Origin: a virus
Lineage: Duplodnaviria > Caudoviricetes
Virus record (IMG/VR): IMGVR_UViG_3300031993_000016
Length of the DNA: 64,000 nt
Strand: one strand, 5' to 3'
A program made the translations under genes and the position numbers. The first letter of the stretch is position 1. The number at the start of each line of letters is the position of its first letter. Under the pieces are notes generated by a model. The model ran no database searches, was not told the origin of the DNA, and was given only the letters and a program-made list of their open reading frames with translations. This document shows, in pieces, positions 1-64,000 of the stretch.

Positions 1-144
1 TGAATTAGGATCATCATACCATTCAACTTCGTCAAAATCTACATCTATCATTCTACCTGGTCGCCTATAATAATCCCTGATCTTATCTGAAAGTTCATCT
101 AAGATATTATCAACGACCTCTTCGGTAAATTTCGGATAATACAT
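1..144 (-). CDS. Hypothetical protein, 5' part (runs off the window)
   Basis: GGAGGGTG RBS then ATG at 144; open frame MYYPKFTEEVVDNILDEL... to window edge. Confidence 0.7.
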   Translation of the reverse strand, partial: MYYPKFTEEVVDNILDELSDKIRDYYRRPGRMIDVDFDEVEWYDDPNS

Positions 145-167
145 ACAATCACCCTCCCCCATTAACT

Positions 168-557
168 TTAACTAGATTTGGTATATCTAAAAATAATATA
201 AGTATCAGTATAATTGCTTATTGTCCTTGAGCCAAACTCAAAATATATGTTTTGATAAGCTGAATCTGAAGGATCAGTTATGTAATATATGCGTGAAAAA
301 TAGTTATCATTTGCATGATACGGTATGGTGGTTATATTTGTACCAATAAGTAAACCACGTAACTCAACAACACTATCAACATTCAACGCACTGCAATCAA
401 TTGTAGCTCCCATTGATATATTAGTTGTATGAAAACATATCTGATATATTTCTTTCCCATCAACCCATTTTAGTCCTGTAGCTTGTTCTTCGTATGAATA
501 ATTAGCACCGCCGTCACCTGCTGTATAGCTTTTGCCATTAAGCATTAAATTTGCCAT
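168..557 (-). CDS. Small tail-fibre/receptor-binding module protein
   Basis: One YSxxE..G.W.DGK.IY...YTK module shared with adjacent fibre genes; GGAGG RBS. Confidence 0.65.
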   Translation of the reverse strand: MANLMLNGKSYTAGDGGANYSYEEQATGLKWVDGKEIYQICFHTTNISMGATIDCSALNVDSVVELRGLLIGTNITTIPYHANDNYFSRIYYITDPSDSAYQNIYFEFGSRTISNYTDTYIIFRYTKSS

Positions 558-569
558 GATTGCTCCTCC

Positions 570-1736
570 TTATGTTGTACTCTTGGTATATCTCAAAGTC
601 ACTTTAATATCTGCTCCACTAAACCAACTTGAACACATTATACGGATATTATTGCCCGAACAATGGACATTGAGCCAGTCACTGCCGTCCCTGTAATCCA
701 TTCCAAATCTAATGGTACTGCCTCCCGAGGTCTTCTCTCCCGATGCCTCAATATCTACTAACCTCCCAATATTTAGGTTGGTTGTGATAGCCGTATTCGT
801 CCCCGATATTGTTCCCGAGAATGTCTTCTCATACACAGTCTCTCCGAACCATGTGCCGATGACCTTCTCACTGTCATCATAATGCACCATCGGGATTCCT
901 AATGAGCCATACGAGCCACTGCCTGCTGTATCGTTGTCCTTGGTGTATAGGATGGTGAGATATAATGTACCCGAGTCAAAACCCACATTATTGCCGATTG
1001 CAAAATACATATCCCCTTGGTAATAGTAGAGGCTTGAGCCGTTTGATTGTGCATAAGGGATTGTATAATCATAGCCCGAGCTTGTCTCGATATAATGTCC
1101 GTAAGCATTAACCACTTCAATGTCTGCTATGCTCTCAACAACATGCTCTCCCGAACTGACTCCGCTTGGATAACTTGCTACAATGGTTTTCTGATACAGA
1201 GGTTTGTCATCAATCCAAGCTCCGATTTCTCGCTCTGTCTCGCTGTATATCATAGGGGCTAGTCTATCTGTATATAAGAAATAACCAAATTTTACTCCAC
1301 GAATTCTTTTATATGTTGCTTCAATCTCAGCAGATATTGCACATAACCAAATAGTATCAGCAGCTTTTGGGATGATGTATATTAAGTTATCAGCTTTATA
1401 TCCGGTATCAATTACTAGATCTTTAGATAGGAAAAATCCAGTTGATCTAACAGTGGTATTAGTACCTTCAGCTTCTATAACGATTGCATCATAATCTGTT
1501 ACAGGGTTATTAAGCGTTGCTTCGTATACGCTTAATCCTGAAGGTGTTTCAGATCCTTCCCATAGTGTATCTATTTTACTGACATTTCCAGCACTGCCTA
1601 CTCCGTCTGTTATGAAGTATAATGTACCGTTATTTTTGGCACCATCACTTAATGCGTCATATTCTTGTTGAGTTAATTCAATATAAGTTGCGCCACCTCC
1701 AGTGTAACTTATATCATTAAGTCGTAATTCACCCAT
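570..1736 (-). CDS. Tail fibre/receptor-binding protein
   Basis: ELTQQEYDAL..LYFITD motif plus two YxxxE..IG.W...LY.KT...YTK modules; at end of baseplate operon. Confidence 0.7.
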   Translation of the reverse strand: MGELRLNDISYTGGGATYIELTQQEYDALSDGAKNNGTLYFITDGVGSAGNVSKIDTLWEGSETPSGLSVYEATLNNPVTDYDAIVIEAEGTNTTVRSTGFFLSKDLVIDTGYKADNLIYIIPKAADTIWLCAISAEIEATYKRIRGVKFGYFLYTDRLAPMIYSETEREIGAWIDDKPLYQKTIVASYPSGVSSGEHVVESIADIEVVNAYGHYIETSSGYDYTIPYAQSNGSSLYYYQGDMYFAIGNNVGFDSGTLYLTILYTKDNDTAGSGSYGSLGIPMVHYDDSEKVIGTWFGETVYEKTFSGTISGTNTAITTNLNIGRLVDIEASGEKTSGGSTIRFGMDYRDGSDWLNVHCSGNNIRIMCSSWFSGADIKVTLRYTKSTT

Positions 1737-1751
1737 AATACGTTACTCCTT

Positions 1752-2783
1752 TTACGATATTGGTTTAGTATACTGTATTGTGATGATTATATCTGTAGGA
1801 CTGTGTGTGTTTTTAAGATATAGATCACCATTTTTGTTTGGTACATAGAAGACTTCATTATAATTTGGTGCAATATCTACATAGCCGATAGACGCATCAC
1901 CTCTTGCCATATATATTTGTCGCACATCTATGTATTCAAATGGCGGTAAACAATTCTGATAAATTTCAGAAGAATATGTATATTTGTCAACATTGTTTGC
2001 TTTAAGGATGATTGTCTTTTCGTACAAAGGCTGACTGAACCAAGTTCCGACTAACTTTTCAGTATCATCATATGTATGAAACTCTGGGACACTGGCTTTA
2101 GCTGCTTGTATAGCATATGCTCTAATAGTAACTCCAGAATATCCTGCAGCAATTGCTACTTTATTAGTAGATATGTCATAAGTATATGCGATTGTATCAT
2201 GGTCTGACCACACAACCCACTCAAGTCCGTAATTAACTCGAGTGCGACCTGCAGACTTAGCAAGTCGTATCTGTTCTGCTAAATTAAATACGGCTGGCAT
2301 CCAGATTTGATTCTGATAATCTACGGCAATTGCTATATGTGTTGTTCCTGCAGGTACAGCAGTTTCTGTGCTAAATCCAGCAGCACCTTGCTGTGTAATT
2401 AATAATGACCAAACACCTCCAGCTATATCTTCCGAAAATGCAATGGCTTGACCATCTCCACCACGCTTATCTGTGATGAAATACATCATATCTTCTACAA
2501 GTTGCCCTGATTCTTTAAGCGCTTCATATTCAGCTTCGGTTAATTCGGTGAGGTTAGCACTACCACCCCCACCACCTGTAATACCATATATTATCTGGCC
2601 AACTTTTAACTTTGTAAGATCCTCTGATGCAGTCCCTGCTGGATTAGCTTCAACACCTACGCTATCTTGTAGATCATGGACTGCAGTATCTAATATGTCC
2701 ATATTAGCATTGAGCACATTTACATCAGCTTTATCTACACCGATTTCCGGTTTATTAAGATTGAGATATTCTGTCTGTTGCAA
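1752..2783 (-). CDS. Tail fibre protein
   Basis: N-terminal LNLNKP..D.NVLNANMDILD fibre anchor, ELTEAEYEAL..MYFITD motif, C-terminal YTK module. Confidence 0.75.
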   Translation of the reverse strand: MQQTEYLNLNKPEIGVDKADVNVLNANMDILDTAVHDLQDSVGVEANPAGTASEDLTKLKVGQIIYGITGGGGGSANLTELTEAEYEALKESGQLVEDMMYFITDKRGGDGQAIAFSEDIAGGVWSLLITQQGAAGFSTETAVPAGTTHIAIAVDYQNQIWMPAVFNLAEQIRLAKSAGRTRVNYGLEWVVWSDHDTIAYTYDISTNKVAIAAGYSGVTIRAYAIQAAKASVPEFHTYDDTEKLVGTWFSQPLYEKTIILKANNVDKYTYSSEIYQNCLPPFEYIDVRQIYMARGDASIGYVDIAPNYNEVFYVPNKNGDLYLKNTHSPTDIIITIQYTKPIS

Positions 2784-2807
2784 TTACCTGTACCTCCTAT
2801 ATAAGTT

Positions 2808-3062
2808 TTACCATACGAATGTATCATATACATCTTGCCAAAGCATATCTTCTATATCTGCCCAAGTCCATCCACCAAAGTATAAAGATGAATTTGTGTG
2901 AGGTATTATCTGACCATCCGGAATAACATGTGCAGTTGTTAAATAACCTTTCTGTACTTCTGGATGTGACTGACCATGTTTAATGTGTGAAGTTCGTTCA
3001 AGTGGATAAGACCCATCTTGGTTCACAGCAACTATGTAGTATTCATTAGTTGGACCACTCAT
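2808..3062 (-). CDS. Hypothetical virion protein
   Basis: 84-aa ORF in the tightly packed baseplate operon. Confidence 0.6.
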   Translation of the reverse strand: MSGPTNEYYIVAVNQDGSYPLERTSHIKHGQSHPEVQKGYLTTAHVIPDGQIIPHTNSSLYFGGWTWADIEDMLWQDVYDTFVW

Positions 3063-3073
3063 ATCAACACCCC

Positions 3074-4402
3074 CTATTCACCTACTGGATAGCTTGGTTC
3101 ATCTATTGAAATTGCATCACCAATAACATGCATAACAGGATTAACTGCAGGTCTTGGATTAACAATATCTGTACTTCTATCATCTTCAATTGTCCATATA
3201 TCTGAACTTTCAGCTTCTTCACGAGCTTTATCATATCGAAGATTCCAATCGCTCGGACGCCGAACTCCATCAACTGTAAAATAAGAATCAGCTTCATCTG
3301 GCAATACATAATCATCCGGATAACTTACAGATACATCCTGCGGCTCCCACCCTAATCCAAAAATCTGCTCTTTGTTATGCAGGTCTACATCTTCAATTGG
3401 TTCACCTGGTTTTATAGGTACTAAAGATCTAACTATGTGTTCATTGTTACAAAGCTGCAGTGAATAAAGTGATCTATATCCTGGATTGATATCACGGTTG
3501 CGAGCTTGTACTGGATCATCTTCTAAACCGCCCTCATAATCAGCATTACGATACCACACATTACGACGCGTATCTGTAAGTTCTTGTTTTGGCACGCGAA
3601 CTGTTCTATCAGCTTTATCAACCCATTCAAGATGTAATGGATCACGAATTGTACCGCGGCGTAATTTCTTATCTGTCGATTCAGCTGTATGAATTTCTGT
3701 AAGATCTTGAGATGTATTGGTAAGACGTTGTAATCTGGCGTAATCATCACGACTGTAATGCCCAACATGTGTCGGACCTATAGATAAACCTACATCATTC
3801 ATATTTGTAAGTCTACCATCAATTGTGAGCTTTGTTCTACCATCCATCCTTACACCTGCATGTTGAAAACAATACATCCCAAGCGGTCTTACATATTCAA
3901 TACATGCGTCTATTGGTAGCTTGTCTGAGAAATATACTACCTCAATATACCCTTCTGCAGTATGGGGAGTAACTTGTGCAGAGTTTACAGGTAAACTTGT
4001 ATCTTCTAATCTATCATACAAGATATCTTTAGGCGGAATTACGTCGCCTTGACTGTTAGTATAACCTACGCCTGCAAGTGTTTCAATATCAAACTGTTTC
4101 AGATTAGCTTCAGCTGCGAGAGTAACCCCATCCTTGCTGCCTCGATTTCGTATCATCGACATGAAGTATACTAGTACAAATCGATTGAACGCTGTAGGTA
4201 ATCTGTCATCATATTTGAACCCAATTGTATCTGCTAGCATCCAAAGCAGATTAGCGGGGCAGCGCAAACAATCATATAAATCATATCCATTCTCTGTATC
4301 ATAGTTAATTTTAGTTAAACATTGATCAAACCATTCTAAGAAGAATCGAAAATCTTGACTTTCTGTGTATATTTCAGGAACAGCAATATCTTTGAATCGC
4401 AT
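3074..4402 (-). CDS. Baseplate wedge protein (P2 gpI-like N-terminus)
   Basis: D...CP.NLLWMLADTIGF...IRNRGSKDGV pattern; follows the baseplate J-like gene. Confidence 0.65.
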   Translation of the reverse strand: MRFKDIAVPEIYTESQDFRFFLEWFDQCLTKINYDTENGYDLYDCLRCPANLLWMLADTIGFKYDDRLPTAFNRFVLVYFMSMIRNRGSKDGVTLAAEANLKQFDIETLAGVGYTNSQGDVIPPKDILYDRLEDTSLPVNSAQVTPHTAEGYIEVVYFSDKLPIDACIEYVRPLGMYCFQHAGVRMDGRTKLTIDGRLTNMNDVGLSIGPTHVGHYSRDDYARLQRLTNTSQDLTEIHTAESTDKKLRRGTIRDPLHLEWVDKADRTVRVPKQELTDTRRNVWYRNADYEGGLEDDPVQARNRDINPGYRSLYSLQLCNNEHIVRSLVPIKPGEPIEDVDLHNKEQIFGLGWEPQDVSVSYPDDYVLPDEADSYFTVDGVRRPSDWNLRYDKAREEAESSDIWTIEDDRSTDIVNPRPAVNPVMHVIGDAISIDEPSYPVGE

Positions 4403-4406
4403 CTAG

Positions 4407-6485
4407 TTACCTCCGAGTTTCTATAAGACATTCTGGAGCAATACGTAATCCATTTGTAGCACTACTAGGCGTATAACGAGCGAAGCTGATTATATTGAAA
4501 TATTCCGGATCACATTTATCATATACAATCACTGGATTACTTATGTTACCAGCATCAAAATAGTCTACACGGTCATCTGCATTCTGTATTACTTTAACCA
4601 CCTCCATTGTGGTTGGTTTCTGACCCATGTGCCTGCTTGCTGGTGCGAAACATAACGCCAAAGCTTCTTGCACTTTTGCAATTATAACCTCACCAACATC
4701 TTTGCTTACAGGTTTCTTTGTATATATTTGACCTACAATATAGAAGTTAAACACTCGTACATCACCGAATTCTAATTCTACTGACATAGCTTGTAACGGC
4801 CTATAATCTCGCTTAACTGCATCTATGAATTGATCTGATGGTCTGTATTTGATAAATACTTGTCTATTAGATACTTTCGCAGATGATGTAACTCCTGGAC
4901 CCCATATACTATTTTTTGCAAAATCATTATGTATTGCAAAACACATCGCTGTATATGTTTTGAAATTAGTAGTAAAATCAATTTCAGGTTCTGCACCGAC
5001 TGCTTTAGGTATTTTTAACATGTAACCTGGATTAACTACAGAATCTGGAGTTAAGTTGTTATACTCTAATAAATCATCATAGGAAACATTATACATGTTT
5101 GCAATTTCTTCTAATGTCTCTCCAGGTGCTACTTTGTGCATTGTTTTAGTGACGAATGTCTCTGTATCTATCTTAGATGCCCAATCTTTTGAAAGATCTC
5201 CTACTGGAAAATCATAATTGGTGATGTACATTTTACGTTTTTGGCTGACGGACAGATTATCATCTTGATAAATTGCTAAATTAGTTTCGAGTGCTTTTTG
5301 ACAATCTAATACAATACCACAATCTACACCAGGCTCTCTATTTAAGAATCTATTGAAGTCAGGTAATGTAATTAAACTATCCCAGGTGTTGATATAATTT
5401 CTGCTGTTGAAATATGCCTCTTTAGCAGTTTCGGGACTCTTACCAGTTACTGTGTGCGTGTTTGGCAATTCTACAGTATTAGATAAGTTAGATACTGCCC
5501 AAGCATTCGAAGACTCTTCGGGTAATCCAGTTGAATCATTGGCTTGAAGATAATTAGATAATACATCTGTACCAACACAACCAATAACTCCAGAACAATC
5601 TAACCAATATATCATTATGTACGAATTATCATCATAAGATTCGAGCTGATCTAAGTAATTACTTATTTGAATCTGTGCATTTGAATAAGAATCATAAGTT
5701 ACAGCGAATCTAGGTTCTGGGGTAACAAATTCTGCAGGACTAGCACATTGTACCCACTGTGTTGCTAAGAAGTTATCTGCGTCTTTAGATGCTTTGGCCT
5801 TCACCCAAATAGCAGTAGTATCAATATGCTGTGATGGTATATTTATTATGTAGTTGTTTTTACGAATGTAATCTACAGATACTGCATAGTATCTGAATTC
5901 GCCTTCAACAGCTACACGAGTTACAGTTTCACCGGGATTAAGTGTAACTTGATCACTCTCAGCAAATACATTTAAATTATCTGTTGTAACAGAGCGTCTA
6001 CTACGACTTTCAGAAGCTCCATACTTATTTGTAAGTGGCAATATATTATAAGTAATTACTCTGGACTGATTAGTTATGTCTGTATACGCATTCAACGTAC
6101 AGAAATTAGATCCGTTGAATCCAAAATCAAATGTAATCGGATTCTGAGAGTTATTTGTAAACGTTACTTCAGTCCTTGCAGCTGTATACCAACCAAGCTC
6201 ATAACCTATTAACGCAAACAGCTTCTCAGCATCCTTTCGTTGACGAACAGAAGGTGCATATATCTCGGTTGCAAGTGCATCTAAGTTAACACCCAGCATA
6301 TTAGCTGCACTCGCAAGTAACTTACCTAATACAACTCCTGGATCCGCATCAGCTTCAGGCTTCCACAACTCAGTAAGTTTAGGCACCATATCCCAAAAAT
6401 CTGCTAATATGGACTCATAATCACGGCTTGTATATTTAACTAGACCCTTTTCTTCATAATCTGTATTATTAATATCTACCGCCAT
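4407..6485 (-). CDS. Baseplate wedge protein (P2 gpJ/T4 gp6-like) with inserted LysM domain
   Basis: YTSRDYESI..DPGVVL..LIGY N-terminus; G.SPET..A...LITLPDF motif; LysM HKVAPGETLEEIANMYNVSYDDLLEYNNL. Confidence 0.8.
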   Translation of the reverse strand: MAVDINNTDYEEKGLVKYTSRDYESILADFWDMVPKLTELWKPEADADPGVVLGKLLASAANMLGVNLDALATEIYAPSVRQRKDAEKLFALIGYELGWYTAARTEVTFTNNSQNPITFDFGFNGSNFCTLNAYTDITNQSRVITYNILPLTNKYGASESRSRRSVTTDNLNVFAESDQVTLNPGETVTRVAVEGEFRYYAVSVDYIRKNNYIINIPSQHIDTTAIWVKAKASKDADNFLATQWVQCASPAEFVTPEPRFAVTYDSYSNAQIQISNYLDQLESYDDNSYIMIYWLDCSGVIGCVGTDVLSNYLQANDSTGLPEESSNAWAVSNLSNTVELPNTHTVTGKSPETAKEAYFNSRNYINTWDSLITLPDFNRFLNREPGVDCGIVLDCQKALETNLAIYQDDNLSVSQKRKMYITNYDFPVGDLSKDWASKIDTETFVTKTMHKVAPGETLEEIANMYNVSYDDLLEYNNLTPDSVVNPGYMLKIPKAVGAEPEIDFTTNFKTYTAMCFAIHNDFAKNSIWGPGVTSSAKVSNRQVFIKYRPSDQFIDAVKRDYRPLQAMSVELEFGDVRVFNFYIVGQIYTKKPVSKDVGEVIIAKVQEALALCFAPASRHMGQKPTTMEVVKVIQNADDRVDYFDAGNISNPVIVYDKCDPEYFNIISFARYTPSSATNGLRIAPECLIETRR

Positions 6486-6938
6486 TTATTGCTCCTCCGT
6501 ATTGAAAAGTTTAGCTCGCTCTTCTTCAATGTCAAGAGTCATGTTTAATCTATCTTTATAGATAGTTTGTAAACCGATTGTCATTTTAAGCTCATTAGCT
6601 TCTATAGCTGTACCTGAATACTGTGTATCACCTGTAAATGCTAAACCATCAGCAAATTGTGTTTGTTCAGCATCAACATAAGGTTCATGAGCTTTAAGCT
6701 GCTCTTTTATCCTAGCTTGTATGATGGCCTTTGTGTTAGGTGTATTATACTGCCATAAGTATCGTTTGAGCCCTACACCTTGCGTAGGTTCATTATACAG
6801 CTCTGTTGGGTTTGTTAATATAAGTAATCGAGTTCGATTTACAATAGATTTGTCTCCTGTATATGTTGATACACAATTTCGCGTAACGTCTATCATATTT
6901 GGGAAACTGATACTAGATGTTGTGTTATTCATAATCAA
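6486..6938 (-). CDS. Baseplate protein, gp25/GPW family
   Basis: RLLILTNPTE.YNEP..GVGLKRYLW...IKEQL..HEPYV matches gp25 pattern; position. Confidence 0.75.
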   Translation of the reverse strand: MIMNNTTSSISFPNMIDVTRNCVSTYTGDKSIVNRTRLLILTNPTELYNEPTQGVGLKRYLWQYNTPNTKAIIQARIKEQLKAHEPYVDAEQTQFADGLAFTGDTQYSGTAIEANELKMTIGLQTIYKDRLNMTLDIEEERAKLFNTEEQ

Positions 6939-7234
6939 TCTCCTGTATTATTAACTGATGTATAATATGAACCACCTGTAAGACCTATTACCATAAAATG
7001 TGAGGTATTTTCGGTAGTATTCATGAGAGCTACTACTTCGCCTTCGACGGGTAGATGTGGTAACAGCACAGATGGGTAATATGGTAGATCTCCGTCACGT
7101 GTGTAGCTCTTTACAGATCTACCCTCATATTCTCTTTGATTCATAGGCCCATGAATAGAAGGAATTCGCACTTGAATAAGTAATGTCCCATCACCAGCAT
7201 ACTTATAATCTTTTACATAACCATTTACTACCAA
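6935..7234 (-). CDS. Baseplate spike OB-fold-like protein (gp5/gpV N-terminal-like)
   Basis: IQVRIPSIHGP...LP.EGEVVA...VIG; between tail lysin and gp25. Confidence 0.55.
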   Translation of the reverse strand: MVVNGYVKDYKYAGDGTLLIQVRIPSIHGPMNQREYEGRSVKSYTRDGDLPYYPSVLLPHLPVEGEVVALMNTTENTSHFMVIGLTGGSYYTSVNNTGD

Positions 7235-7243
7235 TCTATCACC

Positions 7244-9862
7244 TCAGCTCAACCATGAACCATAATTAACTATTCTATCTATCTTTTTATCTAACCAACC
7301 AGCATCTTGTAGACCTTTACGAAGTACATTTTGATCATGTCCATATGCTTCCCATTCAACTACATCTACTTGATTGCCGAAATAATGCCCCCATTCAGAA
7401 GGAGAATCACCACCCTTTGCATCTGCAATAATTGCATTGAAATAGGTCCCATCTTTGAATACTACTGACACAACATCTCCGACATCACCAAACACCGGTT
7501 TAAGTGCAATCAAATAATATCCGCTAATTGTTGCTACACTATAAGTATTAGGCCTACCTTGTGATGCCCATATATCCGCTAATTTACGCTGTACACCTAC
7601 CCATTCATTAAAGTATTCTGTATAACTAGTATAGTTAGCGATTATACCTGTTTGAGGCACCGAGTCAGGTATTGATACCGCAGTACCTTGAGTCACCTTC
7701 ACACCAGATTGTTTAGTTATTACTTCTTGAGCACTAGCAGAAACGCCAGTAGGTCCTGCATTGCTGTTAACTACAACTACTTGGTTCCAATACTCTTCTG
7801 CATAACCTTGTCGTTCTATAGATTTACGATTAACTTCTGCAGGAAATTCAAAGTTTCTGATAAATGCATCAGTAGCTGTTTTAGCACCCTCAAGTGTATT
7901 AGGTACACTTTGTAATGTATGTAACAAATCAATATAATATGATTGATTAAGCTCTATCCATAAGTATTCAAGTTGGCCTGTTAAATTAGTACTCCAATTT
8001 GTACCAGCAACTTGACGCATAGCGGTATTTCGCTCATTATGCCATTGACATAATCCAAATGATGTACCATAATCACCAACAGCATCTGTTCTAAATGAGC
8101 TTTCAGCACGAATGTTAGCAATTACACCAATAGCTGCAGCAGTGTTTAGACCTTTGCTTAAAAGAAATTCTACAATTTCACGAGGTATTGGATCTAATCC
8201 ATCTATGTTATCAGGACTACCTAAGTATCCATCAGGAACTGCTTCTACAACACCCCCAAGTAACCTAACAAGCACCTGTAACATTGATGTGTAATTGATA
8301 ACAGATAACTTTACACTTGTTAATGATATAGAAGGTTTACAGTCATAAGTCATGTAGCAAACTTCACGAATAGATGCATCCAATCTATCGTTTTCTGTAT
8401 CATATAGATCTCTGCGAATGTAAGATGCAGTACCCGTACCAATTGTTGCAGTGCCGCCTACTTTTGTCCAATCAGGTCGAGCATACCAACCAATACCACT
8501 ACCTGTTCGATTCTTCTCTCTAAATTTGTATTCGCTATTACCGGTATTACCTTCAACAGTATACACGATATCACCTTCGCAATATCTAACAATGCCGATA
8601 TGTTGACCATCCCAATATGGATCACCTGGGTTTTGATAAATGATCAAATCGCCAGCTTGTGGCACAGCGTCTGAATTACCACACATAGGCCCATCAATTC
8701 GAGTACCGCCATATTTTTTGACAATTTGTTCTCCAAATGACGGAGCTACATAATCGTCTCCTGGCATGATTACACCAGCATACCCACAGGCCTTAGCAAC
8801 AGCACAACAAGTAGCTGCGCACCAAGCTTGATTCCCTATGTTGGTCATGGACTGAACCCAAGCATGCCCTCCAGTGCCTACATGACTTTCAGCTTCGGCT
8901 ACAAATTTCCTTGCAGGGTGTTCAGGGCTTGTTATGTCTACAATACTAACAGCATCACCACTAACTGCAGGATTGTATATGAATCCTACAAATGTATATC
9001 CGCTATAATCATCATAATTAGGTGGATATCTTTTAGTAGTCCAAAACCGATTGCTCCACCCTACACGACTAGACCATCCGCTTTCGGATGTAGTTATCGA
9101 AATAACTTTGCCAGTAGCGTCTCGTTCAATTTCTTCTACAATACCTACATGGTTAGGCTTCCATACAATTACAGCACCTAACCTTGGTTGATATGGGTCT
9201 GTAGTTTTTTGATATACTTGCGACTCATCATACCAATCGCCTGCATTACCTGTAGGAAGTGCATCAGGAAATCCATTCATAATCTCAGCAAATCTGCCCC
9301 AAGCATATCCAACACACTGACCTGTTAGCTCGCCTCCACTTAATACACAAGTATGCGTGATAGGTTCTACTGGACAATATACTGTAGCAAATTCATGAGT
9401 ATTATATACATTAGCGATTTCAACAAATTCCTCAGTTGCTACAAGTTTAACACTCATACCTTCGCATAAACATTCGGTAGTAATGATTTGATAGTCTTCT
9501 GCATCAGCTAGATTATATATCAGCCATCTGTGATTTGCGCTAGCTCGATAAGTATGACCATTATTAAATGTAACTGACCAAAGTTCTTGTAACCCAAACT
9601 CGCATATTTGAGCTTTTCGATATATTCCGTCTATAGTTAGAATATTTGGCGATGTATTCACTGCATCTCGTAAACACACATTACCTAAATCTGTCATGAT
9701 TTCAGTATCTCCTGAAAAGCAATTTGGTAACACACAATTATATGTTTGCGATTCTGGAGAGTTACCAATTAGTAATCTACCTTGAGCAAAGTCATAGTTC
9801 CACCACTGTGCAGTAGGTTCTGGAGTTGTTAATCTAGGACTATATCCTGTATTACTTGGCAT
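7244..9862 (-). CDS. Tail-associated multidomain peptidoglycan hydrolase (intein-split CHAP + CHAP + phage tail lysozyme)
   Basis: LPN/CVGYAWGR..HVGIVE; WCAA..HIGIV..TVEGNT; AAIGVIANIRAES..FGLCQW. Confidence 0.85.
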   Translation of the reverse strand: MPSNTGYSPRLTTPEPTAQWWNYDFAQGRLLIGNSPESQTYNCVLPNCFSGDTEIMTDLGNVCLRDAVNTSPNILTIDGIYRKAQICEFGLQELWSVTFNNGHTYRASANHRWLIYNLADAEDYQIITTECLCEGMSVKLVATEEFVEIANVYNTHEFATVYCPVEPITHTCVLSGGELTGQCVGYAWGRFAEIMNGFPDALPTGNAGDWYDESQVYQKTTDPYQPRLGAVIVWKPNHVGIVEEIERDATGKVISITTSESGWSSRVGWSNRFWTTKRYPPNYDDYSGYTFVGFIYNPAVSGDAVSIVDITSPEHPARKFVAEAESHVGTGGHAWVQSMTNIGNQAWCAATCCAVAKACGYAGVIMPGDDYVAPSFGEQIVKKYGGTRIDGPMCGNSDAVPQAGDLIIYQNPGDPYWDGQHIGIVRYCEGDIVYTVEGNTGNSEYKFREKNRTGSGIGWYARPDWTKVGGTATIGTGTASYIRRDLYDTENDRLDASIREVCYMTYDCKPSISLTSVKLSVINYTSMLQVLVRLLGGVVEAVPDGYLGSPDNIDGLDPIPREIVEFLLSKGLNTAAAIGVIANIRAESSFRTDAVGDYGTSFGLCQWHNERNTAMRQVAGTNWSTNLTGQLEYLWIELNQSYYIDLLHTLQSVPNTLEGAKTATDAFIRNFEFPAEVNRKSIERQGYAEEYWNQVVVVNSNAGPTGVSASAQEVITKQSGVKVTQGTAVSIPDSVPQTGIIANYTSYTEYFNEWVGVQRKLADIWASQGRPNTYSVATISGYYLIALKPVFGDVGDVVSVVFKDGTYFNAIIADAKGGDSPSEWGHYFGNQVDVVEWEAYGHDQNVLRKGLQDAGWLDKKIDRIVNYGSWLS
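9317..9721 (-). mobile_element. Mini-intein (135 aa, Hint only) in the tail lysin
   Basis: Starts CFSGDTEI, block B ASANHRW, ends VYCPVEPITHTCVLSGGELTGQ, +1 residue Cys; removal restores CHAP motif LPNCVGYAWGR. Confidence 0.85.
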
Positions 9863-9874
9863 GAATCTACCTCT

Positions 9875-11125
9875 CTATAACTGCTGTAAGATGCTACTGT
9901 TAGAATCATAGAATTCACGCTGTGCATCTGTGTCAAAAAATGTAGGGTCTAATAAAGTATCTAATTCAGATAAATCGCTAACATGATTTAATGTCCACAA
10001 GAAGAATTTATCTTTGTAACTATCCCAATCAATATATGATAGTTGTAAACCAGTGGCCATTATACCCATTTGATCTTTGTAGCCTAATCTAACTAGACCT
10101 TTCCAATATCTATCCATTATCCCATTGTTAATTTCTTTGTTTCGTCCTAGATCTAAGTATATCCACACACCTAATTGTGGTACTCTAGAACGTATAGGAA
10201 ATGAAAATTGGAATATTTCCTCATCTGCTTCTTTTTGTGTAATGGCTCGGCCATACATGAACAAACCGTACGGCATATTTATTTCTTCTAATGCATCCGC
10301 TTGTTGTGTAAAGTTAGGATTTAAAAATTCTTTGGTACGTCGTCTGTTATCTTCAAACACATATCCAGCTTCAATAACACCACCAATAACACCTGCATCG
10401 TGTAATTTTGAATAATCAATTTTAGAATTTCGTACTAGTGTAACTAAATATGGATTATATTCTGTGTAATCAACCGGTGCCGATTCGGGAGTACCTGTGG
10501 ATGTATAAGAAGCACTTCCATAAAGGTATGTGACTGAATTAGTAACGGTTGCAGCAGTCATCCTACCCTTCTTAGCAAGCGTCAACTGTTCGTTTACTTC
10601 ATTTGCAATCTGATCCATATGCATAAACAGCCAATTACCTGGACAAGATTTGTCCATATTAAACCATCTATGCACGAACATATTCTGTTCTCGAACCGGT
10701 CCACCATCTGCTGCAGCAAGTGCATAATGTATATCATTTTTCCATTTAAGTTCATATATATTATGTCGATAACATATATCTACTAATAGTTTGATTAATG
10801 CTGCATAAGCTTCATTTGTAGGTTGATAAGGCTCATCATCTGTCATACTAGCAACTTCAATTGTAATTGCCCTATGATCAACTCCACAGCTATCTGTACA
10901 CCAAGCACGATTGTCTTCATCAACGTATCCTGCGATTTTTCCGCTAGAGTCTATACCATAGTTAGATGAAGCTTGTGCTTCAGGATTCTGAAACCAAGTA
11001 CCGCAGCTTTCTACAGAAATATTAGCTGCCATAGTATGTATAGCCACAGAATCAATAATATGATTTCTAGGTTTATTACAATGTAGAGAATACATTATTA
11101 CAGATGCATATTTACTAAATCCCAT
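9875..11125 (-). CDS. N-acetylmuramoyl-L-alanine amidase (Amidase_2) with C-terminal GH25-like domain
   Basis: IHTMA, ASSNYGI, RAWC, ITIE, HRWF..KSCPG motifs. Confidence 0.85.
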   Translation of the reverse strand: MGFSKYASVIMYSLHCNKPRNHIIDSVAIHTMAANISVESCGTWFQNPEAQASSNYGIDSSGKIAGYVDEDNRAWCTDSCGVDHRAITIEVASMTDDEPYQPTNEAYAALIKLLVDICYRHNIYELKWKNDIHYALAAADGGPVREQNMFVHRWFNMDKSCPGNWLFMHMDQIANEVNEQLTLAKKGRMTAATVTNSVTYLYGSASYTSTGTPESAPVDYTEYNPYLVTLVRNSKIDYSKLHDAGVIGGVIEAGYVFEDNRRRTKEFLNPNFTQQADALEEINMPYGLFMYGRAITQKEADEEIFQFSFPIRSRVPQLGVWIYLDLGRNKEINNGIMDRYWKGLVRLGYKDQMGIMATGLQLSYIDWDSYKDKFFLWTLNHVSDLSELDTLLDPTFFDTDAQREFYDSNSSILQQL

Positions 11126-11128
11126 AAT

Positions 11129-11638
11129 TTATTCTCCTTTGTTGTTAGATAATATAAATTTACTATATCCAGAAACTTCTACTGTTTTACCACTAGGATA
11201 ATTTGAAATTTCTCGAATGTTTAGGGTATCAAATGAATGTTCATTTGCTGCTGATAACGTGTCAGTAAATATGTTTGACGGATCTGCTTTGTACCAAGTC
11301 GTTGCACCTATGCGAACGGGCCATGCTGACTGTGTTAATCTGAGTAACTCTAGATGTACATATCTATCTGCAACACCAATCAATTCACCTGCAGCTACGT
11401 ACTGCCCTGCATGAACATTCATAGATGCCAAATGACCATATACAACACAGAAGGACATCCCAGTTTGTATTATAACTGAATGTCCTAGATGTCCTTGATT
11501 AGCTACTACAACAGTACCATCGTATGCTGTGTAAATAGAATCACCTGATATATCAATTCCGATGTGTGATTGATTAGTTGTGCAACCCTCAATGACTTGA
11601 GACGTTTGCTTAGTGATTACACAGTTTGAAATCACCAT
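11129..11638 (-). CDS. M23 peptidase-like protein
   Basis: HIGID, YGHL..V..GQ.V..GELIG, VHLE motifs (HxH degenerate). Confidence 0.7.
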   Translation of the reverse strand: MVISNCVITKQTSQVIEGCTTNQSHIGIDISGDSIYTAYDGTVVVANQGHLGHSVIIQTGMSFCVVYGHLASMNVHAGQYVAAGELIGVADRYVHLELLRLTQSAWPVRIGATTWYKADPSNIFTDTLSAANEHSFDTLNIREISNYPSGKTVEVSGYSKFILSNNKGE

Positions 11639-11657
11639 AATGTCACCCCTATTTATG

Positions 11658-13118
11658 TTAATATGATGCACCCGCACCGAGATTCTGGAATGTTGGGTAC
11701 AATGTTCCAAAATCTACTTTATACGCAGATTTTACATTAGTTGTTTGTGTATACGCATTACTTGGGTAGTTACTGCTACCAGATACAAATATATTTTGAG
11801 CCGAAGCTACTTGATTAGCTGAACTCATTGTAAGTCGCTGTAGTTTAAGTGTTGTTATGAATTGATTAGATATTAGATGACTTACTGACATTATATTATA
11901 TACACCGGAAATTGGCGATACAGTATTGCCCACCATGACAAGTAATGTTACTGGTTGAGCTACATCGTATTTCTTTACACTACCAGCAATACTTACTGTA
12001 AAATCACCACTAAACTGTGACGCAATTGCATTGATATCATTTACAATGTTTACCGATTGAAATACTTCTGATAATGAATTGCTCCAGCTGTTTACTACTT
12101 GTTCATCTTGTATAAGTGTATTACCGCTGCCATCAAGTGAAAATCCTACTGATGCAAAATTCATGTCAGTCATGTTATATGCGATACCATTATATGAACC
12201 TGATATAGATAATATATTAGTATCTTTAGTACCATATTGTAATATATCTCCGATATGTGATGTCATTAATCCTGCGTTACTCTTGTAATGTATAACTCCT
12301 GGAGATGTCATTGTCGGCTCATCTACCCAGTAGGAGAATGAAGCACACTGTGGTGAAGTATCTGTTAAACTTTTCTTCATAAATTCTTTGAGCGGTGTAA
12401 CTGTAGTGTTATTGATGAGCTGACTTAGTTTCTTATATGGATAAGTTATGCCAGCAGCATCTCGAGATCCGCTATATGATTTTGATAGTTTTAGCAATCC
12501 TGGAAACGTGTCATAATCATCATCACCGCTCATTGTACCACGCACGTAGCGATTGAAACTTGTAGTCATTGCACCATGACTAATAAGCGTAGGTGCATCA
12601 TTGTGGTCTATATCTAACTCATAGTAGTAATCAGCTTTTACAGCTTTTGCAAGTGCTTCTACTACTGCAGACGGTTGCACAACACCGGTAAGTTCTGGAA
12701 TCCGTAATACAGGCATACTGCTCTGTACAGCCTGTGAAGCATATCCGCTGACTGTATATGTCATATATAATCCAGAAGTAGAAACATTGAATTTAAGCGT
12801 AAATCCTTGATATGATAGATATTCTGCAACTTGACCGTTATCGTCTAACCATCCAAATGCAAATGCAACTGGAACACCCTCAGCTTCAGGATATGCACTA
12901 GCAGCTTGTGCAGCACTATAAAGCAGAGCTTCAAATGCAGCTATATTTATTTTCTTAGAGTCATCTCCACCAACTACTATCTTAAGCTCCCAGTTTGTGA
13001 AACTCGCTATCTCAGAATTTGATAATGCGAGGCTACAAAATGGTGAAGGAATCTCTGCACCGAATTCTGTTAAGCTAGTTCCTGCGATAGAAAATGCTGC
13101 CCAATGTTGTTTCTTCAT
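11658..13118 (-). CDS. Baseplate hub/tail protein
   Basis: C-terminal SGVYNIMSVSHLISNQFITTLKLQR typical of hub proteins; synteny. Confidence 0.6.
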   Translation of the reverse strand: MKKQHWAAFSIAGTSLTEFGAEIPSPFCSLALSNSEIASFTNWELKIVVGGDDSKKINIAAFEALLYSAAQAASAYPEAEGVPVAFAFGWLDDNGQVAEYLSYQGFTLKFNVSTSGLYMTYTVSGYASQAVQSSMPVLRIPELTGVVQPSAVVEALAKAVKADYYYELDIDHNDAPTLISHGAMTTSFNRYVRGTMSGDDDYDTFPGLLKLSKSYSGSRDAAGITYPYKKLSQLINNTTVTPLKEFMKKSLTDTSPQCASFSYWVDEPTMTSPGVIHYKSNAGLMTSHIGDILQYGTKDTNILSISGSYNGIAYNMTDMNFASVGFSLDGSGNTLIQDEQVVNSWSNSLSEVFQSVNIVNDINAIASQFSGDFTVSIAGSVKKYDVAQPVTLLVMVGNTVSPISGVYNIMSVSHLISNQFITTLKLQRLTMSSANQVASAQNIFVSGSSNYPSNAYTQTTNVKSAYKVDFGTLYPTFQNLGAGASY

Positions 13119-13133
13119 CTATGTTACCTCTGA

Positions 13134-13559
13134 TTATTCACTACCTAAATTCAATGTATTAGGACTTACACTAGCTAAGCACTCACCTTTTTCAAATAGT
13201 TGAGTAATAGATTTAGGTATCATAAGCTTCTGACCTGCATGTACAGTGAATCCATCTTCAATCCCATTGAAATATGCAAGTACCCATGAATAAGAAGCTG
13301 CACCTAATGCTTTGTACGCGATAACATCTAATCGATTTTCTTCGGTTTGAGGTACGATATAATAATTTACTTCTGAATTTGTTTCAAAAGGATTAGGTGT
13401 TTCTAGTGTTATGAATCTGTCTGTAAGCTCTTGTGGATTGTTAACTACTTGTCTCAGACGTCTGTACCTAGAAATATGGCTAAAATCTCGACATACACCA
13501 TATTGAATACCTTTATGCTCTATTATATTGTAAGGCGTTAATGTGTCATACCATTTCAT
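13134..13559 (-). CDS. LysM/tail-X-like baseplate protein
   Basis: NRLDVIAYKALG..YSWVLAYFNGI..G.KLMIP. Confidence 0.75.
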   Translation of the reverse strand: MKWYDTLTPYNIIEHKGIQYGVCRDFSHISRYRRLRQVVNNPQELTDRFITLETPNPFETNSEVNYYIVPQTEENRLDVIAYKALGAASYSWVLAYFNGIEDGFTVHAGQKLMIPKSITQLFEKGECLASVSPNTLNLGSE

Positions 13560-13571
13560 ACACTGAACCCC

Positions 13572-14585
13572 CTAACCTACTAATGGTTTATTTTTCACTA
13601 CATGATAATCAAGTGCTTGTTGTGAAACTTCTGTAATAGTTAAACTTAATTTACAATGTAAGTACCAATTATCACGTTTACCTAACGGCCCGTCCCAACT
13701 CACAGATACATCTGTCATTATTCCTGATATCAGAGGTTTACCTGCAACGTACAATGTAACTTGCGAAGTATACACTGCAGAACCTCGATACTCAGGATAG
13801 CAATTAGCTTCGCAGAATCGAATAAGCTGATTAGCTTTACCGTCACCATGATCTCCTGTCCACATATCTCTATGAAAATCAAATGTATATGTTTGAGATC
13901 GTGGGCCTGAGCTATTGTATATCTGCCAAGGCTCATATTGATAAAGTAAGTCAGGCATTGTAGAGTAGTTTGCTTTAACCCCATCAGAAATTTCTTCAGG
14001 ATATACAGGGAAGTCCATCTTTTCATCGCTAAGTGATGAATATAACGATACCATGCCCCAAGGTATTCTGAACCACTGCATCGGATCACTACCATCACCT
14101 GTACGAAATAACCCACTTATAGATGCTGTTCGAATTGTGCTGTAATCATTAAATATACCAGGATCAACTACATGTGGTATAGACACTAATGACTGTATTA
14201 CTTTATCATAAACCGTTGTTGCAACAGGCTGCCCATTACCTAAGATAGAAGTTGACGCAGGTACTTCTATAGATTCAGGTATTCGTAAGTATCCGAGTAA
14301 CGTGTTTGCAGCTGAAAGTAATTTCCACCCAGAAGTACTAGACAATGCTGCAGTTTCAAATACGTCTGAATCAGATGTTAGTCCGTTCAGTAATGATATC
14401 TTCTTATCATAGCTTATGTCTGTTGCATCTTGAATCTTATCACCGCAAACCTTCCAAAATGCTTCACCTACATTAGGAGTTCGTGGAGTATCGTTCAGAT
14501 GAAGTATACTCTCTACATTTCTAGATCCAACTGCAGCCGCAACATCAGTTAATTTTGTTTTTCTATCAATTGCTAAGAATTGCAT
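13572..14585 (-). CDS. Tail tube initiator-like protein
   Basis: FPVYPEEISD..RSQTYTFDF..GIMTDVSVSWDGP..LTITEV tube-like pattern; synteny. Confidence 0.55.
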   Translation of the reverse strand: MQFLAIDRKTKLTDVAAAVGSRNVESILHLNDTPRTPNVGEAFWKVCGDKIQDATDISYDKKISLLNGLTSDSDVFETAALSSTSGWKLLSAANTLLGYLRIPESIEVPASTSILGNGQPVATTVYDKVIQSLVSIPHVVDPGIFNDYSTIRTASISGLFRTGDGSDPMQWFRIPWGMVSLYSSLSDEKMDFPVYPEEISDGVKANYSTMPDLLYQYEPWQIYNSSGPRSQTYTFDFHRDMWTGDHGDGKANQLIRFCEANCYPEYRGSAVYTSQVTLYVAGKPLISGIMTDVSVSWDGPLGKRDNWYLHCKLSLTITEVSQQALDYHVVKNKPLVG

Positions 14586-14588
14586 ACA

Positions 14589-15176
14589 TTAGCCCTCATT
14601 TACATGTGAGTTATATTCTATATCAGTTAAATTAGCAGCTTTGAGTCTCAATGACTTGATTACATGTGGCTCACCAAACATTGTAGGTGGTCTATGAATC
14701 TTTTTAGCTGGTAACAACTTATTTATCCAATTAACGCTTTCAGCATAGCATGCATCAGCACATTCAACAGTGAATTCATCATAGAGATTATCCGTGCCGA
14801 GTAGCACAAACAAATCATGTAGATCTAGCTGACTTGAATTAACACTCAATACTGCGTTTAACATATAACTATATACCCAATTAGGTAATATGTATGTGTC
14901 ATTAGCTTGTTTCAGTTGATTAAGATGCCAAGCAATCTCGGACACTAGTTTCTTGTAAGGCTCTAGTAAAGACTCATCAATTAATGGATAGTAGTCTCTA
15001 AAGAAGTTGATAGGCGCATCCATACATGCATCATATCCAGCATATGGATCAGCAGAATCATATTCATAAGGTAGAAACGCATCACACATCTCAATATCTG
15101 ATATGAGATGATATGGATAGTTAGGTAAATATCCTAAACTAGATAATCTTATTTTGACAATGTCATGTATAAACAT
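14589..15176 (-). CDS. Hypothetical protein (tail module)
   Basis: 195-aa ORF translationally coupled to neighbours. Confidence 0.6.
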   Translation of the reverse strand: MFIHDIVKIRLSSLGYLPNYPYHLISDIEMCDAFLPYEYDSADPYAGYDACMDAPINFFRDYYPLIDESLLEPYKKLVSEIAWHLNQLKQANDTYILPNWVYSYMLNAVLSVNSSQLDLHDLFVLLGTDNLYDEFTVECADACYAESVNWINKLLPAKKIHRPPTMFGEPHVIKSLRLKAANLTDIEYNSHVNEG

Positions 15177-18100
15177 TAGTCAATTGCACCTCCTATGAAA
15201 TAATGTGGAGTATTAAGATCCCAACAATCAACTGTAGTAGTAGGTGATACACCACTAATATGATCAACTAATTCTGCGTCTGTATAGAATGCAATTGTAC
15301 CGGTTGTTATGTTTGTAGCAGAGATTGGATCATATTTTTGAGTCAATGCTGAGAACTCTGTAGATTTCATCATATAAGCTGAATCAGATGCTACATAATA
15401 GTGTGATACAAATGTACCAGTTACTTTGATCTGATGTGTCATCTTAGTTGCAGGGTAGGTAAGTCCTACACTTTGTGGTAACATAAACTGTGATACAAAT
15501 ACAGATTTACCTTCATCTATGTTAGCTGTAGTAGAATCACCTACAAGCATTCCTACATTTATAATAGAACCATCGTTACCAAATGTTATAGACCTTAATG
15601 CATATGAATAATGATTATCATTTGCATATGTACTATCCCATGGATCAATATCTTCGGTTGTTTCAATTGGGCCTGTAAGCGATACGGTCATACCGTCAAC
15701 TTGTAATTCTGGATCCATATCTGACCATCGTTGATACCAAAGTGACAAGTTACTTATAGTTTCGCAAGCATCTAATACAGTTGCATTATAGTATAAATTT
15801 ACATTCTGTAATATGATTTGAGGAGCCCCTTCAATGTCTTCATCAATTCTGAGCTTATCACAATTTTCAAATACAAGGGTTGTTGCATTAGTAGCGTTAC
15901 CACGAATATGCACATATAAACTAGATTCGTATCGACTTCCAATATCATGTATTGTTATTGTACCCGATTCTTCTGGAAGTGTTAAGTAAAGGTGAATGAT
16001 ATGTGGATCAACTTCTGACTCAATAGCAGATGCAATCTGTGCAGAATTTGGGAAGCATACACGATCATTTACTTCCTCATCTAATATAGATTGTAATTCT
16101 GCAACTGTTAAACCAGCACCTTCACTCCTATCTTGACCCAGCTGATATGCTAATACACCTGTTAGTAATAATTCATAATCCATTACTTTCAGGTAGCCGT
16201 TCTCATCCATCCTAACATATCCGCCACCATAAGCGCCTTCCGGTACATTTACGAATCCACCAACAGATGTTTCGGTAGCTAATGGAACACCACCTGTAAT
16301 CCAAATTGGGTCTAAATAACTAAATCTGTCTTCAGTCAATGCTGGTGTATAATACCAACATGTCCATGTTTCTATATGAGTAGATTCATTGTAGGTACGG
16401 CGTCTGGCAACAAAGTAATCAATGCCAGGCGCACCTTTATACATACCATTAACGAGATCCCATGCATTTGGTAATTCAGATTCATCAGTTACCATACGAC
16501 TATCAAGCTCTACACCACCAGCTAATTGTTCTGGCACTTGTCGAAGCATCTGAGCATACAATTTATCATACTCAGGATCTTGTACATCTATAGGAATACT
16601 AAGAGCAGTAACACCAGTAATTGTAAGTACTTTACCTGGGCCTATTACATACATTGTAGATGGAGATCTACCATTTATTGTAGCACCTACAGTGTTATCT
16701 TGACCTACTAAAACATAATCACCAGGTGACCAAGTCCAGGTAGTAAATACGTTTTTCTTATCAAGCGCTTCATTCACTCGATTAGTTATATATGTCTGTA
16801 AATCTGTTTCTAGACCTACAATACGAGTTGCATAATTAGCAACTGCATCATCTATTTGACTCATCAGTGTTAAAAATTGATTTCTAACAGCTTCTGGAAC
16901 TGTAGATGTTTGGATATTTTGAATATCTGTACTGAGCTGAGTTACAGTAGTACTAAGTGCATTTACACTACTTACAAGTTGATTGAATTCTTCACGAGTA
17001 GGGGCAGTACCACCAGACGACTCTGACTGGCTAAGCTGATTCCATATAGAATTTAACTGAGTCTCTATAGTAGTAAGTCTACTAGTTATGCTATCAATTT
17101 CGCCTGACTGTCGTAAAGCTTCTGGAATGCTATCAGATACGATGCTTGGAATACTGTTGCGAAGCTCTTCTAATTCTGCACGTATCTGGGCAATATCTGA
17201 CTTCAAACCTGATATATCTAATTTGTATTCTGATGCAGCATACGGCCAACGTTCATCTTTTGAAGTTGGAATAACAGGCAAGTCTGCTCGATCATTTAAT
17301 ACTGGGATGTATTGACGCATTCTACCATTTGGTAATCTGTAATATGTATTTATTTTATTTTCAATTTCTAATACTCGCCTAGAATATTCGGGACTTATAA
17401 CACCGCCGTGTCCTGCAAAATCAGCTGCAGGTAATACTAATTGCTTATCTTGAAAGTAAACATGTTGTCCTTGTGTATTGACCATACCGTCTACTTGTTT
17501 GTGTGGAATATTAAGTACTGTCTGACCGGTAGTATCATCATATACAAATGCTGCTTGCGTACTAGGGGCGGTTGTAGAGATGTTTGGGTGCGTATCCCAC
17601 TGCATCAAACTATCAGTAGCATCACACCAAGTATCACGCCCATCAATAGATTCACCATCTGCACTTTTACCTGCGAATACATATAACTTATTCGGATCTA
17701 GTCCAGTTTTAGTAACAAATACATCTGAAAATGTTCCACCCATATTAGAGATTCTATCAGCTGTAATACTGCAGATCTTCTCAGGATTCTGTATCATATT
17801 GCTGATTACACCGTTTCTATAAGTGAATGTTGCAAGTAACAAGTGCATATTTACTTTGCTGAATTCGGTCTCACCAGGTGCATCCTTTGGAAGAATTACT
17901 TTATCTGCAGGTAATATTACTGCTTGGATTCCATTGAAAAACTCACCATGTTCGTCTTCTACAAGTGCAGAACCTGCAAGTGTTTGATAAGTGCTATAAG
18001 CCATGCGAAGACCAATTGCTAATTTACCTTTAAGTGCAGCTATCCCTTCGCGACCTGCATATGTGTTAGCATCATTTAGATCAATAACAATAGGTGTAAG

Positions 18101-18376
18101 AGATTCTACATAATGCCCATTAACTAATGCACGACCTGGTTGAATCTGTACAGCAGTGTTACTTATGGTAACATCTTGTCCATCTTTCTGACAATATACT
18201 GCGAAATCATCCATAGAATGTGCATAAGATGGTCCAATGAAGTATTTAACAGTTGGATCTGTTTGCACGCTTTCACGAGATCTAATATTAAACTCAGACA
18301 TCAATTGACCACCGGCTGATGAGTTAGCTAATGGAAATATATTTGTTGCTCCGACAGGAAATACAACGAAATTCAT
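15176..18376 (-). CDS. Large virion structural protein with central coiled coil
   Basis: 1066 aa; IQPGRALVNGHYVE motif common in phage baseplate/fibre proteins; heptad-rich central part. Confidence 0.6.
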   Translation of the reverse strand: MNFVVFPVGATNIFPLANSSAGGQLMSEFNIRSRESVQTDPTVKYFIGPSYAHSMDDFAVYCQKDGQDVTISNTAVQIQPGRALVNGHYVESLTPIVIDLNDANTYAGREGIAALKGKLAIGLRMAYSTYQTLAGSALVEDEHGEFFNGIQAVILPADKVILPKDAPGETEFSKVNMHLLLATFTYRNGVISNMIQNPEKICSITADRISNMGGTFSDVFVTKTGLDPNKLYVFAGKSADGESIDGRDTWCDATDSLMQWDTHPNISTTAPSTQAAFVYDDTTGQTVLNIPHKQVDGMVNTQGQHVYFQDKQLVLPAADFAGHGGVISPEYSRRVLEIENKINTYYRLPNGRMRQYIPVLNDRADLPVIPTSKDERWPYAASEYKLDISGLKSDIAQIRAELEELRNSIPSIVSDSIPEALRQSGEIDSITSRLTTIETQLNSIWNQLSQSESSGGTAPTREEFNQLVSSVNALSTTVTQLSTDIQNIQTSTVPEAVRNQFLTLMSQIDDAVANYATRIVGLETDLQTYITNRVNEALDKKNVFTTWTWSPGDYVLVGQDNTVGATINGRSPSTMYVIGPGKVLTITGVTALSIPIDVQDPEYDKLYAQMLRQVPEQLAGGVELDSRMVTDESELPNAWDLVNGMYKGAPGIDYFVARRRTYNESTHIETWTCWYYTPALTEDRFSYLDPIWITGGVPLATETSVGGFVNVPEGAYGGGYVRMDENGYLKVMDYELLLTGVLAYQLGQDRSEGAGLTVAELQSILDEEVNDRVCFPNSAQIASAIESEVDPHIIHLYLTLPEESGTITIHDIGSRYESSLYVHIRGNATNATTLVFENCDKLRIDEDIEGAPQIILQNVNLYYNATVLDACETISNLSLWYQRWSDMDPELQVDGMTVSLTGPIETTEDIDPWDSTYANDNHYSYALRSITFGNDGSIINVGMLVGDSTTANIDEGKSVFVSQFMLPQSVGLTYPATKMTHQIKVTGTFVSHYYVASDSAYMMKSTEFSALTQKYDPISATNITTGTIAFYTDAELVDHISGVSPTTTVDCWDLNTPHYFIGGAID

Positions 18377-18428
18377 TGTGTTACCTCCATAAATATTCTT
18401 ATATGACTATAGTAATATACAAGGTGTT

Positions 18429-21400
18429 TTACAATACTGTACCGTTAGGCTGTGTAATAGATCCGTTACTAGTAAGTCCTAATGCTAATGAATTCAATCT
18501 ATCTATTAGAGAAGAACCTTCTACACTAGCGCCCGTTGGTGCATTATTCTGTGCTCTAATAGCTTCAGTAACCAGTAAGATTTGGGCCAATAAGGCGTTG
18601 GTTTGTTTCGTAGGATCTGTAAGATCCATAAGATTACTTGTAAGCATTTCAGCAAGTGCGTTAACTACAGTACCTTGCTCTTTTATCTTTTCAGATTGTT
18701 GTACTGCTTGCACATCTTGATATCTATAGCCTGTTGTATTGCTGTAATATATGTGATTGATGAAGTAGTTCATAAATTCGTTGTAGAATTTATTGAATAA
18801 GCCATTGCTTCCTTGAGATGAAACAAATGCTGCCCAACCCTTGTTTAACCACTCAAGTCGATACATCAACAAAAACTTTTCACTATCATCATAGATGTTC
18901 TGTAGCTTATTATCCATCTTGCTGAGTATATCATTAGTTGTGTTTAATGTACTAAACAACGGAGTTTGAAATCCATCCGGGAAGGAAGTGTTCCAGAAAT
19001 TGATACCAGCTTCACGGAATACAGCTTCTTGCATCTTGATTTCATGTGCTTCTTGCACACCTTGCTCTGTTTCTTTAGCTTGGAAATAATTCATAATATC
19101 CGAAGCTGTGTAGCCTGCAGCTTGTAATGCAGCATCTAGATCTGATATCCCATATTTAGAAGCACTCTGTGCCCAATCTGCATAAGATTTGCCTTGCTTC
19201 ACGTATTGATCTACTAAATAGGTATCTGAAAGCATTGCGTTGATTCTAGACTTAACTGCAGAAGCAGATGACGACTCCATCATTGTACCTACTTCAGATA
19301 AAACTTTAGATACTGACGAATCTATTAAATTGCCTGAAAGCTCTTTTAATATATTTTGAGCAGCAAGTCCTTGAGTCTTAGATACACTACCCCAGCTATA
19401 AGATGATGATGGTGAGTGTATATTGTTCAGCATATTTTGTGTTGCAAGTTGACTTGACATACCAACAAATTGAGTAGCACCACTACCAAACAGCACGTTT
19501 GACAGATTCTGAAAACTAGTTGTACTTGCTCTAGCACGTCCATAAGCCGATCTACCTCCTAGCAGATCTGCCATAGAGCTAATCAAGTTTAAACTCATGT
19601 TACGCGTAGATAATTGATATAAAGAGGTCGCATTACCTTGACCTACTTTACCTAATTCAAGTATCTGTCGCACATCAGCTTGCATAGCCTCTGCTTCAGT
19701 TTTAGTACTAACTAAATTTCCGAGTTTCTTAACCCATGCAATAGGGTTGAGGAAATTAAGTATGTTATTTACTAATTCTTTGATTGCTAAGAATACTTCC
19801 ATTGTAGATGACGAAAGATTGACAGCATACTCTTGTTCCATCATCTCTCGAGCTAATTGCTCATCCCACATATGCTGTTGGATAAGCTGTGCAGCTTCAT
19901 TATCTATTACATATGAAAGTCCTTCTTCAATCATATATTGATTGATTTGCTGAGCTTTCAGCTGTTCTGCAGTAGTTGTTGTTTGACCCTCGGCAAGTAA
20001 CTTCATGTTCTCATTAAGAGCACTTGAAGATGAATTCATGTTTTTGATAGCATCAGCTAATCCTTGGAAATCAACCCTCTGGAAAGCTTCTACAGATAAT
20101 CCAAATAACTGTGCATAGCCTTCAGCTTTTTCCATGTATGCATCAGAAGAACTGCTATACATTCTAGCAAGATTTGTGAATAAGCTTGTAAATATCTTCT
20201 GAGGGTTGCTAGCAAATTCACGAAGGAATTCTGTATTAGATGCATTTATATTAGCAAGTGATCTTAAAGCTACTATATCAGAAGCATTACCACCTACAAG
20301 GGCTTTGTATATTGTATCTACTAAACCACTTGCAAGATCTGGAGCAACAGCTCCGATGTAACTCTGTGTAGCTAATAATACGCTCGAAATTGCTGCCATA
20401 TTTTCAGATCTAGCAGCTTGTGCTATCTTTGCAGATTGTTCATATATAGAACTAGCATTCTGTAATCCTGTAGTAAATCCACCAGATAATTCCCTACTAG
20501 CATATAATAAACTTGATGCAAAATCCTGCAAACTCTTTGTAGCAGTCTGTATAGCTTGATTCTGAGATTGTCCCGCTCTAACAGCATTTGCTGCTATAGA
20601 AGCATAAGTGCTAGCATATCCGAAGAAATCTTGTGTAGGTATAGCTTTATTTAATATTGTAGCTTGATATGCAAATTCTTCTGCAATTGCACCGCTCATG
20701 CCAGAAGATAAAACTCTTGCAAGATTATCAAATATATCAGAACCACTTATGTAACTGGATAAACCCTCTGACTGTAATCGTTGTGCAATGACAGACATAA
20801 GATCTTGCACATCTGCTTTTGTATAACCTTGAGTAGCAGCAACTGTTGTAAGATTTTGATTCCAGCTATTTATTACGCTCTGTGCAGCTTCTTTGAGAAT
20901 TTTGAAAGGTTCTTCAATAAGCGTATTGAAATCTTCTTTCATACGTTTATTTGCATATTCAAGATTTTTCTTTCGACTTTCCGAATCACGATTAGCTGCT
21001 GCAGTAGCTGCACTGAATGCTTTGCTGAGTGCTTCACCAATTCTTTTTAATCCATCAAATGCAGTTTTGAGTAACTTAGCAGCAACTGCAACTGCTGCAA
21101 GTTGTGGTGCAAGTTTAAGTAAACTAGACCCCATAGATTTAAATGCAGCAACACCCGTAGTACGTATCTCTTTTGCAATACTGCCGACCTCACCTAATGC
21201 ACCGCTAGTATTACCCTCTTTAAGCAACTTTGCAACTTGGCTTGAACGACTTTCAAGTATCTGACCTACATCAGATTTAAATGATTGCCCTTTGCTTATA
21301 ATATCGCGTACATTCTGATTCTTCAGCAATTTGCTACGAGCGCTTTCACCAAGCCGCTTACCTACTTCATTTGGAATATCTTTAATAGAAACTCCGAGTT

Positions 21401-21788
21401 CTTTTGCAAAATTATTAAATATATTTGATACGTTTTTCTTGAAGCCTGATGCATTAAATCCACCAAACAAAGCATTTTCAAAGTTATCTAGAAATCCTTG
21501 AGGCCCATTACCTTGACCTGATCTAGATCGCACGGAATTAGCACCATATCTACGCGGATCATAACCACGAGTATATTGCTGTTCACGATACGCTGTTCTG
21601 AAGCTGTCTCGAGCCGCAGATTGAGATAATCCTAAACTACCAGCACCGCGTAAAGCGTTGCTAAGTGTTGCAAGATTATCATCAATGTTATCTAATGTTT
21701 TCTGTAATGCTTTGATATCTTGATTCTGTGATTCTGATGTAGTTGTAACATTACCAGTTACATTGATTATATCGCGCACATCTGCCAT
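18429..21788 (-). CDS. Tape measure protein
   Basis: 1119 aa, A/S/Q/L-rich helical, downstream of tail chaperone, upstream of baseplate genes. Confidence 0.75.
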   Translation of the reverse strand: MADVRDIINVTGNVTTTSESQNQDIKALQKTLDNIDDNLATLSNALRGAGSLGLSQSAARDSFRTAYREQQYTRGYDPRRYGANSVRSRSGQGNGPQGFLDNFENALFGGFNASGFKKNVSNIFNNFAKELGVSIKDIPNEVGKRLGESARSKLLKNQNVRDIISKGQSFKSDVGQILESRSSQVAKLLKEGNTSGALGEVGSIAKEIRTTGVAAFKSMGSSLLKLAPQLAAVAVAAKLLKTAFDGLKRIGEALSKAFSAATAAANRDSESRKKNLEYANKRMKEDFNTLIEEPFKILKEAAQSVINSWNQNLTTVAATQGYTKADVQDLMSVIAQRLQSEGLSSYISGSDIFDNLARVLSSGMSGAIAEEFAYQATILNKAIPTQDFFGYASTYASIAANAVRAGQSQNQAIQTATKSLQDFASSLLYASRELSGGFTTGLQNASSIYEQSAKIAQAARSENMAAISSVLLATQSYIGAVAPDLASGLVDTIYKALVGGNASDIVALRSLANINASNTEFLREFASNPQKIFTSLFTNLARMYSSSSDAYMEKAEGYAQLFGLSVEAFQRVDFQGLADAIKNMNSSSSALNENMKLLAEGQTTTTAEQLKAQQINQYMIEEGLSYVIDNEAAQLIQQHMWDEQLAREMMEQEYAVNLSSSTMEVFLAIKELVNNILNFLNPIAWVKKLGNLVSTKTEAEAMQADVRQILELGKVGQGNATSLYQLSTRNMSLNLISSMADLLGGRSAYGRARASTTSFQNLSNVLFGSGATQFVGMSSQLATQNMLNNIHSPSSSYSWGSVSKTQGLAAQNILKELSGNLIDSSVSKVLSEVGTMMESSSASAVKSRINAMLSDTYLVDQYVKQGKSYADWAQSASKYGISDLDAALQAAGYTASDIMNYFQAKETEQGVQEAHEIKMQEAVFREAGINFWNTSFPDGFQTPLFSTLNTTNDILSKMDNKLQNIYDDSEKFLLMYRLEWLNKGWAAFVSSQGSNGLFNKFYNEFMNYFINHIYYSNTTGYRYQDVQAVQQSEKIKEQGTVVNALAEMLTSNLMDLTDPTKQTNALLAQILLVTEAIRAQNNAPTGASVEGSSLIDRLNSLALGLTSNGSITQPNGTVL

Positions 21789-21815
21789 ACTACGATATGA
21801 CCTCCTGAAAGTTAA

Positions 21816-21859
21816 ACAAAGAGGATAAGATGTTATATTGAAAGTTACACCTTATCCTC
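21816..21859 (-). terminator. Probable intrinsic terminator
   Basis: GAGGATAAG...CTTATCCTC inverted repeat followed by TTTGTTT on minus strand. Confidence 0.5.
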
Positions 21860-21867
21860 ATATCGCA

Positions 21868-22137
21868 TCATCGTTTTGTAGATTTTAAAGATTGTTCACG
21901 TTCTTTAAGTTCTTGTGTGAACGAATCTACATATTTCTTTCTTATGAATATTGGCTGTTCCATCAACCATTCCGCTGATACGGCGCCTTCAGACGCTCTA
22001 GAAATAAAAAGTGCTTCATCAATTATACTCTCATACAGTTGTTGCCTTATCTCGTGATACGACTTTGTCTGCCCGTTCACTTCTAGACTTCTTCCATTCC
22101 CGTAGATCTCCCACGGTCGGACGAAAAAATTTATCAT
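21868..22137 (-). CDS. Tail chaperone partner ORF (gp51/gpT-like; possible frameshift product)
   Basis: Overlaps chaperone gene in +1 frame; VSAEWLMEQPIFIRKKY pattern; precedes tape measure. Confidence 0.55.
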   Translation of the reverse strand: MINFFVRPWEIYGNGRSLEVNGQTKSYHEIRQQLYESIIDEALFISRASEGAVSAEWLMEQPIFIRKKYVDSFTQELKEREQSLKSTKR

Positions 22138-22855
22138 CTACAAGTGCGAAAAATGCAGCGTCTGTATGACCGCATTTTGGACAAGTTGTAGTACCTCCAA
22201 TTCTTAGACCGTAATCTGTAAGTTCTTTGATTACTTGAGTAAGTATGATGTAATCTGCAGATGAAAGCTCGTTCTGCAGAATCATTTTGATTTCTACTGG
22301 TGTAAGATTACTATTATCTTTTATAGATGAAATCATGTAACATGTTCTTGCAAGTTCTGCGTTAACAGAACCATCAGCTTTCTGGAAAATCTTATCCTTT
22401 TCCGCATTTAACATCTGCTGGATGGTCGGCAGCTTAACATGTATATCACCAGTGAAATCAAGGAATTCATCCTTAGATATTGCGATATCATTGACAAATC
22501 CTGGCGGAAGTGGTTTACATTCAATTGTTTCAAGATTTACTCGATATTCGCCATATGATACTTTACCGCATTTGTCGCAGAATATAGAATTTGTAGTGAA
22601 ATACGGACCGTAGTTTAAAAGTCTTAAACATCTACAAATCCACTGATAATCGATTTCAAGTAACTGCTTAAAATCGATTTTCTCTTCGACAGCCTTTGGC
22701 AGAATCACTTCAAGCATTGTTTTATCAAAATCCTCACTACCAACATATTCAAGTTCAGAAGCTGTTGGAATGCTTGTAAGTGTAAGCACATCAGGTATGA
22801 TACTGCTATCATACACACCTTTACCGAGTAACTCAATTTTTTCTGACATAGCCAT
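22031..22855 (-). CDS. Tail/baseplate assembly chaperone (T4 gp26-like, two CxxC)
   Basis: CDKC and CPKC motifs, near-terminal FFRP, upstream of tape measure. Confidence 0.65.
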   Translation of the reverse strand: MAMSEKIELLGKGVYDSSIIPDVLTLTSIPTASELEYVGSEDFDKTMLEVILPKAVEEKIDFKQLLEIDYQWICRCLRLLNYGPYFTTNSIFCDKCGKVSYGEYRVNLETIECKPLPPGFVNDIAISKDEFLDFTGDIHVKLPTIQQMLNAEKDKIFQKADGSVNAELARTCYMISSIKDNSNLTPVEIKMILQNELSSADYIILTQVIKELTDYGLRIGGTTTCPKCGHTDAAFFALVDDKFFRPTVGDLREWKKSRSERADKVVSRDKATTV

Positions 22856-22956
22856 TTGATTATACCTCCAATTAACAGTTTTAAAAGGATTTACTTTTAC
22901 TACATTATTAAAGGTTCCCCTTAATGTGCCTAGATTAAGAAGAACCTAATTATATA

Positions 22957-23217
22957 TTATAAATCATTGTATTGTTTCTGTAATTCGATTAATTCATTAT
23001 TGGATATTCTATGTACATCATCTGAAATCTGTTGCATGAAATCTTCTATCAAAATTGCCGAATTGTTTCGTAAATATGTTTGAACAGTATTGAGTATGGT
23101 TTGTTTGAATACATGTACTTGTAGCTCAATTGGATAGTGATTAACAGTTAGTTGCGAAACTGTTGATGCTGATTCAGCTGCAGATTCATCTAGTATCTTA
23201 TTTGTGATATCTTCCAT
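22957..23217 (-). CDS. Hypothetical protein
   Basis: 86-aa ORF with GAGG RBS. Confidence 0.55.
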   Translation of the reverse strand: MEDITNKILDESAAESASTVSQLTVNHYPIELQVHVFKQTILNTVQTYLRNNSAILIEDFMQQISDDVHRISNNELIELQKQYNDL

Positions 23218-23220
23218 AAG

Positions 23221-23700
23221 CTATTCCTCTATATCCCAACGCCATGAGTCAAAATTTTCTTCAAATGTAGCATCATTGCATATGGATACGTCTGCCGAAC
23301 CTCGCTTTGCATATATGATAGATGTGTTAGGATTATCTTGAATACATACTAAGATATTAGATCTTCTTACACCTACAAGTGAATCACCTGGTGATAATGA
23401 TAATGTTGTACCATCATCATATACAATGTAGTACCATTCGTCTTCTTCAACATAATCATCACTGTGATAATTGTATAGTCCATTTTTCTCTGCATAAGAA
23501 GCAGGCATCAACCACTTGCGTACCTCAGCTAATGACATCTTTTCAAATATACTGTATGTATCAGCTTCAAAAGCAGATTTGCCAGGTTTATCAAGCCATC
23601 TTGCGAAATCTGCGATTACAGCTGCGTTGTGAGCTTCCCATTCTTCTTTTGTCATATTCAAGTAGTTTGTCTCGATATCGGACTGGATGTATTTTTTCAT
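23221..23700 (-). CDS. MKRYI-tag protein (MKKYIQSD), acidic
   Basis: Shared N-terminal tag; RBS. Confidence 0.7.
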   Translation of the reverse strand: MKKYIQSDIETNYLNMTKEEWEAHNAAVIADFARWLDKPGKSAFEADTYSIFEKMSLAEVRKWLMPASYAEKNGLYNYHSDDYVEEDEWYYIVYDDGTTLSLSPGDSLVGVRRSNILVCIQDNPNTSIIYAKRGSADVSICNDATFEENFDSWRWDIEE

Positions 23701-23703
23701 ATA

Positions 23704-24009
23704 CTACACCTCTTTGAGCTGGTCTGTGACTGCTTTCTTGAACTGACGGTATGAGATTTCGCTGTCATCAGCTGCTCCTATGACTGTTCCGTCGTCATAC
23801 ATGTATCCTCCAAACATGTGGTCAACCATATATCTGATTTCATCACGGATGTCTGATGCTTCGTAATCGTTTACTTGACAGAATTCTTTGAAAGAATCGC
23901 ATTCCTGCTCTTTCATATCTTTTCTCCATTCATCTACTATGTCTTGAATTAGTTTCTGCATAGCAGGTGTGAATTGAGCTTCTTCAGCTGCCTTAATATA
24001 TCTTTTCAT
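23704..24009 (-). CDS. MKRYI-tag protein (MKRYIKAA), paralog of 25444..25737
   Basis: TPAMQKLIQD..EASDIR.EI.YMV shared with paralog. Confidence 0.75.
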   Translation of the reverse strand: MKRYIKAAEEAQFTPAMQKLIQDIVDEWRKDMKEQECDSFKEFCQVNDYEASDIRDEIRYMVDHMFGGYMYDDGTVIGAADDSEISYRQFKKAVTDQLKEV

Positions 24010-24074
24010 ATATCATGTCCTCCTGCATGTACTATAACGAATCTATAGAGATGCTATAGTACCTGCAACCTGAT

Positions 24075-24306
24075 TTAATTTAAAATATGTTTCGGATAGT
24101 AACTATCACCACGAAATAATGAGATAAACACAGTAGCCCTAAATTTTTCATCGAGGTCTACGTAACACCTAAAAAACAACAAGGTCCGATGATTTATCTA
24201 CAGTATATTCAATAACATGTGCAGCTAAATATCTTTCAAATACATCAGATTCATATGATCGAAGGTTTAAAGTCCACCAAAACTTTGTTGCATCAATTGA
24301 TCGCAT
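24075..24306 (-). pseudogene. Small gene broken by a 1-nt frameshift in a T6 run
   Basis: GGAGG RBS, MRSIDATKFWW...VVF*; removing one T at 24171-24176 extends to RCYVDLDEKFR...HILN*. Confidence 0.45.
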
Positions 24307-24425
24307 AGTAACTACACCTCCTTCGTGTATTATAACGAAGCTACAGATTTTTCTATAATTATCTGATCGCTTAGCTGTAACACATAAAATGAGTTCATAT
24401 GTAAAATTATCTTCTAATTTTCAAT

Positions 24426-25331
24426 CTATTCAGCTATATCATATCTATTTACATGCTGTTTAGCCCAATAGATTTTATAGATTTCATTGACAACTTCTCT
24501 TAGATCATACTGATTTAAGTGATTATCATCTGCCCACGCATATATATCGTCAATCTGCTTCTGAACATTAGGATCATTGTATCTAGTAGATCTGCGATTA
24601 TTAACAGATTTAGCTTCCACTTCTTGCTGTGCACTACTTAAATCATTTGCATATGTACTTAGTATAAATGTTTTTAGCTCTAACGCAGCATCTACTATGC
24701 TATCATCTGCATCATACGGATATGGTTTAGACGCTACTGCCTTATCTTTATGATACGACTTCAAATAATCATGAACCTTTTTCTCGGCTGCCTTTACAGT
24801 TTTAGGAAAGTATCTTCGAAGTTGTTCATCAATCTGACCTCCATGAACTAATATACGAAATAATCCATCTTTAGAAGGATAGAACTTATCATCCCCTACG
24901 GACGTAATTATGTCATAGTTCCTTATATAGATTGTATCCTCAAATATATGCCAATCGGAATTCAATGGATCAATATCATAGAAATCAAATACACACTGAC
25001 TTGCAGGGTCATGGACCATATTTAGAAAGATTTGAGTAACTGCGTGTATTAACTGTGTATCTGACGAATAACTTGAAGGGTCTATTTGTAGTTTAGATAG
25101 TTCTGTAGCCCATGTACCTACAAAATTGATATTCTGATTAGGCAACTCACCTACAAAATATTTTGTTTCTGGGCCGGAATCAAACTCGCAAGTTATGCAA
25201 AACACATGCATATCACCTATACACTCACCTACATCTTCAACTGTGCATTTAGTCGACGGCTTTCGACCAGCATAGTTGCGATTATATTCGCTTTCATATG
25301 TGAGCCTTGTAGATTTAATATATTTTTTCAT
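24426..25331 (-). CDS. MKRYI-tag protein (MKKYIKST)
   Basis: Tag plus internal TVKAAE. Confidence 0.75.
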   Translation of the reverse strand: MKKYIKSTRLTYESEYNRNYAGRKPSTKCTVEDVGECIGDMHVFCITCEFDSGPETKYFVGELPNQNINFVGTWATELSKLQIDPSSYSSDTQLIHAVTQIFLNMVHDPASQCVFDFYDIDPLNSDWHIFEDTIYIRNYDIITSVGDDKFYPSKDGLFRILVHGGQIDEQLRRYFPKTVKAAEKKVHDYLKSYHKDKAVASKPYPYDADDSIVDAALELKTFILSTYANDLSSAQQEVEAKSVNNRRSTRYNDPNVQKQIDDIYAWADDNHLNQYDLREVVNEIYKIYWAKQHVNRYDIAE

Positions 25332-25443
25332 GTAGTCTATCTCCTTTTATGACATATTATCTTACATATAACATAACAAATTTACCTACGAATTAGAGCG
25401 TGGATTTCATATATCTGTCCCCTGTCTATGTGCTATAACGAAG

Positions 25444-25737
25444 CTACAGAGCTGCAGTAACTTGCTTTTTGAATTCTCTGTAAGAGACTCCAGAACCATT
25501 TGAAGCTTCTACATATGATCCGTCATCAAACATTAAGCCACCATACATACGATTAACCATGTAATCAATTTCTTCACGTATGTCAGATGCTTCCCAATCA
25601 TTTGTCTGTACAAACTCTTTCCAGGTTTCGCACTCCATTTCTTTCATGCTCTTTTTGAAGTCATCGGCTACATCTTGGATGAGCTTCTGCATAGCAGGTG
25701 TTAAAGATTCGGTAGATGATTTGATATACCCTTTCAT
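25444..25737 (-). CDS. MKRYI-tag protein (MKGYIKSS), paralog of 23704..24009
   Basis: Clear similarity over full length. Confidence 0.75.
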   Translation of the reverse strand: MKGYIKSSTESLTPAMQKLIQDVADDFKKSMKEMECETWKEFVQTNDWEASDIREEIDYMVNRMYGGLMFDDGSYVEASNGSGVSYREFKKQVTAAL

Positions 25738-25749
25738 GATAACCTCCTA

Positions 25750-27120
25750 TCACCCTACGCCGAATGGATGAACGCTATCGCCATATCCATAAGAATCTTC
25801 ATAGAAGTATTTGCAACCGTTTTCAACTTGCTTTTCTGCTTCTGCTATAAGCCAATCAAGTTTGTAAGGACATCTAGAAAAATTCTCCCTCAATGCCGTA
25901 AGCAATTCTGGTGTAGCTGCTTCTAACAATTTCAATGCAAGTTTCTTTGTAGGGCACATTATAGCTACATCGGTCGGATACTTCTCCTCATATTGAAACC
26001 ATTTTTTAATGGCACTTACAGGGTTATCACATCTGAATGAAAGATCGTGTCCGCCATGTACGAGGTAATTATACTTACCATATGGTGACCAATCATCATC
26101 GTCCTCTTCATCAATATCTGTATCACTTGTAATGCCTTGAGGTGCTAATTCTCTGAGGTCGTAGTAATCAAGTTCATCAGTATTAAGTACACCATCTAAA
26201 CAGATGTATGTGCCCCAAGTACCTTTGTCGTTCTGACCTTCTTGTACTTCTAATACATTTAAGTCCTTTGGAATAGTACCAGGACCAATTCCGTGTGTTG
26301 TAAAGTACCAATACTTTCTTTCTTCATAGGGTCTTACGTCTGAATATCGGTTAATTTCACCGGCAGATTCAATTGGTAATGATTCAGAGCGGTCAAACAT
26401 GTCTGTATGTCCTACAACAGGACCAACATAGTCCTCAGGCCAGAAATGTAAGATGATTGTATCTCGTGTTGCAGTACCTTCGCATTCAAAGGTCAAGACA
26501 GGTTCTCCGCTTATACTATAACTGTCCGGGTCAGAAGAGTCTACTCGGATAATCTCAACTTCTGTTCCAAGATCACACTCAGCAGCATCTTCTGTAACCT
26601 TAACAATGTCGCCTACTTTCAGTTCATCAGCAGTAACTGCTCCAGGAGTACGATATGGATCTACCTTATACTTAGTAAATGTAGCAAGGTCAAAAGGCTT
26701 ACCATTTTCAATAGCCCAGTTAAGTTGATCCTCTTCACTGATAGATGAATGAATATAGTCGTCTGGTTCAGGTTCAATAGTTGACGCATCGATGAATTTG
26801 TCAGAACCGTGTCTTGCGATGTACTCACGTACATCTATCAAATTTGGATGTTCTTCGAGCCATTCATCTCTGAATTCAGTGTCACCTGCGAATTCATCTA
26901 TGACATCAATGATTTCACCGCCGTCATATTCTTCAGGATAGTCACGCTTAAGTATCTGGTCTGCATACCACCATTCGTCTTCACCATCAGGTACCCAAAC
27001 ACCACCTCCAGATTCTTTACCATCAAAAGTCACCCAGAGGATATTCCAATAGGTGTAACCTTCTGGGCGATCTTCCCAAGTATCATCAATGTAATCAGAA
27101 GAACTTATATATCGTTTCAT
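25750..27120 (-). CDS. MKRYI-tag acidic multidomain protein (MKRYISSS)
   Basis: Tag plus internal IDAS, IHSS, IESA, ITSD separating small domains. Confidence 0.8.
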   Translation of the reverse strand: MKRYISSSDYIDDTWEDRPEGYTYWNILWVTFDGKESGGGVWVPDGEDEWWYADQILKRDYPEEYDGGEIIDVIDEFAGDTEFRDEWLEEHPNLIDVREYIARHGSDKFIDASTIEPEPDDYIHSSISEEDQLNWAIENGKPFDLATFTKYKVDPYRTPGAVTADELKVGDIVKVTEDAAECDLGTEVEIIRVDSSDPDSYSISGEPVLTFECEGTATRDTIILHFWPEDYVGPVVGHTDMFDRSESLPIESAGEINRYSDVRPYEERKYWYFTTHGIGPGTIPKDLNVLEVQEGQNDKGTWGTYICLDGVLNTDELDYYDLRELAPQGITSDTDIDEEDDDDWSPYGKYNYLVHGGHDLSFRCDNPVSAIKKWFQYEEKYPTDVAIMCPTKKLALKLLEAATPELLTALRENFSRCPYKLDWLIAEAEKQVENGCKYFYEDSYGYGDSVHPFGVG

Positions 27121-27168
27121 AAGTCACCTCCATATGTAAAATAATGTCCTAACATTATGTAAGGTTCA

Positions 27169-27630
27169 TCATTTAAAAAAGTAGAAGAAAGAATTCGGAC
27201 TAGCTATTGGGAGTCCTACATCTTCTACATCGTCATCTATTGTCAGATCTTTAATAGCTTCTACAAGGAATCCATAAGGCTTGTTTGGTTTAACCTTAAC
27301 GAGATATTTATGACCTTTGACGAATCCACAAGCACCATCTTTACCTGTATAAGTTCTTTCTACATAATCTGTAGGTAATCCATATTCTGAATCTTCTGCA
27401 GCAGGTGCAGTAGATGGCTGCATCAACGGTGATTTCTTTCCAAGTTTAACTCCGTTCTTTCTGCATTCTGCACATCTCGGAGTAGGGTCTGTTAAATACT
27501 TTATTTCAACGGGCTTACCACAAGTAGGACACGGACGATAGTGAATATCATCACAGTATCTCTGCTTTGGATTTCTTGGATGAAATAGTTTTCCACATTC
27601 TTTACAAGTTTTCTGTATGTCCATAAGCAT
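27169..27630 (-). CDS. Zinc-finger protein
   Basis: CKEC, YC..H, CPTC, CAEC. Confidence 0.65.
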   Translation of the reverse strand: MLMDIQKTCKECGKLFHPRNPKQRYCDDIHYRPCPTCGKPVEIKYLTDPTPRCAECRKNGVKLGKKSPLMQPSTAPAAEDSEYGLPTDYVERTYTGKDGACGFVKGHKYLVKVKPNKPYGFLVEAIKDLTIDDDVEDVGLPIASPNSFFYFFK

Positions 27631-27639
27631 TATACCTCC

Positions 27640-28071
27640 TTAGTATTCGAAATTATCTAATGCAGGATTACCAGTTAACTGAAACACTCTGTAATGAGGT
27701 TCTGTAATAACATCATATCGTTTGTTATCTATTTCAAATTCTTCAGCTATCTTGCTAATTAAATCAGCATCTGCAGCTACAGATTCGCTACAAATGATTT
27801 CATACACCTGAGCTCTGATGCTGTAAACAACTCTTCCTCGTTCAATGCATCCGAACCCTTTATTTACAATTGACTGAGCAGATTCAGGTAATTGATTCAT
27901 AACAACATCTCTCCACTCTGTCATATGATTCTTCGTATTGCTATACTGGATGTACCCTCTATCATCTACGCCATCATCAAGTGGAACGCATTTTCCAATT
28001 ATTTTATCTTCATATATCCACCATATACCAATTAGTCCGTCAGTATAGCTTGACTTAATGTATCTTTTCAT
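27640..28071 (-). CDS. MKRYI-tag protein (MKRYIKSS), paralog of 28079..28456
   Basis: Start moved to MKRYIKSS after GAGG RBS; G.WW..NH..W..RGRV. Confidence 0.75.
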   Translation of the reverse strand: MKRYIKSSYTDGLIGIWWIYEDKIIGKCVPLDDGVDDRGYIQYSNTKNHMTEWRDVVMNQLPESAQSIVNKGFGCIERGRVVYSIRAQVYEIICSESVAADADLISKIAEEFEIDNKRYDVITEPHYRVFQLTGNPALDNFEY

Positions 28072-28078
28072 ATTAACC

Positions 28079-28456
28079 TCATTTCTGCGGAACGTATCCG
28101 TCATCTAAATGACATTTGTAATGGTTGCTGTTATCATAATTAACGATGGGTTCAGTTCTTAGCCCAAACTGTCTTTTAATTTCAGGTATCATTGAATCAT
28201 CAATGTTTGGATTCATATAAATTACTGGCTGCCCATTTGATTTAAATTCTACTCTACCACGAGGATAGTAGTCAAACGGTTTATTCCTATGTTCTTTAGG
28301 GGCAATTTCTTTCCACAAGTTACGGTGATTATAAGTACTGCCCGATTTAGCAATACCTATAGTACTACCTTCATAATAAGGGAATGCAAATAACTCTCCA
28401 TCTATCACCCAAAATACTCCATTTGATTCTTCAGCAGCTTTGATATATTTCTTCAT
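28079..28456 (-). CDS. MKRYI-tag protein (MKKYIKAA)
   Basis: GVFW..NH..W..PRGRV..HY shared with neighbour. Confidence 0.75.
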   Translation of the reverse strand: MKKYIKAAEESNGVFWVIDGELFAFPYYEGSTIGIAKSGSTYNHRNLWKEIAPKEHRNKPFDYYPRGRVEFKSNGQPVIYMNPNIDDSMIPEIKRQFGLRTEPIVNYDNSNHYKCHLDDGYVPQK

Positions 28457-28465
28457 GTGAACCTC

Positions 28466-29263
28466 CTACAATGTAGCAAGCTTCAACGGTTTTACTAAAA
28501 CTCTAAGATGGTATCTCTGGATATTCCAACCTCCGGCATCAATTGTTTCTACCTCTGCACTACCATTCTCACCTACAACTATACCATTGAGTGCTTTTCC
28601 ACTCCAATGTATGTCAGAACAATCTATGATAGGGCCGGTGATGTTGTATACTCTATTATAAAGATCGAGTAACCAATCATCTGCAGATTTTTCATTCATC
28701 TGTCTGAATTCTTCATCTGTATGCTTGAGAGATTCTTCCTTTGAATATGAATAAAGATTTCTCCACGCTCTGCTGAATTCACGATATGCTTTCATATCAA
28801 ATCCACCATATCCGTCACGCTTGTTAACCTGATATTCTTCTTCCATTTCTATTTTTCTCTGCTTCATGCGCTCACGAGCGTTTATATCCCACTGTGTCCA
28901 AAGGTCTACGAGTTCATCCCTAGCTTCTTTAAAAGCTTCCGGAATTTCTGTCTGAAGCGTTTTCTCTACTTCGAGCTGTCTTTCAAGACGACCTCTCCAA
29001 TTATCTGCAGTCTTCTGAGCTTCTGCAAGTCGCTTTTCTGCATTCTTTGCATCACTCAACTTATCTTCGTACTCGCATATTGTCCAGTACGCATCTTCAT
29101 GATTACCATCTGTATAATCGCGCCTATTAAGTGTCCAACCATTCTTATTGATGATTTCAAGCTTTTTCTGAGCCTGAGCTTTATGACGTTCTATAGTCTT
29201 CTGAATCTTTGCTACATTTGCTTCAGCCTTCTCAAGGCGTTCTCTTAAATCTATACTATTCAT
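28466..29263 (-). CDS. Conserved phage protein (coiled-coil N-terminus), probable early gene
   Basis: C-terminal LNG.V.G..G.A.VETI.AGGWNIQRYH.RVLV; downstream of sigma-A promoter. Confidence 0.65.
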   Translation of the reverse strand: MNSIDLRERLEKAEANVAKIQKTIERHKAQAQKKLEIINKNGWTLNRRDYTDGNHEDAYWTICEYEDKLSDAKNAEKRLAEAQKTADNWRGRLERQLEVEKTLQTEIPEAFKEARDELVDLWTQWDINARERMKQRKIEMEEEYQVNKRDGYGGFDMKAYREFSRAWRNLYSYSKEESLKHTDEEFRQMNEKSADDWLLDLYNRVYNITGPIIDCSDIHWSGKALNGIVVGENGSAEVETIDAGGWNIQRYHLRVLVKPLKLATL

Positions 29264-29276
29264 ATACTAATCCTCC

Positions 29277-30590
29277 TTATGAATTAACTGCATCGAAAAA
29301 TGTATCAAGAGCTTCATCTACGTCCTTGGTGCCGGTTTCATGCCCTTCACTATTCTTAGGCTTTTCTGCATACTTAACTCTGCATCTTGTAAGCCATGTC
29401 TGCTTAACTCCGTTGTACTCATCTAACTTCTTAATAGTTCCGGTTATAGAAACAACTTCTTCTCTATCATTATCTCTGATTCCTGATGAGCTATCCCACA
29501 TGATTACGTTACCATTGGTATCTACTATCTTATAACGAATTGTAATACCATAGTCAGTCTCCCAACTTGTTATGATTGAAATCTCACAATCACCAGTAAG
29601 TGTAACTCGTTGACCTACTTCTCCGATGTAGTTAGAAATTTTAGCTTCTGCTTCATGAGCTTCAGCTCTTCTATCTGCTTCAGTCTTCTTCTCAATGTAC
29701 TTATTATATGTAGGAATAATAGATACAGCGTAGCCGAAATTCTTAGCCTGGATGTATTCAGAGTCTACAATGACTTTAAGATTATGCATGTAATCTGAAT
29801 TGTCTTCTGAATCCTTAACCCACTTCATTGCGTCTTCTACATAACTGATGAGTTCTGGATCGTTGTAATCCGGGTTGAATCGAGTTCTATAAGTTTCTAT
29901 TGCTTCTTTATAAGCAGGCATAAGTGAATGTGGGTTGATGTCGTACTTAAGAGATGTGTGTGTCTGTACTCGTGTATTCATCTCATTCCTTGGGCCGTCC
30001 CAAGATGATGAACGATAGCCGATATGATCTACTATATCTGCTGCATGCTTAAGTACGTCTACTGTCCTGAAATATGGTGCTGAATATCCACCTTCATAAG
30101 GAGCTTCGCCTTTGATAAGCTCATCGAATAATGCGATATATGCTGCAGCTGCTTCTGCATCAAATCCATGTGTGAAATCGCATAAGCAAGAAGATCCAAC
30201 CTGTTTGTATTCATTAGTGTCTTGATTATAGATAAGGTATGTGTCCTTGCGATGGCGGATTGAATGACAATGATCGCAAGTTGGTTCGCAGTTGAAATAC
30301 TGCTCAGGAACAGGAACTTCGTCTATGAGCTTCCTGACGATATTGCCGTTATCATGATGCTCAAGAGTTGCGATGAATCTCCATCCGTTGATCTTTGCTG
30401 TGCCTTCGCATTCAACTACGATGAATCTACAAGTCTGCTTAGAACCATCTTCATTCTTCACTTCTTTGAACTCTTCACTTACTTCACGATAAACAAAATC
30501 GCACCCGTACTTATTACACTTAGTACGAATGCGAGTAAGCTTCTTCTGAAGTCTTTCCATGTTATCTTCAAGAATTAAATATGTATTCAT
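29277..30590 (-). CDS. Conserved phage protein with Zn-binding motif and C-terminal OB-like fold, probable early gene
   Basis: CDHC...RKDTY..VGSSC; C-terminal ITGTIK..EYNGVKQTWLTRC. Confidence 0.7.
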   Translation of the reverse strand: MNTYLILEDNMERLQKKLTRIRTKCNKYGCDFVYREVSEEFKEVKNEDGSKQTCRFIVVECEGTAKINGWRFIATLEHHDNGNIVRKLIDEVPVPEQYFNCEPTCDHCHSIRHRKDTYLIYNQDTNEYKQVGSSCLCDFTHGFDAEAAAAYIALFDELIKGEAPYEGGYSAPYFRTVDVLKHAADIVDHIGYRSSSWDGPRNEMNTRVQTHTSLKYDINPHSLMPAYKEAIETYRTRFNPDYNDPELISYVEDAMKWVKDSEDNSDYMHNLKVIVDSEYIQAKNFGYAVSIIPTYNKYIEKKTEADRRAEAHEAEAKISNYIGEVGQRVTLTGDCEISIITSWETDYGITIRYKIVDTNGNVIMWDSSSGIRDNDREEVVSITGTIKKLDEYNGVKQTWLTRCRVKYAEKPKNSEGHETGTKDVDEALDTFFDAVNS

Positions 30591-30668
30591 ATGAGTACCT
30601 CCTTGCTCTTGCAATCTTGATATATGTACTATAACGAATTCACCATATTATAGGTGTTATTGTATACA

Positions 30669-30697
30669 ATTATAGACGGATTGCACCAAAAAGTCAA
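30669..30697 (-). promoter_or_regulatory. Host sigma-A promoter
   Basis: TTGACT-17 nt-TATAAT with AT-rich upstream tract. Confidence 0.8.
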
Positions 30698-30790
30698 GTA
30701 AAATACAAAAATTCTTTTTAGAAATTTTAATATTTCCATAAAATTTTCTACTCACCCATCTATGAATACAATTATGTTAATTCGTCAAGT

Positions 30791-31063
30791 TCACGCATAA
30801 GGTGCAGCCATGTCTGTTGAAGCCTTCTCCCAAAGTCGGGTGAATATATCATACTCATCATCTTCAAATATGTCGTCTTCTACAGCATCTGCAAATGCCC
30901 AATCAAAATACTCTTTTGAATCTCTTGTAAATGTTGACCAAGCTTCTTCAGGTGCATCAATGTCAGGTGGGGCAGGTGATTCAGCTACACACTTATATAC
31001 ATACTGCTTTTGCTCATCTGTAACATTTGCAAGAGAATTAGTTGATTTGATATATCGTTTCAT
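30791..31063 (-). CDS. MKRYI-tag acidic protein (MKRYIKST)
   Basis: Tag; D/E-rich. Confidence 0.75.
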   Translation of the reverse strand: MKRYIKSTNSLANVTDEQKQYVYKCVAESPAPPDIDAPEEAWSTFTRDSKEYFDWAFADAVEDDIFEDDEYDIFTRLWEKASTDMAAPYA

Positions 31064-31081
31064 GGTATACTTTTTACCTCC

Positions 31082-31615
31082 TTATGCATTGAATTGTATG
31101 TTGAAATCGAATTCATCTAAAAATTCTTCTAATTTATCTACAACCTGACCTTCGATGTCTCTTTCAAATACATCATCAGGATCATAATAGAATCTGAATG
31201 CATCAATTTCCTGGGTCTGCCCTGGTCTAGCAGTATTGCCTTTGAAACTTCCTTTAAATATAGGAATCTCAAAGCAATCTTTGCCCCATTTAATGTCATC
31301 AACTTCATAATAAGTTGTGTCTGTGCAGAATGATTTAAGGTGCTCCCTTATTTCACGCTCTGCTATATTTAACCAAGGCATAATATCTATGTTATCTGCA
31401 GCATCAGAGCTGCTCTCTATCGTCCTATTCTGATACTTATATCTAAGATCATCCATCTGCTTTTTATATTCAGCTTTCTTCTTTTTAAGTTCAGCTTGTT
31501 GCGCTTTTGGCATGTGTTTAGAAATCCTGACAGCCTTATAATTCATATAAGCTTCATCTAGATCTTTAGGTGAATCAACAACAAAATCTTCAGCTGTTTT
31601 AATATATCGCTTCAT
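31082..31615 (-). CDS. MKRYI-tag protein (MKRYIKTA)
   Basis: Tag; internal TIESSS between basic and acidic halves. Confidence 0.75.
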   Translation of the reverse strand: MKRYIKTAEDFVVDSPKDLDEAYMNYKAVRISKHMPKAQQAELKKKKAEYKKQMDDLRYKYQNRTIESSSDAADNIDIMPWLNIAEREIREHLKSFCTDTTYYEVDDIKWGKDCFEIPIFKGSFKGNTARPGQTQEIDAFRFYYDPDDVFERDIEGQVVDKLEEFLDEFDFNIQFNA

Positions 31616-31624
31616 TATTACCTC

Positions 31625-31783
31625 CTATCCAAAGTAATCAGGTAATGCCTCTGGATTACTTTCAAAGTAATCAAGCATCGCTTCAATTACTTCTGCATCT
31701 GTTGCCAACCCACTTGGATCTAAAACATTAGAAAGATTATCAAGTCGATCTACATCTGTGTCATATATTTGTATTGATGTCAT
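31625..31783 (-). CDS. Small protein, ribbon-helix-helix-like
   Basis: GGAGG RBS; MTSIQIYDTDVDRL..AEVIEAMLDY. Confidence 0.5.
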   Translation of the reverse strand: MTSIQIYDTDVDRLDNLSNVLDPSGLATDAEVIEAMLDYFESNPEALPDYFG

Positions 31784-31809
31784 GAGATACCTCCTATTCA
31801 CTTGCATTT

Positions 31810-32553
31810 TTAATATATCTTTTCATATGCTGCTAGCACCTCATCTCTTGTCTTAAATGAATCTGCAATCTTATTTTGCTTCTTCATTATGTCAACAGTA
31901 GCTAAGATTGTGTCATCATCCTCTAAGATGTTATCTAGTGTTGCATTGAAGAAAAATGCTTTGTAGCCATCGGAATCTTCTCTTAATATGTTAAATCTGG
32001 AGTTAGGTTTCCAATCATAGCTCAATATTACGTCATCAATTATAACTTCGTTCCAATCAAAATTGTCCTCGCTCTGTATACGAAATTCGACTATTCGGCC
32101 TGTAACAGATAGTTTGACAAAATTATCTTTTAACCAAGTATAATACTCATCATTTAAACGATAAAAATCTACTCTATCATCATCTGACAATCTGCCGTAG
32201 AACTCTTTCATATGACTTGTAAATATACTATGTGCAGATGATGAATACTTTAATTCTGCCCAACTCATAAATGATGTTAAATCTAACATTGAAGGTTTGA
32301 ATACATTGGTCTCGTGTAACTCAGTTTTGAGATATTTTGCTAACCAATACTGCAACACAACTAATACTTCATCTTCATCAAACTCTCGAATATCAAATAA
32401 AAATCCTGCATCAATAGGGGCAAGTAAATGAAGTCCTCTATCTAAGAAAGTAGTAGATGGTACATGCATTGTTACGTCATACAAGTTACCGCCCCTATCT
32501 ACTAGATATGACCCATTTAAATATTTAGTTGTAGATGACGTATATCTTTTCAT
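31810..32553 (-). CDS. MKRYI-tag variant protein (MKRYTSST)
   Basis: Tag variant; 247 aa. Confidence 0.7.
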   Translation of the reverse strand: MKRYTSSTTKYLNGSYLVDRGGNLYDVTMHVPSTTFLDRGLHLLAPIDAGFLFDIREFDEDEVLVVLQYWLAKYLKTELHETNVFKPSMLDLTSFMSWAELKYSSSAHSIFTSHMKEFYGRLSDDDRVDFYRLNDEYYTWLKDNFVKLSVTGRIVEFRIQSEDNFDWNEVIIDDVILSYDWKPNSRFNILREDSDGYKAFFFNATLDNILEDDDTILATVDIMKKQNKIADSFKTRDEVLAAYEKIY

Positions 32554-32570
32554 GTACTTATCCTCGTATC

Positions 32571-32750
32571 TTACAATGAGCTGATATCACAGCATCCGTT
32601 ATAATGACTGTTACCATACTGAAGAGCTTCTCCGTAAGTAGTAAAATAATGGACGTCTTCTTCATATGGGTCATCCCATGAAACTACTTTGTAGTTCTTA
32701 TAATATGGGCTAGTATCGGAATCTAAACTTGCATTGATATATCTTTTCAT
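32571..32750 (-). CDS. MKRYI-tag small protein (MKRYINAS), 59 aa, not in ORF track
   Basis: Manual translation MKRYINASLDSDTSPYYKNYK...; GGGGG RBS. Confidence 0.7.
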   Translation of the reverse strand: MKRYINASLDSDTSPYYKNYKVVSWDDPYEEDVHYFTTYGEALQYGNSHYNGCCDISSL

Positions 32751-32762
32751 AGTTAACCCCCT

Positions 32763-32918
32763 TCAGCCTATCAAATCAACTTCAACTATTTCATCCCCTA
32801 CATACCCTACACTTGGTGCAACCAAATCTGCATACTCGCCATAACCATCAAAGACTTGAACATCTATATCTTCTACACCATTTGCAACTGCCCACTCAAA
32901 TAATTCTCTAATTGTCAT
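32763..32918 (-). CDS. Small acidic protein (MTIRELFEWA), not in ORF track
   Basis: GGAGG RBS; paralog of next gene. Confidence 0.65.
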   Translation of the reverse strand: MTIRELFEWAVANGVEDIDVQVFDGYGEYADLVAPSVGYVGDEIVEVDLIG

Positions 32919-32944
32919 GTTATGAACCTCCTTATATTGATAGT

Positions 32945-33112
32945 TTATTGAATCAACTCAACTTCGTATTCGCCACCATTTTCAAAGATACTGCCAGTAG
33001 CAACGAATGGATCGGTTAATGGTGAAATATCACCATAATTATTATATATCTTGATCTCAAGATCAAGTGCGTCCTCTGTTTTAGCCCATTGGTATAATTC
33101 TCTAATTGTCAT
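32945..33112 (-). CDS. Small acidic protein (MTIRELYQWA), not in ORF track
   Basis: GGAGG RBS; paralog of previous gene. Confidence 0.65.
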   Translation of the reverse strand: MTIRELYQWAKTEDALDLEIKIYNNYGDISPLTDPFVATGSIFENGGEYEVELIQ

Positions 33113-33135
33113 GTAAAGTATCCTCCTTGTTTTTT

Positions 33136-33729
33136 TTACTGTATTTCAACATACCAGCAGTCAGGCTCATGATAATTATGAGCTTTACCTGCTTTTACAT
33201 GTACGCCTGTGTCAGATAACAGATCCCAAGCAGTCCAGCTACCTCCACGACCTGTTCCATAGTACTTACCGTCTATTGCATCTACTATGCTATCTACAAA
33301 TTCAACTACATTTTCATTATCAGAAATTGGTTCAATTATCCAAGAGTACTGTGTTGGCTCATCTATTACATTGTAATTAGCATCTAAGAAATCATTAAGT
33401 TGAAGCTTCAATACAGAAGCTTTTATTGTATAATCTTGATCTTTTTCGCGTTCAGCTTTAAGATCTTTGATTGTATCATGTATATTATCAATCAGATAAT
33501 CTATAACATCTTCTATAGAATTTTGAGAATTCATTTGCTTTTCTGCAATATCAGACCAGAAAGTATATGACTCCCACTTGATATTTAGTATATCATCTAC
33601 AGTAGCAACATCCGGATCTAATGCAGCTAACTTGCGTCTATCACGATTAAGGGCTAAGATAAGTTTGTTTAATCGTTCCAAATCGCGCTCAGCATACAAT
33701 GTAGATGTAGCTTTTATATATTTTACCAT
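33136..33729 (-). CDS. MKRYI-tag variant protein (MVKYIKAT)
   Basis: Start at 33729 after GGAGG; internal TIKAS. Confidence 0.7.
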   Translation of the reverse strand: MVKYIKATSTLYAERDLERLNKLILALNRDRRKLAALDPDVATVDDILNIKWESYTFWSDIAEKQMNSQNSIEDVIDYLIDNIHDTIKDLKAEREKDQDYTIKASVLKLQLNDFLDANYNVIDEPTQYSWIIEPISDNENVVEFVDSIVDAIDGKYYGTGRGGSWTAWDLLSDTGVHVKAGKAHNYHEPDCWYVEIQ

Positions 33730-33938
33730 TACATGTTCCTCCGAGATTCTAATATGTGTTTGCACTGATTATACTTCTGACTATCTACATATTTTAGATC
33801 TTGTGTTATATAACGATGCACAGTAGTTTTGCTTATACCTATGTTTCGAGCAATTGTTCGTATACTCCAATTATACTGTATACAGTAGTTAGCACATTCT
33901 AAAATTATTTCTAATTTTTCACTACGATGTATTCGCAT
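33729..33938 (-). CDS. spoIIID: SpoIIID-like sporulation transcription regulator (HTH)
   Basis: IRTIARNIGISKTTVHRYITQDL...YNQCKHIL resembles SpoIIID VRVIAKEFGVSKSTVHKDLTERL...EVKEIL. Confidence 0.7.
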   Translation of the reverse strand: MRIHRSEKLEIILECANYCIQYNWSIRTIARNIGISKTTVHRYITQDLKYVDSQKYNQCKHILESRRNM

Positions 33939-34055
33939 ATCGAAACAAAACCTCACCGAATTATTCTATTAATATGAAAGGTTAATCAATTTGCTAAATG
34001 TCACAAATCAATTAACCTCAATACACTTAGATATATTAAGATAGATCCTAAGATC

Positions 34056-34388
34056 TTAACTAGATTTAACTGGAATCTTATATGCTTCAGCAACTGACAT
34101 CAACACGTCATATGCTGTACAATCTTCTGCAGTTGTCCAACAAGCTGAAGGGCTCATGTAAACTGCATCACATTTGCTTAATTCTTCAACCATTTTAGCA
34201 AGATAATGAATCTTAATGTTTTTAACACCGCGATCTTTCATCTTATCCTCTGACCACCAATCACCCTCAAACACATTGTAAGCAACTGCATGTCCTGCAT
34301 CTTTGAGCTGATGAATTATACTCATCCGCAATTCGTACAGTTCCTTATCCTTAAGTGAATTTAGCGGTAAAGCAATGAAGTATTTCAT
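34056..34388 (-). CDS. DUF4406-like protein
   Basis: MKYFIALP...YLAKMVEELSKCDAVYM..W...AEAYKIPV. Confidence 0.55.
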   Translation of the reverse strand: MKYFIALPLNSLKDKELYELRMSIIHQLKDAGHAVAYNVFEGDWWSEDKMKDRGVKNIKIHYLAKMVEELSKCDAVYMSPSACWTTAEDCTAYDVLMSVAEAYKIPVKSS

Positions 34389-34410
34389 AGATGATTTCCC
34401 CCCTCTCCCT

Positions 34411-34629
34411 TTAGTTTTCATCTGAAACAATAGGGCATGTATATCCACATTTGATTAAGAATACACTGCGATCTGTGCTACCATATACATTACCGCAGCT
34501 AACACCAGCCACTGATGTACTGATTGTTGTCCCTTGATTACTACAATTGTAGCACATTGATGTTATAGGTGAGTAAATATCACCACAAATAGGGCACTGC
34601 CAACCTTGTGGTACAAGTCCATTAATCAT
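34411..34629 (-). CDS. Small Zn-ribbon phage protein
   Basis: QGWQCPICGDIYSP..CYNC. Confidence 0.6.
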   Translation of the reverse strand: MINGLVPQGWQCPICGDIYSPITSMCYNCSNQGTTISTSVAGVSCGNVYGSTDRSVFLIKCGYTCPIVSDEN

Positions 34630-34632
34630 CTA

Positions 34633-34869
34633 TCATTTACCTCCTTTGCATATGTAATCATCTAAGCACAGTCGATCCAGCTTGCCCCAAGCTTCAGATA
34701 TGCGGCTCAGAAGCAATTTAGCTTGAGTCTTTGTTGCAGGTACTCGAAGCAAGATGTGCATATTGTTATTCATTATGACAACACGATTGTCATCATAATC
34801 AATGGTAGAGGCATGATCCAAATTGATAATAATATTATCTGTCTCACTATATAGTATCACTCTTCGCAC
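34633..34869 (-). CDS. Hypothetical protein
   Basis: GTG start with GAGG RBS; 78 aa. Confidence 0.5.
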   Translation of the reverse strand: MRRVILYSETDNIIINLDHASTIDYDDNRVVIMNNNMHILLRVPATKTQAKLLLSRISEAWGKLDRLCLDDYICKGGK

Positions 34870-35069
34870 CTCGCTTTCAAAATTAGAATCGCATTATTTG
34901 CCAAAATGATCTAGCATACATCGTTTAACAGCCGATATGAGTTCATCTCCATCAACTGTGTATCGCTTCTCATCAACCTCAAGTTCTACTTGTCCGTGCA
35001 TAAACGCATTATGAATCTTTATAGGCATTTGTGCAGGATTTGAATAATCAGTTATTTCTGTCGTTATCT

Positions 35070-35282
35070 TCATTCTTTACCCTCCAATTTTGTTTTAAGT
35101 ATTTGAATTGCCTCAAAGCACTTGGTCGCTGATGATGTGTCGAAACTTGACAGCCATTCGTGGATACCGTTGTTAATCCTAATGTATTTCAAGGCATAAC
35201 AATAATCTATCTGTGCTTGGTCACAATGATTTCTGCAACAACAGTTATAACAAGTAATGCACTCTATTAAATCACTCATCAT
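35070..35282 (-). CDS. Small Cys-rich protein
   Basis: CITCYNCCCRNHC; coupled to neighbours. Confidence 0.55.
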   Translation of the reverse strand: MMSDLIECITCYNCCCRNHCDQAQIDYCYALKYIRINNGIHEWLSSFDTSSATKCFEAIQILKTKLEGKE

Positions 35283-35284
35283 CC

Positions 35285-35587
35285 TCACCACCTATCTTTA
35301 ACCCAGATATCCAAAGTTGCTCTATATGCGCCAAATCTTTCGTCAAATTCTGTCTCTATAGGCATCTGCGTTATGTTGTCCGAAAAAGCCTTCACCAAGT
35401 TGTGTTTCAGTAAATCCATTTCCAAGTCTTTAGGCACAGAAGCAACCTCTTCTGCTCTAATTGACGCACACAATCGTAAATGATTTAATTCCGGTACTTC
35501 TCGTATGATTTTAATAGGCTGATGCTTTAAGAATCTTACTTCGTCCTTAAGCGCCCTGATAATATTCGTCTTGCGTTCTTTATTCAT
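35285..35587 (-). CDS. Hypothetical protein
   Basis: Start at MNKERK after GGGGTGG; coupled. Confidence 0.55.
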   Translation of the reverse strand: MNKERKTNIIRALKDEVRFLKHQPIKIIREVPELNHLRLCASIRAEEVASVPKDLEMDLLKHNLVKAFSDNITQMPIETEFDERFGAYRATLDIWVKDRW

Positions 35588-35882
35588 TGTCCACCCCTTC
35601 AATTACTGGTGCATTATTTATAATTCCGACTGCATAGCATAATCCCTTATGTATCGGCTTATTTCGTTTCCACTTAACATCGTCATTCGTCTCAAGAGAT
35701 TCTTGCAGTTCATGAATCTGCTGAACAAGCAAATCTTTATCTACTAAATTCCTTGATGGAGATTGTAAAGATTCAAGGCGTTTGATAGCACTGCCAAGAA
35801 CCTCCCAATAATACACATCTCCCCATGTTTCAGACGTGTTCCTCAATAGCATCAGTCCTGTGATAATCTCTTCATCATTCAT
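35580..35882 (-). CDS. Hypothetical phage protein
   Basis: Start MNDEEI after GAGGGAG. Confidence 0.55.
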   Translation of the reverse strand: MNDEEIITGLMLLRNTSETWGDVYYWEVLGSAIKRLESLQSPSRNLVDKDLLVQQIHELQESLETNDDVKWKRNKPIHKGLCYAVGIINNAPVIEGVDNE

Positions 35883-36081
35883 CTCCCTCACCCCCCTCCT
35901 TTGCCTCTTCCATCTTATTCTTAAGCCATTCACCAACTCGGTCATGCACAAACATAAGGTCTAAAAATAATGCTATTGTTAATATCCAAGAGCTATTATA
36001 TTTGCAGATAAAATATGGAATTATAATTATTATGACCGAGATAATTGATGTTAATACTGCAATTAATATTCTCTTTATCAT
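35875..36081 (-). CDS. Small membrane protein (two TM helices)
   Basis: MIKRILIAVLTSIISVIIIIIP...WILTIALFLDLMF. Confidence 0.6.
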   Translation of the reverse strand: MIKRILIAVLTSIISVIIIIIPYFICKYNSSWILTIALFLDLMFVHDRVGEWLKNKMEEAKEGGEGDE

Positions 36082-36398
36082 TCCGCATCCCCCTCTCTGT
36101 ATGGTGATGGTAACTCTCGCCATGCTATAACGCCAAAGTCATTCCAGTCTGTTTCGCCCTCGTCATATATCCAAAACCAACTTGTATCGACTTCATACAT
36201 ACCACCGCTATACATCGTCACAAGATACTTTCCCTCTTCACTCGGAAGTCGTTCTGAACACGGAATCCACCGCTGTGATTCAAGTGCTTGGATTGCCGAT
36301 ACTAAGAATTGCCTAGCTTCTGACATCGGTTCATCTCCTCTACTCTCCAACGCTTTATCCCAATTAATTCCATATTGTATTAGTTCTTCATTCGTCAT
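36078..36398 (-). CDS. DUF551-domain protein
   Basis: MTNEE start; WIPCSERLP...VIAWRELPSPY. Confidence 0.75.
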   Translation of the reverse strand: MTNEELIQYGINWDKALESRGDEPMSEARQFLVSAIQALESQRWIPCSERLPSEEGKYLVTMYSGGMYEVDTSWFWIYDEGETDWNDFGVIAWRELPSPYREGDAE

Positions 36399-36403
36399 CT
36401 TCG

Positions 36404-36592
36404 TCACCCTCCTTTGTATGGGCTTGGTAACGGCATCCATGCAATTATATTTCTTTTCCAATGTTCTTCATCTTGTTTCCAAAAATACCTTGGATATACA
36501 ATCCTACTTTTCCCATCAGTACATATAGCTGTAACAATCACGTTCTCAGCATGTTTTGGTAATCTATCTTTCACTGAAATCCACTCACTCAT
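36404..36592 (-). CDS. DUF551-domain protein
   Basis: MSEWISVKDRLP...IIAWMPLPSPY. Confidence 0.75.
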   Translation of the reverse strand: MSEWISVKDRLPKHAENVIVTAICTDGKSRIVYPRYFWKQDEEHWKRNIIAWMPLPSPYKGG

Positions 36593-36770
36593 TCCGCTCA
36601 CCTCCAATTAGCTTAATAAACCACTCAAATGTCTCTTGACTGTTAAAGCTTGCTATCTTAGTTTCGCAATTCCCTTCGAGAATTGAGATAGTCGGCTTCT
36701 TGCGATAAGGCTTGAATGTGGAATCTGAAAACATAATCTTGTATTTACCCATATTGATTGAACATGTCAT
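36585..36770 (-). CDS. Hypothetical protein
   Basis: ATGA overlap with upstream gene; RBS inside junction repeat. Confidence 0.55.
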   Translation of the reverse strand: MTCSINMGKYKIMFSDSTFKPYRKKPTISILEGNCETKIASFNSQETFEWFIKLIGGERNE

Positions 36771-36955
36771 TCCGCATCCTCCTCTCTGTATGGTGCGTTC
36801 CACCAGCTGCCACGAAAACTTGTAACATCATCTAAATTTGTTATGGCGATATAATCATCTTCAGCTATCATACTATTTGGAAACACCGCCTTAATAACAT
36901 CGCCATTCGTCACAGTTCCACGCTTATCAATCATTATCTGTATTGTTTTTGTCAT
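36767..36955 (-). CDS. Hypothetical phage protein
   Basis: TNGDVIKAVFP...WWNAPY. Confidence 0.6.
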   Translation of the reverse strand: MTKTIQIMIDKRGTVTNGDVIKAVFPNSMIAEDDYIAITNLDDVTSFRGSWWNAPYREEDAE

Positions 36956-37103
36956 CTTGCTCCTCCTCTCTGAATGGCTGTGGTAACTCACGCCATGCTA
37001 TAACGCCATAGCCTAAATTAGTAGTATTATTTAATATCCTAATTGCTCGGTCTTTCTCTTCTATGAACATATTCATAGGAGCTTCTGTATCTTCATTCGT
37101 CAT
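36927..37103 (-). CDS. Chimeric MTNE-start protein ending in a DUF551 C-terminal tail, not in ORF track
   Basis: Manual translation MTNEDTEAPM...GYGVIAWRELPQPFREEE (58 aa). Confidence 0.5.
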   Translation of the reverse strand: MTNEDTEAPMNMFIEEKDRAIRILNNTTNLGYGVIAWRELPQPFREEEQDDKNNTDND

Positions 37104-37118
37104 TCGCTATCATTCCCT

Positions 37119-37319
37119 TCACATAAGCATCATATTTTTGCACAATAATTCTTCGTTTTTAAAAAATTTATTCTCAGCAAATCTTCCATATGGATTAGTC
37201 CATTTCAAATAAGTAAGGATTCCGCTTTTATATACTTTAATTACGTTATAGGCTAGTTCAGCAGAGTCATCATAAATCACATCATCTTCTTTTATTCGTG
37301 ATAATTCTTCATTCGTCAT
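37119..37319 (-). CDS. Hypothetical protein (MTNEE start)
   Basis: 66-aa ORF after junction repeat. Confidence 0.55.
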   Translation of the reverse strand: MTNEELSRIKEDDVIYDDSAELAYNVIKVYKSGILTYLKWTNPYGRFAENKFFKNEELLCKNMMLM

Positions 37320-37656
37320 TCCGCATCTTCCTCGCTTTCTGCCTTATATGGTTCTAATAGTGGCATCCATGCAATAACGTCAGCACAATCCCATTCTTTC
37401 TGTTTTTTTCCCTGTACACAGCCATGTTGGTTTCTATATAAACATCTCCAGAATAACTACCTTTCCATTTAGTAGTGACAAGGTAACAATCCTGCTTTTC
37501 TGGCAACCTCTCGGTAACTGGAATCCACCGCTGTGCTTCAAGGGCTTGGATTGCTATTGTTAAAGCTTCGTGTATTGATGCCCTGTAATCTGTCAATACA
37601 AAGACATCATTATCTCGTTGGTCTTTTAATAATAAGATTGCTTCTTCATTCGTCAT
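37316..37656 (-). pseudogene. DUF551 gene frameshifted at an A7 run
   Basis: Frame 0 has WIPVTERLP; the -1 frame after 37403-37409 gives KEWDCADVIAWMPLLEPYKAESEEDAE*. Confidence 0.65.
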
Positions 37657-37669
37657 CTTCGTTATCCTC

Positions 37670-38047
37670 CTATACATCAGCATATATTGCTATTACAGGT
37701 CTCCAGTATTTTTCATATTTCTGAAGCTCAGTCTCAACAAGTTTGTTCCATTCGTCATCAGAAATATATTCAACATCAATTTTGTTTCCGAGCATATATT
37801 CCAAATCCTCTTGAAATTCATCTCTATCTGAATATACTTTCGTTTCATCTACGTCCTGTTCACAATCAAGTATTTCACCTATTTTAAATTTAAGTTCTGG
37901 AGCATACCACCAACGATAATCATCATCCGTCGCAAACTCACTTCCAACTAATACTACTATTGGATAGTCTGGATGCTCTTTTATAAGCTCCTTTAATTCA
38001 TCTGTTTGCTTTGTAAACATATTTAATGGCTTGTATTCATTCGTCAT
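37670..38047 (-). CDS. Hypothetical acidic phage protein (MTNE start)
   Basis: ELKELIKEHPDYPIVVLV...W..VIAIY. Confidence 0.65.
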   Translation of the reverse strand: MTNEYKPLNMFTKQTDELKELIKEHPDYPIVVLVGSEFATDDDYRWWYAPELKFKIGEILDCEQDVDETKVYSDRDEFQEDLEYMLGNKIDVEYISDDEWNKLVETELQKYEKYWRPVIAIYADV

Positions 38048-38052
38048 CTTCG

Positions 38053-38277
38053 TCACCCTTTCCACTTGTATGTTTTCAACCTTCTGAACAATTCTACAAA
38101 GTCACCATCTAAATCAGCTAACCGTTTAATGGCTTTATCATAATTTCTTCTTATCCAAGCAATGGATTCACAATCCCTCGGACAGAACCAATCATTTGCG
38201 TTACATAGATAGCACAGATTCTTACACATTTGGTCGGCATCATAGCCGTATTCCTCTTTCGTCTCTTCAAGAGTCAT
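38053..38277 (-). CDS. Small Cys-rich protein
   Basis: Start MTLEETK after GGGGATG; CKNLCYLC..CPRDC. Confidence 0.55.
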   Translation of the reverse strand: MTLEETKEEYGYDADQMCKNLCYLCNANDWFCPRDCESIAWIRRNYDKAIKRLADLDGDFVELFRRLKTYKWKG

Positions 38278-38443
38278 CTTCGTCATCCCCCTTATCAATA
38301 TACGCTTGTGATGCTTTACAGAGAATTTCAGGATCATTTTCAAGTTCCTTAATACACTTCCAAACATAATTAGGAATTGCATTTGCATTGTGATCCCATG
38401 CACGCAGCTTTCGAATAAGCTTTTCCGAATCTATCAATTTCAT
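38267..38443 (-). CDS. Hypothetical protein (MKLIDSE), not in ORF track
   Basis: GAGGAGG RBS; 58-aa open frame. Confidence 0.55.
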   Translation of the reverse strand: MKLIDSEKLIRKLRAWDHNANAIPNYVWKCIKELENDPEILCKASQAYIDKGDDEDDS

Positions 38444-38532
38444 TCGTCATCCTCCTCATAAGGATTGTAGTAATAATGCCAACCGTATCTCTCATAGTGT
38501 TCAAATCTACGCATGATGCACCTCCCTATAAT

Positions 38533-38838
38533 TTACCTTTCAACCTCTGAGAACTCATCAAACAGATCCTCTAATTCTGTCATGTAATATGCATCCGACA
38601 TCTGTGCATCTACATCGTCTCGCCACGCTGTAATTACATCTTGACATCTCTGCAGGAATTCCTCAAGCTGAAATATCTTATAAGTAGCTGCATCGAAATC
38701 TTCACGAGGTACTGCAGCAATCAACGGCTGATTTTCTAAGAACCACTTAGCATCACGTATGTCTTGCGTAGTATCTATAACAGGTACTAATCCGCAATCT
38801 AAATCACGTATCGCCTTATCTATATCAATTAGTCTCAT
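38533..38838 (-). CDS. Hypothetical phage protein (MRLID family)
   Basis: GGAGG RBS; MRLIDID...NQP.I.AVP. Confidence 0.6.
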   Translation of the reverse strand: MRLIDIDKAIRDLDCGLVPVIDTTQDIRDAKWFLENQPLIAAVPREDFDAATYKIFQLEEFLQRCQDVITAWRDDVDAQMSDAYYMTELEDLFDEFSEVER

Positions 38839-38909
38839 ATTAGTTACACCTCCATTTGATAATTTGATAATCATAACGAATTTCTATGTAACACATAACG
38901 ATTTTACAT

Positions 38910-38938
38910 AGAAATAGCCGATGAGTATTTCATCGGCT
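38910..38938 (-). terminator. Intrinsic terminator
   Basis: AGCCGATGA/TCATCGGCT stem followed by ATTTCT on minus strand. Confidence 0.6.
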
Positions 38939-38952
38939 GATTCTGGTAGATA

Positions 38953-39279
38953 TCAATCTAACTTTACAACATCTTCAATTGACCATATTTCTGAATGCAT
39001 TTTAGATTTAGCTACTCGCTTAGCATCATTTTCATCTTTTGCATCTACATAGATGGAAGCTAAATTGCGTGTAGTGTTTAAATAATCAACCCGATACTTG
39101 TGTAAATGTTCAGCTGTAGTGGCTTGCATATCGTCAATATATTCGATAGCTTCTTTTGCATTACTGAAATCGGTACGGCCTGTACCATGTCGTCCAGTGT
39201 ATATGTAAAATACGCCATCTTTGTCATATATGGTTACACCTTTATATGTTTGATGTGCTGCTGAAATATATCGTTTCAT
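38953..39279 (-). CDS. MKRYI-tag protein (MKRYISAA)
   Basis: Tag; AGGTGA RBS. Confidence 0.75.
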   Translation of the reverse strand: MKRYISAAHQTYKGVTIYDKDGVFYIYTGRHGTGRTDFSNAKEAIEYIDDMQATTAEHLHKYRVDYLNTTRNLASIYVDAKDENDAKRVAKSKMHSEIWSIEDVVKLD

Positions 39280-39298
39280 GTGATTCACCTTTCATATG

Positions 39299-39517
39299 TT
39301 ACATTGGATAGCTTTTCTCGGGTTCAATCTCGCCTTTGACAAATAACTGGCAATCATAGTAATCATCACCTCGTCTATCCAAGATCTTACCCTTCTCGCC
39401 ACGATGCAAGCAAGTTTGACCGGTTATCGATGCATAGTTACAATAGGTATTACCATCATTACCTCGATGATATATACATTTTCTACATCTTGTTTTACTG
39501 AATTTGTATTTATGCAT
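39299..39517 (-). CDS. Small Cys-rich protein
   Basis: GGAGG RBS; CRKCIY..CNY..C..C. Confidence 0.6.
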   Translation of the reverse strand: MHKYKFSKTRCRKCIYHRGNDGNTYCNYASITGQTCLHRGEKGKILDRRGDDYYDCQLFVKGEIEPEKSYPM

Positions 39518-39539
39518 GGCCGCACCTCCATAAAATTTA

Positions 39540-39947
39540 TCAGAACAAAAAATCAAAATCTCCAAATGCTTTTGTAATTCTTTTAACGATTTTCTTATAA
39601 ACTATGTCATATGCTTCATTCATATTTGAAAATAATTCAAGTGGATATGTATCAAATCCTATGTTTTTCTCTTCTGGTGACATTTGATTGATATTAACTC
39701 GAATCTTATCTGCATAAGTTGTTATGTTGATGTCTAGTGACATTTCGTTTGTATCTGAATATAACTTATACATTTTAACGATTTCGCTAGGTATTGAATA
39801 GATTACAAGCGTATATACATCATACACATTAGGGCTTTTCTTAAAGCTATATGCCCCATCTAAGTGTCTATACAAGTATTTGCCAAGTTGATTTACAATT
39901 GTACCTGCAGGTATGTTGTTTGATTTTGATCCACATGTTATTCTCAT
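39540..39947 (-). CDS. Hypothetical protein
   Basis: 135 aa, ATGA-coupled to upstream gene. Confidence 0.65.
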   Translation of the reverse strand: MRITCGSKSNNIPAGTIVNQLGKYLYRHLDGAYSFKKSPNVYDVYTLVIYSIPSEIVKMYKLYSDTNEMSLDINITTYADKIRVNINQMSPEEKNIGFDTYPLELFSNMNEAYDIVYKKIVKRITKAFGDFDFLF

Positions 39948-41308
39948 AGTACATCCTCACACTTCACCCATTGTTTCACACCGTCAACAGTTTTACATAC
40001 ATATATTGGTTTAACCAAGTGCCATGCAAGTGGTTGTGACATATCAGGATTGTTTGGATCAGCTCCGTGTTGAGCTCTCCACACATAACCTTGACCTCCG
40101 GATGGGTCTGATGGTCTATATTGTTGCCAACCTGTTGATGTCATTATATGTATTGGGGATTTCAGATCCCATATTGCATAATATGCAGCATCTGCATCTG
40201 TTGTATAATTGAATGGTGGTATTGATATTGATGAGGGCGATACTGACTGTGTTGATAATCCAATGAAGTCATACCCAGATCGTTGAAAACTATTAGTAGT
40301 ATATGGTATCTGTAACGTTCTGCCAGATACTTTATATAAATATTGCGTAGCTGTTGTCCAATAAGGTGTACCACTTTGGTTGTATGCTTGTATCTTACCG
40401 CCATTTGGATCAGTGCTTATAGTGTATACAGGAATACCTTCACCAAGTAATGATGTGCTACATACAGAACCTGCCCAATCAACTACAGAACTATCTGCAT
40501 TAAGGATACAAACAATACTAGTATGCGAGCCGTCTGGATCATCTACTGGAGGTGTTGTATCATCTCGTCTATATATCTTATTGTTAGAATCAATAGTTAA
40601 CCAATGTCCTCCGGTAGGATTTACAACATATACATCATTATTGAATCCGGACACTAAATCAACAGATTCATTTCTTACACGACTGCTACCTGTATCAGAT
40701 CCAGTGTTTACATCATACAGCATATCTATATCATTGAATGGATATGCGAATGTTTCACTAGATGATGTGGTGTTTGATATACTGAATGTAATCCTTGCAG
40801 ATACACCTACAAGTCGACGATCCCCTGATTCATTATCTCCAGAAAATCTCTGTGTTAATGACTGTATCCAGAAACCTGTTTCGTATCCACTAGCTGTGCT
40901 ATCTGTAAGATTTATAACTGGTATGTATCTTGAATAGCTGCTGCGAGTACCTGCGGAAATGTTACTTATTTGTATAGTTAAATCATGTAAAGTACCTTGT
41001 GTAATATGCTGAGCAGCTTCATGGAATACTAAAGTTATTGTGTGATTTGACCAAGATTGATTGTAATAAGAATCTCCGCTTGGTACTGCTTGTATATCAA
41101 ATCCCCATACATGTTCATTGTACATGTGGATATTCTGTTGAGATTCTGTATCTGTTAATAATATTTCAATATTGGATTTCTCAACCCAACTACTTCCAGA
41201 AGTTGTAACAGATGCATTACTGTATGTTAGCTTACTTGGAATGATATAATATGTCGCAACACTTGCACCCGCTTGATATATATTATTATTTGGAACTAAT
41301 TGTGCCAT
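39944..41308 (-). CDS. Probable virion fibre/decoration protein
   Basis: S/T/N-rich beta composition; F.RSGYDFIG...YAIW InlB-B-repeat-like motif. Confidence 0.55.
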   Translation of the reverse strand: MAQLVPNNNIYQAGASVATYYIIPSKLTYSNASVTTSGSSWVEKSNIEILLTDTESQQNIHMYNEHVWGFDIQAVPSGDSYYNQSWSNHTITLVFHEAAQHITQGTLHDLTIQISNISAGTRSSYSRYIPVINLTDSTASGYETGFWIQSLTQRFSGDNESGDRRLVGVSARITFSISNTTSSSETFAYPFNDIDMLYDVNTGSDTGSSRVRNESVDLVSGFNNDVYVVNPTGGHWLTIDSNNKIYRRDDTTPPVDDPDGSHTSIVCILNADSSVVDWAGSVCSTSLLGEGIPVYTISTDPNGGKIQAYNQSGTPYWTTATQYLYKVSGRTLQIPYTTNSFQRSGYDFIGLSTQSVSPSSISIPPFNYTTDADAAYYAIWDLKSPIHIMTSTGWQQYRPSDPSGGQGYVWRAQHGADPNNPDMSQPLAWHLVKPIYVCKTVDGVKQWVKCEDVL

Positions 41309-41327
41309 GTGAGTAACCTCTTAAATT

Positions 41328-43472
41328 CTATGATGAAAATCCCCAACCAATACCAATTGAACCTTCAGGTACATCTGTTATATTAGGTGCTGTGTTTGAG
41401 ATATACAACCGCATTGGGGCAGCTATTGGAGTACCGCTATAGCCTTGATAAGATGTTGTTGCATCATGCCATTCATAAACGTGGTCATAATAATCACCTG
41501 GAGTTTTTACACGATATACAAATCCGGGAAGCGGTGTAGATGCATTAGCAGCGGTAGGTGTTGAGAATGTAGATAACCATGTCTTAGAATACAACGTTGC
41601 GCCGGATACAATCCATGCATCTACACAATTAGTATTTGGACCGAATTCAAGATATGGGCCATAACTGTAATTATAAGTTAAGGTTTCTTTTGCTGATTTC
41701 AATCTCAGACCTAATATGTCGATGGCTCTGTTGTTTCTAAGAGCATTTAGTAATGCTGCCCAAGATAAATCATTATCCGAATTACCATGTGTAAGACGAA
41801 TAGGTGCAGTACCGATGTTGTTTTGATTAGACGGATTAGAAGAAATCTTCATACCTAATACATTTTGATTAAATTCACTTTCGCTTAAATCACGAAGCTG
41901 TGTATCTAATAGTAATGTAAGTGCTGATTGCTTGCCGACTTTTGTCTTAAATACTGTTGGTCTACCTGCACCTTCAAGTGTATCTTGATAGTTATTTGTT
42001 GCACTGATTCCAGGAGCTATGAATACTTGGTCAGAATAACTAGTTCCCGAATCAACTGCAGTATACATATCTGAATAAGTGTTTGAATAGTTGTATACGT
42101 AGAACTGCTCTACGTCAGCTACGTAGAATGAAGTGTACTGTGTCTTATCTGTGTATGCTTGTCCGACACCAGTTTGCACAATCATCTGAAGTCTGCCATC
42201 AGCTCCTCTACTTATTGCATGTGTACCAGGAAATGTAGCCTCATATTGGTATAATCCGTCACGTCCTTGATCACTCATCATTTTAATGGTACCCGGAGCC
42301 ACCACATCTAAAGGATTAAGGAAATGTGCACCAGTTGCATTGATGAATGTACCGTATAATGCTGGTGGGTATATTCCGTTTCTTTGATAAACTGTTAAAA
42401 CAGATTCGCCATCATCTGGAACAGTACCTAATGTAGAAAAATTAGTTACATCATATTGATATCTAGGATTATGCGGATTATCAGAAAATCTTTCCATTCT
42501 ATCTTGATAATATGAATCAGGATTGTAGAACGTTTCAGGTTTACTTGCTTGCATATCTATTACAGATATATCTTTGATACCTTTGTAGGTTGGATCTGCT
42601 ATCTGACCAGTCTCAGGGTCTATAGTAGATGCTGTAGGTGTTACAAGGCCACGTTCATATCCGCTAGTAGCAAAATATCCAATATAAGAATTAGGTACAC
42701 TGAATACAATTTTAGCTGCCCAAGGGAACACTGCAGGACCTAAGAAATCTCCATCAGATGGTGAATTAGTATCGAGTGTAGTATCTGTACCAGAAATACC
42801 TGCAAGTACAGATCTTATGCTAAATCCCGTGAGTAGTACTAATGGATTGCTGGTTATTTTACCTCGTACATGTAGACGAATGGTTGGGTATGAATTTGCA
42901 CCCAAATTAGCTTGGAAATCACTTTGAGGTGGTTGAAATTCTTGATCAGCTTCGCTCCATACACCTGGTTGTAATACAACGCCATCTACAATTTTCAAAT
43001 AATCTACTAACTGCTGCTTCTTAGTAGTATTCCAATCTTGTAATGTTTTTATAGGAACTTTGTTAGTATCTAAATTATCCGCAGATGTCATTTCACCATC
43101 CGGTGCATTTCCTGTACCTGCATAATTAGCAATCAAGCTTCCATAATCTGTAATGCGCGTTGCCCAGTTATTAACAAATACACTACTATCTACATCACCG
43201 TCAAAGAACTGAGCTACAATAGTATTTGCTGCAGCTAATCTAGATGTTGCAGGTAACTGTATCTGTAACATGGTATGACCATCATCGGCAAGTGATGGAT
43301 CAGTATTAGGTACTTTCAATAACATTGAACTACCATTAGTTAAACTTGAAGCTAACCATTCACGTTCTGTTGCAGGCGGCGTGTCTGGATCTTCGCTAAG
43401 ATGCTGTTTTACATATACCTCGTACGCAGAGAGCCCGCACACTCTACCTTCTGACCAAATTTCTTTAGGCAT
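41328..43472 (-). CDS. Probable virion structural protein
   Basis: G.SAYEV......TEREWLASS motif and C-terminal LYISNTAP...EGSIGIGW typical of phage fibre/head proteins. Confidence 0.6.
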   Translation of the reverse strand: MPKEIWSEGRVCGLSAYEVYVKQHLSEDPDTPPATEREWLASSLTNGSSMLLKVPNTDPSLADDGHTMLQIQLPATSRLAAANTIVAQFFDGDVDSSVFVNNWATRITDYGSLIANYAGTGNAPDGEMTSADNLDTNKVPIKTLQDWNTTKKQQLVDYLKIVDGVVLQPGVWSEADQEFQPPQSDFQANLGANSYPTIRLHVRGKITSNPLVLLTGFSIRSVLAGISGTDTTLDTNSPSDGDFLGPAVFPWAAKIVFSVPNSYIGYFATSGYERGLVTPTASTIDPETGQIADPTYKGIKDISVIDMQASKPETFYNPDSYYQDRMERFSDNPHNPRYQYDVTNFSTLGTVPDDGESVLTVYQRNGIYPPALYGTFINATGAHFLNPLDVVAPGTIKMMSDQGRDGLYQYEATFPGTHAISRGADGRLQMIVQTGVGQAYTDKTQYTSFYVADVEQFYVYNYSNTYSDMYTAVDSGTSYSDQVFIAPGISATNNYQDTLEGAGRPTVFKTKVGKQSALTLLLDTQLRDLSESEFNQNVLGMKISSNPSNQNNIGTAPIRLTHGNSDNDLSWAALLNALRNNRAIDILGLRLKSAKETLTYNYSYGPYLEFGPNTNCVDAWIVSGATLYSKTWLSTFSTPTAANASTPLPGFVYRVKTPGDYYDHVYEWHDATTSYQGYSGTPIAAPMRLYISNTAPNITDVPEGSIGIGWGFSS

Positions 43473-43483
43473 GGTATGTCCTC

Positions 43484-44290
43484 CTATTCATCTATCTTAA
43501 ATGTTAAGTCTTTAGCTTTTCGATTCTCTTTTATTGCAAGATTAATAGTTTCTACGTCCATATTATTATCTCTAGCAGCTGCGGATCGACTAGAATAATG
43601 AATATCTCGTTCAACACAATATATCTTAACTGCTCGTCCTTGAGATTTTATTCTCTGTCGTATTGCAGCATGAATTTTATTGCATCTGTCTACATCTACT
43701 ATATCATCTTTATGAAGTTGATAATAATCTTCGGATATGATATGAAACATCCAACCTCGCCCATTATGGGACCTCTTATGTTTATGAATATTATCATGTA
43801 TGCATTCAGATTTTATATATTTCTCTGCAGATTTAATAGATTCAAATATCTCACCTGTGTCATCACATTGAACACGAATTGCAACTACATCTGTTGCTTT
43901 GCATCCGTTTATTCTAGATTGTTCAGGATTAAATAAACCCGTAGCAATTGCATGTTGAGTATTATCTACATAAGTTATCCATTCTAAATTATCTATTGAA
44001 TTGTTTTGTTTATTTCCATCTATATGATTTACACAAGGTAGATTATTTGGATTAGGTAGGAACGTCATTGCTATTAATCTATGAACAGGATATGTTGTTT
44101 CTACACCAGATTTATTCAGTGTTATGTTGTAGTATCCTTGATTTTCAAATGGTGCACGAACAACACCTTTTCGAACATATACATATTTACCATGTTTAAC
44201 TTCCCTATCTAAGCTTCTTATCCTACCTTGATCAGAAGCTTGATAGTAGCTTTCATATCCTGGTATATCTGACCAAATTTCTTCAGGCAT
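43484..44290 (-). CDS. NUMOD4-HNH homing endonuclease with NUMOD1-like repeats
   Basis: EEIWSDIPGYE..YQAS..GRIRS; VHRLIA..F..CVNHIDGNKQNN.IDNLEW; start at MPEEIW after GAGG. Confidence 0.9.
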   Translation of the reverse strand: MPEEIWSDIPGYESYYQASDQGRIRSLDREVKHGKYVYVRKGVVRAPFENQGYYNITLNKSGVETTYPVHRLIAMTFLPNPNNLPCVNHIDGNKQNNSIDNLEWITYVDNTQHAIATGLFNPEQSRINGCKATDVVAIRVQCDDTGEIFESIKSAEKYIKSECIHDNIHKHKRSHNGRGWMFHIISEDYYQLHKDDIVDVDRCNKIHAAIRQRIKSQGRAVKIYCVERDIHYSSRSAAARDNNMDVETINLAIKENRKAKDLTFKIDE

Positions 44291-44328
44291 GTAACATGTA
44301 CCTCTTAATGACATATGATAAAAAAGAA

Positions 44329-44366
44329 TCACCCTATATAAGTTATTTGTACTTATATAAGGTGAT
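44329..44366 (-). terminator. Intrinsic terminator overlapping a class-2 promoter motif
   Basis: ATCACC.TATATAAGT/ACTTATAT.AGGTGAT stem followed by TCTTTTTT on minus strand. Confidence 0.65.
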
Positions 44367-44417
44367 CCAGTTGATAAGAAGAGAGAAGTGACAGACATAT
44401 CACTGATATTCATATTA

Positions 44418-45575
44418 TTAAGAAACTACTGTCCAAGTTGCAATAGCTGCAGCCGCCGATCCATATGCATCATACGTGTTAGGTGCAATAGAACCAGAAA
44501 TTGCAGACACTTGTCCATTTGTTGTTGTTACAGATAGTGCTAATCCATCCGCACCCGCTGCTTGTGTTTCTGCATGTGCTGCGATATTTAATTTAGATGA
44601 TGTAACACCACCATCTACTAATACTGCAGATATTACATTATTTTGGTCAATAGTTAATTGAACTTGCGTAGCATTCTGTTCTGTGGTATATACATCTACA
44701 AGTGATTTAGCTGCAATGTACAATATATCATCTGTAGCATTTGCAATAACAAGTTTAATGTACTTACCAGCATCTGCAGAAGTTGCTGTGCCGCCAGCGC
44801 CTTTAATAAGTTCAGTTACATCGGTACCTGTAGTATTAAGTACATAGGTTGTATTAGATGTATCCCAATCATACATCTTATTCTGATATTCACCAGCAGT
44901 TGCTACTTTATACACTGTACCTTCTACAGGAGTTAATGGTTCACCACCATCTGTTAAAGACAACCATCCCGCAGATAATGCAGTAGCGCCATCAACAATG
45001 TAAGCTGTGGTGAATATAGATGCATCCCAAAGTTTATTGTTACTGTATGTAATGTCTACAACTGTACCCGATTCAACTACCATATCCTTTGGTATGTTGA
45101 TTTTAGCACCTACAGCTGTTGAACCTTGATAAAGCTGATATGTTGCAGAATATCCAGCATCTGGTGTACCCTCTCGTACAATAGTATATCCAGGTATTTC
45201 AATTGCATCACCTTCCGCAACACCATCTTTTAAAAGTTCATAAGTTGCAATACTACCAGCAGTTGGTGTTGATTTTTCTGTCATTGTGTAAGCTGCAGCG
45301 GCAGGCAAACTTGACATAGTAAGTGTAAGTGTATTAGTAGAAGAATCAAATTGTGCATTAGATACTACATTACCTGAACCTGTAATAACTACAGAAATCT
45401 GTGCATCTACTAATGCTTGTATTTCAGATGCATAATCTTTAGAAATAAGATCAGCACCTACATATATTTGCTTTTCATCTACCGCAAAATAGATAGTATT
45501 TGCATCTCTGACGGATGGTACTGTTTTGCCTGTAGGTACATAGCTAAATAGTACTCTGGAATCTGCAGAAGCCAT
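44418..45575 (-). CDS. Probable virion structural protein
   Basis: G.KINIPKDMVVESG..GKYIKLVIAN..LVDVYT; internal segment similar to 41328..43472 (A.IV.GAT..S..WLS...VY.V.T.G.Y). Confidence 0.6.
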   Translation of the reverse strand: MASADSRVLFSYVPTGKTVPSVRDANTIYFAVDEKQIYVGADLISKDYASEIQALVDAQISVVITGSGNVVSNAQFDSSTNTLTLTMSSLPAAAAYTMTEKSTPTAGSIATYELLKDGVAEGDAIEIPGYTIVREGTPDAGYSATYQLYQGSTAVGAKINIPKDMVVESGTVVDITYSNNKLWDASIFTTAYIVDGATALSAGWLSLTDGGEPLTPVEGTVYKVATAGEYQNKMYDWDTSNTTYVLNTTGTDVTELIKGAGGTATSADAGKYIKLVIANATDDILYIAAKSLVDVYTTEQNATQVQLTIDQNNVISAVLVDGGVTSSKLNIAAHAETQAAGADGLALSVTTTNGQVSAISGSIAPNTYDAYGSAAAAIATWTVVS

Positions 45576-45603
45576 ATATTAAACCTCCTATGATGTATTT
45601 CTT

Positions 45604-46494
45604 CTATGTAGTAACAACATGCCATGTAGGTATGTCGTTTATTCTTGCAATATCCGGATCATTATCGATTACAAGCTGTGCGGTATCTGCAACTGCTTCA
45701 GTAATATCAGCAATTTCAGCTGTAGAAACATGACCGAATTCATCTACCGATACACTGCTGATTAATTCTAGCAAAGTTGCACCGGTGTATGTTTGACTAG
45801 AACCTGTACCAGTATTGTCGTGAGATAACGTTATGCTATTATCAAGTGTTCCGCCTCCAGCTAATCCTGAGCCTGCAGCAACCTCTACATGACTTAGATA
45901 AGCTTGTAGCAGCTCATCTAAAATATCTGCCGTAATTAAATCAAAATTTCTCCAGCAGTTTCCTTCTTCAAACCATTCATAATATTTTGGCTTGCCTAAT
46001 ACATCATTTACTCGAACAATCTTACCATCAGGTACGTTCTTAATTGCATCGCGTTCCTCTACAGTCGCTACAGATATAAAGGCTTGTTCTAATTGTGTTT
46101 TAAGTGCTTGTGAGAAGAATGCTGGTAATCTTTCAGGTGGTATAGGTTCAGGTGTCGGTGGTTCAGGGGGAACCGGTGGTGGTGGCGGTGGCTCTGGAGG
46201 ACACGGTGGTAACGGATTCACTGGAGGATATTGTGGCTCATCTAAATAAGGATAAGGTGGTAATGCATCGTTGTATTTTGTTGATACAATTACTACGCCT
46301 TCTAGTTCCTCTTCAGTGATTGGTAAAACTGTTTCATCAGTTTCGGATGTAATATACCACCCATCTACCATATCACCTTGATACTCATACCAACCATTGT
46401 TTAGAATCCATTTAATTGTTGGATATTTCTGAAGGATTATCACGTTACCTTCAACTAAGCGTATATCGGAATCAGGTACACGTAGGTACTTCAA
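45604..46494 (-). CDS. Proline-rich virion-associated protein
   Basis: TTG start; poly-Pro linker; V.AGSGL.GGG.L...TLSH fibre motif. Confidence 0.6.
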   Translation of the reverse strand: MKYLRVPDSDIRLVEGNVIILQKYPTIKWILNNGWYEYQGDMVDGWYITSETDETVLPITEEELEGVVIVSTKYNDALPPYPYLDEPQYPPVNPLPPCPPEPPPPPPVPPEPPTPEPIPPERLPAFFSQALKTQLEQAFISVATVEERDAIKNVPDGKIVRVNDVLGKPKYYEWFEEGNCWRNFDLITADILDELLQAYLSHVEVAAGSGLAGGGTLDNSITLSHDNTGTGSSQTYTGATLLELISSVSVDEFGHVSTAEIADITEAVADTAQLVIDNDPDIARINDIPTWHVVTT

Positions 46495-46519
46495 AGCTTA
46501 TGCACCCCCTCTTCAGAAA

Positions 46520-46774
46520 TTAAATTTCTGCAAAATATATGTCATCGAGATCAGTTTTCTGCAGAGGTTTAATATCACAAGGATTTGCCATGTTAATTAA
46601 ATACCAACCACATACAGGACGATTTCCTCCCCAAGAATACCAACCATGTGACACAATCCAAATAGTTGAATCAAATCTACCAAGTTTGACTCTAGATCCG
46701 TCAAACAGTGTCATGTTGAATTCAGGGATCTCTATAAATAGACGATCAGGCTGTTGTGGATGCTGTTCTGCCAT
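46520..46774 (-). CDS. Small paralog of the N-terminal domain of 45604..46494
   Basis: HGWYSWGG..CGWYL vs NGWYEYQG..DGWYI. Confidence 0.6.
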   Translation of the reverse strand: MAEQHPQQPDRLFIEIPEFNMTLFDGSRVKLGRFDSTIWIVSHGWYSWGGNRPVCGWYLINMANPCDIKPLQKTDLDDIYFAEI

Positions 46775-46859
46775 AGAAAAAGACCTCACTTTCTAATCTG
46801 AATCTTCACAAATATTAAAGGTTCTTCAGATCAAAAGTAAGGTCTAGCTGCATGCAATT

Positions 46860-47366
46860 TCATATTAATGATTTAGGTCGAGTCGATCTTAGACGTGTAC
46901 GGCAAGTTGGGCATTCTACCCAATCTAGCTCGATAGCTTGTCCACAAACTTTGCAAGTATAATAATCAGCACCAACTGGATCATCTTGCCAACGTCCTGT
47001 AGTTAACATGTTATATACGTAATCTTCGTTTTCTGTTCCATGTTTCTGTGCGATCCTCAATACAATCTGTGTAGTAATTTCATCTAGTTTCTGAGCATTA
47101 GGACATCTTAATCTACACTCTTTGTACCCATCAGATTTCTTAGTTAATGCCCTTCCTAGACGGTGTTGGCGAATTACATCCTCGATGATTTTATCATTCT
47201 TAGCACCGATGATATGACGGATTGGGCTGTACCCTAATCCGCAAGTTATATATAATGTAAGAATATCTACACCCGTATCATGATCTAACTTCTTTTGATC
47301 ACCTTCATAATACACAGGTCGGAATTTAACTACGTCTAGTTCAGTGAATCTAGTTCGTCTTGCCAT
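46860..47366 (-). CDS. Hypothetical protein with C-terminal zinc ribbon
   Basis: CKVC...CPTC. Confidence 0.6.
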   Translation of the reverse strand: MARRTRFTELDVVKFRPVYYEGDQKKLDHDTGVDILTLYITCGLGYSPIRHIIGAKNDKIIEDVIRQHRLGRALTKKSDGYKECRLRCPNAQKLDEITTQIVLRIAQKHGTENEDYVYNMLTTGRWQDDPVGADYYTCKVCGQAIELDWVECPTCRTRLRSTRPKSLI

Positions 47367-47378
47367 ATCACCCACCCC

Positions 47379-47579
47379 CTACAATATGTCATGAATGTAA
47401 TCCATCTCAAGCCCTAACTCACAATACATAATATCTTCTATTTCGTCATAATCTCCGCCACATTCAAGCACATCATTGATTTCTGCTCGAACGCTATCTA
47501 AAAGACTTTCAGCTTCACTTCGGGTCATATTATCTCGTGACATTAGTATTTCAACTACTTTGTTGATCTTATTTGACAT
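47379..47579 (-). CDS. Small acidic protein
   Basis: GGAGG RBS; ILM.RD.M...EA...LGLE.DY. Confidence 0.6.
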   Translation of the reverse strand: MSNKINKVVEILMSRDNMTRSEAESLLDSVRAEINDVLECGGDYDEIEDIMYCELGLEMDYIHDIL

Positions 47580-47709
47580 AACATCTGCCTCCTTAGAGCA
47601 TTGATCGTATTTGTTACATCTACATTAACGAAATTACTTTATAAAATTTGAGTCAGAAAACCAATTACCTTCAGGTGATTGGATGAATGGTTATTCTTTT
47701 TGCTATCGC

Positions 47710-48975
47710 CTAAGCGATAGCAGTTGACACTAGAACTGTATCTCTTGCAGACAGTCTTGTTAAGTTATTTAATTTCGGCGTTTTGAAACCTTTCGGCATT
47801 GATGAAAAATCTATTTTGTTACCGCGTGCATTCATAAGAATTGCATATCCAGAAGACATCCTTCCTTGTATGAAATACTCTTTGCCAAAATATTTGACCT
47901 TATCAAATTTTCTGAAGCCACGTATCTTCCCTGTCGGAATTTTCTGCTGGCTTCTAATTCCTTTAGTTTGTTGATAATCTCCTTTAGATACACTCTTTTT
48001 AATATAGACATAGTTTGTTGCAAATAGAGGCTGTTTACCCTCAGATGCAATGACACATGCATCTAAATGGTGGTCTTTAACAATACCTTTCAACGCAAGT
48101 CTGTTAGCTTTTGTCACATAACCAAATGTTTCTGTTGCTCTTGAATATCTTTTTAACAATTGACAGCGAACACTATTCATCTGTGTAGCATACTTAAGTT
48201 GTCCTTTAGCTTTACCACCAAAATTAACTTTGATGCGACCTGCATGTAATGCAGAATGACAAGTATGACAAAGAGTAATCAGATTATCTGCTTCATCACT
48301 GCCACCTTGACTGCGATAGACGATGTGATGAACTTCTAATTTAGAATCTTTGTGTTTACCTTTACATATCTGGCACTTGTAGCTATCTCGATTAAGAACC
48401 CTTGCTTTAGTGTCTTCAAAGCCATAATTAGCGCCTTGCTGGTATCCCCAATGTTTTACTTTTTCATCGGCAAGAGCAGGATTCTTCATCAGATGGCAAT
48501 CAAATGTTGCTGTTTCTAAAACAAGCATCGATATAAGTAATATTGACTTGATATACTCAATCTCTTTGATATGACTGTTCAGTTTACTAATCATTGTAGG
48601 ACTAAATCGGTCTTTCTTGATGCTGTTTCTGCGATTGAGCCATCTCGCTTTGCGGTAGCGTGTTTTTCTGTTTCTGCGATTTCTACGATAGCTTGCTCGC
48701 TGTGTCATTTTGTCTGTGATATCATTTCTGACAATAACTTTTGACATATAAACAATCTTTCCGTCATTAGTAGAAACTGCTGCACCTAATGTTCCAGAAC
48801 CTGTATCAACCCCTAAAGTTAAACTTTGCGTATATTCTGTAGTATCGTAAGTTAACTTGATTGTAAATGGCTCTCGCTTCTTAACTTTTGCTTTGCCTTG
48901 TTTAAGCAATAATCTTGCTATTACATTCGTGCAAGGCATAAGCGGTTTGTTGTCTTTTGACAGAACATAAACCAT
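47710..48975 (-). CDS. iscB: RNA-guided endonuclease IscB (RRXRR + HNH)
   Basis: PLMP domain, RuvC-I GVDTG, Arg-rich bridge helix, RuvC-II E, HNH CQIC..HHI..NLITLCHTCH, RuvC-III HHLDA. Confidence 0.95.
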   Translation of the reverse strand: MVYVLSKDNKPLMPCTNVIARLLLKQGKAKVKKREPFTIKLTYDTTEYTQSLTLGVDTGSGTLGAAVSTNDGKIVYMSKVIVRNDITDKMTQRASYRRNRRNRKTRYRKARWLNRRNSIKKDRFSPTMISKLNSHIKEIEYIKSILLISMLVLETATFDCHLMKNPALADEKVKHWGYQQGANYGFEDTKARVLNRDSYKCQICKGKHKDSKLEVHHIVYRSQGGSDEADNLITLCHTCHSALHAGRIKVNFGGKAKGQLKYATQMNSVRCQLLKRYSRATETFGYVTKANRLALKGIVKDHHLDACVIASEGKQPLFATNYVYIKKSVSKGDYQQTKGIRSQQKIPTGKIRGFRKFDKVKYFGKEYFIQGRMSSGYAILMNARGNKIDFSSMPKGFKTPKLNNLTRLSARDTVLVSTAIA

Positions 48976-48981
48976 ATACAA

Positions 48982-49263
48982 GTCCTCCTTGTAAATACTC
49001 TGCTTTATGGCAGGTGATGCGTATTCTTATACTGTACCATATAAGAAATCCGACCTCCTCTCGACAATGATAATTAGGCTTTTTACACATATAACACAAG
49101 GCTGTTTTTACTCTCACCTAACTTAATGATATATGACAGAGCAACGGTCTGAGGCGACAACCGTAGGTGTCATGACCTAACTATCGTAGTTAAGATTTCT
49201 CTTAACTTAGTCTGTTGACGCATTTAAGAGAATCCCATTGGCTTTAGCCGATGGGTACGTCAA
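48982..49263 (-). ncRNA. IscB omega-RNA (HEARO-type) scaffold; 5' guide from about 49264-49283
   Basis: TTGACG...CGTCAA-CAGACTAAG...CTACG...CACCTACGG..GCCTCAG..GCTCTG...CATTGTCGAGAGG directly upstream of iscB. Confidence 0.85.
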
Positions 49264-49577
49264 GGATATATTGTTCTTTTGTAACAAGTTATCATATTTA
49301 TGTCGGAGTTGCATTCGCAAGTGCTGTCATTCATTGGAAAGAATGTTATCTGTTCTTCGGGTACCTGTAACTCCATAATAACTAGTCGTTTATCATTCTT
49401 TTCTTTGATGAAATTTCGAGCGTGTTGCTCTTGTAAAAAGAATGTTTTACGACCTGTAATCTCTCGTATGATATGTTCACGAATGTATGTAGTAACATCA
49501 TCTCTGTTACATACTAAGTAGCATGTTACAAATCTACCAGATGCTACAGATTTCTTCTTTTTGAATATATTAAACAT
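49260..49577 (-). CDS. Hypothetical protein whose stop codon is supplied by the IscB element
   Basis: 105 aa, AAGGTGA RBS. Confidence 0.6.
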   Translation of the reverse strand: MFNIFKKKKSVASGRFVTCYLVCNRDDVTTYIREHIIREITGRKTFFLQEQHARNFIKEKNDKRLVIMELQVPEEQITFFPMNDSTCECNSDINMITCYKRTIYP

Positions 49578-49608
49578 ATGATCACCTTCACAATATATTT
49601 GTATGTAT

Positions 49609-49682
49609 CAGCCCTAGTTGGATTTGAACCAACGAATGCAGGAGTCAAAGTCCTGTGCCTTTAACCGCTTGGCGATAGGGCT
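49609..49682 (-). tRNA. tRNA-Gln(TTG)
   Basis: AGCCCTA/TAGGGCT acceptor, CAGGA-CTTTGAC-TCCTG, T-loop TTCAAAT; no encoded CCA. Confidence 0.9.
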
Positions 49683-49818
49683 ATTTTTGATATGGTGACT
49701 CAAAGCTATGCCTCCGCTACGTTTTATCTCCATATCTATTCGTCAAGTGTGTTGACCTTGACGACCTTACGGTGGTTTTTTACATATCGCATAACAACAC
49801 TTGCGGTATGAAGCTCTT

Positions 49819-49900
49819 TGCAGGTAGAGGGACTCGAACCCTCAAGCAAAATTGCGTGCGAGCTTAAATCGCATGTGTATTCCAATTCCACCATACCTGC
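49819..49900 (-). tRNA. tRNA-Leu(TAA)
   Basis: GCAGGTA/TACCTGC, TGCGA-TTTAAGC-TCGCA, long variable arm, GAGGG-TTCGAGT-CCCTC. Confidence 0.9.
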
Positions 49901-49911
49901 TTAAGTTTAAG

Positions 49912-50017
49912 GGCTGATGGTAGGATTCGAACCTACGATGTTCCACTATCAACAAGTTGATCAGTCTTGTATCACTTAGCTTCTCTAAGGCAGCTCGTCC
50001 ACTACTGCTACATCAGC
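49912..50017 (-). ncRNA. tRNA-like RNA with non-canonical anticodon region
   Basis: GCTGATG/CATCAGC acceptor, D-like arm, GTAGG-TTCGAAT-CCTAC T arm, two internal hairpins. Confidence 0.7.
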
Positions 50018-50021
50018 TTCG

Positions 50022-50102
50022 TACATCTGGAGGGACTCGAACCCTCAAGCTAACTGCGGCAGATTTTGAATCTGCTGTGTTTACCAGTTTCACCACAGAT
50101 GC
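50022..50102 (-). tRNA. tRNA-Leu(CAA)
   Basis: GCATCTG/CAGATGT, GCAGA-TTCAAAA-TCTGC, variable arm, T arm. Confidence 0.9.
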
Positions 50103-50107
50103 GTGTT

Positions 50108-50237
50108 GACGGCTGTTTCTAAATAAGATCTAGGTTCAATTTAACCAGGAAAGGCAAGGAACTATGAAATCCTATAAAGCTGATTCAATCTACGTCCTGT
50201 ATCTTATCTAGACATTTAACTATTAACTAGCACCGCC
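50108..50237 (-). ncRNA. Unrecognised structured ncRNA, copy B
   Basis: GGCGG/CCGTC closing stem, 12-bp TCTAGATAAGAT/ATCTTATTTAGA stem, promoter motif just upstream, no ORF. Confidence 0.55.
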
Positions 50238-50273
50238 TTGCTTGTTTCATATAACGATTTTAGCATTTTTTAG

Positions 50274-50590
50274 AAGAGGCTGTTACCTTATTTGGAATGA
50301 CGAACCCATCAACTAAAGTTAATGGGATTTCGTGAGAAGTTTGTCAAAAGACCTTATTCTCACAGGCATCGCCAAGATGCCTTTATACAGTTACCAAAAT
50401 CGGTTTCTGCTTACATTTTCCTTATTTAGCAGGCATTTGTTCCCCAAATCATTACGCTCTGTTCTCGTCCTGTTGCCTCAAAATTTAATGTATAGAATCA
50501 AATCAATTGTGGTATTGCATCTGCTCTACGTTTTATGGGGTTTTACTCTGGACATTGGTCATTTAACTAACAAAGCAGTTAGCACCTCTT
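50274..50590 (-). ncRNA. Unrecognised structured ncRNA, copy A, containing an IS200/IS605 end
   Basis: AAGAGG/CCTCTT closing stem; GGTGCTA..TAGTTAAATG..AACAGCC shared with copy B; promoter motif upstream, A-tract downstream. Confidence 0.55.
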
Positions 50591-50736
50591 AGTTACGTCA
50601 CAAACTATAACGAAATTACTATTTCAAAGCTTCGGAACATTTAGCTGTATACTCTCGAATGTATTCAAGAGCTTCACTGTAATTGCTAGATGTCAGATCA
50701 TTTACAGTAATTCTACGAACTTCTCATTAAATTGAT

Positions 50737-51114
50737 TTAGATCTTTGATGTATTTTTTATAATACACCGCTTGTCTTTGTTATATTTTCGATGAATCTTT
50801 CTATCCCTTCCGTCAGGTTTAGGTAAGTATCTTTCTAACAAAGTATCAAAATCTTGATTAGCTTCTTCTTCAATGAGCTTGTCTATATCTACATTACGAC
50901 GTGTGAGTTCTATTGCTTTAACTTTACCAGGAATTGCAAGTACTTCGCACGTGTCACCAATACTAACATATTTAGATACATCTTGAACAAATTCATCTGC
51001 GATGTTTGAGATATGAAGCAGATATGTAGATTCATCACTGAACTTAAGCACTGCCCCATATGGTTTGATTTCAATTACTTCCCCTAAATACCTTTCCCCA
51101 ATAGTAAAATGCAT
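50737..51114 (-). CDS. S1 RNA-binding domain protein
   Basis: G.V.EIKPYGA......LLHISNIADEFV.DV..YV.IGD. Confidence 0.8.
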   Translation of the reverse strand: MHFTIGERYLGEVIEIKPYGAVLKFSDESTYLLHISNIADEFVQDVSKYVSIGDTCEVLAIPGKVKAIELTRRNVDIDKLIEEEANQDFDTLLERYLPKPDGRDRKIHRKYNKDKRCIIKNTSKI

Positions 51115-51123
51115 ATGATTCTC

Positions 51124-51336
51124 CTACAAATGTAATATTCGAGCTAGCTTGTATTCGTCACCGAACCATCCGTTATCATGTAAATCATGCTTAAATTTTT
51201 CATAATCGTGATAATTTGTATGACGTCCTAGTAGCTTCGTGTTTTTATAGAAGGTTCTTGCATCTTCTAAAATGTCTTCAGAACTCCTTCGTGTAGTATT
51301 TTGTAACATCAATTGCTGTGACACTGCTGGTTCCAT
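51124..51336 (-). CDS. Hypothetical protein
   Basis: 70 aa, GGAGG RBS. Confidence 0.55.
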   Translation of the reverse strand: MEPAVSQQLMLQNTTRRSSEDILEDARTFYKNTKLLGRHTNYHDYEKFKHDLHDNGWFGDEYKLARILHL

Positions 51337-51337
51337 G

Positions 51338-53248
51338 TTATTTAGTTACCTCCACTGTTATGTTATTTATCTTTACAGGCTTAACACCTGCAAATATCAT
51401 CTGGATATTATCAATTTTTGATAAAGATTCAAACAGCTTATCAAGATTAACATCATCTAAATGGTCTAATAAGTCATCTACCATGACTAATTTAAGTGGA
51501 GATGGTGATACTTCCGTAAGACTTAACATGAGAGCTAAAGTATACATGCACTTTTCACCGCTAGAAAGTAAATTAAATGGTATATACTTACCATCTCGTG
51601 TAACACCAAAACTGAAACTATTGGCCTTAGCCTCTAGATTGAATTTAGATACGATATCCGATCCAAATACTGCTTGTAAATACTTATCCATTTGTGCTTG
51701 CAGATCTATGAAAGGTTTAATTGCAGTATCATCATTCTGTAAGCCATTTACACCTATTAAATTGATCCAGGATTTATATAATAGGATGCGTTCTTCTATC
51801 TGATATTTATCTGCTGTGAGTTTATCTATGAGCTCGTTGTATCGCTTATTAGCTTCATACTTAACTTGAATTTCACGAAGTTCTGCAAGTCGGTCTGTAT
51901 AGTCTGCTTCTGCTACCTCTGGTACAACAACGATATCTGCATTCAGTCTAGCTTTTGTTGTGTACCTATACTGAATAGTTGATATAGTAGATGTATAATC
52001 AGCTTTAGCATCGCCAAGATCTTTGATTTTAGCATTAAGTCTGTGAATTTCTGCATCAGTTTCTTCCATCTGAGCTTTAGCATCAAAATAATTTTTTCTA
52101 ACACCATCTAATTGCTGTTCCAATGCAGTAATTTCTGTAGTATACTGCTTAATCAAAGGTTGTACAGACTCACATTTGAGTTTTGTAAATGGGCAGAAAC
52201 CGCCATTATCTACTATTTCTTTTTTGGTCTTAATGATAGCAGATATCTCCCCATCATCCTTACTTAATTTAGATAGCTCCGTACGAATTTCATTCATAGC
52301 TGATTGTAATTCAATGATATCTTGCTGATACTTGCATATTGTATCCGACGCTTCATTATAGTGTTTAGTAGCTTCTATGTATCTAGAATCTACTTCGTAA
52401 CTATCAGCGTTACAATCGTCATAGTCCCTTAACTGCATGTATATACGGTCATTCTTCTGTTTAGCTCTAGCGTAATCTGTGGCAGCTAACTGAGCAGCTT
52501 CACATGACTTGATTTCAGCTAAAACAGTATCGATTGAAAGTGACGTATCTATATCATCATGATAAATAAGTGACTGAATTGTAGATTGTGCTCGCTCTAA
52601 TTCTTGTTTGCTGTATGATAAACAATCTTTAAGATATGTGTTAACGTCTCGTATAAGATCTGAACCAGTAGATTTAAGATTATTTTGAATGTAGGTTACA
52701 ACTTCGTTTACAAGCTTATCTACATTAGACATATTTGTAACACCTACTTTAGACGCATCATCTGCAAGCACCTGTTTCCAATCAATGAGCATATCTGCAG
52801 ATGGCAAGAAATTAATGAACCAATCTTTCATCTTATTAGCTGTAAGGTCCATAAAATCATTAAAATTAAATATTGGCAATTCTAATGATGCAATTATTTC
52901 TGGCAGATTCTTTGCATAGATTTTAGGTTCAATGTCTACATCATACGAAATACTTGAGGCTACACTTGATGCTACACCTGACCAGACCCTGCTTATCGTA
53001 ACTGGGGTACCATTATCATCTAAATGAAGTGTAACCGCTAATGCATGTCCATTTGAGTGCTCAAATATTGCACTTTTAGAAGCTTTGCTTGTACCAGGTA
53101 TGTACCCAAGTAATGCAAGCTGTATAGCTTCCATAACAGTCGATTTGCCTGCACCGTTAGATCCATGCAAATAAGTTAAATTATTGAAGGTATAAGTTTT
53201 CAATACAACGTTGTGCATACCTTCAATCACTACCTTAGTTATACGCAT
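51338..53248 (-). CDS. SMC/Rad50/SbcC-like ATPase
   Basis: Walker A GSNGAGKS, coiled coils around CPFTKLKC hook, LSSGE signature, VMVDD-LLDHLD. Confidence 0.9.
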   Translation of the reverse strand: MRITKVVIEGMHNVVLKTYTFNNLTYLHGSNGAGKSTVMEAIQLALLGYIPGTSKASKSAIFEHSNGHALAVTLHLDDNGTPVTISRVWSGVASSVASSISYDVDIEPKIYAKNLPEIIASLELPIFNFNDFMDLTANKMKDWFINFLPSADMLIDWKQVLADDASKVGVTNMSNVDKLVNEVVTYIQNNLKSTGSDLIRDVNTYLKDCLSYSKQELERAQSTIQSLIYHDDIDTSLSIDTVLAEIKSCEAAQLAATDYARAKQKNDRIYMQLRDYDDCNADSYEVDSRYIEATKHYNEASDTICKYQQDIIELQSAMNEIRTELSKLSKDDGEISAIIKTKKEIVDNGGFCPFTKLKCESVQPLIKQYTTEITALEQQLDGVRKNYFDAKAQMEETDAEIHRLNAKIKDLGDAKADYTSTISTIQYRYTTKARLNADIVVVPEVAEADYTDRLAELREIQVKYEANKRYNELIDKLTADKYQIEERILLYKSWINLIGVNGLQNDDTAIKPFIDLQAQMDKYLQAVFGSDIVSKFNLEAKANSFSFGVTRDGKYIPFNLLSSGEKCMYTLALMLSLTEVSPSPLKLVMVDDLLDHLDDVNLDKLFESLSKIDNIQMIFAGVKPVKINNITVEVTK

Positions 53249-53251
53249 TAT

Positions 53252-53500
53252 TTATTCTCCTTCCGCACTATTTGAATCATCAGATGCAGCCTGCAATGGC
53301 TGATCATCTAAAAATAACGATTGAAAATGTTCTTTAGTCATAACTAATAAATATGGATTGTATGAATCAGTTTCAATGCACTGAACAGCTACACCTGTAG
53401 GCAGCTTGTTGCAATTGAATATAGCAATCTTTGGTGTAATTCTATCGCCAATTTGAACATTGAAATTAATTGTTTGAATATGTGAGAAATCTGTAACCAT
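53252..53500 (-). CDS. Hypothetical protein
   Basis: 82 aa, GGAGG RBS, promoter motif upstream. Confidence 0.6.
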   Translation of the reverse strand: MVTDFSHIQTINFNVQIGDRITPKIAIFNCNKLPTGVAVQCIETDSYNPYLLVMTKEHFQSLFLDDQPLQAASDDSNSAEGE

Positions 53501-53534
53501 GTTTATATGTACCTCCTCAGTATCTGTAACGAAT

Positions 53535-53933
53535 TTAGATTAATCGTATCCATTTTCTACGCTTCTCATCTACGGATAGCTTATATTGATACACACCAGG
53601 TGTTAGTGTATCTGGTTTGAATACAGCATGGCCATATTCGTTCAGACCATTGAATACAGAGTTATGAAATCGGGTGATAAGTATATAATCCAGCACACCG
53701 ACTAAATCTGTTTTCTTTCTATGATGTATATCTGGATATATTTCATAATTAGGCAATATGAATACTCTGTCCGCAGATTTCATATCTAGTACATTAGAGT
53801 GATGAGCTTCTGCCTCAGATCTAGGCGCACGTCCTATGTATATAATATACTGTACTTTCTTACAATCTGTTCGACCTGACAAGCGTTCTGCAACTGCTTG
53901 AAGAAATTCTTCTGTGTGATCCTTTGCTTTCAT
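53535..53933 (-). CDS. Hypothetical protein
   Basis: Start MKAKD after GGAGG. Confidence 0.6.
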   Translation of the reverse strand: MKAKDHTEEFLQAVAERLSGRTDCKKVQYIIYIGRAPRSEAEAHHSNVLDMKSADRVFILPNYEIYPDIHHRKKTDLVGVLDYILITRFHNSVFNGLNEYGHAVFKPDTLTPGVYQYKLSVDEKRRKWIRLI

Positions 53934-53943
53934 ATCGCACCTC

Positions 53944-55563
53944 CTATCCAGCAAAGTATATGAATAGATTAGTTTTTGCCCTTGTTACGGCTACATAAAA
54001 CAGATTTTGATTATCTTCTATATTTAATGGCCAGCTTCGGCTTTTAGGCCCTATAACATATACGTTATCATATTCTAGACCCTTTACCGAATGCACTGTG
54101 CCTACATATAGTCTGCAAGCGTCAGATGAGTATGATTCTAATTCATCGGCTAATTTATCTAATACATCGGATAATTTCTTAGCGTCTGAAACATCTATTT
54201 TCAAACTATTATCATACCCTAGTATTCTTAAGATATCACGTTGTTTGGCTGCAATTGATGTAGAAGCTCGACAAACCTTTCGCAAACGATATAGCTTATC
54301 TACATTTAATTTTATTTCTGAATTTGTACCAAATTCTTCTATGAATTCAGATAAACTATATGCAGCATTCTGCTGTTTACGGACCGCACTTCTACGGATA
54401 AACTCTGAATACAACTCAGCAGATAAGTATGTAGCTAACCATTCGGCTGCATAAGTGTCATCAAATACCGATTTGAGCAGGTTGTGTGCATTCGATGTAG
54501 TTCGTTTTGACATGAATGGTGTGTTTGTCTCACGTAATCGAGCTTGTATAGAAGCAACTTCTGCATTAGTACGAACTAACACAGCTGTTACACCTGTTAA
54601 TGTTGTTGAGTTATGACTTACAATCAGATCTACTAAAGATTCGGGGACAGTACCTCGATATTCAGGATAATAATGTTCTACAGTAACGGAAGCACCAGTG
54701 TCTTTAGTAGACTCAATCGCGATTCGATAACTTTCCTTGGCATAAGATTTGCTATATTTATTAGCGTAATCACATATAGATTTAGTTGATCTATAATTTT
54801 CATATAGTTTAATAGTTTCCCAATCTGCATCTTCAGCAAGTGCTTTGATCATTTCTGAAGATGTGCCGCGAAACGCATATAGATTCTGTAATGCATCACC
54901 AACAACAAATATATGTGAATCTTTAAAAGACAGCACAAACTCATGTTGACACTTATCGCTATCTTGATACTCGTCTGCAAATACATACACGAATTGTTTC
55001 TTATACTGTGCGATAAGCGGATCATCTGCAACAAACAAATTACACACCTCACTACATAATTTATCAAATGTAATGAGGTTTCGCTGTTTCATCAATCTAT
55101 CTGCAGCTTTAAGTATAAGCATAAGGTCATAAGCTTCTTGTTGCGTCAAAGTACTTTTTTCAAATATTTTCTTATCAGATAACTTGATCCCTGTTTGCAT
55201 CTTTGCTTCAGTGATTATGCGTTTTTCAGCAGCAGGTTCCGCAATAGACGGAATTGAGCTATAACCTAGCTTCATCCGGATTGTAGGATCTATTGTAAGT
55301 ATGTGATAACAGAAACTGTGAAATGTTCGGAATTCTGGAATCTTATCAGAACCTTTATGATCTTTGAGATATCGATCTTTCATTTCAAATGCAGCTGCAT
55401 TAGTAAAAGTTAAAGCTAATATATGTTCTGGTTTAACACCTTCAGACACTAATCTAGATATTCGTGCTAATAAAGTTGTGCTCTTACCTGTACCGGCACC
55501 TGCTAAGCATACAATACGCTTATTATTGGAATCTACAGCTTTCTGCTGTGCTTCATTTAACAT
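53944..55563 (-). CDS. UvrD/PcrA-family SF1 DNA helicase
   Basis: AGAGTGKS, TFTNAAA, TFHSF, DEYQD, VGD..Q..Y.FRG, ENYRS, TVHSVKGLE, YVAVTRAK. Confidence 0.95.
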   Translation of the reverse strand: MLNEAQQKAVDSNNKRIVCLAGAGTGKSTTLLARISRLVSEGVKPEHILALTFTNAAAFEMKDRYLKDHKGSDKIPEFRTFHSFCYHILTIDPTIRMKLGYSSIPSIAEPAAEKRIITEAKMQTGIKLSDKKIFEKSTLTQQEAYDLMLILKAADRLMKQRNLITFDKLCSEVCNLFVADDPLIAQYKKQFVYVFADEYQDSDKCQHEFVLSFKDSHIFVVGDALQNLYAFRGTSSEMIKALAEDADWETIKLYENYRSTKSICDYANKYSKSYAKESYRIAIESTKDTGASVTVEHYYPEYRGTVPESLVDLIVSHNSTTLTGVTAVLVRTNAEVASIQARLRETNTPFMSKRTTSNAHNLLKSVFDDTYAAEWLATYLSAELYSEFIRRSAVRKQQNAAYSLSEFIEEFGTNSEIKLNVDKLYRLRKVCRASTSIAAKQRDILRILGYDNSLKIDVSDAKKLSDVLDKLADELESYSSDACRLYVGTVHSVKGLEYDNVYVIGPKSRSWPLNIEDNQNLFYVAVTRAKTNLFIYFAG

Positions 55564-55569
55564 TTACGC

Positions 55570-55947
55570 CTACCCTTCTATATCATATCTAGAATACTGG
55601 TCATAAGTATCCTGAACATCTATGTAACAATCTATATAACTACCGGCCATTTTCTTTATCTTATAGCATCTACGAAACAGATACTTCCCTGAATGCGTAT
55701 GACGAATGATAGGTTTAAATGCTTTATAGATCATTGCACCAAAGCATACAAATAAAGGTACGAGCCGTCTATAGTATATTCTTGGATCATATAAATAGAC
55801 GATAAGCATAAATGATATGATTCCGATTGTAGCGAGCAATGACAACCAACCGGTAGGCATTAGTTCACCTAATATCATAAGTATAAATGATATGAACAAT
55901 ATGACTATTAGTAGTTTGAATAAGATTTTTCTTAAAGTTTCTATCAT
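55570..55947 (-). CDS. Membrane protein (2-3 TM)
   Basis: Hydrophobic N-terminal helices. Confidence 0.65.
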   Translation of the reverse strand: MIETLRKILFKLLIVILFISFILMILGELMPTGWLSLLATIGIISFMLIVYLYDPRIYYRRLVPLFVCFGAMIYKAFKPIIRHTHSGKYLFRRCYKIKKMAGSYIDCYIDVQDTYDQYSRYDIEG

Positions 55948-55965
55948 ATCTATGCCCTCCTCAAC

Positions 55966-56001
55966 AAAATAGTTAGTGAGGTTTTATCGCCTCACTAACT
56001 A
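55966..56001 (-). terminator. Intrinsic terminator abutting a class-1 promoter motif
   Basis: TAGTTAGTGAGG/CCTCACTAACTA 12-bp stem then TTTT on minus strand. Confidence 0.7.
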
Positions 56002-56038
56002 TAACGATTTTCTCTTAAATTGGGTGCTGAAATGTCAA

Positions 56039-57280
56039 TTAAGCTTCTGCATAAGAGAATCCGGATATTGCAGAGTCCCGATAATCCAATTTAGCATTTG
56101 CACGATCCGGATTGTATTCAATATCATAATCCTCTGGACCTTTACCCCAAATATCATGTTCTTCAAGTAAGCCAGTTATATTGTATTTTAATGATACTTT
56201 ACCGTATACTTTATAATTACCTGGATCTCGTGGCATCAGCGGTTCAAGTAAATCTGCAGTATCATCTACGATTGACATACTATCTACAATAGTAACACCA
56301 GGATATTCGTGGGATTCAGCATCAACTTCATCACCCCAATCTGGATATCTACCATCCTCCCGGAATTGAATAGAACCATCCTCTGTTACAATTACAAGTA
56401 TCCCGTCTAGATCGAACTCTATCCAATCCGTAAATTTAGGGATTTGTATTGCTTCATCAAAATCTTGATAAGGATCGTTCACACTAGTTATGGTTGTAGT
56501 AGCATATAAACTTGAATCATAATGTTCAAGAAATTCTTCTTTAAGTTTATCTACTACCTGCTCGGTGTATTTGGAAATATCCGTAGGTTTTTGAATACGT
56601 CGCATATCAATTATAACACTACAATCTAAATCAAGATCATGATTGCTTATCTGTATGTAGAATTGTTTTGGTGTGTCAAAATATGCATCTATTAACTCCC
56701 ATTTCGGGCCGTTATAATCTACATAAGGGCTAGTTAGTAATGTATTGAAATTAGTTAAAATATCGTCACACCATTCTAGCATCTCGTCTTTTGTAAAGAA
56801 CTCGTCATCATATTCACTCAACCAATCATTTGCTTGAATCGCTGTAGAATCCATTATATCATCGCTATATGATGGAAGTTGCTTCTTCAAGAAATCAAGT
56901 TCGTTATCTGATGCTTTATCATAATCAGGTATACCCATATCATCTGCAATAGAATCGATATACATTTGATTGCTGTGCCCTATACTATTGTACCAGCTAT
57001 AGAACTCATCTATATTGATATTACCAAATAATGCTCTACCAAGTTCTCTACTAAGCTTATGCGCATTAGATTCATGTTCGGTAATAGGTTGATATCCTAA
57101 TGCTTGTTCGTATGTAATAGAAAATGGTGGATAGTTTTGTTCACGATCTTGTGCAACCCATACACCTTTATCATCTACAATCTTTCTATATATGTCATAT
57201 TCGTTATCTGGGCTGGTCATCAGTGTGTATTCATCTAAATCAATAGCAGATGCTGTGATTTTAGATCGATGTATTTTCAT
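56039..57280 (-). CDS. Acidic multidomain protein, tag variant (MKIHRSKITASA)
   Basis: Very D/E-rich; internal IQAN, LYAT, ITSV. Confidence 0.7.
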   Translation of the reverse strand: MKIHRSKITASAIDLDEYTLMTSPDNEYDIYRKIVDDKGVWVAQDREQNYPPFSITYEQALGYQPITEHESNAHKLSRELGRALFGNINIDEFYSWYNSIGHSNQMYIDSIADDMGIPDYDKASDNELDFLKKQLPSYSDDIMDSTAIQANDWLSEYDDEFFTKDEMLEWCDDILTNFNTLLTSPYVDYNGPKWELIDAYFDTPKQFYIQISNHDLDLDCSVIIDMRRIQKPTDISKYTEQVVDKLKEEFLEHYDSSLYATTTITSVNDPYQDFDEAIQIPKFTDWIEFDLDGILVIVTEDGSIQFREDGRYPDWGDEVDAESHEYPGVTIVDSMSIVDDTADLLEPLMPRDPGNYKVYGKVSLKYNITGLLEEHDIWGKGPEDYDIEYNPDRANAKLDYRDSAISGFSYAEA

Positions 57281-57296
57281 CTATACATGTCCTCCT

Positions 57297-57662
57297 TTAA
57301 TTGTAACTCATTTGAGGTTTTACATCTTTATTAGCTTCTATCAGAGCTAAATATGCGATGTCAAGACACTCGTTGTAATATTCGATTACATCTTCATAGA
57401 TTTCATCATCAAAATCAGGTACAGGTAATGAAGATATTCTGCGGCCATCTTTATAGATGTTGAATGATGTTGGTGAAACTTTCTTAGCCCATGCATAGTC
57501 AGCTTCATCATACGGATGTACTTCCAAGATTTCAAACATAAATTGAGATGGATCTTCATAGATTGTAGTGCTAACACGAAACTTTGTACCAGATCTAGTA
57601 ATAGTAAAGCTTTGAGTATCTGGTGCAGAATCTCTATCAAATTTACTGTACCGTTTCATCAT
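57297..57662 (-). CDS. Hypothetical protein (MMKRYS start)
   Basis: 121 aa, GGAGG RBS. Confidence 0.6.
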   Translation of the reverse strand: MMKRYSKFDRDSAPDTQSFTITRSGTKFRVSTTIYEDPSQFMFEILEVHPYDEADYAWAKKVSPTSFNIYKDGRRISSLPVPDFDDEIYEDVIEYYNECLDIAYLALIEANKDVKPQMSYN

Positions 57663-57924
57663 AATTCCTCCTGAGATATTTGTGACATAGTTTCAACAAT
57701 TTGTTTATCTACTTCTGCAAAGATGCGGTCTGCAGCATCAAACGCTTCAGCATCTATTAACTCTTTTAATTTATAATAGCAGTTATAGCAACAGAAATGA
57801 CGCGTCCGCTTCTTATATACAAGTTTGTAAATGTTCCCAGGGCGTCTATAGTGTGATTTACCACAAGCGTCACAAATATATTTGTTAGTTTCCACTAACG
57901 ATTTACTCAACCGGATGTACCACC
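57659..57924 (-). CDS. Small Zn-finger protein (start uncertain)
   Basis: CDAC...FCCYNC. Confidence 0.5.
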
Positions 57925-58259
57925 CATCGTAGATATTGATCAGTTTCCTTTTCACACAGTGGACATACTCCCGAAATCTTTTCAACTATCTGATCAGATT
58001 CTACCATAGCTGAAATGAATATGCCATGACACTTTTCGCATTCTGCAATATAGTGATTATCAATATTGTTATCTGCTTCGATATCAACGTCATCTTCTTC
58101 GACTTCGTCTAATGTATCTTGCATGTCTTCAATACTATCTTGCATATCATCTAAAGTGTCATCAAATGTATCTGTGTCATCTACCATATCAAAATCGTCA
58201 AACCGCTCATCTTCGTCAGCAGCTACGATTCTAGCACCACGTCTAATATGTATTGACAT
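57903..58259 (-). CDS. Extremely acidic protein with C-terminal Zn ribbon
   Basis: RIVAAD then poly-D/E tract; CEKC..CPLC. Confidence 0.7.
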   Translation of the reverse strand: MSIHIRRGARIVAADEDERFDDFDMVDDTDTFDDTLDDMQDSIEDMQDTLDEVEEDDVDIEADNNIDNHYIAECEKCHGIFISAMVESDQIVEKISGVCPLCEKETDQYLRWVVHPVE

Positions 58260-58297
58260 ATTAATGTACCTCCTGTATTAATATACAGTATACAAGG

Positions 58298-58540
58298 TTA
58301 CTTTTTAGTGATTTTGACGATTCGCATATTATCTAACTCCCGCACTTCGCCTACCAAGCTACCCGTACAATTTAATTTACATTGATCATATTCTGAGATT
58401 ACTTCTACAGAACCATCTACAGACGTGATTTCGGTTCTATCAAATACATGATTATTCCAATCATATCCAGCACCTGGTGGCAAGATACGACTGTCATACA
58501 TAAGTGTAGTATGTGTATCGTTCAATATTAACATATGCAA
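58298..58540 (-). CDS. Hypothetical protein
   Basis: 80 aa after GGAGG. Confidence 0.5.
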   Translation of the reverse strand: MHMLILNDTHTTLMYDSRILPPGAGYDWNNHVFDRTEITSVDGSVEVISEYDQCKLNCTGSLVGEVRELDNMRIVKITKK

Positions 58541-58548
58541 GAACCTCC

Positions 58549-59460
58549 TTAGTATCGTGTTATAGATAACTGATCGGCAAACTGGATAAGATGCACTAGC
58601 GGATATGTTTCGTTAGCTTGTTGTAATTCATTTATCTCTGCTTCACAGCAATTCCAGTGTGCCATATGCCAGCGTATTGCTGCAGCTACGTCAATAGAGA
58701 TGTTGAAAAACTTCATAACAAGATACATAGATGATACACCATGACCTAAACATATTGTACGATCGTCTACTCGCTTGTATGCATCTTCTTGATGCCATTG
58801 ACCTGTAGTATCATCTTTCACGTTTTTCTTATAAGAAGTATATAATCCAATCTTGCACCAATCGTGGACGAGGGCTACAAAAATTGCATCCTCTAAGCTT
58901 GCATCTCGAAACGTAGGAGCATCATGCAATTCTACTGCTTTATCAGCTACACGTAATGAATGGTTTAGTAATCCGCTAGGTTTTGCGTCATGATATTGAG
59001 TAGATGCTGGACAGGTATAAAAATCTGTACTACGGAGCCAAGTTAAACACTTGCTTAGCTTCTTCCAGCAATCATCAGGATTCCTACCACATTTGAATTC
59101 TTTCAAGAAGACAGACCCAATGAGCTTGATATCATATTCATCTACCATAGACACAGAATTATCTATAACTGTAAATATACTACTTTCAGGACGTTTGACA
59201 TACAAATCCCAATCAGCTAATATATCATTAACCACATCCGCCCCAATGCGACCTATTGTATCCGATGTAATTACCAACTTATTTCCGTCAGATGATAAAT
59301 TTATCACATCTACCAACCCAATTGCTGCATCTCGATATGAAGTATCTTCTAGCATGTGCTTGTCAATAACATAAACAAGCTGATATGTTGCAGGTACAAA
59401 CCAATAAGACTTAATATCGGTGTATTTTGGCATAGCATCAAATGACTCTTGTGTAAACAT
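58549..59460 (-). CDS. HD-domain phosphohydrolase
   Basis: PAST.YH....GLLNHS, LVHDWCK, GHG.SS, AIRWHM, AD. Confidence 0.85.
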   Translation of the reverse strand: MFTQESFDAMPKYTDIKSYWFVPATYQLVYVIDKHMLEDTSYRDAAIGLVDVINLSSDGNKLVITSDTIGRIGADVVNDILADWDLYVKRPESSIFTVIDNSVSMVDEYDIKLIGSVFLKEFKCGRNPDDCWKKLSKCLTWLRSTDFYTCPASTQYHDAKPSGLLNHSLRVADKAVELHDAPTFRDASLEDAIFVALVHDWCKIGLYTSYKKNVKDDTTGQWHQEDAYKRVDDRTICLGHGVSSMYLVMKFFNISIDVAAAIRWHMAHWNCCEAEINELQQANETYPLVHLIQFADQLSITRY

Positions 59461-59470
59461 ATTCCCTCCT

Positions 59471-59728
59471 TTATGCATCTGTAATTGATGTGAATTGATC
59501 TAGATAGTAACGTTTGTTGTCCAATATGATAAATAATTTATTGTTTCGAACATTACAACCTGTTCTAACTTTACGATACTTTTTAGTTGTTCCATATGTC
59601 TCTGTAACATATGCAGTACTGTCATCGTTGTAACTGTAAATAGTTATGACATAGTCACCAAATTCATTGAACTCGCTTATAGGTCTATGTGTTTCGCAGT
59701 AATTCTTTACATCAGCTTGTACAGACAT
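59471..59728 (-). CDS. Hypothetical protein
   Basis: 85 aa, GGAGG RBS, promoter motif upstream. Confidence 0.6.
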   Translation of the reverse strand: MSVQADVKNYCETHRPISEFNEFGDYVITIYSYNDDSTAYVTETYGTTKKYRKVRTGCNVRNNKLFIILDNKRYYLDQFTSITDA

Positions 59729-59773
59729 ATATGTTACCTCCTATATCGGTTATAACGATTTTAGTTGTATACA

Positions 59774-59813
59774 TGGAAATAGACGAATCGAGGGTGTATC
59801 TCAATTCGTCTAT
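59774..59813 (-). terminator. Probable intrinsic terminator after holin
   Basis: ATAGACGAAT.GAG/CTC.ATTCGTCTAT inverted repeat then TTCC. Confidence 0.5.
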
Positions 59814-59867
59814 CTCGAGGAGTGTTTGGTTATGAGTATCAAAGAGATCAAGCAAGGGATTGGATAC

Positions 59868-60248
59868 TTAATTCTCTGTTGAACCTTCATCTACGGCTTC
59901 TGCAGCGTCATCTACAGATATATCATCTACACCAGGAATTGCTTCCGGCTCAATTACATGACCTGTATCAGCATCTGAAGCTTTATTTTTTGTAAGCTGC
60001 TTATAAATTTGATGTGCACCTGTAGCAGCAAGACCAGATACTGCACCTACAGCTGCTGCATTAAGTATGTCATTAGCTGGAAAATCAGGTATCTTAATAA
60101 GAAATGCAACAATTCCGAGGATAGTACCAAATACCATGCAAATTGTAGGTATCCATTTGTCATTAAGTTTATCAGCTGTTTTCCAAGCATATCCAACTAT
60201 AAAAGCAAGTACAGATATAGCAGCATAGCTTGCGATTCCAAAATCCAT
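59868..60248 (-). CDS. Phage holin
   Basis: MDFGIAS.AAI.V...KWIP.IC...G.ILG...A.GAVSGLAATG.HQIYKQL, three TMs. Confidence 0.8.
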   Translation of the reverse strand: MDFGIASYAAISVLAFIVGYAWKTADKLNDKWIPTICMVFGTILGIVAFLIKIPDFPANDILNAAAVGAVSGLAATGAHQIYKQLTKNKASDADTGHVIEPEAIPGVDDISVDDAAEAVDEGSTEN

Positions 60249-60261
60249 ACAACGTCACCTC

Positions 60262-60588
60262 CTATTTTAAATTTTCACCATTGGCAAATCGATTCCATTC
60301 ATCGGTAGTTAACTCTGTCAATGTATACTGATTGTTCCAATCACCTACCCATTCAAGAGCAAGTTCGGCAGCATCTTCCATGCCCCAATCATCTTCTTGA
60401 TTGTTGTCTATAATATACTGATAGAGGGCATCACGAAGTACATTCAAATCCTTCTTTGTATTTCTACAATCTTTAAGTCTATCAAGCACATCTTCTGGAA
60501 TATAATTGTCCCATGAGATTCTCTGCAAACTAAATTCAGTGTTTGTAGCTGTAATTTCAGTAGTTGCGGATTTAATATAACGTTTCAT
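60262..60588 (-). CDS. MKRYI-tag protein (MKRYIKSA)
   Basis: Tag followed by EITAT. Confidence 0.75.
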   Translation of the reverse strand: MKRYIKSATTEITATNTEFSLQRISWDNYIPEDVLDRLKDCRNTKKDLNVLRDALYQYIIDNNQEDDWGMEDAAELALEWVGDWNNQYTLTELTTDEWNRFANGENLK

Positions 60589-60939
60589 CTAGAAGTCCCC
60601 CTCATCATACTCTGAATTCAAATCTTGTTCGAATGGTCTACGAGACATTTCATTGACCCAAGCACCAAGCTTAACCCATCTTTCTAATATGTAGTAAATA
60701 GTTTTACCGATCAGCTCACTACTATCGAGGGTAGGAAACTCAATAACTGGTAGGAATGATGTATAATTAGTTTCACCATCGCTGTAAAGCTCAACTTCAA
60801 ATGTAATTGTTGGTGGATAATCACCATATTCGGAAATATCTGTAATTACGCCTAATGTCCCATGATTGTTATACACCTCTATCCCATATTCATAAGAGAT
60901 GTCGTTAATAGATTCTACGTATTCATCAAAACTACTCAT
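60589..60939 (-). CDS. Acidic hypothetical protein
   Basis: 116 aa, GGAGG RBS. Confidence 0.6.
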   Translation of the reverse strand: MSSFDEYVESINDISYEYGIEVYNNHGTLGVITDISEYGDYPPTITFEVELYSDGETNYTSFLPVIEFPTLDSSELIGKTIYYILERWVKLGAWVNEMSRRPFEQDLNSEYDEGDF

Positions 60940-61417
60940 CTAATAGATCCTCCACTTCTCCAGCATAGTCCAAATATTTTTTGCGACTATTAGGTACAGT
61001 CTTCAATTCTTTATATGGTATCGGCCATCTATCAAGCTTCTTTATGTTTAACGATTTTTGGCCATTATTTTCTAACTCAACTATATCTCGTATATCTAAT
61101 TTGAAAGCTCTTTTATATGATGCAAAGAGTATAATTATCCACCCATAACTGCCAGCAATTTTAGATTTCTTTAGTAATCCCTCTTTCTGATGTGGTTGTA
61201 TCATGCTGAAAGGGAAGTTATTTGACCAGGTTGCTTTTGATTCTATGTAGTAGATATTAGGATATTTATAGCAGACAAAATCACATATATTTCGGCTAGT
61301 TAGATAGTAACCAGATAATTGGTCATAGAACCTATCAAAAGAATATCCATCATCAGGTCTATCCAACCATTCCCATATTTTCTTTTCTGCGTCTTTACCT
61401 AATCTATCGTCACCCAT
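60932..61417 (-). CDS. recU: RecU-like Holliday junction resolvase
   Basis: GK..E..I, CDF, IESKAT...FPF..IQPHQ. Confidence 0.7.
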   Translation of the reverse strand: MGDDRLGKDAEKKIWEWLDRPDDGYSFDRFYDQLSGYYLTSRNICDFVCYKYPNIYYIESKATWSNNFPFSMIQPHQKEGLLKKSKIAGSYGWIIILFASYKRAFKLDIRDIVELENNGQKSLNIKKLDRWPIPYKELKTVPNSRKKYLDYAGEVEDLLDE

Positions 61418-61419
61418 GT

Positions 61420-62043
61420 TTACCTCAAATCTAAATTTTGACGTCGAAGTGCGGTGTTGACCCACGTTACAATTCGCTCATCTAAACTATCACGAATCTC
61501 TGCAAGAGCTTCTTCATAATAACGATGCATAATATACTCTGGTACATATATTGATACATCAGGATAACTGCGTTGAATATCAGATCTTCGATATGTATAT
61601 TTCTGCTCATTTTGTCGGATGAAATTTCGATGCAGGTCATCACCATAATCATTCAATTCATGGTCAGACACCCTTATGTGTATAAAACAGTAGATATCAC
61701 CTAGATTACTTAAATCGATATTAGTACGACCTCTTCGATGTAACGCATCCATGCTATTCTTTAAATTATAATAAGTATCAAAGTATATCGATGTACTATC
61801 TTGCCTATTAGATGTATAGCCTTTTTGTTTTACACCGTCATATGTATCTTCAATGACCTCAAATCCGTAATCATCTTCTAACATAGATAATATGTCTTGT
61901 TTAAATATATCAATTCCAGGAAATCTGGACGCAGTTGTTGCTACAATATATTTAGATATTGGAATATTAATATCAATAATTAATATATCATCAAATACTA
62001 TAGTATTATTCACATATGATGATGTTGTTACATATCGTTTCAT
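61420..62043 (-). CDS. MKRYI-tag variant (MKRYVTTS), paralog of 62815..63375
   Basis: IIDINI..IVAT; IRVSDH motif. Confidence 0.7.
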   Translation of the reverse strand: MKRYVTTSSYVNNTIVFDDILIIDINIPISKYIVATTASRFPGIDIFKQDILSMLEDDYGFEVIEDTYDGVKQKGYTSNRQDSTSIYFDTYYNLKNSMDALHRRGRTNIDLSNLGDIYCFIHIRVSDHELNDYGDDLHRNFIRQNEQKYTYRRSDIQRSYPDVSIYVPEYIMHRYYEEALAEIRDSLDERIVTWVNTALRRQNLDLR

Positions 62044-62072
62044 AGTTGTACCTCTTGTTAATATTTAAGGTT

Positions 62073-62339
62073 CTAACCATCAACTTGAGTTAATATTAGC
62101 TGTAATTCTTCCTTTGCAAGTGTCAACAGAAACAAGTCGCCTAAGTATAATGATATCTTATCACCATTTACAACAAATGAAAAATCTTCTTGATATGGTG
62201 GAAGATCTTCATCACATTCTGTAAGTAGATCACCAAACATGCTTACAGCACCTTCTTTGCAGAATATTGTACCTGAAGCATCTGCTACAATAGCGTAACC
62301 ATATTCCGATACAAGTTCTGATGTAATCAATTTATCCAT
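62073..62339 (-). CDS. Hypothetical protein
   Basis: 88 aa, GGAGG RBS. Confidence 0.6.
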   Translation of the reverse strand: MDKLITSELVSEYGYAIVADASGTIFCKEGAVSMFGDLLTECDEDLPPYQEDFSFVVNGDKISLYLGDLFLLTLAKEELQLILTQVDG

Positions 62340-62383
62340 TGAGAGTTCACCTCCTATAGAGATTATAGAAGGTTCGTTGTCAG

Positions 62384-62707
62384 CTATCTGGCTAGATAAT
62401 CTCGTATTTCAAGGATAGTAGGCCATCGCTTGTCCCATTCACACCATAAGAATTCTCTGTAGTAATCTGCATCAGATTTTGGATCACGCATATTATTTTC
62501 AGTTGCTGTAGCGTAGTATACAACCCTACCATCGAAATCTCGTACATATATATCAAGTTCTGCTTGAAATCCATTCTTTATACAGGCAGGTGTATAAGTA
62601 TAATGATGGAATTCATATGCAGATGTTCCATGGTCAATAGAAACTTTGCCCTTTCGAGTCATTATATCTAATCGAGCTTTTAAGCTTTCTGGTGTTCTTA
62701 GTCTCAT
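62384..62707 (-). CDS. Hypothetical protein
   Basis: 107 aa, GGAGG RBS. Confidence 0.65.
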   Translation of the reverse strand: MRLRTPESLKARLDIMTRKGKVSIDHGTSAYEFHHYTYTPACIKNGFQAELDIYVRDFDGRVVYYATATENNMRDPKSDADYYREFLWCEWDKRWPTILEIRDYLAR

Positions 62708-62733
62708 ATAGTTACCTCCCTATTTAAAATAAA

Positions 62734-62780
62734 TGACCTTTTCATCTACTATTAACGAAATTAGTAGACGAAAAGGTCAA
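62734..62780 (-). terminator. Terminator hairpin with class-1 promoter motif in its loop
   Basis: TGACCTTTTC.TCTACTA/TAGTAGA.GAAAAGGTCA then TTTATTTT on minus strand. Confidence 0.7.
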
Positions 62781-62814
62781 ATACATGTATGCAGTAAGGA
62801 TTTATAAATGTATG

Positions 62815-63375
62815 CTAATGTTTACGACGAGTCATTATATCTACTACTCGTTCGATAATAGCATCTACTTTCATGTATGCTTCTTCATAAGAGTCTACTT
62901 CTTCAGCATTGACAGTGATTATCTTTGTAATAGGGCGAGGTTTTTTACCTTGAGTAATCTGATTCAATGCGGCTTGTCGTTCTTTCTTGTGCTTTTGAGA
63001 ATTTTCACTTCTATGCGGTTCATGATTAGATATTCGTAAACTAAAATCAAAATCAAGAACAACATTCCCTTCACAGTCCTTTGCAAGCATACCAAAGTAA
63101 CAAGAATGATATGGTGATACATTTTTATAGTAGATTTCAAGATCATAATACTCTGTGCATAGATCTTCTACAGATTCAAGAAAGGCATCAAAATCAGCAA
63201 TTGCTTGAGAATCTAAGATTGCATCGGGTATGCCAGTAATAACAGGCCCATCTGGTATTGAAAATCCTTTATACTCTGCAGCTGCGACAGGTACTGGATC
63301 ATAATATTCTATTTCTACTACAATATCAATATGTACAGGTAATATAGAATCTGAAGTTTTTATATAAGTTTTCAT
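62815..63375 (-). CDS. MKRYI-tag variant (MKTYIKTS)
   Basis: HIDIVV..PVAAAE; LRISNH motif shared with 61420..62043. Confidence 0.7.
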   Translation of the reverse strand: MKTYIKTSDSILPVHIDIVVEIEYYDPVPVAAAEYKGFSIPDGPVITGIPDAILDSQAIADFDAFLESVEDLCTEYYDLEIYYKNVSPYHSCYFGMLAKDCEGNVVLDFDFSLRISNHEPHRSENSQKHKKERQAALNQITQGKKPRPITKIITVNAEEVDSYEEAYMKVDAIIERVVDIMTRRKH

Positions 63376-63398
63376 AATAACCTCCAAGTATAAAATGT

Positions 63399-63447
63399 AT
63401 TGACCTCTTCACCTACTATAACGAATCTAGTAGACAAAGAGGTCAAT
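63399..63447 (-). terminator. Terminator hairpin with class-1 promoter motif in its loop (paralog of 62734..62780)
   Basis: TTGACCTCTT..CTACTA/TAGTAG..AAGAGGTCAA. Confidence 0.7.
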
Positions 63448-63487
63448 GTTTAGAAGAAGATGTATTTGAAAGACGTTGTTCTTGTAG

Positions 63488-63739
63488 TTACTTCAGATCT
63501 ATTTTGATAGCCCTATACAGTTCTTGTAATATTTCAACAGCACTTGATAGATTCTCCAACTCATCATGAGAAATGTAATCAGGTAATTGATATTCATATT
63601 CCGCTCTATGAAATGAATCCATATAAGATAACAAATCTTCTAAAGAATTAGCAACTTGTTGACTACGTCTGCATATCTGCATTAATTCTTGTTTACCTTC
63701 AGATTGTATTGAACTAGCTGATGTAATTGCTATTTTCAT
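63488..63739 (-). CDS. Hypothetical protein, possible tag variant (MKIAITSAS)
   Basis: 83 aa, GGAGG RBS. Confidence 0.6.
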   Translation of the reverse strand: MKIAITSASSIQSEGKQELMQICRRSQQVANSLEDLLSYMDSFHRAEYEYQLPDYISHDELENLSSAVEILQELYRAIKIDLK

Positions 63740-63760
63740 AGTAATATACCTCCTAATGTA

Positions 63761-64000
63761 TTATATCCATGGTGAAAATTCATCATTGAAATCATTGAAC
63801 AGTTCACGCAATCCATATAGGTAGTTAAGATCAACACCTGGAAGCTTCTTGAGTTCTGCATAAAGCTGTTCTGGTGTCAGGTTTATATCATTCATTTCGC
63901 CTGCATCAAGATCCTCAGTACACCAGAATTTTCCATCATATCTGTAAGTATCTTCATCATACTGGCTTTCATCCCAGATACCTAATTTCCAAACACCTTT
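63761..64000 (-). CDS. Hypothetical acidic protein, 3' part (starts beyond window)
   Basis: Open frame KGVWKLGIWDESQYD...FSPWI*. Confidence 0.65.
   Translation of the reverse strand, partial: KGVWKLGIWDESQYDEDTYRYDGKFWCTEDLDAGEMNDINLTPEQLYAELKKLPGVDLNYLYGLRELFNDFNDEFSPWI

Follow-up and report, generated by a model that had tools for sequence, protein, structure and literature searches.

An eight-residue N-terminal leader on unrelated proteins of large uncultured phages, a likely variant of the T4 capsid-targeting sequence

The capsid-targeting sequence (CTS) of phage T4 is carried by the internal proteins Ip1-3 and Alt and is removed by the gp21 prohead protease. Prohead proteases of the T4 family are reported to cut core and shell proteins inside the assembled prohead (PMC5694885), the T4 leader alone is sufficient for encapsidating foreign proteins (PMC3012670, PMC5694885), and the internal proteins (Ips) of T-even phages are injected anti-restriction proteins (PMC12373910, PMC3012670). 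In phages of the phiKZ/SPN3US type, a gp21-related protease processes many inner-head and ejection proteins at a common motif, and the conserved N-termini of diverged paralogues have been likened to CTS (PMC5694885). The Dar anti-restriction proteins of P1 enter the head during morphogenesis and are delivered with the DNA (PMC9024508, PMC12810830). The cleavage sites of herpesvirus assemblin include YLQA-T (PMC4498786), and homology of the T4 protease to the herpesvirus protease has been reported (Cheng et al. 2004, as relayed by PMC5694885).

The window analysed here is a stretch of 64,000 nucleotides from a member of the Caudoviricetes (IMG/VR record IMGVR_UViG_3300031993_000016). Among its roughly 95 genes, 16 (17%) encode proteins that begin with an eight-residue leader of the consensus MKRYIK[SA][AS], that is, M-K-(R/K)-Y-I-K-(S/A)-(A/S). 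These strictly tagged genes, and three with looser leaders, are as follows.

62815..63375, minus strand: strict tag MKTYIKTS, 186 aa; the homologues in relatives G002 and G007 are tagged too
61420..62043, minus strand: strict tag MKRYVTTS, 207 aa; no Pfam or PHROG match
60262..60588, minus strand: strict tag MKRYIKSA, 108 aa
38953..39279, minus strand: strict tag MKRYISAA, 108 aa
33136..33729, minus strand: strict tag MVKYIKAT, 197 aa
32571..32750, minus strand: strict tag MKRYINAS, 59 aa
31810..32553, minus strand: strict tag MKRYTSST, 247 aa
31082..31615, minus strand: strict tag MKRYIKTA, 177 aa
30791..31063, minus strand: strict tag MKRYIKST, 90 aa
28079..28456, minus strand: strict tag MKKYIKAA, 125 aa; the L001 orthologue has MKRYIRAA
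27640..28071, minus strand: strict tag MKRYIKSS, then YTDGLIGIWW, 143 aa; the G007 homologue has another leader
25750..27120, minus strand: strict tag MKRYISSS, 456 aa, multi-domain
25444..25737, minus strand: strict tag MKGYIKSS, 97 aa; paralogue of the 23704..24009 gene
24426..25331, minus strand: strict tag MKKYIKST, 301 aa
23704..24009, minus strand: strict tag MKRYIKAA, 101 aa; paralogue of the 25444..25737 gene
23221..23700, minus strand: strict tag MKKYIQSD, 159 aa
63488..63739, minus strand: looser leader MKIA-ITSA, 83 aa
56039..57280, minus strand: looser basic leader MKIHRSK-ITAS-A, 413 aa, very acidic body
57903..58259, minus strand: looser basic leader MSIHIRRGAR-IVAA-D, 118 aa, very acidic body

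An earlier note on this DNA, made from the letters alone, had listed the 16 starts, and all of them are real: in a six-frame translation of the window, the pattern M[KV].Y[IVT].[SAT][SATD] has 16 matches, all on the minus strand and all at ORF starts preceded by a GGAGG-type ribosome-binding site. The enrichment scan that the note proposed yields these 16 strict matches in the window against about 0.01 expected (0.008-0.011 in 95 ORFs, from amino-acid composition), and the tag is found in relatives as well. The strict tag occurs at N-termini only; when the Met is not required, the core pattern has 17 matches in the window, 16 of them preceded by Met. The three looser variants that the note mentioned are also present, ending in ITSA, ITAS and IVAA, two of them basic. 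None of the tail, lysis, helicase or SbcC-like genes of the window is tagged, in agreement with the note's statement that tail and replication genes lack the tag.

Synonymous codons vary among the tags (Arg is CGA in 5, AGA in 4 and CGT in 1; Ile is ATT in 6, ATC in 5 and ATA in 3; the Ser, Ala and Thr codons are spread over synonyms), and the 30 nt upstream of the tagged genes show no conservation beyond a common Shine-Dalgarno sequence, so that the leader is conserved at the protein level, as had been claimed. Among 55 tags pooled from four genomes, conservation ends sharply after residue 8. Elsewhere in the window, at 36-38 kb, five small genes start with MTNEE, encoded by identical codons that include the rare ACG, and have conserved upstream DNA. 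A Sec, Tat or lipoprotein signal peptide was considered and rejected because the window tags lack a hydrophobic core, a twin-Arg motif and a lipobox Cys, consisting instead of eight residues, polar or basic, ahead of an acidic sequence that varies; the note's view that the tag is not a Sec signal is thereby borne out.

Behind the leader, the proteins have little in common. The products of 23704..24009 and 25444..25737 are the sole paralogue pair (59% identity), the other tagged proteins of the window show no mutual BLASTP similarity, and Pfam and PHROG searches gave no family match for any window cargo protein. The description of the cargo as mostly acidic holds, the median pI being 4.47 for tagged versus 4.99 for untagged proteins in the window (p=0.011) and 4.56 versus 5.24 in G002 (p=0.001). 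In the 456-aa protein, residues 1-13 are predicted to be disordered, and the central domain, RYSD..YWYFTTHGxGPG, is found elsewhere as a fusion with ArdA; G007 encodes a tagged S-AdoMet lyase (32.6 bits against a cut-off of 28). These two hints favour the suggestion that the cargo comprises anti-defence effectors, but no anti-restriction domain (ArdA or SAM lyase) is recognisable by Pfam or PHROG in the tagged proteins of the window itself. We infer an anti-defence role for the tagged cargo.

The sampled relative genomes each carry 4-26 strict tagged genes (2-12% of their genes). Gp23 is present in each of the eight viral genomes that have two or more exact tag matches, genomes that lack Gp23 have 0-1 tag matches each, and cellular genomes contain single scattered matches only. 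The phages that bear the tag belong to one clade; they are large, uncultured phages of the bovine gut, and their heads are of the T4 type. Between relatives, nearly all cargo bodies have been replaced (2 of 16 are shared), and the tag persists across genomes with only 65-70% DNA identity in structural genes; its retention while the bodies are replaced requires purifying selection on the peptide. The tag is portable, as the note proposed, and its bearers are unrelated, rapidly replaced acidic proteins.

The gene table of the contig itself lists a Peptidase_S77 gene (a weak match) followed by a Gp23 gene, ~4-7 kb beyond the low end of the window; the head-module sequences analysed here are those of relatives. 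In a close relative, Pfam scores are 32.9 bits for Peptidase S77 (cut-off 27) and 66.3 for Gp23 (cut-off 24.4), and the T4-type portal PF07230 was found in all four relatives tested. The protease, a member of the S77/gp21 family fused to a coiled-coil, scaffold-like tail, is 26% identical to T4 gp21 over 187 residues (BLASTP E=3e-7) and retains its LGHP and G(I/V)S.RG motifs. The gp21-family protease and gp23-type capsid protein expected of a T4-type CTS system are present, by the gene table and the relatives' Pfam matches. Most tail and replication proteins of this phage have no T4 or PHROG match, and its lysis genes, like its ribosome-binding sites, are Gram-positive in type.

The second half of the leader, [IV]-[KT]-[AS]-[AST], recurs in the capsid protein and the protease of the relatives. 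The tails of four protease orthologues (43-48% identical) contain 5, 4, 4 and 2 copies of [IV][KTS]A[AS], compared with a mean of 0.17-0.26 in composition-preserving shuffles; no shuffle reached the observed count for three orthologues, and p=0.023 for the fourth. None of the 214 proteins of the complete genome G002 stands out as strongly for this motif as the protease (P=8.5e-5); the motif was defined post hoc, after inspection of the data, and replicated in three further genomes. An invariant IAAS marks the junction of protease domain and tail. The capsid proteins of the relatives share a conserved [IV](T/M)(A/G)A directly before the conserved TNT.NI.ARPDF.ELLP, ~5 residues ahead of the extrapolated position 1 of the Gp23 profile; the T4 gp23 and gp24 cuts lie 22 and ~7 residues ahead of that position. 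The G007 homologue of the 27640..28071 protein has the leader MAKILIRTRVKKTPITSG, followed by YKTGLVSIWW, so that on homologous bodies MKRY-IKSS is exchanged for MAKILIRTRVKKTP-ITSG, with the motif directly before the conserved body in both; the latter leader resembles the capsid protein's own N-terminus. MKRY, the first four residues of the tag, is absent from the capsid and protease N-termini. In G007 and G013, where the capsid site has the variant form IMGA, the tag shows no corresponding change.

T4 follows the same three-way logic, with one motif at the leader end, the gp23 boundary and the gp22 sites: in the real sequences, IAE or ITE closes the CTS, the gp23 cut is at LTE65, and 14 [LI]xE sites are found in gp22. 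In the phages studied here, the agreement of the leader end with capsid boundary and scaffold is one of motif sharing. The window tags do not match the T4 leader MKTYQEFIAE with its (I/L)-x-Glu site; M-K-x-Y alone is common, and there is no terminal Glu, which makes the tag an analogue or variant and not the same leader. The T4 analogy drawn by the note is much strengthened by the gp21-family protease, the Gp23 capsid, the T4-type portal and the common motif; leader sequence and Glu site differ.

Since the leader ends in an apparent head-protease cutting motif, a new form of the T4 capsid-loading signal is the most likely reading. Judging from these sequence comparisons, we consider it probable that the leader is a short removable signal, functionally equivalent to the T4 CTS, that loads proteins into the prohead. 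Its second half, (Y)-[IV]-[KT]-[AS]-[AST], would be a substrate site of the gp21-family (Peptidase S77) prohead protease, which in this clade appears to favour a small residue at the cut site, as opposed to the Glu of T4, a preference reminiscent of the herpesvirus assemblin sites YLQA-T and VQA-S. Leader-bearing proteins would be recruited to the assembling prohead core and trimmed inside the prohead, and the trimmed proteins would stay in the head and probably be delivered together with the DNA. Cleavage of the tagged proteins, with the cut after residue 7 or 8, their encapsidation and their injection are what we infer. The note presented a candidate new system; the reading here is of no categorically new kind, but of a variation on the CTS/internal-protein principle of T4. 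A more specific picture is offered tentatively, as a possibility: large uncultured phages, probably of Gram-positive hosts, may use a minimal eight-residue address that doubles as an assemblin-like cleavage site (Y-I-K-A|S) for a gp21-family protease-scaffold fusion, loading the products of up to ~12-17% of their genes, a fast-evolving set, into the capsid as co-injected, pre-made counter-defence proteins.

A-rich gene starts are generally favourable for expression, and four of the 16 tags read MKKY. The tag's first half, MK.YI, moreover resembles a documented translation-enhancing N-terminal motif, K or N followed by Y or I at codons 3-5, which raises reporter yield in E. coli whatever the synonymous codon (PMC6920384). 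The first codons (Lys, Arg/Lys, Tyr, Ile, Lys) could accordingly act as a translation ramp that maximises early elongation and yield, with no sorting; as the full explanation we hold this to be quite improbable, because it leaves unexplained the small residues at positions 7-8, the sharp end of conservation at residue 8, the alternative basic leaders with the same terminal motif, and the motif enrichment in capsid propeptide and protease tail, while codon 3 is Arg in most tags, not Lys or Asn, and no tag is found on the capsid and tail proteins or on others presumed to be abundant. The MK.YI half may nevertheless contribute to translation. Common ancestry or cassette recombination, by which the N-termini would be functionless relics of a duplicated 5' gene end, has a genuine example in the MTNEE genes of the same window; for the tag it is highly implausible and largely refuted, as the MKRYIK codons differ freely, the upstream DNA is unconserved, and the tag outlasts divergence to 65-70% DNA identity with 2 of 16 bodies shared.

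The tagged genes are preceded by a promoter-like motif, TCGTTATA, that also precedes non-structural genes and the tRNA/ncRNA cluster but is missing ahead of the head and tail genes, so that late co-expression with proheads is not evident. This shared promoter class would suit recognition by a partner other than the capsid (a phage modifying enzyme, a chaperone, an export route or another compartment), as would MKRY, which the protease-site model leaves unaccounted for and which is missing from capsid and protease N-termini. Such recognition is nonetheless rather unlikely, as no candidate partner was found, the tag has no Sec, Tat or lipoprotein signal features, and neither the motif sharing with capsid propeptide and protease tail nor the restriction to Gp23 genomes is predicted. 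An early- or middle-like promoter association would also fit a protease site without loading, the cargo being trimmed or activated outside the head or acting as protease decoys or regulators, and the motif evidence concerns protease recognition, not location; we give this little credence, given that T4-family prohead proteases are described as working inside the assembled prohead (PMC5694885) and that the equivalent T4 leader suffices to encapsidate foreign proteins (PMC3012670, PMC5694885).

If prohead loading by the leader is correct, the T4 capsid-targeting principle would be no T-even peculiarity but general among phages with gp21/gp23-type heads, in which delivery of pre-made proteins would have been re-invented or anciently inherited. 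The leader would be a sequence handle by which each genome of such uncultured phages yields dozens of candidates for injected counter-defence proteins, almost none of which has a family assignment at present. At eight residues, it would also be a compact candidate for a tag that brings foreign proteins into capsids, a use to which the T4 CTS is already put. With the products of up to ~12-17% of genes loaded, no capsid-cargo system described so far would be larger or more compact. An assemblin-like small-residue specificity of a scaffold-fused S77 protease would link phage S77 proteases with herpesvirus assemblins in specificity, a functional link that bears on the proposed common origin of these maturation proteases.

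Among the known systems, P1 Dar is similar in that head-borne anti-restriction proteins are delivered with DNA, as is proposed here, and differs in its head lineage; we are aware of neither a short cleavable leader held in common nor a common protease motif in P1 Dar. Nor are herpesviruses known to load many cargo proteins by means of such sites at their N-termini. Assemblin (pUL26; R- and M-sites) does combine a protease domain and a scaffold-like C-terminal region in one polypeptide, as the phage protease does, with the invariant IAAS as the candidate release site at the junction, and, judged by motif statistics, the putative phage site has a similar pattern of hydrophobic-x-Ala followed by Ser/Thr/Ala, with the tag's Tyr at P4 matching YLQA-T (PMC4498786). 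The system resembles phages of the phiKZ/SPN3US type, in which a gp21-related protease processes many inner-head or ejection proteins at a common motif, (S/A/G)-x-Glu; there, propeptides are mostly >100 residues and some eight proteins undergo processing, whereas here a minimal eight-residue leader is found on dozens of unrelated small proteins. Compared with T4, the leader has 8 residues instead of 10-19, the putative site is [IV]-x-[AS]-[AST], with a small residue, instead of (I/L)-x-Glu, relatives have 4-26 strict tagged genes per genome against 3 in T4 (T-evens together have at least 10 types), the cargo is acidic, in contrast to the basic internal proteins of T4, the protease and a scaffold-like tail form one protein, and the phage is not T4-like outside the head module. 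In both, a short N-terminal leader beginning with M-K-x-Y is the sole similarity among otherwise unrelated accessory proteins, its end carries a head-protease motif, putative in the present phages, that also occurs at the capsid propeptide boundary and throughout the scaffold, and the protease (S77), capsid (Gp23) and portal belong to the same families.

The strict pattern M[KV].Y[IVT].[SAT][SATD] is matched 16 times in the six-frame translation of the window, always on the minus strand and always at the start of an open reading frame (ORF), and the shared N-terminal tag described in the earlier note is thus real. Without its Met, the pattern has 17 matches, 16 of which are preceded by Met, against about 0.01 such ORF starts expected from composition. 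The window has a GC content of 36.7% and about 95 genes; practically all of them lie on the minus strand, preceded by strong GGAGG-type ribosome-binding sites. Except for the paralogous pair at 24009 and 25737, the tagged proteins show no mutual BLASTP similarity, in agreement with the claim that they are unrelated, and they are more acidic than the remaining proteins, as had also been noticed. No Pfam or PHROG family was found for any of the window's tagged proteins.

The tag had been proposed to be conserved at the protein level, and the alternative of nucleotide-level conservation fits poorly with its coding sequence. Codon choice within the window's tags matches genome usage and varies freely, and the Shine-Dalgarno sequence is the sole common element in the 30 nt 5' of the tagged genes. 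Conservation of the tag thus acts on the peptide, in contrast to that of a second recurrent N-terminus in the window, MTNE(E/Y/D), which is found on five small genes:

36078-38047, minus strand, genes with MTNE(E/Y/D) starts at 38047, 37656, 37319, 37103 and 36398

These starts use identical codons (ATG ACG AAT GAA, including the rare Thr codon ACG) and are preceded by conserved DNA (..GACGAAG or ..GCGGA), so that MTNEE is a nucleotide-level repeat; the tails of the preceding genes are also similar, W.(P/E)LP.P(Y/F). The MTNEE genes are probably a recombining cassette array. Elsewhere in the window, two large genes annotated without function (44418-45575 and 41328-43472) have a 95-residue similar segment in common and flank an HNH endonuclease gene (43484-44290), which could be a homing endonuclease inserted between genes that are paralogous or split.

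A promoter-like motif, (A/T)TCGTTATA(G)T, is strongly strand-biased, with 26 matches on the strand of the genes against 1 on the opposite strand. It is found in front of tagged genes, of untagged non-structural genes and of the tRNA/ncRNA cluster; in the non-structural half it typically lies 30-60 nt upstream of gene starts. Tail and head genes are not preceded by it. Examples are:

63424, 62758, 59758, 56007, 50613, 50257, 47631, minus strand, promoter-like motif
38901, 38879, 30637, 25441, 24338, 24040, minus strand, promoter-like motif

The lack of a consistent -35 element suggests a phage-specific promoter class. Co-expression of the tagged cargo with proheads is putative.

A DNA search of deposited phages gave no close match, with only HNH endonuclease fragments matching; a search for related loci with the 129-aa protein found none. 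No publication describing the tag was found in the literature, and a search with the tag string yielded only unrelated signal-peptide papers. Homologues of the 456-aa tagged protein (25750-27120, minus strand) are encoded on contigs of 117-182 kb, with bovine metagenomes as the source of the closest ones, and many begin MKRYIKA, MKRYIRS or MKRYIKSN. The phage clade probably infects a Gram-positive anaerobe of the rumen. In a close relative, L001, the orthologues keep the tag, with substitutions inside it; this relative also has an IS605 OrfB/TnpB (Cas12f-like) gene (L001:4360-5619) within the stretch syntenic to the tagged-gene block of the window. The back-translated tag pattern returned 57 listed stretches from a viral-contig collection, where several large contigs carry many copies. 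From a much larger cellular collection, the 57 stretches listed are all single matches in unrelated taxa, which is consistent with chance by a rough estimate from base frequencies.

Three relatives were fetched whole or nearly whole:

G002, 162.8 kb with terminal repeats, 26 strict tags among 214 genes
G007, 183.6 kb, 41.7% GC, 9 strict tags
G013, 4 strict tags

Under a narrower strict pattern, G002 has 24 strict and 8 looser leaders; its DNA is 65-70% identical to that of the window, in structural genes only. Strict tags account for 2-12% of the genes in these three relatives and for 17% in the window. Only 2 of the 16 tagged proteins of the window have homologues in the three genomes, compared with 14 of 18 structural proteins, and untagged non-structural genes turn over fast as well (13 of 53 with a homologue). 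The tag stays constant and the cargo gets replaced. Pooled over four genomes (n=55), the tag positions are M55, K50, R40, Y49, I48, K40, S25/A24 and A23/S21, with no conservation beyond. A tagged-like 106-aa protein (MKKYVKGN..) is also present in the structural module of a close relative, between tail-fibre-like and head genes (L011:10893-11213).

The tag occurs together with a T4-like head module. Gp23 is encoded by each of the eight genomes that have two or more exact MKRYIK matches, and the four tag-bearing records that lack Gp23 have a single exact match each. Because the genomes are interrelated, this association represents linkage within a clade rather than independent replication. A distant relative, G001, which served as the negative contrast, lacks the tag in the 21 kb inspected (L005) and has no exact-pattern match genome-wide and no Gp23 match; the reversed exact pattern gave 0 matches. 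The gene table of the window's own contig lists a 484-aa protein with a weak Peptidase_S77 match followed by a 488-aa Gp23-family protein, about 4-7 kb past the low end of the window. All head-protein sequence analysis was done on relatives, with the contig's own head region read from this table. In a close relative, both the protease and the capsid protein score above Pfam cut-offs, and the protease domain is 26% identical to T4 gp21 over 187 residues (E=3e-7), with LGHP and G(I/V)S.RG aligned. A T4-type portal is present in four of four relatives tested. For the capsid protein, neither BLASTP against T4 gp23 nor phmmer against PDB sequences found anything, and its relation to gp23 is visible at the profile level only. 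After the protease domain, the polypeptide continues into a coiled-coil tail about 330 residues long, an arrangement reminiscent of a gene 21/22-type fusion:

L011:16244-17698, protease-tail fusion
L081:15532-16989, orthologue
L104:3852-5213, orthologue
L095:497-1942, orthologue

The orthologues have an invariant PxFTEIAAST at the junction and an acidic, conserved C-terminus ending in L(V/A/I)T(L/V).

The second half of the tag, [IV]-[KT]-[AS]-[AST], recurs at three places in this module, namely the capsid N-terminal region, the protease-tail junction and the protease tail. The motif was chosen post hoc, with the data already seen, and was replicated in three further genomes. In the capsid protein, a copy (ITAA, VTAA or IMGA) immediately precedes the conserved TNT.NI.ARPDF.ELLP, with two more conserved copies upstream; it lies about 5 residues before the extrapolated Gp23 profile position 1, relative to which T4 gp23 is cut 22 residues before and gp24 about 7 before. 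Invariant IAAS stands exactly at the junction of protease domain and tail. The tails of the four protease orthologues (43-48% identical) contain 5, 4, 4 and 2 copies, compared with means of 0.17-0.26 in composition-preserving shuffles; the protease is the top motif outlier among the 214 proteins of G002 (P=8.5e-5). Across the proteome of the window, the motif has a background rate of 0.02 per 100 residues. Real T4 sequences, taken as a control, give the same three-way pattern: the capsid-targeting sequence (CTS) of ipII and ipIII is MKTYQEF-IAE, residues 17-19 of ipI read ITE, cleavage of gp23 occurs at LTE65, and gp22 contains 14 [LI]xE sites. The tag is unchanged in genomes with the capsid site IMGA, that is, it does not co-vary with the capsid-site variant.

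One homologous cargo pair has exchanged leaders. The window protein begins MKRY-IKSS followed by YTDGLIGIWW, and its G007 counterpart MAKILIRTRVKKTP-ITSG followed by YKTGLVSIWW. The G007 leader is similar to the basic N-terminus of the capsid protein itself, and in each of the two leaders the motif comes last, with the conserved body starting right after it. The three looser leaders of the window (…ITSA, …ITAS and …IVAA) fit with this second class. An internal ..VKAA before RYSD (P0035) and an N-terminal MKIRYRKAVKAA before RYSD (P0037), both in RYSD-domain proteins, were considered as polyprotein cleavage sites and are not used as evidence since many homologues have I-(K/N/T)-RYSD there, so that these residues may belong to the domain.

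We propose that the leader is a short propeptide recognised by the S77 prohead protease, whose preferred site appears to be hydrophobic-x-small-small. As in T4 (PMC3012670, PMC5694885), the leader would thereby label proteins that are in the prohead core at the time the protease becomes active. In its AlphaFold model (mean pLDDT 72), the 456-aa protein has disordered residues 1-13 ahead of several confident domains on flexible linkers. The first four residues, MKRY, may contribute to docking or to translation efficiency, the latter because K/N-Y/I at codons 3-5 increases the yield of E. coli reporters (PMC6920384).

Evidence for an anti-defence function of the cargo is thin. In other proteins, ArdA anti-restriction domains are found fused to the RYSD..YWYFTTHGxGPG domain that lies at the centre of the 456-aa protein. 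This well-conserved domain of about 75 residues (RYSDxxPYExRKYWYFTTHGxGPGTIPKDL; residues ~255-330), without a Pfam family, is found in many multi-domain phage and mobile-element proteins (P0015-P0057), several of them ArdA-fused. With the structure model of the 456-aa protein, Foldseek against PDB gave a weak, generic small beta-barrel match for one of the model's domains, about 75 residues long, and an Atlas search with the 301-aa cargo protein gave no informative match. A tagged 212-aa protein of G007 (L094:11056-11694, MKRYIKSSEG..) scores over the curated cut-off for the S-AdoMet lyase family, the class to which the anti-restriction SAMase of phage T3 belongs; from this match, it would be a candidate for a packaged anti-restriction enzyme that degrades SAM. 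G007 also has a tagged BspA-type LRR protein.

Herpesviruses encode their protease fused to the scaffold, and the protease-tail fusion of the relatives is similar in architecture to pUL26 (protease plus scaffold). The putative tag site, with Tyr four before the cut, likewise resembles herpesvirus assemblin sites (YLQA-T, VQA-S; PMC4498786), and homology of the T4 protease to the herpesvirus protease has been reported, as cited in PMC5694885. The corresponding proteins of T-even phages are injected and inhibit GmrSD restriction enzymes (PMC12373910). The principle is already known from the T4 CTS/internal-protein system; new here are the sequence of the leader, an apparent specificity for small residues, the fusion of protease and scaffold, the scale and the phage lineage, with lysis genes and ribosome-binding sites of Gram-positive type.

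What the first reader, a model, noticed from the sequence alone, without database searches (positions are those of the whole stretch)
50108..50590. Two paralogous, unrecognised structured ncRNAs heading the tRNA cluster
Seen (minus strand): copy A (50590-50274) is AAGAGG-T-GCTA..TAGT-TAAATG-ACC...GGT-AACAG-CCTCTT. Copy B (50237-50108) is GGCGG-T-GCTA..TAGT-TAAATG-TCTAGATAAGAT...ATCTTATTTAGA-AACAG-CCGTC. The stems differ in sequence but keep their pairing, while the junction strands (T, TAAATG, AACAG) are identical. Both also contain ACAGGACG. Each starts about 12-16 nt downstream of its own TCGTTATA motif and neither has a credible ORF. Inference: a conserved three-way-junction RNA family (protein-binding decoy, ribozyme or processing element) that I cannot assign to a known class.
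Basis: partly seen in the sequence, partly recalled or inferred. Interest (0 to 1): 0.75.

Follow-up and report, generated by a model that had tools for sequence, protein, structure and literature searches.

The report
Widespread unnamed phage junction RNA
The two RNAs in front of this phage's tRNA genes are real members of a large, previously uncatalogued family of small folded phage RNAs with a near-invariant three-way-junction core, whose function is still unknown.

Summary
Both copies (minus strand, A 50590-50274, B 50237-50108) have the stated architecture, each follows a phage promoter-like TCGTTATA motif, and copy B ends 5 nt before tRNA-Leu(CAA).

They are not a private pair of paralogues. 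The core GG-U-GCU[P2]AGU-UAAAUG-[P3]-(AA)CAG-CC recurs in related phages at the same genomic position and in at least 100 phage or prophage loci from many host phyla. Both closing helices covary strongly: 88.8% of cells are paired against 65.4% in shuffles, with 335 against 124 double-change cells. One invariant G-U pair and co-orientation with flanking genes show that it acts as RNA.

P3 is an optional arm, from a few nt to about 275 nt in copy A. In copy A it also carries an antisense relic of an IscB omega-RNA (HEARO).

No Rfam 15 family matches, even at E up to 10. It is not tRNA, HDV-like, put RNA, or T4 species 1/2 RNA.

Members lie between genes without a fixed protein partner, and 15% sit in tRNA arrays, sometimes abutting tRNAs.

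Best reading (about 40%): a stable small RNA cut out of polycistronic or tRNA precursors that acts through its conserved junction. The main rival is a new self-cleaving ribozyme (about 25%). The function is untested.

The scan had no earlier report of this family on other DNA.

The parts
50606..50613 (-). TCGTTATA promoter-like motif in front of copy A
   Evidence: There are 14 copies in the window, all on the minus strand, against 3.2 expected. Many lie just upstream of an RBS plus ATG. The promoter function is inferred, not shown.
50274..50590 (-). Copy A, 317 nt. P1 is 50590-50585 paired with 50279-50274. The junction U is 50584. P2 hairpin is 50583-50566. UAAAUG is 50565-50560. The P3 arm is 50559-50285. 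AACAG is 50284-50280.
   Evidence: Sequence; pattern match; fold z = -3.9; R2 model 31.2 bits, E = 1.8e-5 on the 5' part.
50297..50353 (+). Antisense relic of the first ~56 nt of an IscB omega-RNA (HEARO), lying inside the P3 arm of copy A
   Evidence: Local alignment to the window's own HEARO 5' end scores 54 against 29.3 +/- 5.1 for shuffles (1 of 1000 reach it). The hairpin changes are compensatory. It is below every Rfam threshold.
50250..50257 (-). TCGTTATA promoter-like motif in front of copy B
50108..50237 (-). Copy B, 130 nt. P1 is 50237-50233 paired with 50112-50108. The junction U is 50232. P2 hairpin is 50231-50219. UAAAUG is 50218-50213. The P3 arm is 50212-50118. AACAG is 50117-50113.
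   Evidence: Sequence; pattern match; the MFE fold gives exactly P1, P2 and P3.
50103..50107 (-). 5-nt spacer (AACAC) between copy B and tRNA-Leu(CAA). RNase P cleavage at the tRNA 5' end would set the 3' end of copy B.
   Evidence: The same 4-5 nt spacing is seen in L121, L326, L175 and L274. The cleavage itself is inferred from the known role of RNase P.
50021..50102 (-). tRNA-Leu(CAA), first tRNA of the cluster co-transcribed with the RNAs
   Evidence: ARAGORN and Rfam tRNA model, 57.9 bits. No terminator-like site lies in 48900-51200.

Best explanation
Copies A and B belong to a large, uncatalogued family of small structured phage RNAs.

Architecture. Each member folds into a closing helix P1 (its top two pairs are G-C) that is continuous on its 5' strand with a hairpin P2. 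P2 is closed by an invariant G-U pair. The 3' strand is interrupted by the near-invariant UAAAUG, a variable and dispensable arm P3, and (AA)CAG.

Proposed biogenesis. The RNA is transcribed with its neighbours. Here that means from its own TCGTTATA promoters, reading on into the tRNAs, because there is no terminator. It is then released as a discrete stable molecule. The P1 clamp protects both ends, and where a tRNA follows, RNase P cutting at the tRNA 5' end sets the 3' end.

Proposed function. The conserved junction is the working part. UUAAA fits the U-U-N-R-A signature of a T-loop. The junction would serve as a docking site for a partner common to very different hosts, most likely a component of the tRNA or translation machinery, while P3 is a free arm that can carry insertions.

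What is shown and what is inferred. Shown: the fold, its conservation, strand specificity, genomic placement and absence from Rfam. Inferred: transcript ends, stability, the T-loop reading and the partner.
For: Structure.
- P1 and P2 covary in 99 distinct sequences. 88.8% of cells are paired against 65.4% in shuffles. There are 335 double-change cells against 124. The covariation score is 0.518 against 0.123 (0 of 500 shuffles reach it), and slid controls stay at or below 0.135.
- On unfiltered pattern hits, the positions the pattern did not fix pair in 88/75/59% (P1) and 91/87/84% (P2) of sequences, against about 40% in shuffles.
- Copies found without the pattern keep GG-U-G..U-UAAAUG..CAG-CC, while GCU/AGU changes to GCG/AGU (a G-A mismatch), GCA/UGU or GAA/UUU.

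RNA rather than DNA.
- The P2 closing pair is G-U in 99 of 99 sequences, which would be C-A on the other strand.
- The nearest ORF of 100 aa or more is on the same strand in 61 of 68 cases upstream and 53 of 65 downstream.

Free-standing processed RNA.
- There is no fixed neighbouring gene family.
- There are 1-4 copies per phage genome.
- No terminator lies in this region.
- 12 of 78 real members are within 500 nt of a same-strand tRNA, against 1 of 39 chance-like hits.
- In L133, L175 and L179 the element fills a slot directly between tRNAs.
- A 4-5 nt spacer to the next tRNA is seen in five independent cases.

P3 is dispensable.
- The linker is 4-34 nt in short members, and a stem of 4 bp or more occurs in 24 of 90. 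It is 47-277 nt in this lineage.

Precedents.
- T4 makes two stable RNAs from its tRNA cluster.
- GOLLD and ROOL lie near tRNAs in prophages (PMC5737381).
- A skipping-rope RNA abuts one member.
Against: - No transcript data exist; no RNA run was listed.
- No binding partner is identified, and no protein gene co-occurs with the element.
- The near-invariance of the junction partly reflects how members were collected, by exact patterns. Only about a dozen copies were found independently of those patterns.
- Most members are not near tRNAs. Many start right after a stop codon, which would equally suit a cis-acting 3' UTR or processing element.
- The architecture (conserved junction, variable stems, no terminator, tandem copies) is also what small self-cleaving ribozymes look like.
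- The T-loop reading rests on a sequence signature recalled from the literature, not on a test.
Confidence: 0.4

Rival explanations
1. It is a new class of small self-cleaving ribozyme. It would cut polycistronic phage transcripts, including tRNA precursors, at or near the conserved junction and so serve as RNA punctuation.
For: - Size (about 55-80 nt in minimal form), about 16 near-invariant nucleotides concentrated at a junction, freely covarying stems and an optional or expandable peripheral arm.
- Conservation across phages of unrelated host phyla, which a self-contained catalytic core would explain.
- Intergenic position, co-oriented with genes, with no terminator and no fixed gene partner.
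- Tandem copies in L145 and L035.
- Adjacency to tRNAs.
- Bacterial ribozymes are known to cluster near phage genes and near each other (PMC10085705).
Against: - No match to any Rfam ribozyme model, even at E up to 10.
- The HDV-like double pseudoknot is excluded: there is no complement to UUAAAUG on either side.
- The hammerhead core blocks are absent from the sequence.
- Similar-looking orphan motifs (skipping-rope, DUF3800-I, FuFi-1) did not self-cleave when tested (PMC5737381).
Confidence: 0.25
2. It is a cis-acting end-protection or processing signal of phage mRNAs. It would be a folded cap at the 3' end of the upstream message (or the 5' end of the downstream one), recognised or resisted by a host RNase, much as the RNase III hairpins between T7 genes work.
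For: - In about 45% of members the stop codon of the upstream gene ends 7-9 nt before the GG, that is, directly at the foot of P1. The downstream gene is much further away, and in L009 and L034 a promoter lies in between.
- Members are co-oriented with genes.
- P1 and P2 form one long coaxial helix.
Against: - A simple stability hairpin needs no invariant junction sequence across host phyla.
- In this window, and in L119 and L121, the RNA follows its own promoter and precedes tRNAs rather than ending an mRNA.
- Members flanked by tRNAs on both sides have no mRNA to protect.
- The 12-15 bp of helix is short for RNase III (established knowledge, not tested).
Confidence: 0.18
3. It is an aptamer that binds a small molecule common to all cells, acting as a free-standing sensor or as a sponge.
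For: It is a compact junction with invariant unpaired nucleotides and G-U pairs, of a size typical for small aptamers. It is conserved across host phyla.
Against: There is no expression platform, no terminator, and no consistent downstream gene class. Some copies lie inside tRNA arrays. No similarity to any riboswitch model was found.
Confidence: 0.08
4. It is a selfish or neutral repeated element, or a single-stranded DNA hairpin site, with no RNA function.
For: There are several copies per genome with variable content in P3, including a transposon-derived fragment in copy A.
Against: - Compensatory changes maintain two helices over great divergence.
- The invariant G-U pair makes the fold strand-specific, and that strand is always the transcribed one.
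- There are no terminal repeats and no transposase association.
- An integron attC-like site is excluded because no inverse core partner is present.
Confidence: 0.04

Closest known systems
T4 species 1 and species 2 stable RNAs (rnaC, rnaD)
   Same: These are small stable RNAs of unknown function encoded inside a phage tRNA cluster. They are co-transcribed and processed with the tRNAs (annotation of NC_000866).
   Different: There is no sequence or motif similarity: GGUGCU..UAAAUG..CAGCC is absent. The T4 RNAs follow the tRNAs and end in tRNA-like 3' parts. The family described here also occurs far from tRNAs.
GOLLD, ROOL and skipping-rope RNAs (Rfam; Weinberg et al. 2017, PMC5737381)
   Same: These are orphan structured RNAs of phages and prophages. 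GOLLD and ROOL often lie next to tRNAs, and all have properties that hint at a sophisticated function. A skipping-rope RNA lies directly 3' of one family member in L035.
   Different: GOLLD and ROOL are 500-800 nt. Skipping-rope has a terminator and an associated protein family. None of their models matches these RNAs, and DUF3800 is absent from five records.
Small self-cleaving ribozymes of phages (hammerhead, pistol, hatchet, twister-sister, HDV-like theta)
   Same: The size and design logic are alike: an invariant junction with variable stems. So is the intergenic, co-oriented placement in phages and, for theta ribozymes, adjacency to phage tRNAs (recalled from the literature). Pistol also has a hairpin followed by UUAAAU (recalled, not tested).
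   Different: No Rfam ribozyme model matches at E up to 10. The helix topology differs from pistol and from HDV-like folds. Catalysis has not been tested.
HEARO / IscB omega-RNA (RF02033)
   Same: A bona fide HEARO RNA plus IscB gene lies 0.8 kb downstream. About 56 nt inside copy A resemble its 5' end.
   Different: The resemblance is on the opposite strand, covers only a fragment and lies in the dispensable P3 arm. The family core has nothing in common with HEARO, and copy B and nearly all other members lack the fragment.

Membership tests
New family: GGUGCU-UAAAUG-CAGCC junction RNA (defined here) | P1 closing helix topped by two G-C pairs, with further pairs that covary | tested here: met
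   A has AAGAGG/CCUCUU and B has GGCGG/CCGUC. In the family, the positions next to GG/CC pair in 88%, 75% and 59% of sequences and use all pair types.
New family: GGUGCU-UAAAUG-CAGCC junction RNA (defined here) | P2 hairpin closed by a G-U pair, one U after P1, with covarying inner pairs | tested here: met
   A has GCUAAC..GUUAGU and B has GCUA..UAGU. The closing pair is G-U in 99 of 99 sequences, and inner pairs are 91/87/84% paired with AU, UA, GC and CG all frequent.
New family: GGUGCU-UAAAUG-CAGCC junction RNA (defined here) | UAAAUG directly 3' of P2, and (N)CAG directly 5' of the P1 3' strand | tested here: met
   Present in both copies, in the syntenic orthologues L119, L121 and L326 and in pattern-independent extra copies. 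Rare variants have CUG or AAG.
tRNA (RF00005) | Cloverleaf with T arm and anticodon arm; score at or above the model's gathering threshold | tested here: not met
   Neither ARAGORN nor the Rfam tRNA model hits 50108-50590, while three neighbouring tRNAs score 53-63 bits.
Any Rfam 15 family, including HEARO, pistol, hatchet, twister-sister, hammerhead, HDV-like and riboswitches | Covariance-model match | tested here: not met
   There is no match at gathering score, and only chance-level hits at E up to 10 for copies A and B. The same holds for short members.
HDV-like (including theta) ribozymes | Nested double pseudoknot: the strand after the P3-like hairpin pairs with a strand 5' of the whole element | tested here: not met
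   Complementarity to UUAAAUG within 40 nt upstream or downstream is no better than in shuffled flanks, over 78 members.
HK022-type put antitermination RNA | Sequence or motif shared with putL or putR of HK022 | tested here: not met
   The HK022 genome has no GGTGC..GTTAAATG arrangement. The put sites are not annotated in the record, so only the absence of the motif was tested.
T4 species 1/2 RNAs | Sequence similarity to rnaC or rnaD | tested here: not met
   The T4 rnaC and rnaD sequences were read directly and the motif is absent.
Self-cleaving ribozyme (any class) | Site-specific self-scission | not testable with these tools
   This needs in vitro transcription and a cleavage assay.

The most novel reading that the evidence does not exclude
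The family is a new class of catalytic or machinery-binding RNA. It could be a tenth-plus class of self-cleaving ribozyme, or a T-loop-based RNA that docks onto a universal component of the tRNA or translation apparatus. Either way it would be used by phages of many bacterial phyla and would have gone unnoticed because it is short and its third arm is so variable.
Probability: 0.3. Interest if true: 0.9.

Novelty: new variant of a known kind. Interest (0 to 1): 0.7.

Why it matters
Orphan structured RNAs with an invariant core and wide distribution have repeatedly turned out to be ribozymes, riboswitches or guide RNAs. This family has a minimal form of about 55-60 nt, which is easy to synthesise and assay. 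It has strong covariation support, occurs in complete 33-62 kb phage genomes, and tolerates an arm that can be swapped or extended. It adds a compact member to the poorly understood set of non-tRNA RNAs that phages carry in their tRNA islands, and it gives a concrete model for searching and annotating phage genomes. If it proves catalytic, or binds a universal host factor, it would bear on how phages process their transcripts or manipulate host translation.

Tried and rejected
- Rfam: four scans of the window and of short members gave nothing.
- BLAST against cultured phages: only the tRNAs matched. The neighbouring SbcC-like protein had no tblastn hit.
- IMG/VR search with that protein: no relative found. 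Relatives were reached through the protein database instead.
- T4 rnaC/rnaD: no similarity.
- HK022 put: no motif.
- HDV-like fold: rejected.
- Hammerhead, including permuted forms (PMC10085705): the core blocks are absent by inspection.
- Integron attC (GTTRRRY core): no inverse core partner.
- boxA, ops and tracrRNA resemblances: considered by eye and dropped, because the matching bases are paired or not conserved.
- Translation start mimic (GGUG .. AUG): the mini-ORFs after the AUG are 2-17 codons long and not conserved (by inspection).
- DUF3800 association: absent in five records.
- First covariance model R1: I entered its P2 pairs one column out of register, so the P2 numbers are void. 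R2 replaces it.
- MAFFT/RNAalifold on the four long orthologues failed to align P3.
- Sequencing runs: no RNA holder was listed.
- Literature string searches for the motif found nothing relevant. The Fremin et al. 2023 catalogue of 10,006 anonymous phage RNA candidates (PMC10690425) could contain it, but no supplement is held. A 2026 preprint on noncoding space had no relevant text.
- Earlier notes of this scan: none on this family elsewhere.

Full report
WHAT IS IN THE WINDOW

The window is a low-GC (36.7%) phage-like genome with nearly all genes on the minus strand. On the minus strand, downstream of a UvrD-like helicase, an SbcC/Rad50-like ATPase and a 125-aa S1-domain protein, lies a non-coding stretch. 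In order it holds:
- the TCGTTATA motif, then copy A (50590-50274, 317 nt);
- the TCGTTATA motif, then copy B (50237-50108, 130 nt);
- a 5-nt spacer, then tRNA-Leu(CAA);
- a tRNA-like RNA, then tRNA-Leu(UAA) and tRNA-Gln;
- a HEARO omega-RNA, then an IscB gene.

The shared string is found twice in the window and never in shuffles. TCGTTATA occurs 14 times, all on the minus strand, against 3.2 expected, mostly just before an RBS plus ATG. It is therefore best read as a phage promoter element (this is inference). No terminator-like site lies between 48900 and 51200, so transcripts starting at either motif should run on into the tRNAs. The only ORF in the region is antisense and has no family match.

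THE SAME RNA IN RELATED PHAGES

The SbcC-like protein has hundreds of relatives on large phage contigs, and the helicase, SbcC and S1 gene order is kept in these contigs.
- L119 (59% identity): the S1 gene is followed by TCGTTATA and one RNA, AGAGG-U-GCUGAA..UUCAGU-UAAAUG-ACUUG..CAAGU-AACAG-CCUCU, then tRNA-Leu.
- L121: AGAGG-U-GCUCAGUU..ACUGAGU-UAAAUG-UCCU..AGGA-AACAG-CCUCU, then 5 nt, then tRNA-Leu(CAA).
- L326: GG-U-GCAUUC..GAAUGU-UAAAUG-UCC..GGA-AACAG-CCU, then 5 nt, then tRNA-Gln.

The base of P2 thus changes from GCUA/UAGU to GCUG/CAGU, GCUC/GAGU and GCAU/AUGU, always with compensation, while U, UAAAUG and AACAG stay fixed. The shared ACAGGACG of copies A and B is the 5' strand of an inner P3 helix (CAGG..CCUG) that L121 also has.

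More distant relatives (L123, L324) carry a different RNA in the same slot.

A LARGE FAMILY

The number of hits alone proves nothing, because a pattern with 20 fixed bases is expected by chance tens of times in that much DNA. The test is whether positions the pattern left free form the helices.

Among the 81 distinct hits of the second scan:
- the three positions outside GG/CC pair in 88, 75 and 59% of sequences;
- the three positions inside GCU/AGU pair in 91, 87 and 84%;
- shuffles give about 40% and never reach the observed counts;
- all four Watson-Crick pair types are common.

In the prokaryote genome collection most hits are chance-like, but 29 have both helices. These come from Saccharibacteria, Clostridia, Bacilli, Erysipelotrichaceae, Acholeplasmatales and others. 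Their neighbourhoods look phage-derived: a weak, sub-threshold YqaJ-like recombinase match, and proteins of unknown function.

A covariance model with the correct register (R2) finds 100 members in 98 loci. On that alignment:
- 88.8% of cells are paired, against 65.4% in shuffles;
- 335 cells carry changes on both sides, against 124;
- the covariation score is 0.518, against 0.123 (0 of 500 shuffles) and at most 0.135 when partners are slid.

That alignment is fitted to the model, which is why the independent count matters.

Extra copies that the patterns could not have found keep GG-U-G..U-UAAAUG..CAG-CC. They occur in L145 (two), L035, L180/L151, L037 and L142. In them GCU/AGU can become GAA/UUU or GCG/AGU, and CAG can be CUG.

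Whole-record searches give 1-4 copies per phage. All three complete 33-62 kb genomes tested have at least one.

RNA, NOT DNA

The pair that closes P2 is G-U in 99 of 99 sequences. On the complementary strand it would be C-A, so only one strand can fold. That strand is the sense strand of the neighbouring genes: the nearest ORF of 100 aa or more is co-oriented in 61 of 68 cases upstream and 53 of 65 downstream.

ANATOMY

Single-sequence folding recovers P1 and P2 as one continuous helix, and usually a P3.

In short members the stretch between UAAAUG and CAG is 4-34 nt. It forms a stem of 4 bp or more in 24 of 90, against 8.7 expected. In this phage lineage that stretch is 47-277 nt. P3 is therefore an optional, expandable arm.

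Two readings of the junction fit the data:
- a compact version in which U pairs with the G of CAG, and UG pairs with CA as the first two pairs of P3, leaving UAAA as the only free strand.

These positions do not vary, so covariation cannot decide between the two. UUAAA fits the U-U-N-R-A signature of T-loops. That is a lead recalled from the literature, not a test.

COPY A CARRIES A PASSENGER

On the plus strand, 50297-50353 aligns with the first 56 nt of the window's own HEARO RNA. The hairpin changes are compensatory, and the score is 54 against 29.3 +/- 5.1 (1 of 1000 shuffles). It is too fragmentary for the Rfam model.

It shows that P3 tolerates foreign insertions. It is a relic in a dispensable arm, not part of the family core.

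WHERE MEMBERS SIT

Neighbouring genes are diverse: DNA polymerase, primase, exonuclease, recombinases, MazG, terminase, transglycosylase and head proteins, with a lean towards replication modules. This argues against a gene-specific cis-regulator.

In about 45% of members the upstream gene's stop codon ends 7-9 nt before GG, at the foot of P1.

Twelve of 78 real members lie within 500 nt of a same-strand tRNA, against 1 of 39 chance-like hits. In L133, L175 and L179 the element fills a slot directly between tRNAs. The spacer from P1 to the next tRNA is 4-5 nt in five independent cases. In L035 a skipping-rope RNA follows a member directly.

WHAT IT IS NOT

- It matches no Rfam 15 family at any threshold, for long or short members.
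- It is not a tRNA.
- It is not an HDV-like double pseudoknot.
- It is not T4 rnaC or rnaD.
- It is not like HK022 put.
- It is not linked to DUF3800.

MECHANISM

The best-supported picture is a stable small RNA cut out of longer transcripts. The P1 clamp protects both ends, and RNase P sets the 3' end where a tRNA follows. The RNA would act through its invariant junction on a partner that is the same in very different hosts. I put this at about 0.4.

A new self-cleaving ribozyme explains the same design features and the cross-phylum invariance, and is the main rival (0.25). A cis-acting end-protection or processing signal (0.18), a small-molecule aptamer (0.08) and a functionless repeat (0.04) follow. 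None of these can be settled without transcripts or biochemistry.

LIMITS

The true size, host range and consensus of the family are therefore not known.
- E-values of the home-made models are rough.
- No cultured phage with the motif was found, and no RNA data were available.
- Anonymous catalogues of phage RNA candidates (PMC10690425) may already list it without a name.

Noticed in passing
window 49912-50017 (minus strand); L121 9236-9340: A tRNA-like RNA lies between the two tRNA-Leu genes. Neither ARAGORN nor the Rfam tRNA model calls it. L121 keeps it in the same place, with compensatory changes in the acceptor stem (GCUGAUG/CAUCAGC versus GUCGGCG/CGCCGGC) and in the T stem (GUAGG/CCUAC versus GCGGG/CCCGC). 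It therefore looks like a conserved non-canonical tRNA-like RNA.
   Followed up: partly
window 47710-49263 (minus strand): An intact-looking IscB gene (RRXRR plus HNH domains, 423 aa) is preceded by a full-length HEARO omega-RNA (101.9 bits), inside a phage genome and right after the tRNA cluster. Related phages carry TnpB genes near the same region (L119 9010-10251; L127 3313-4566).
   Followed up: partly
L123 9428-9546, 9900-10018 and neighbours: Several tRNA genes in a related 213-kb phage are about 119 nt long, with an insertion of about 45 nt after the anticodon region. They sit beside a DUF2828 protein gene (10336-11844) in the tRNA island.
   Followed up: no
L324 6880-7005; L123 9195-9380: In two relatives the slot between the S1-domain gene and the first tRNA holds a different promoter-driven RNA. 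L324 has one closed by a 12-bp stem, UAGAGGUUG../..CAACCUCUA. L123 has GAGAGGUGCUCG..CGAGC without UAAAUG. This suggests turnover of RNA genes at this position.
   Followed up: no
L035 4685-4787 (minus strand): A skipping-rope RNA (RF02924, 60.6 bits) directly abuts a family member. A second member lies 0.6 kb further on, so this region forms a small island of non-coding RNA genes.
   Followed up: no
window, 14 sites (e.g. 24040, 24338, 25441, 30637, 59758): TCGTTATA, often preceded by ..TAG(A/C)T, is a strand-specific motif upstream of many genes. It is probably the promoter of one temporal class in this phage and its relatives; it is also present in L119, L121 and L324-L326.
   Followed up: partly
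L131, L141, L152, L181, L222, L239, L260, L270, L313 (P2 loops): A Saccharibacteria-associated subfamily has a conserved P2 loop containing the palindrome CUUAAG (CCUUAAGG in L313). This could allow loop-loop dimerisation.
   Followed up: no
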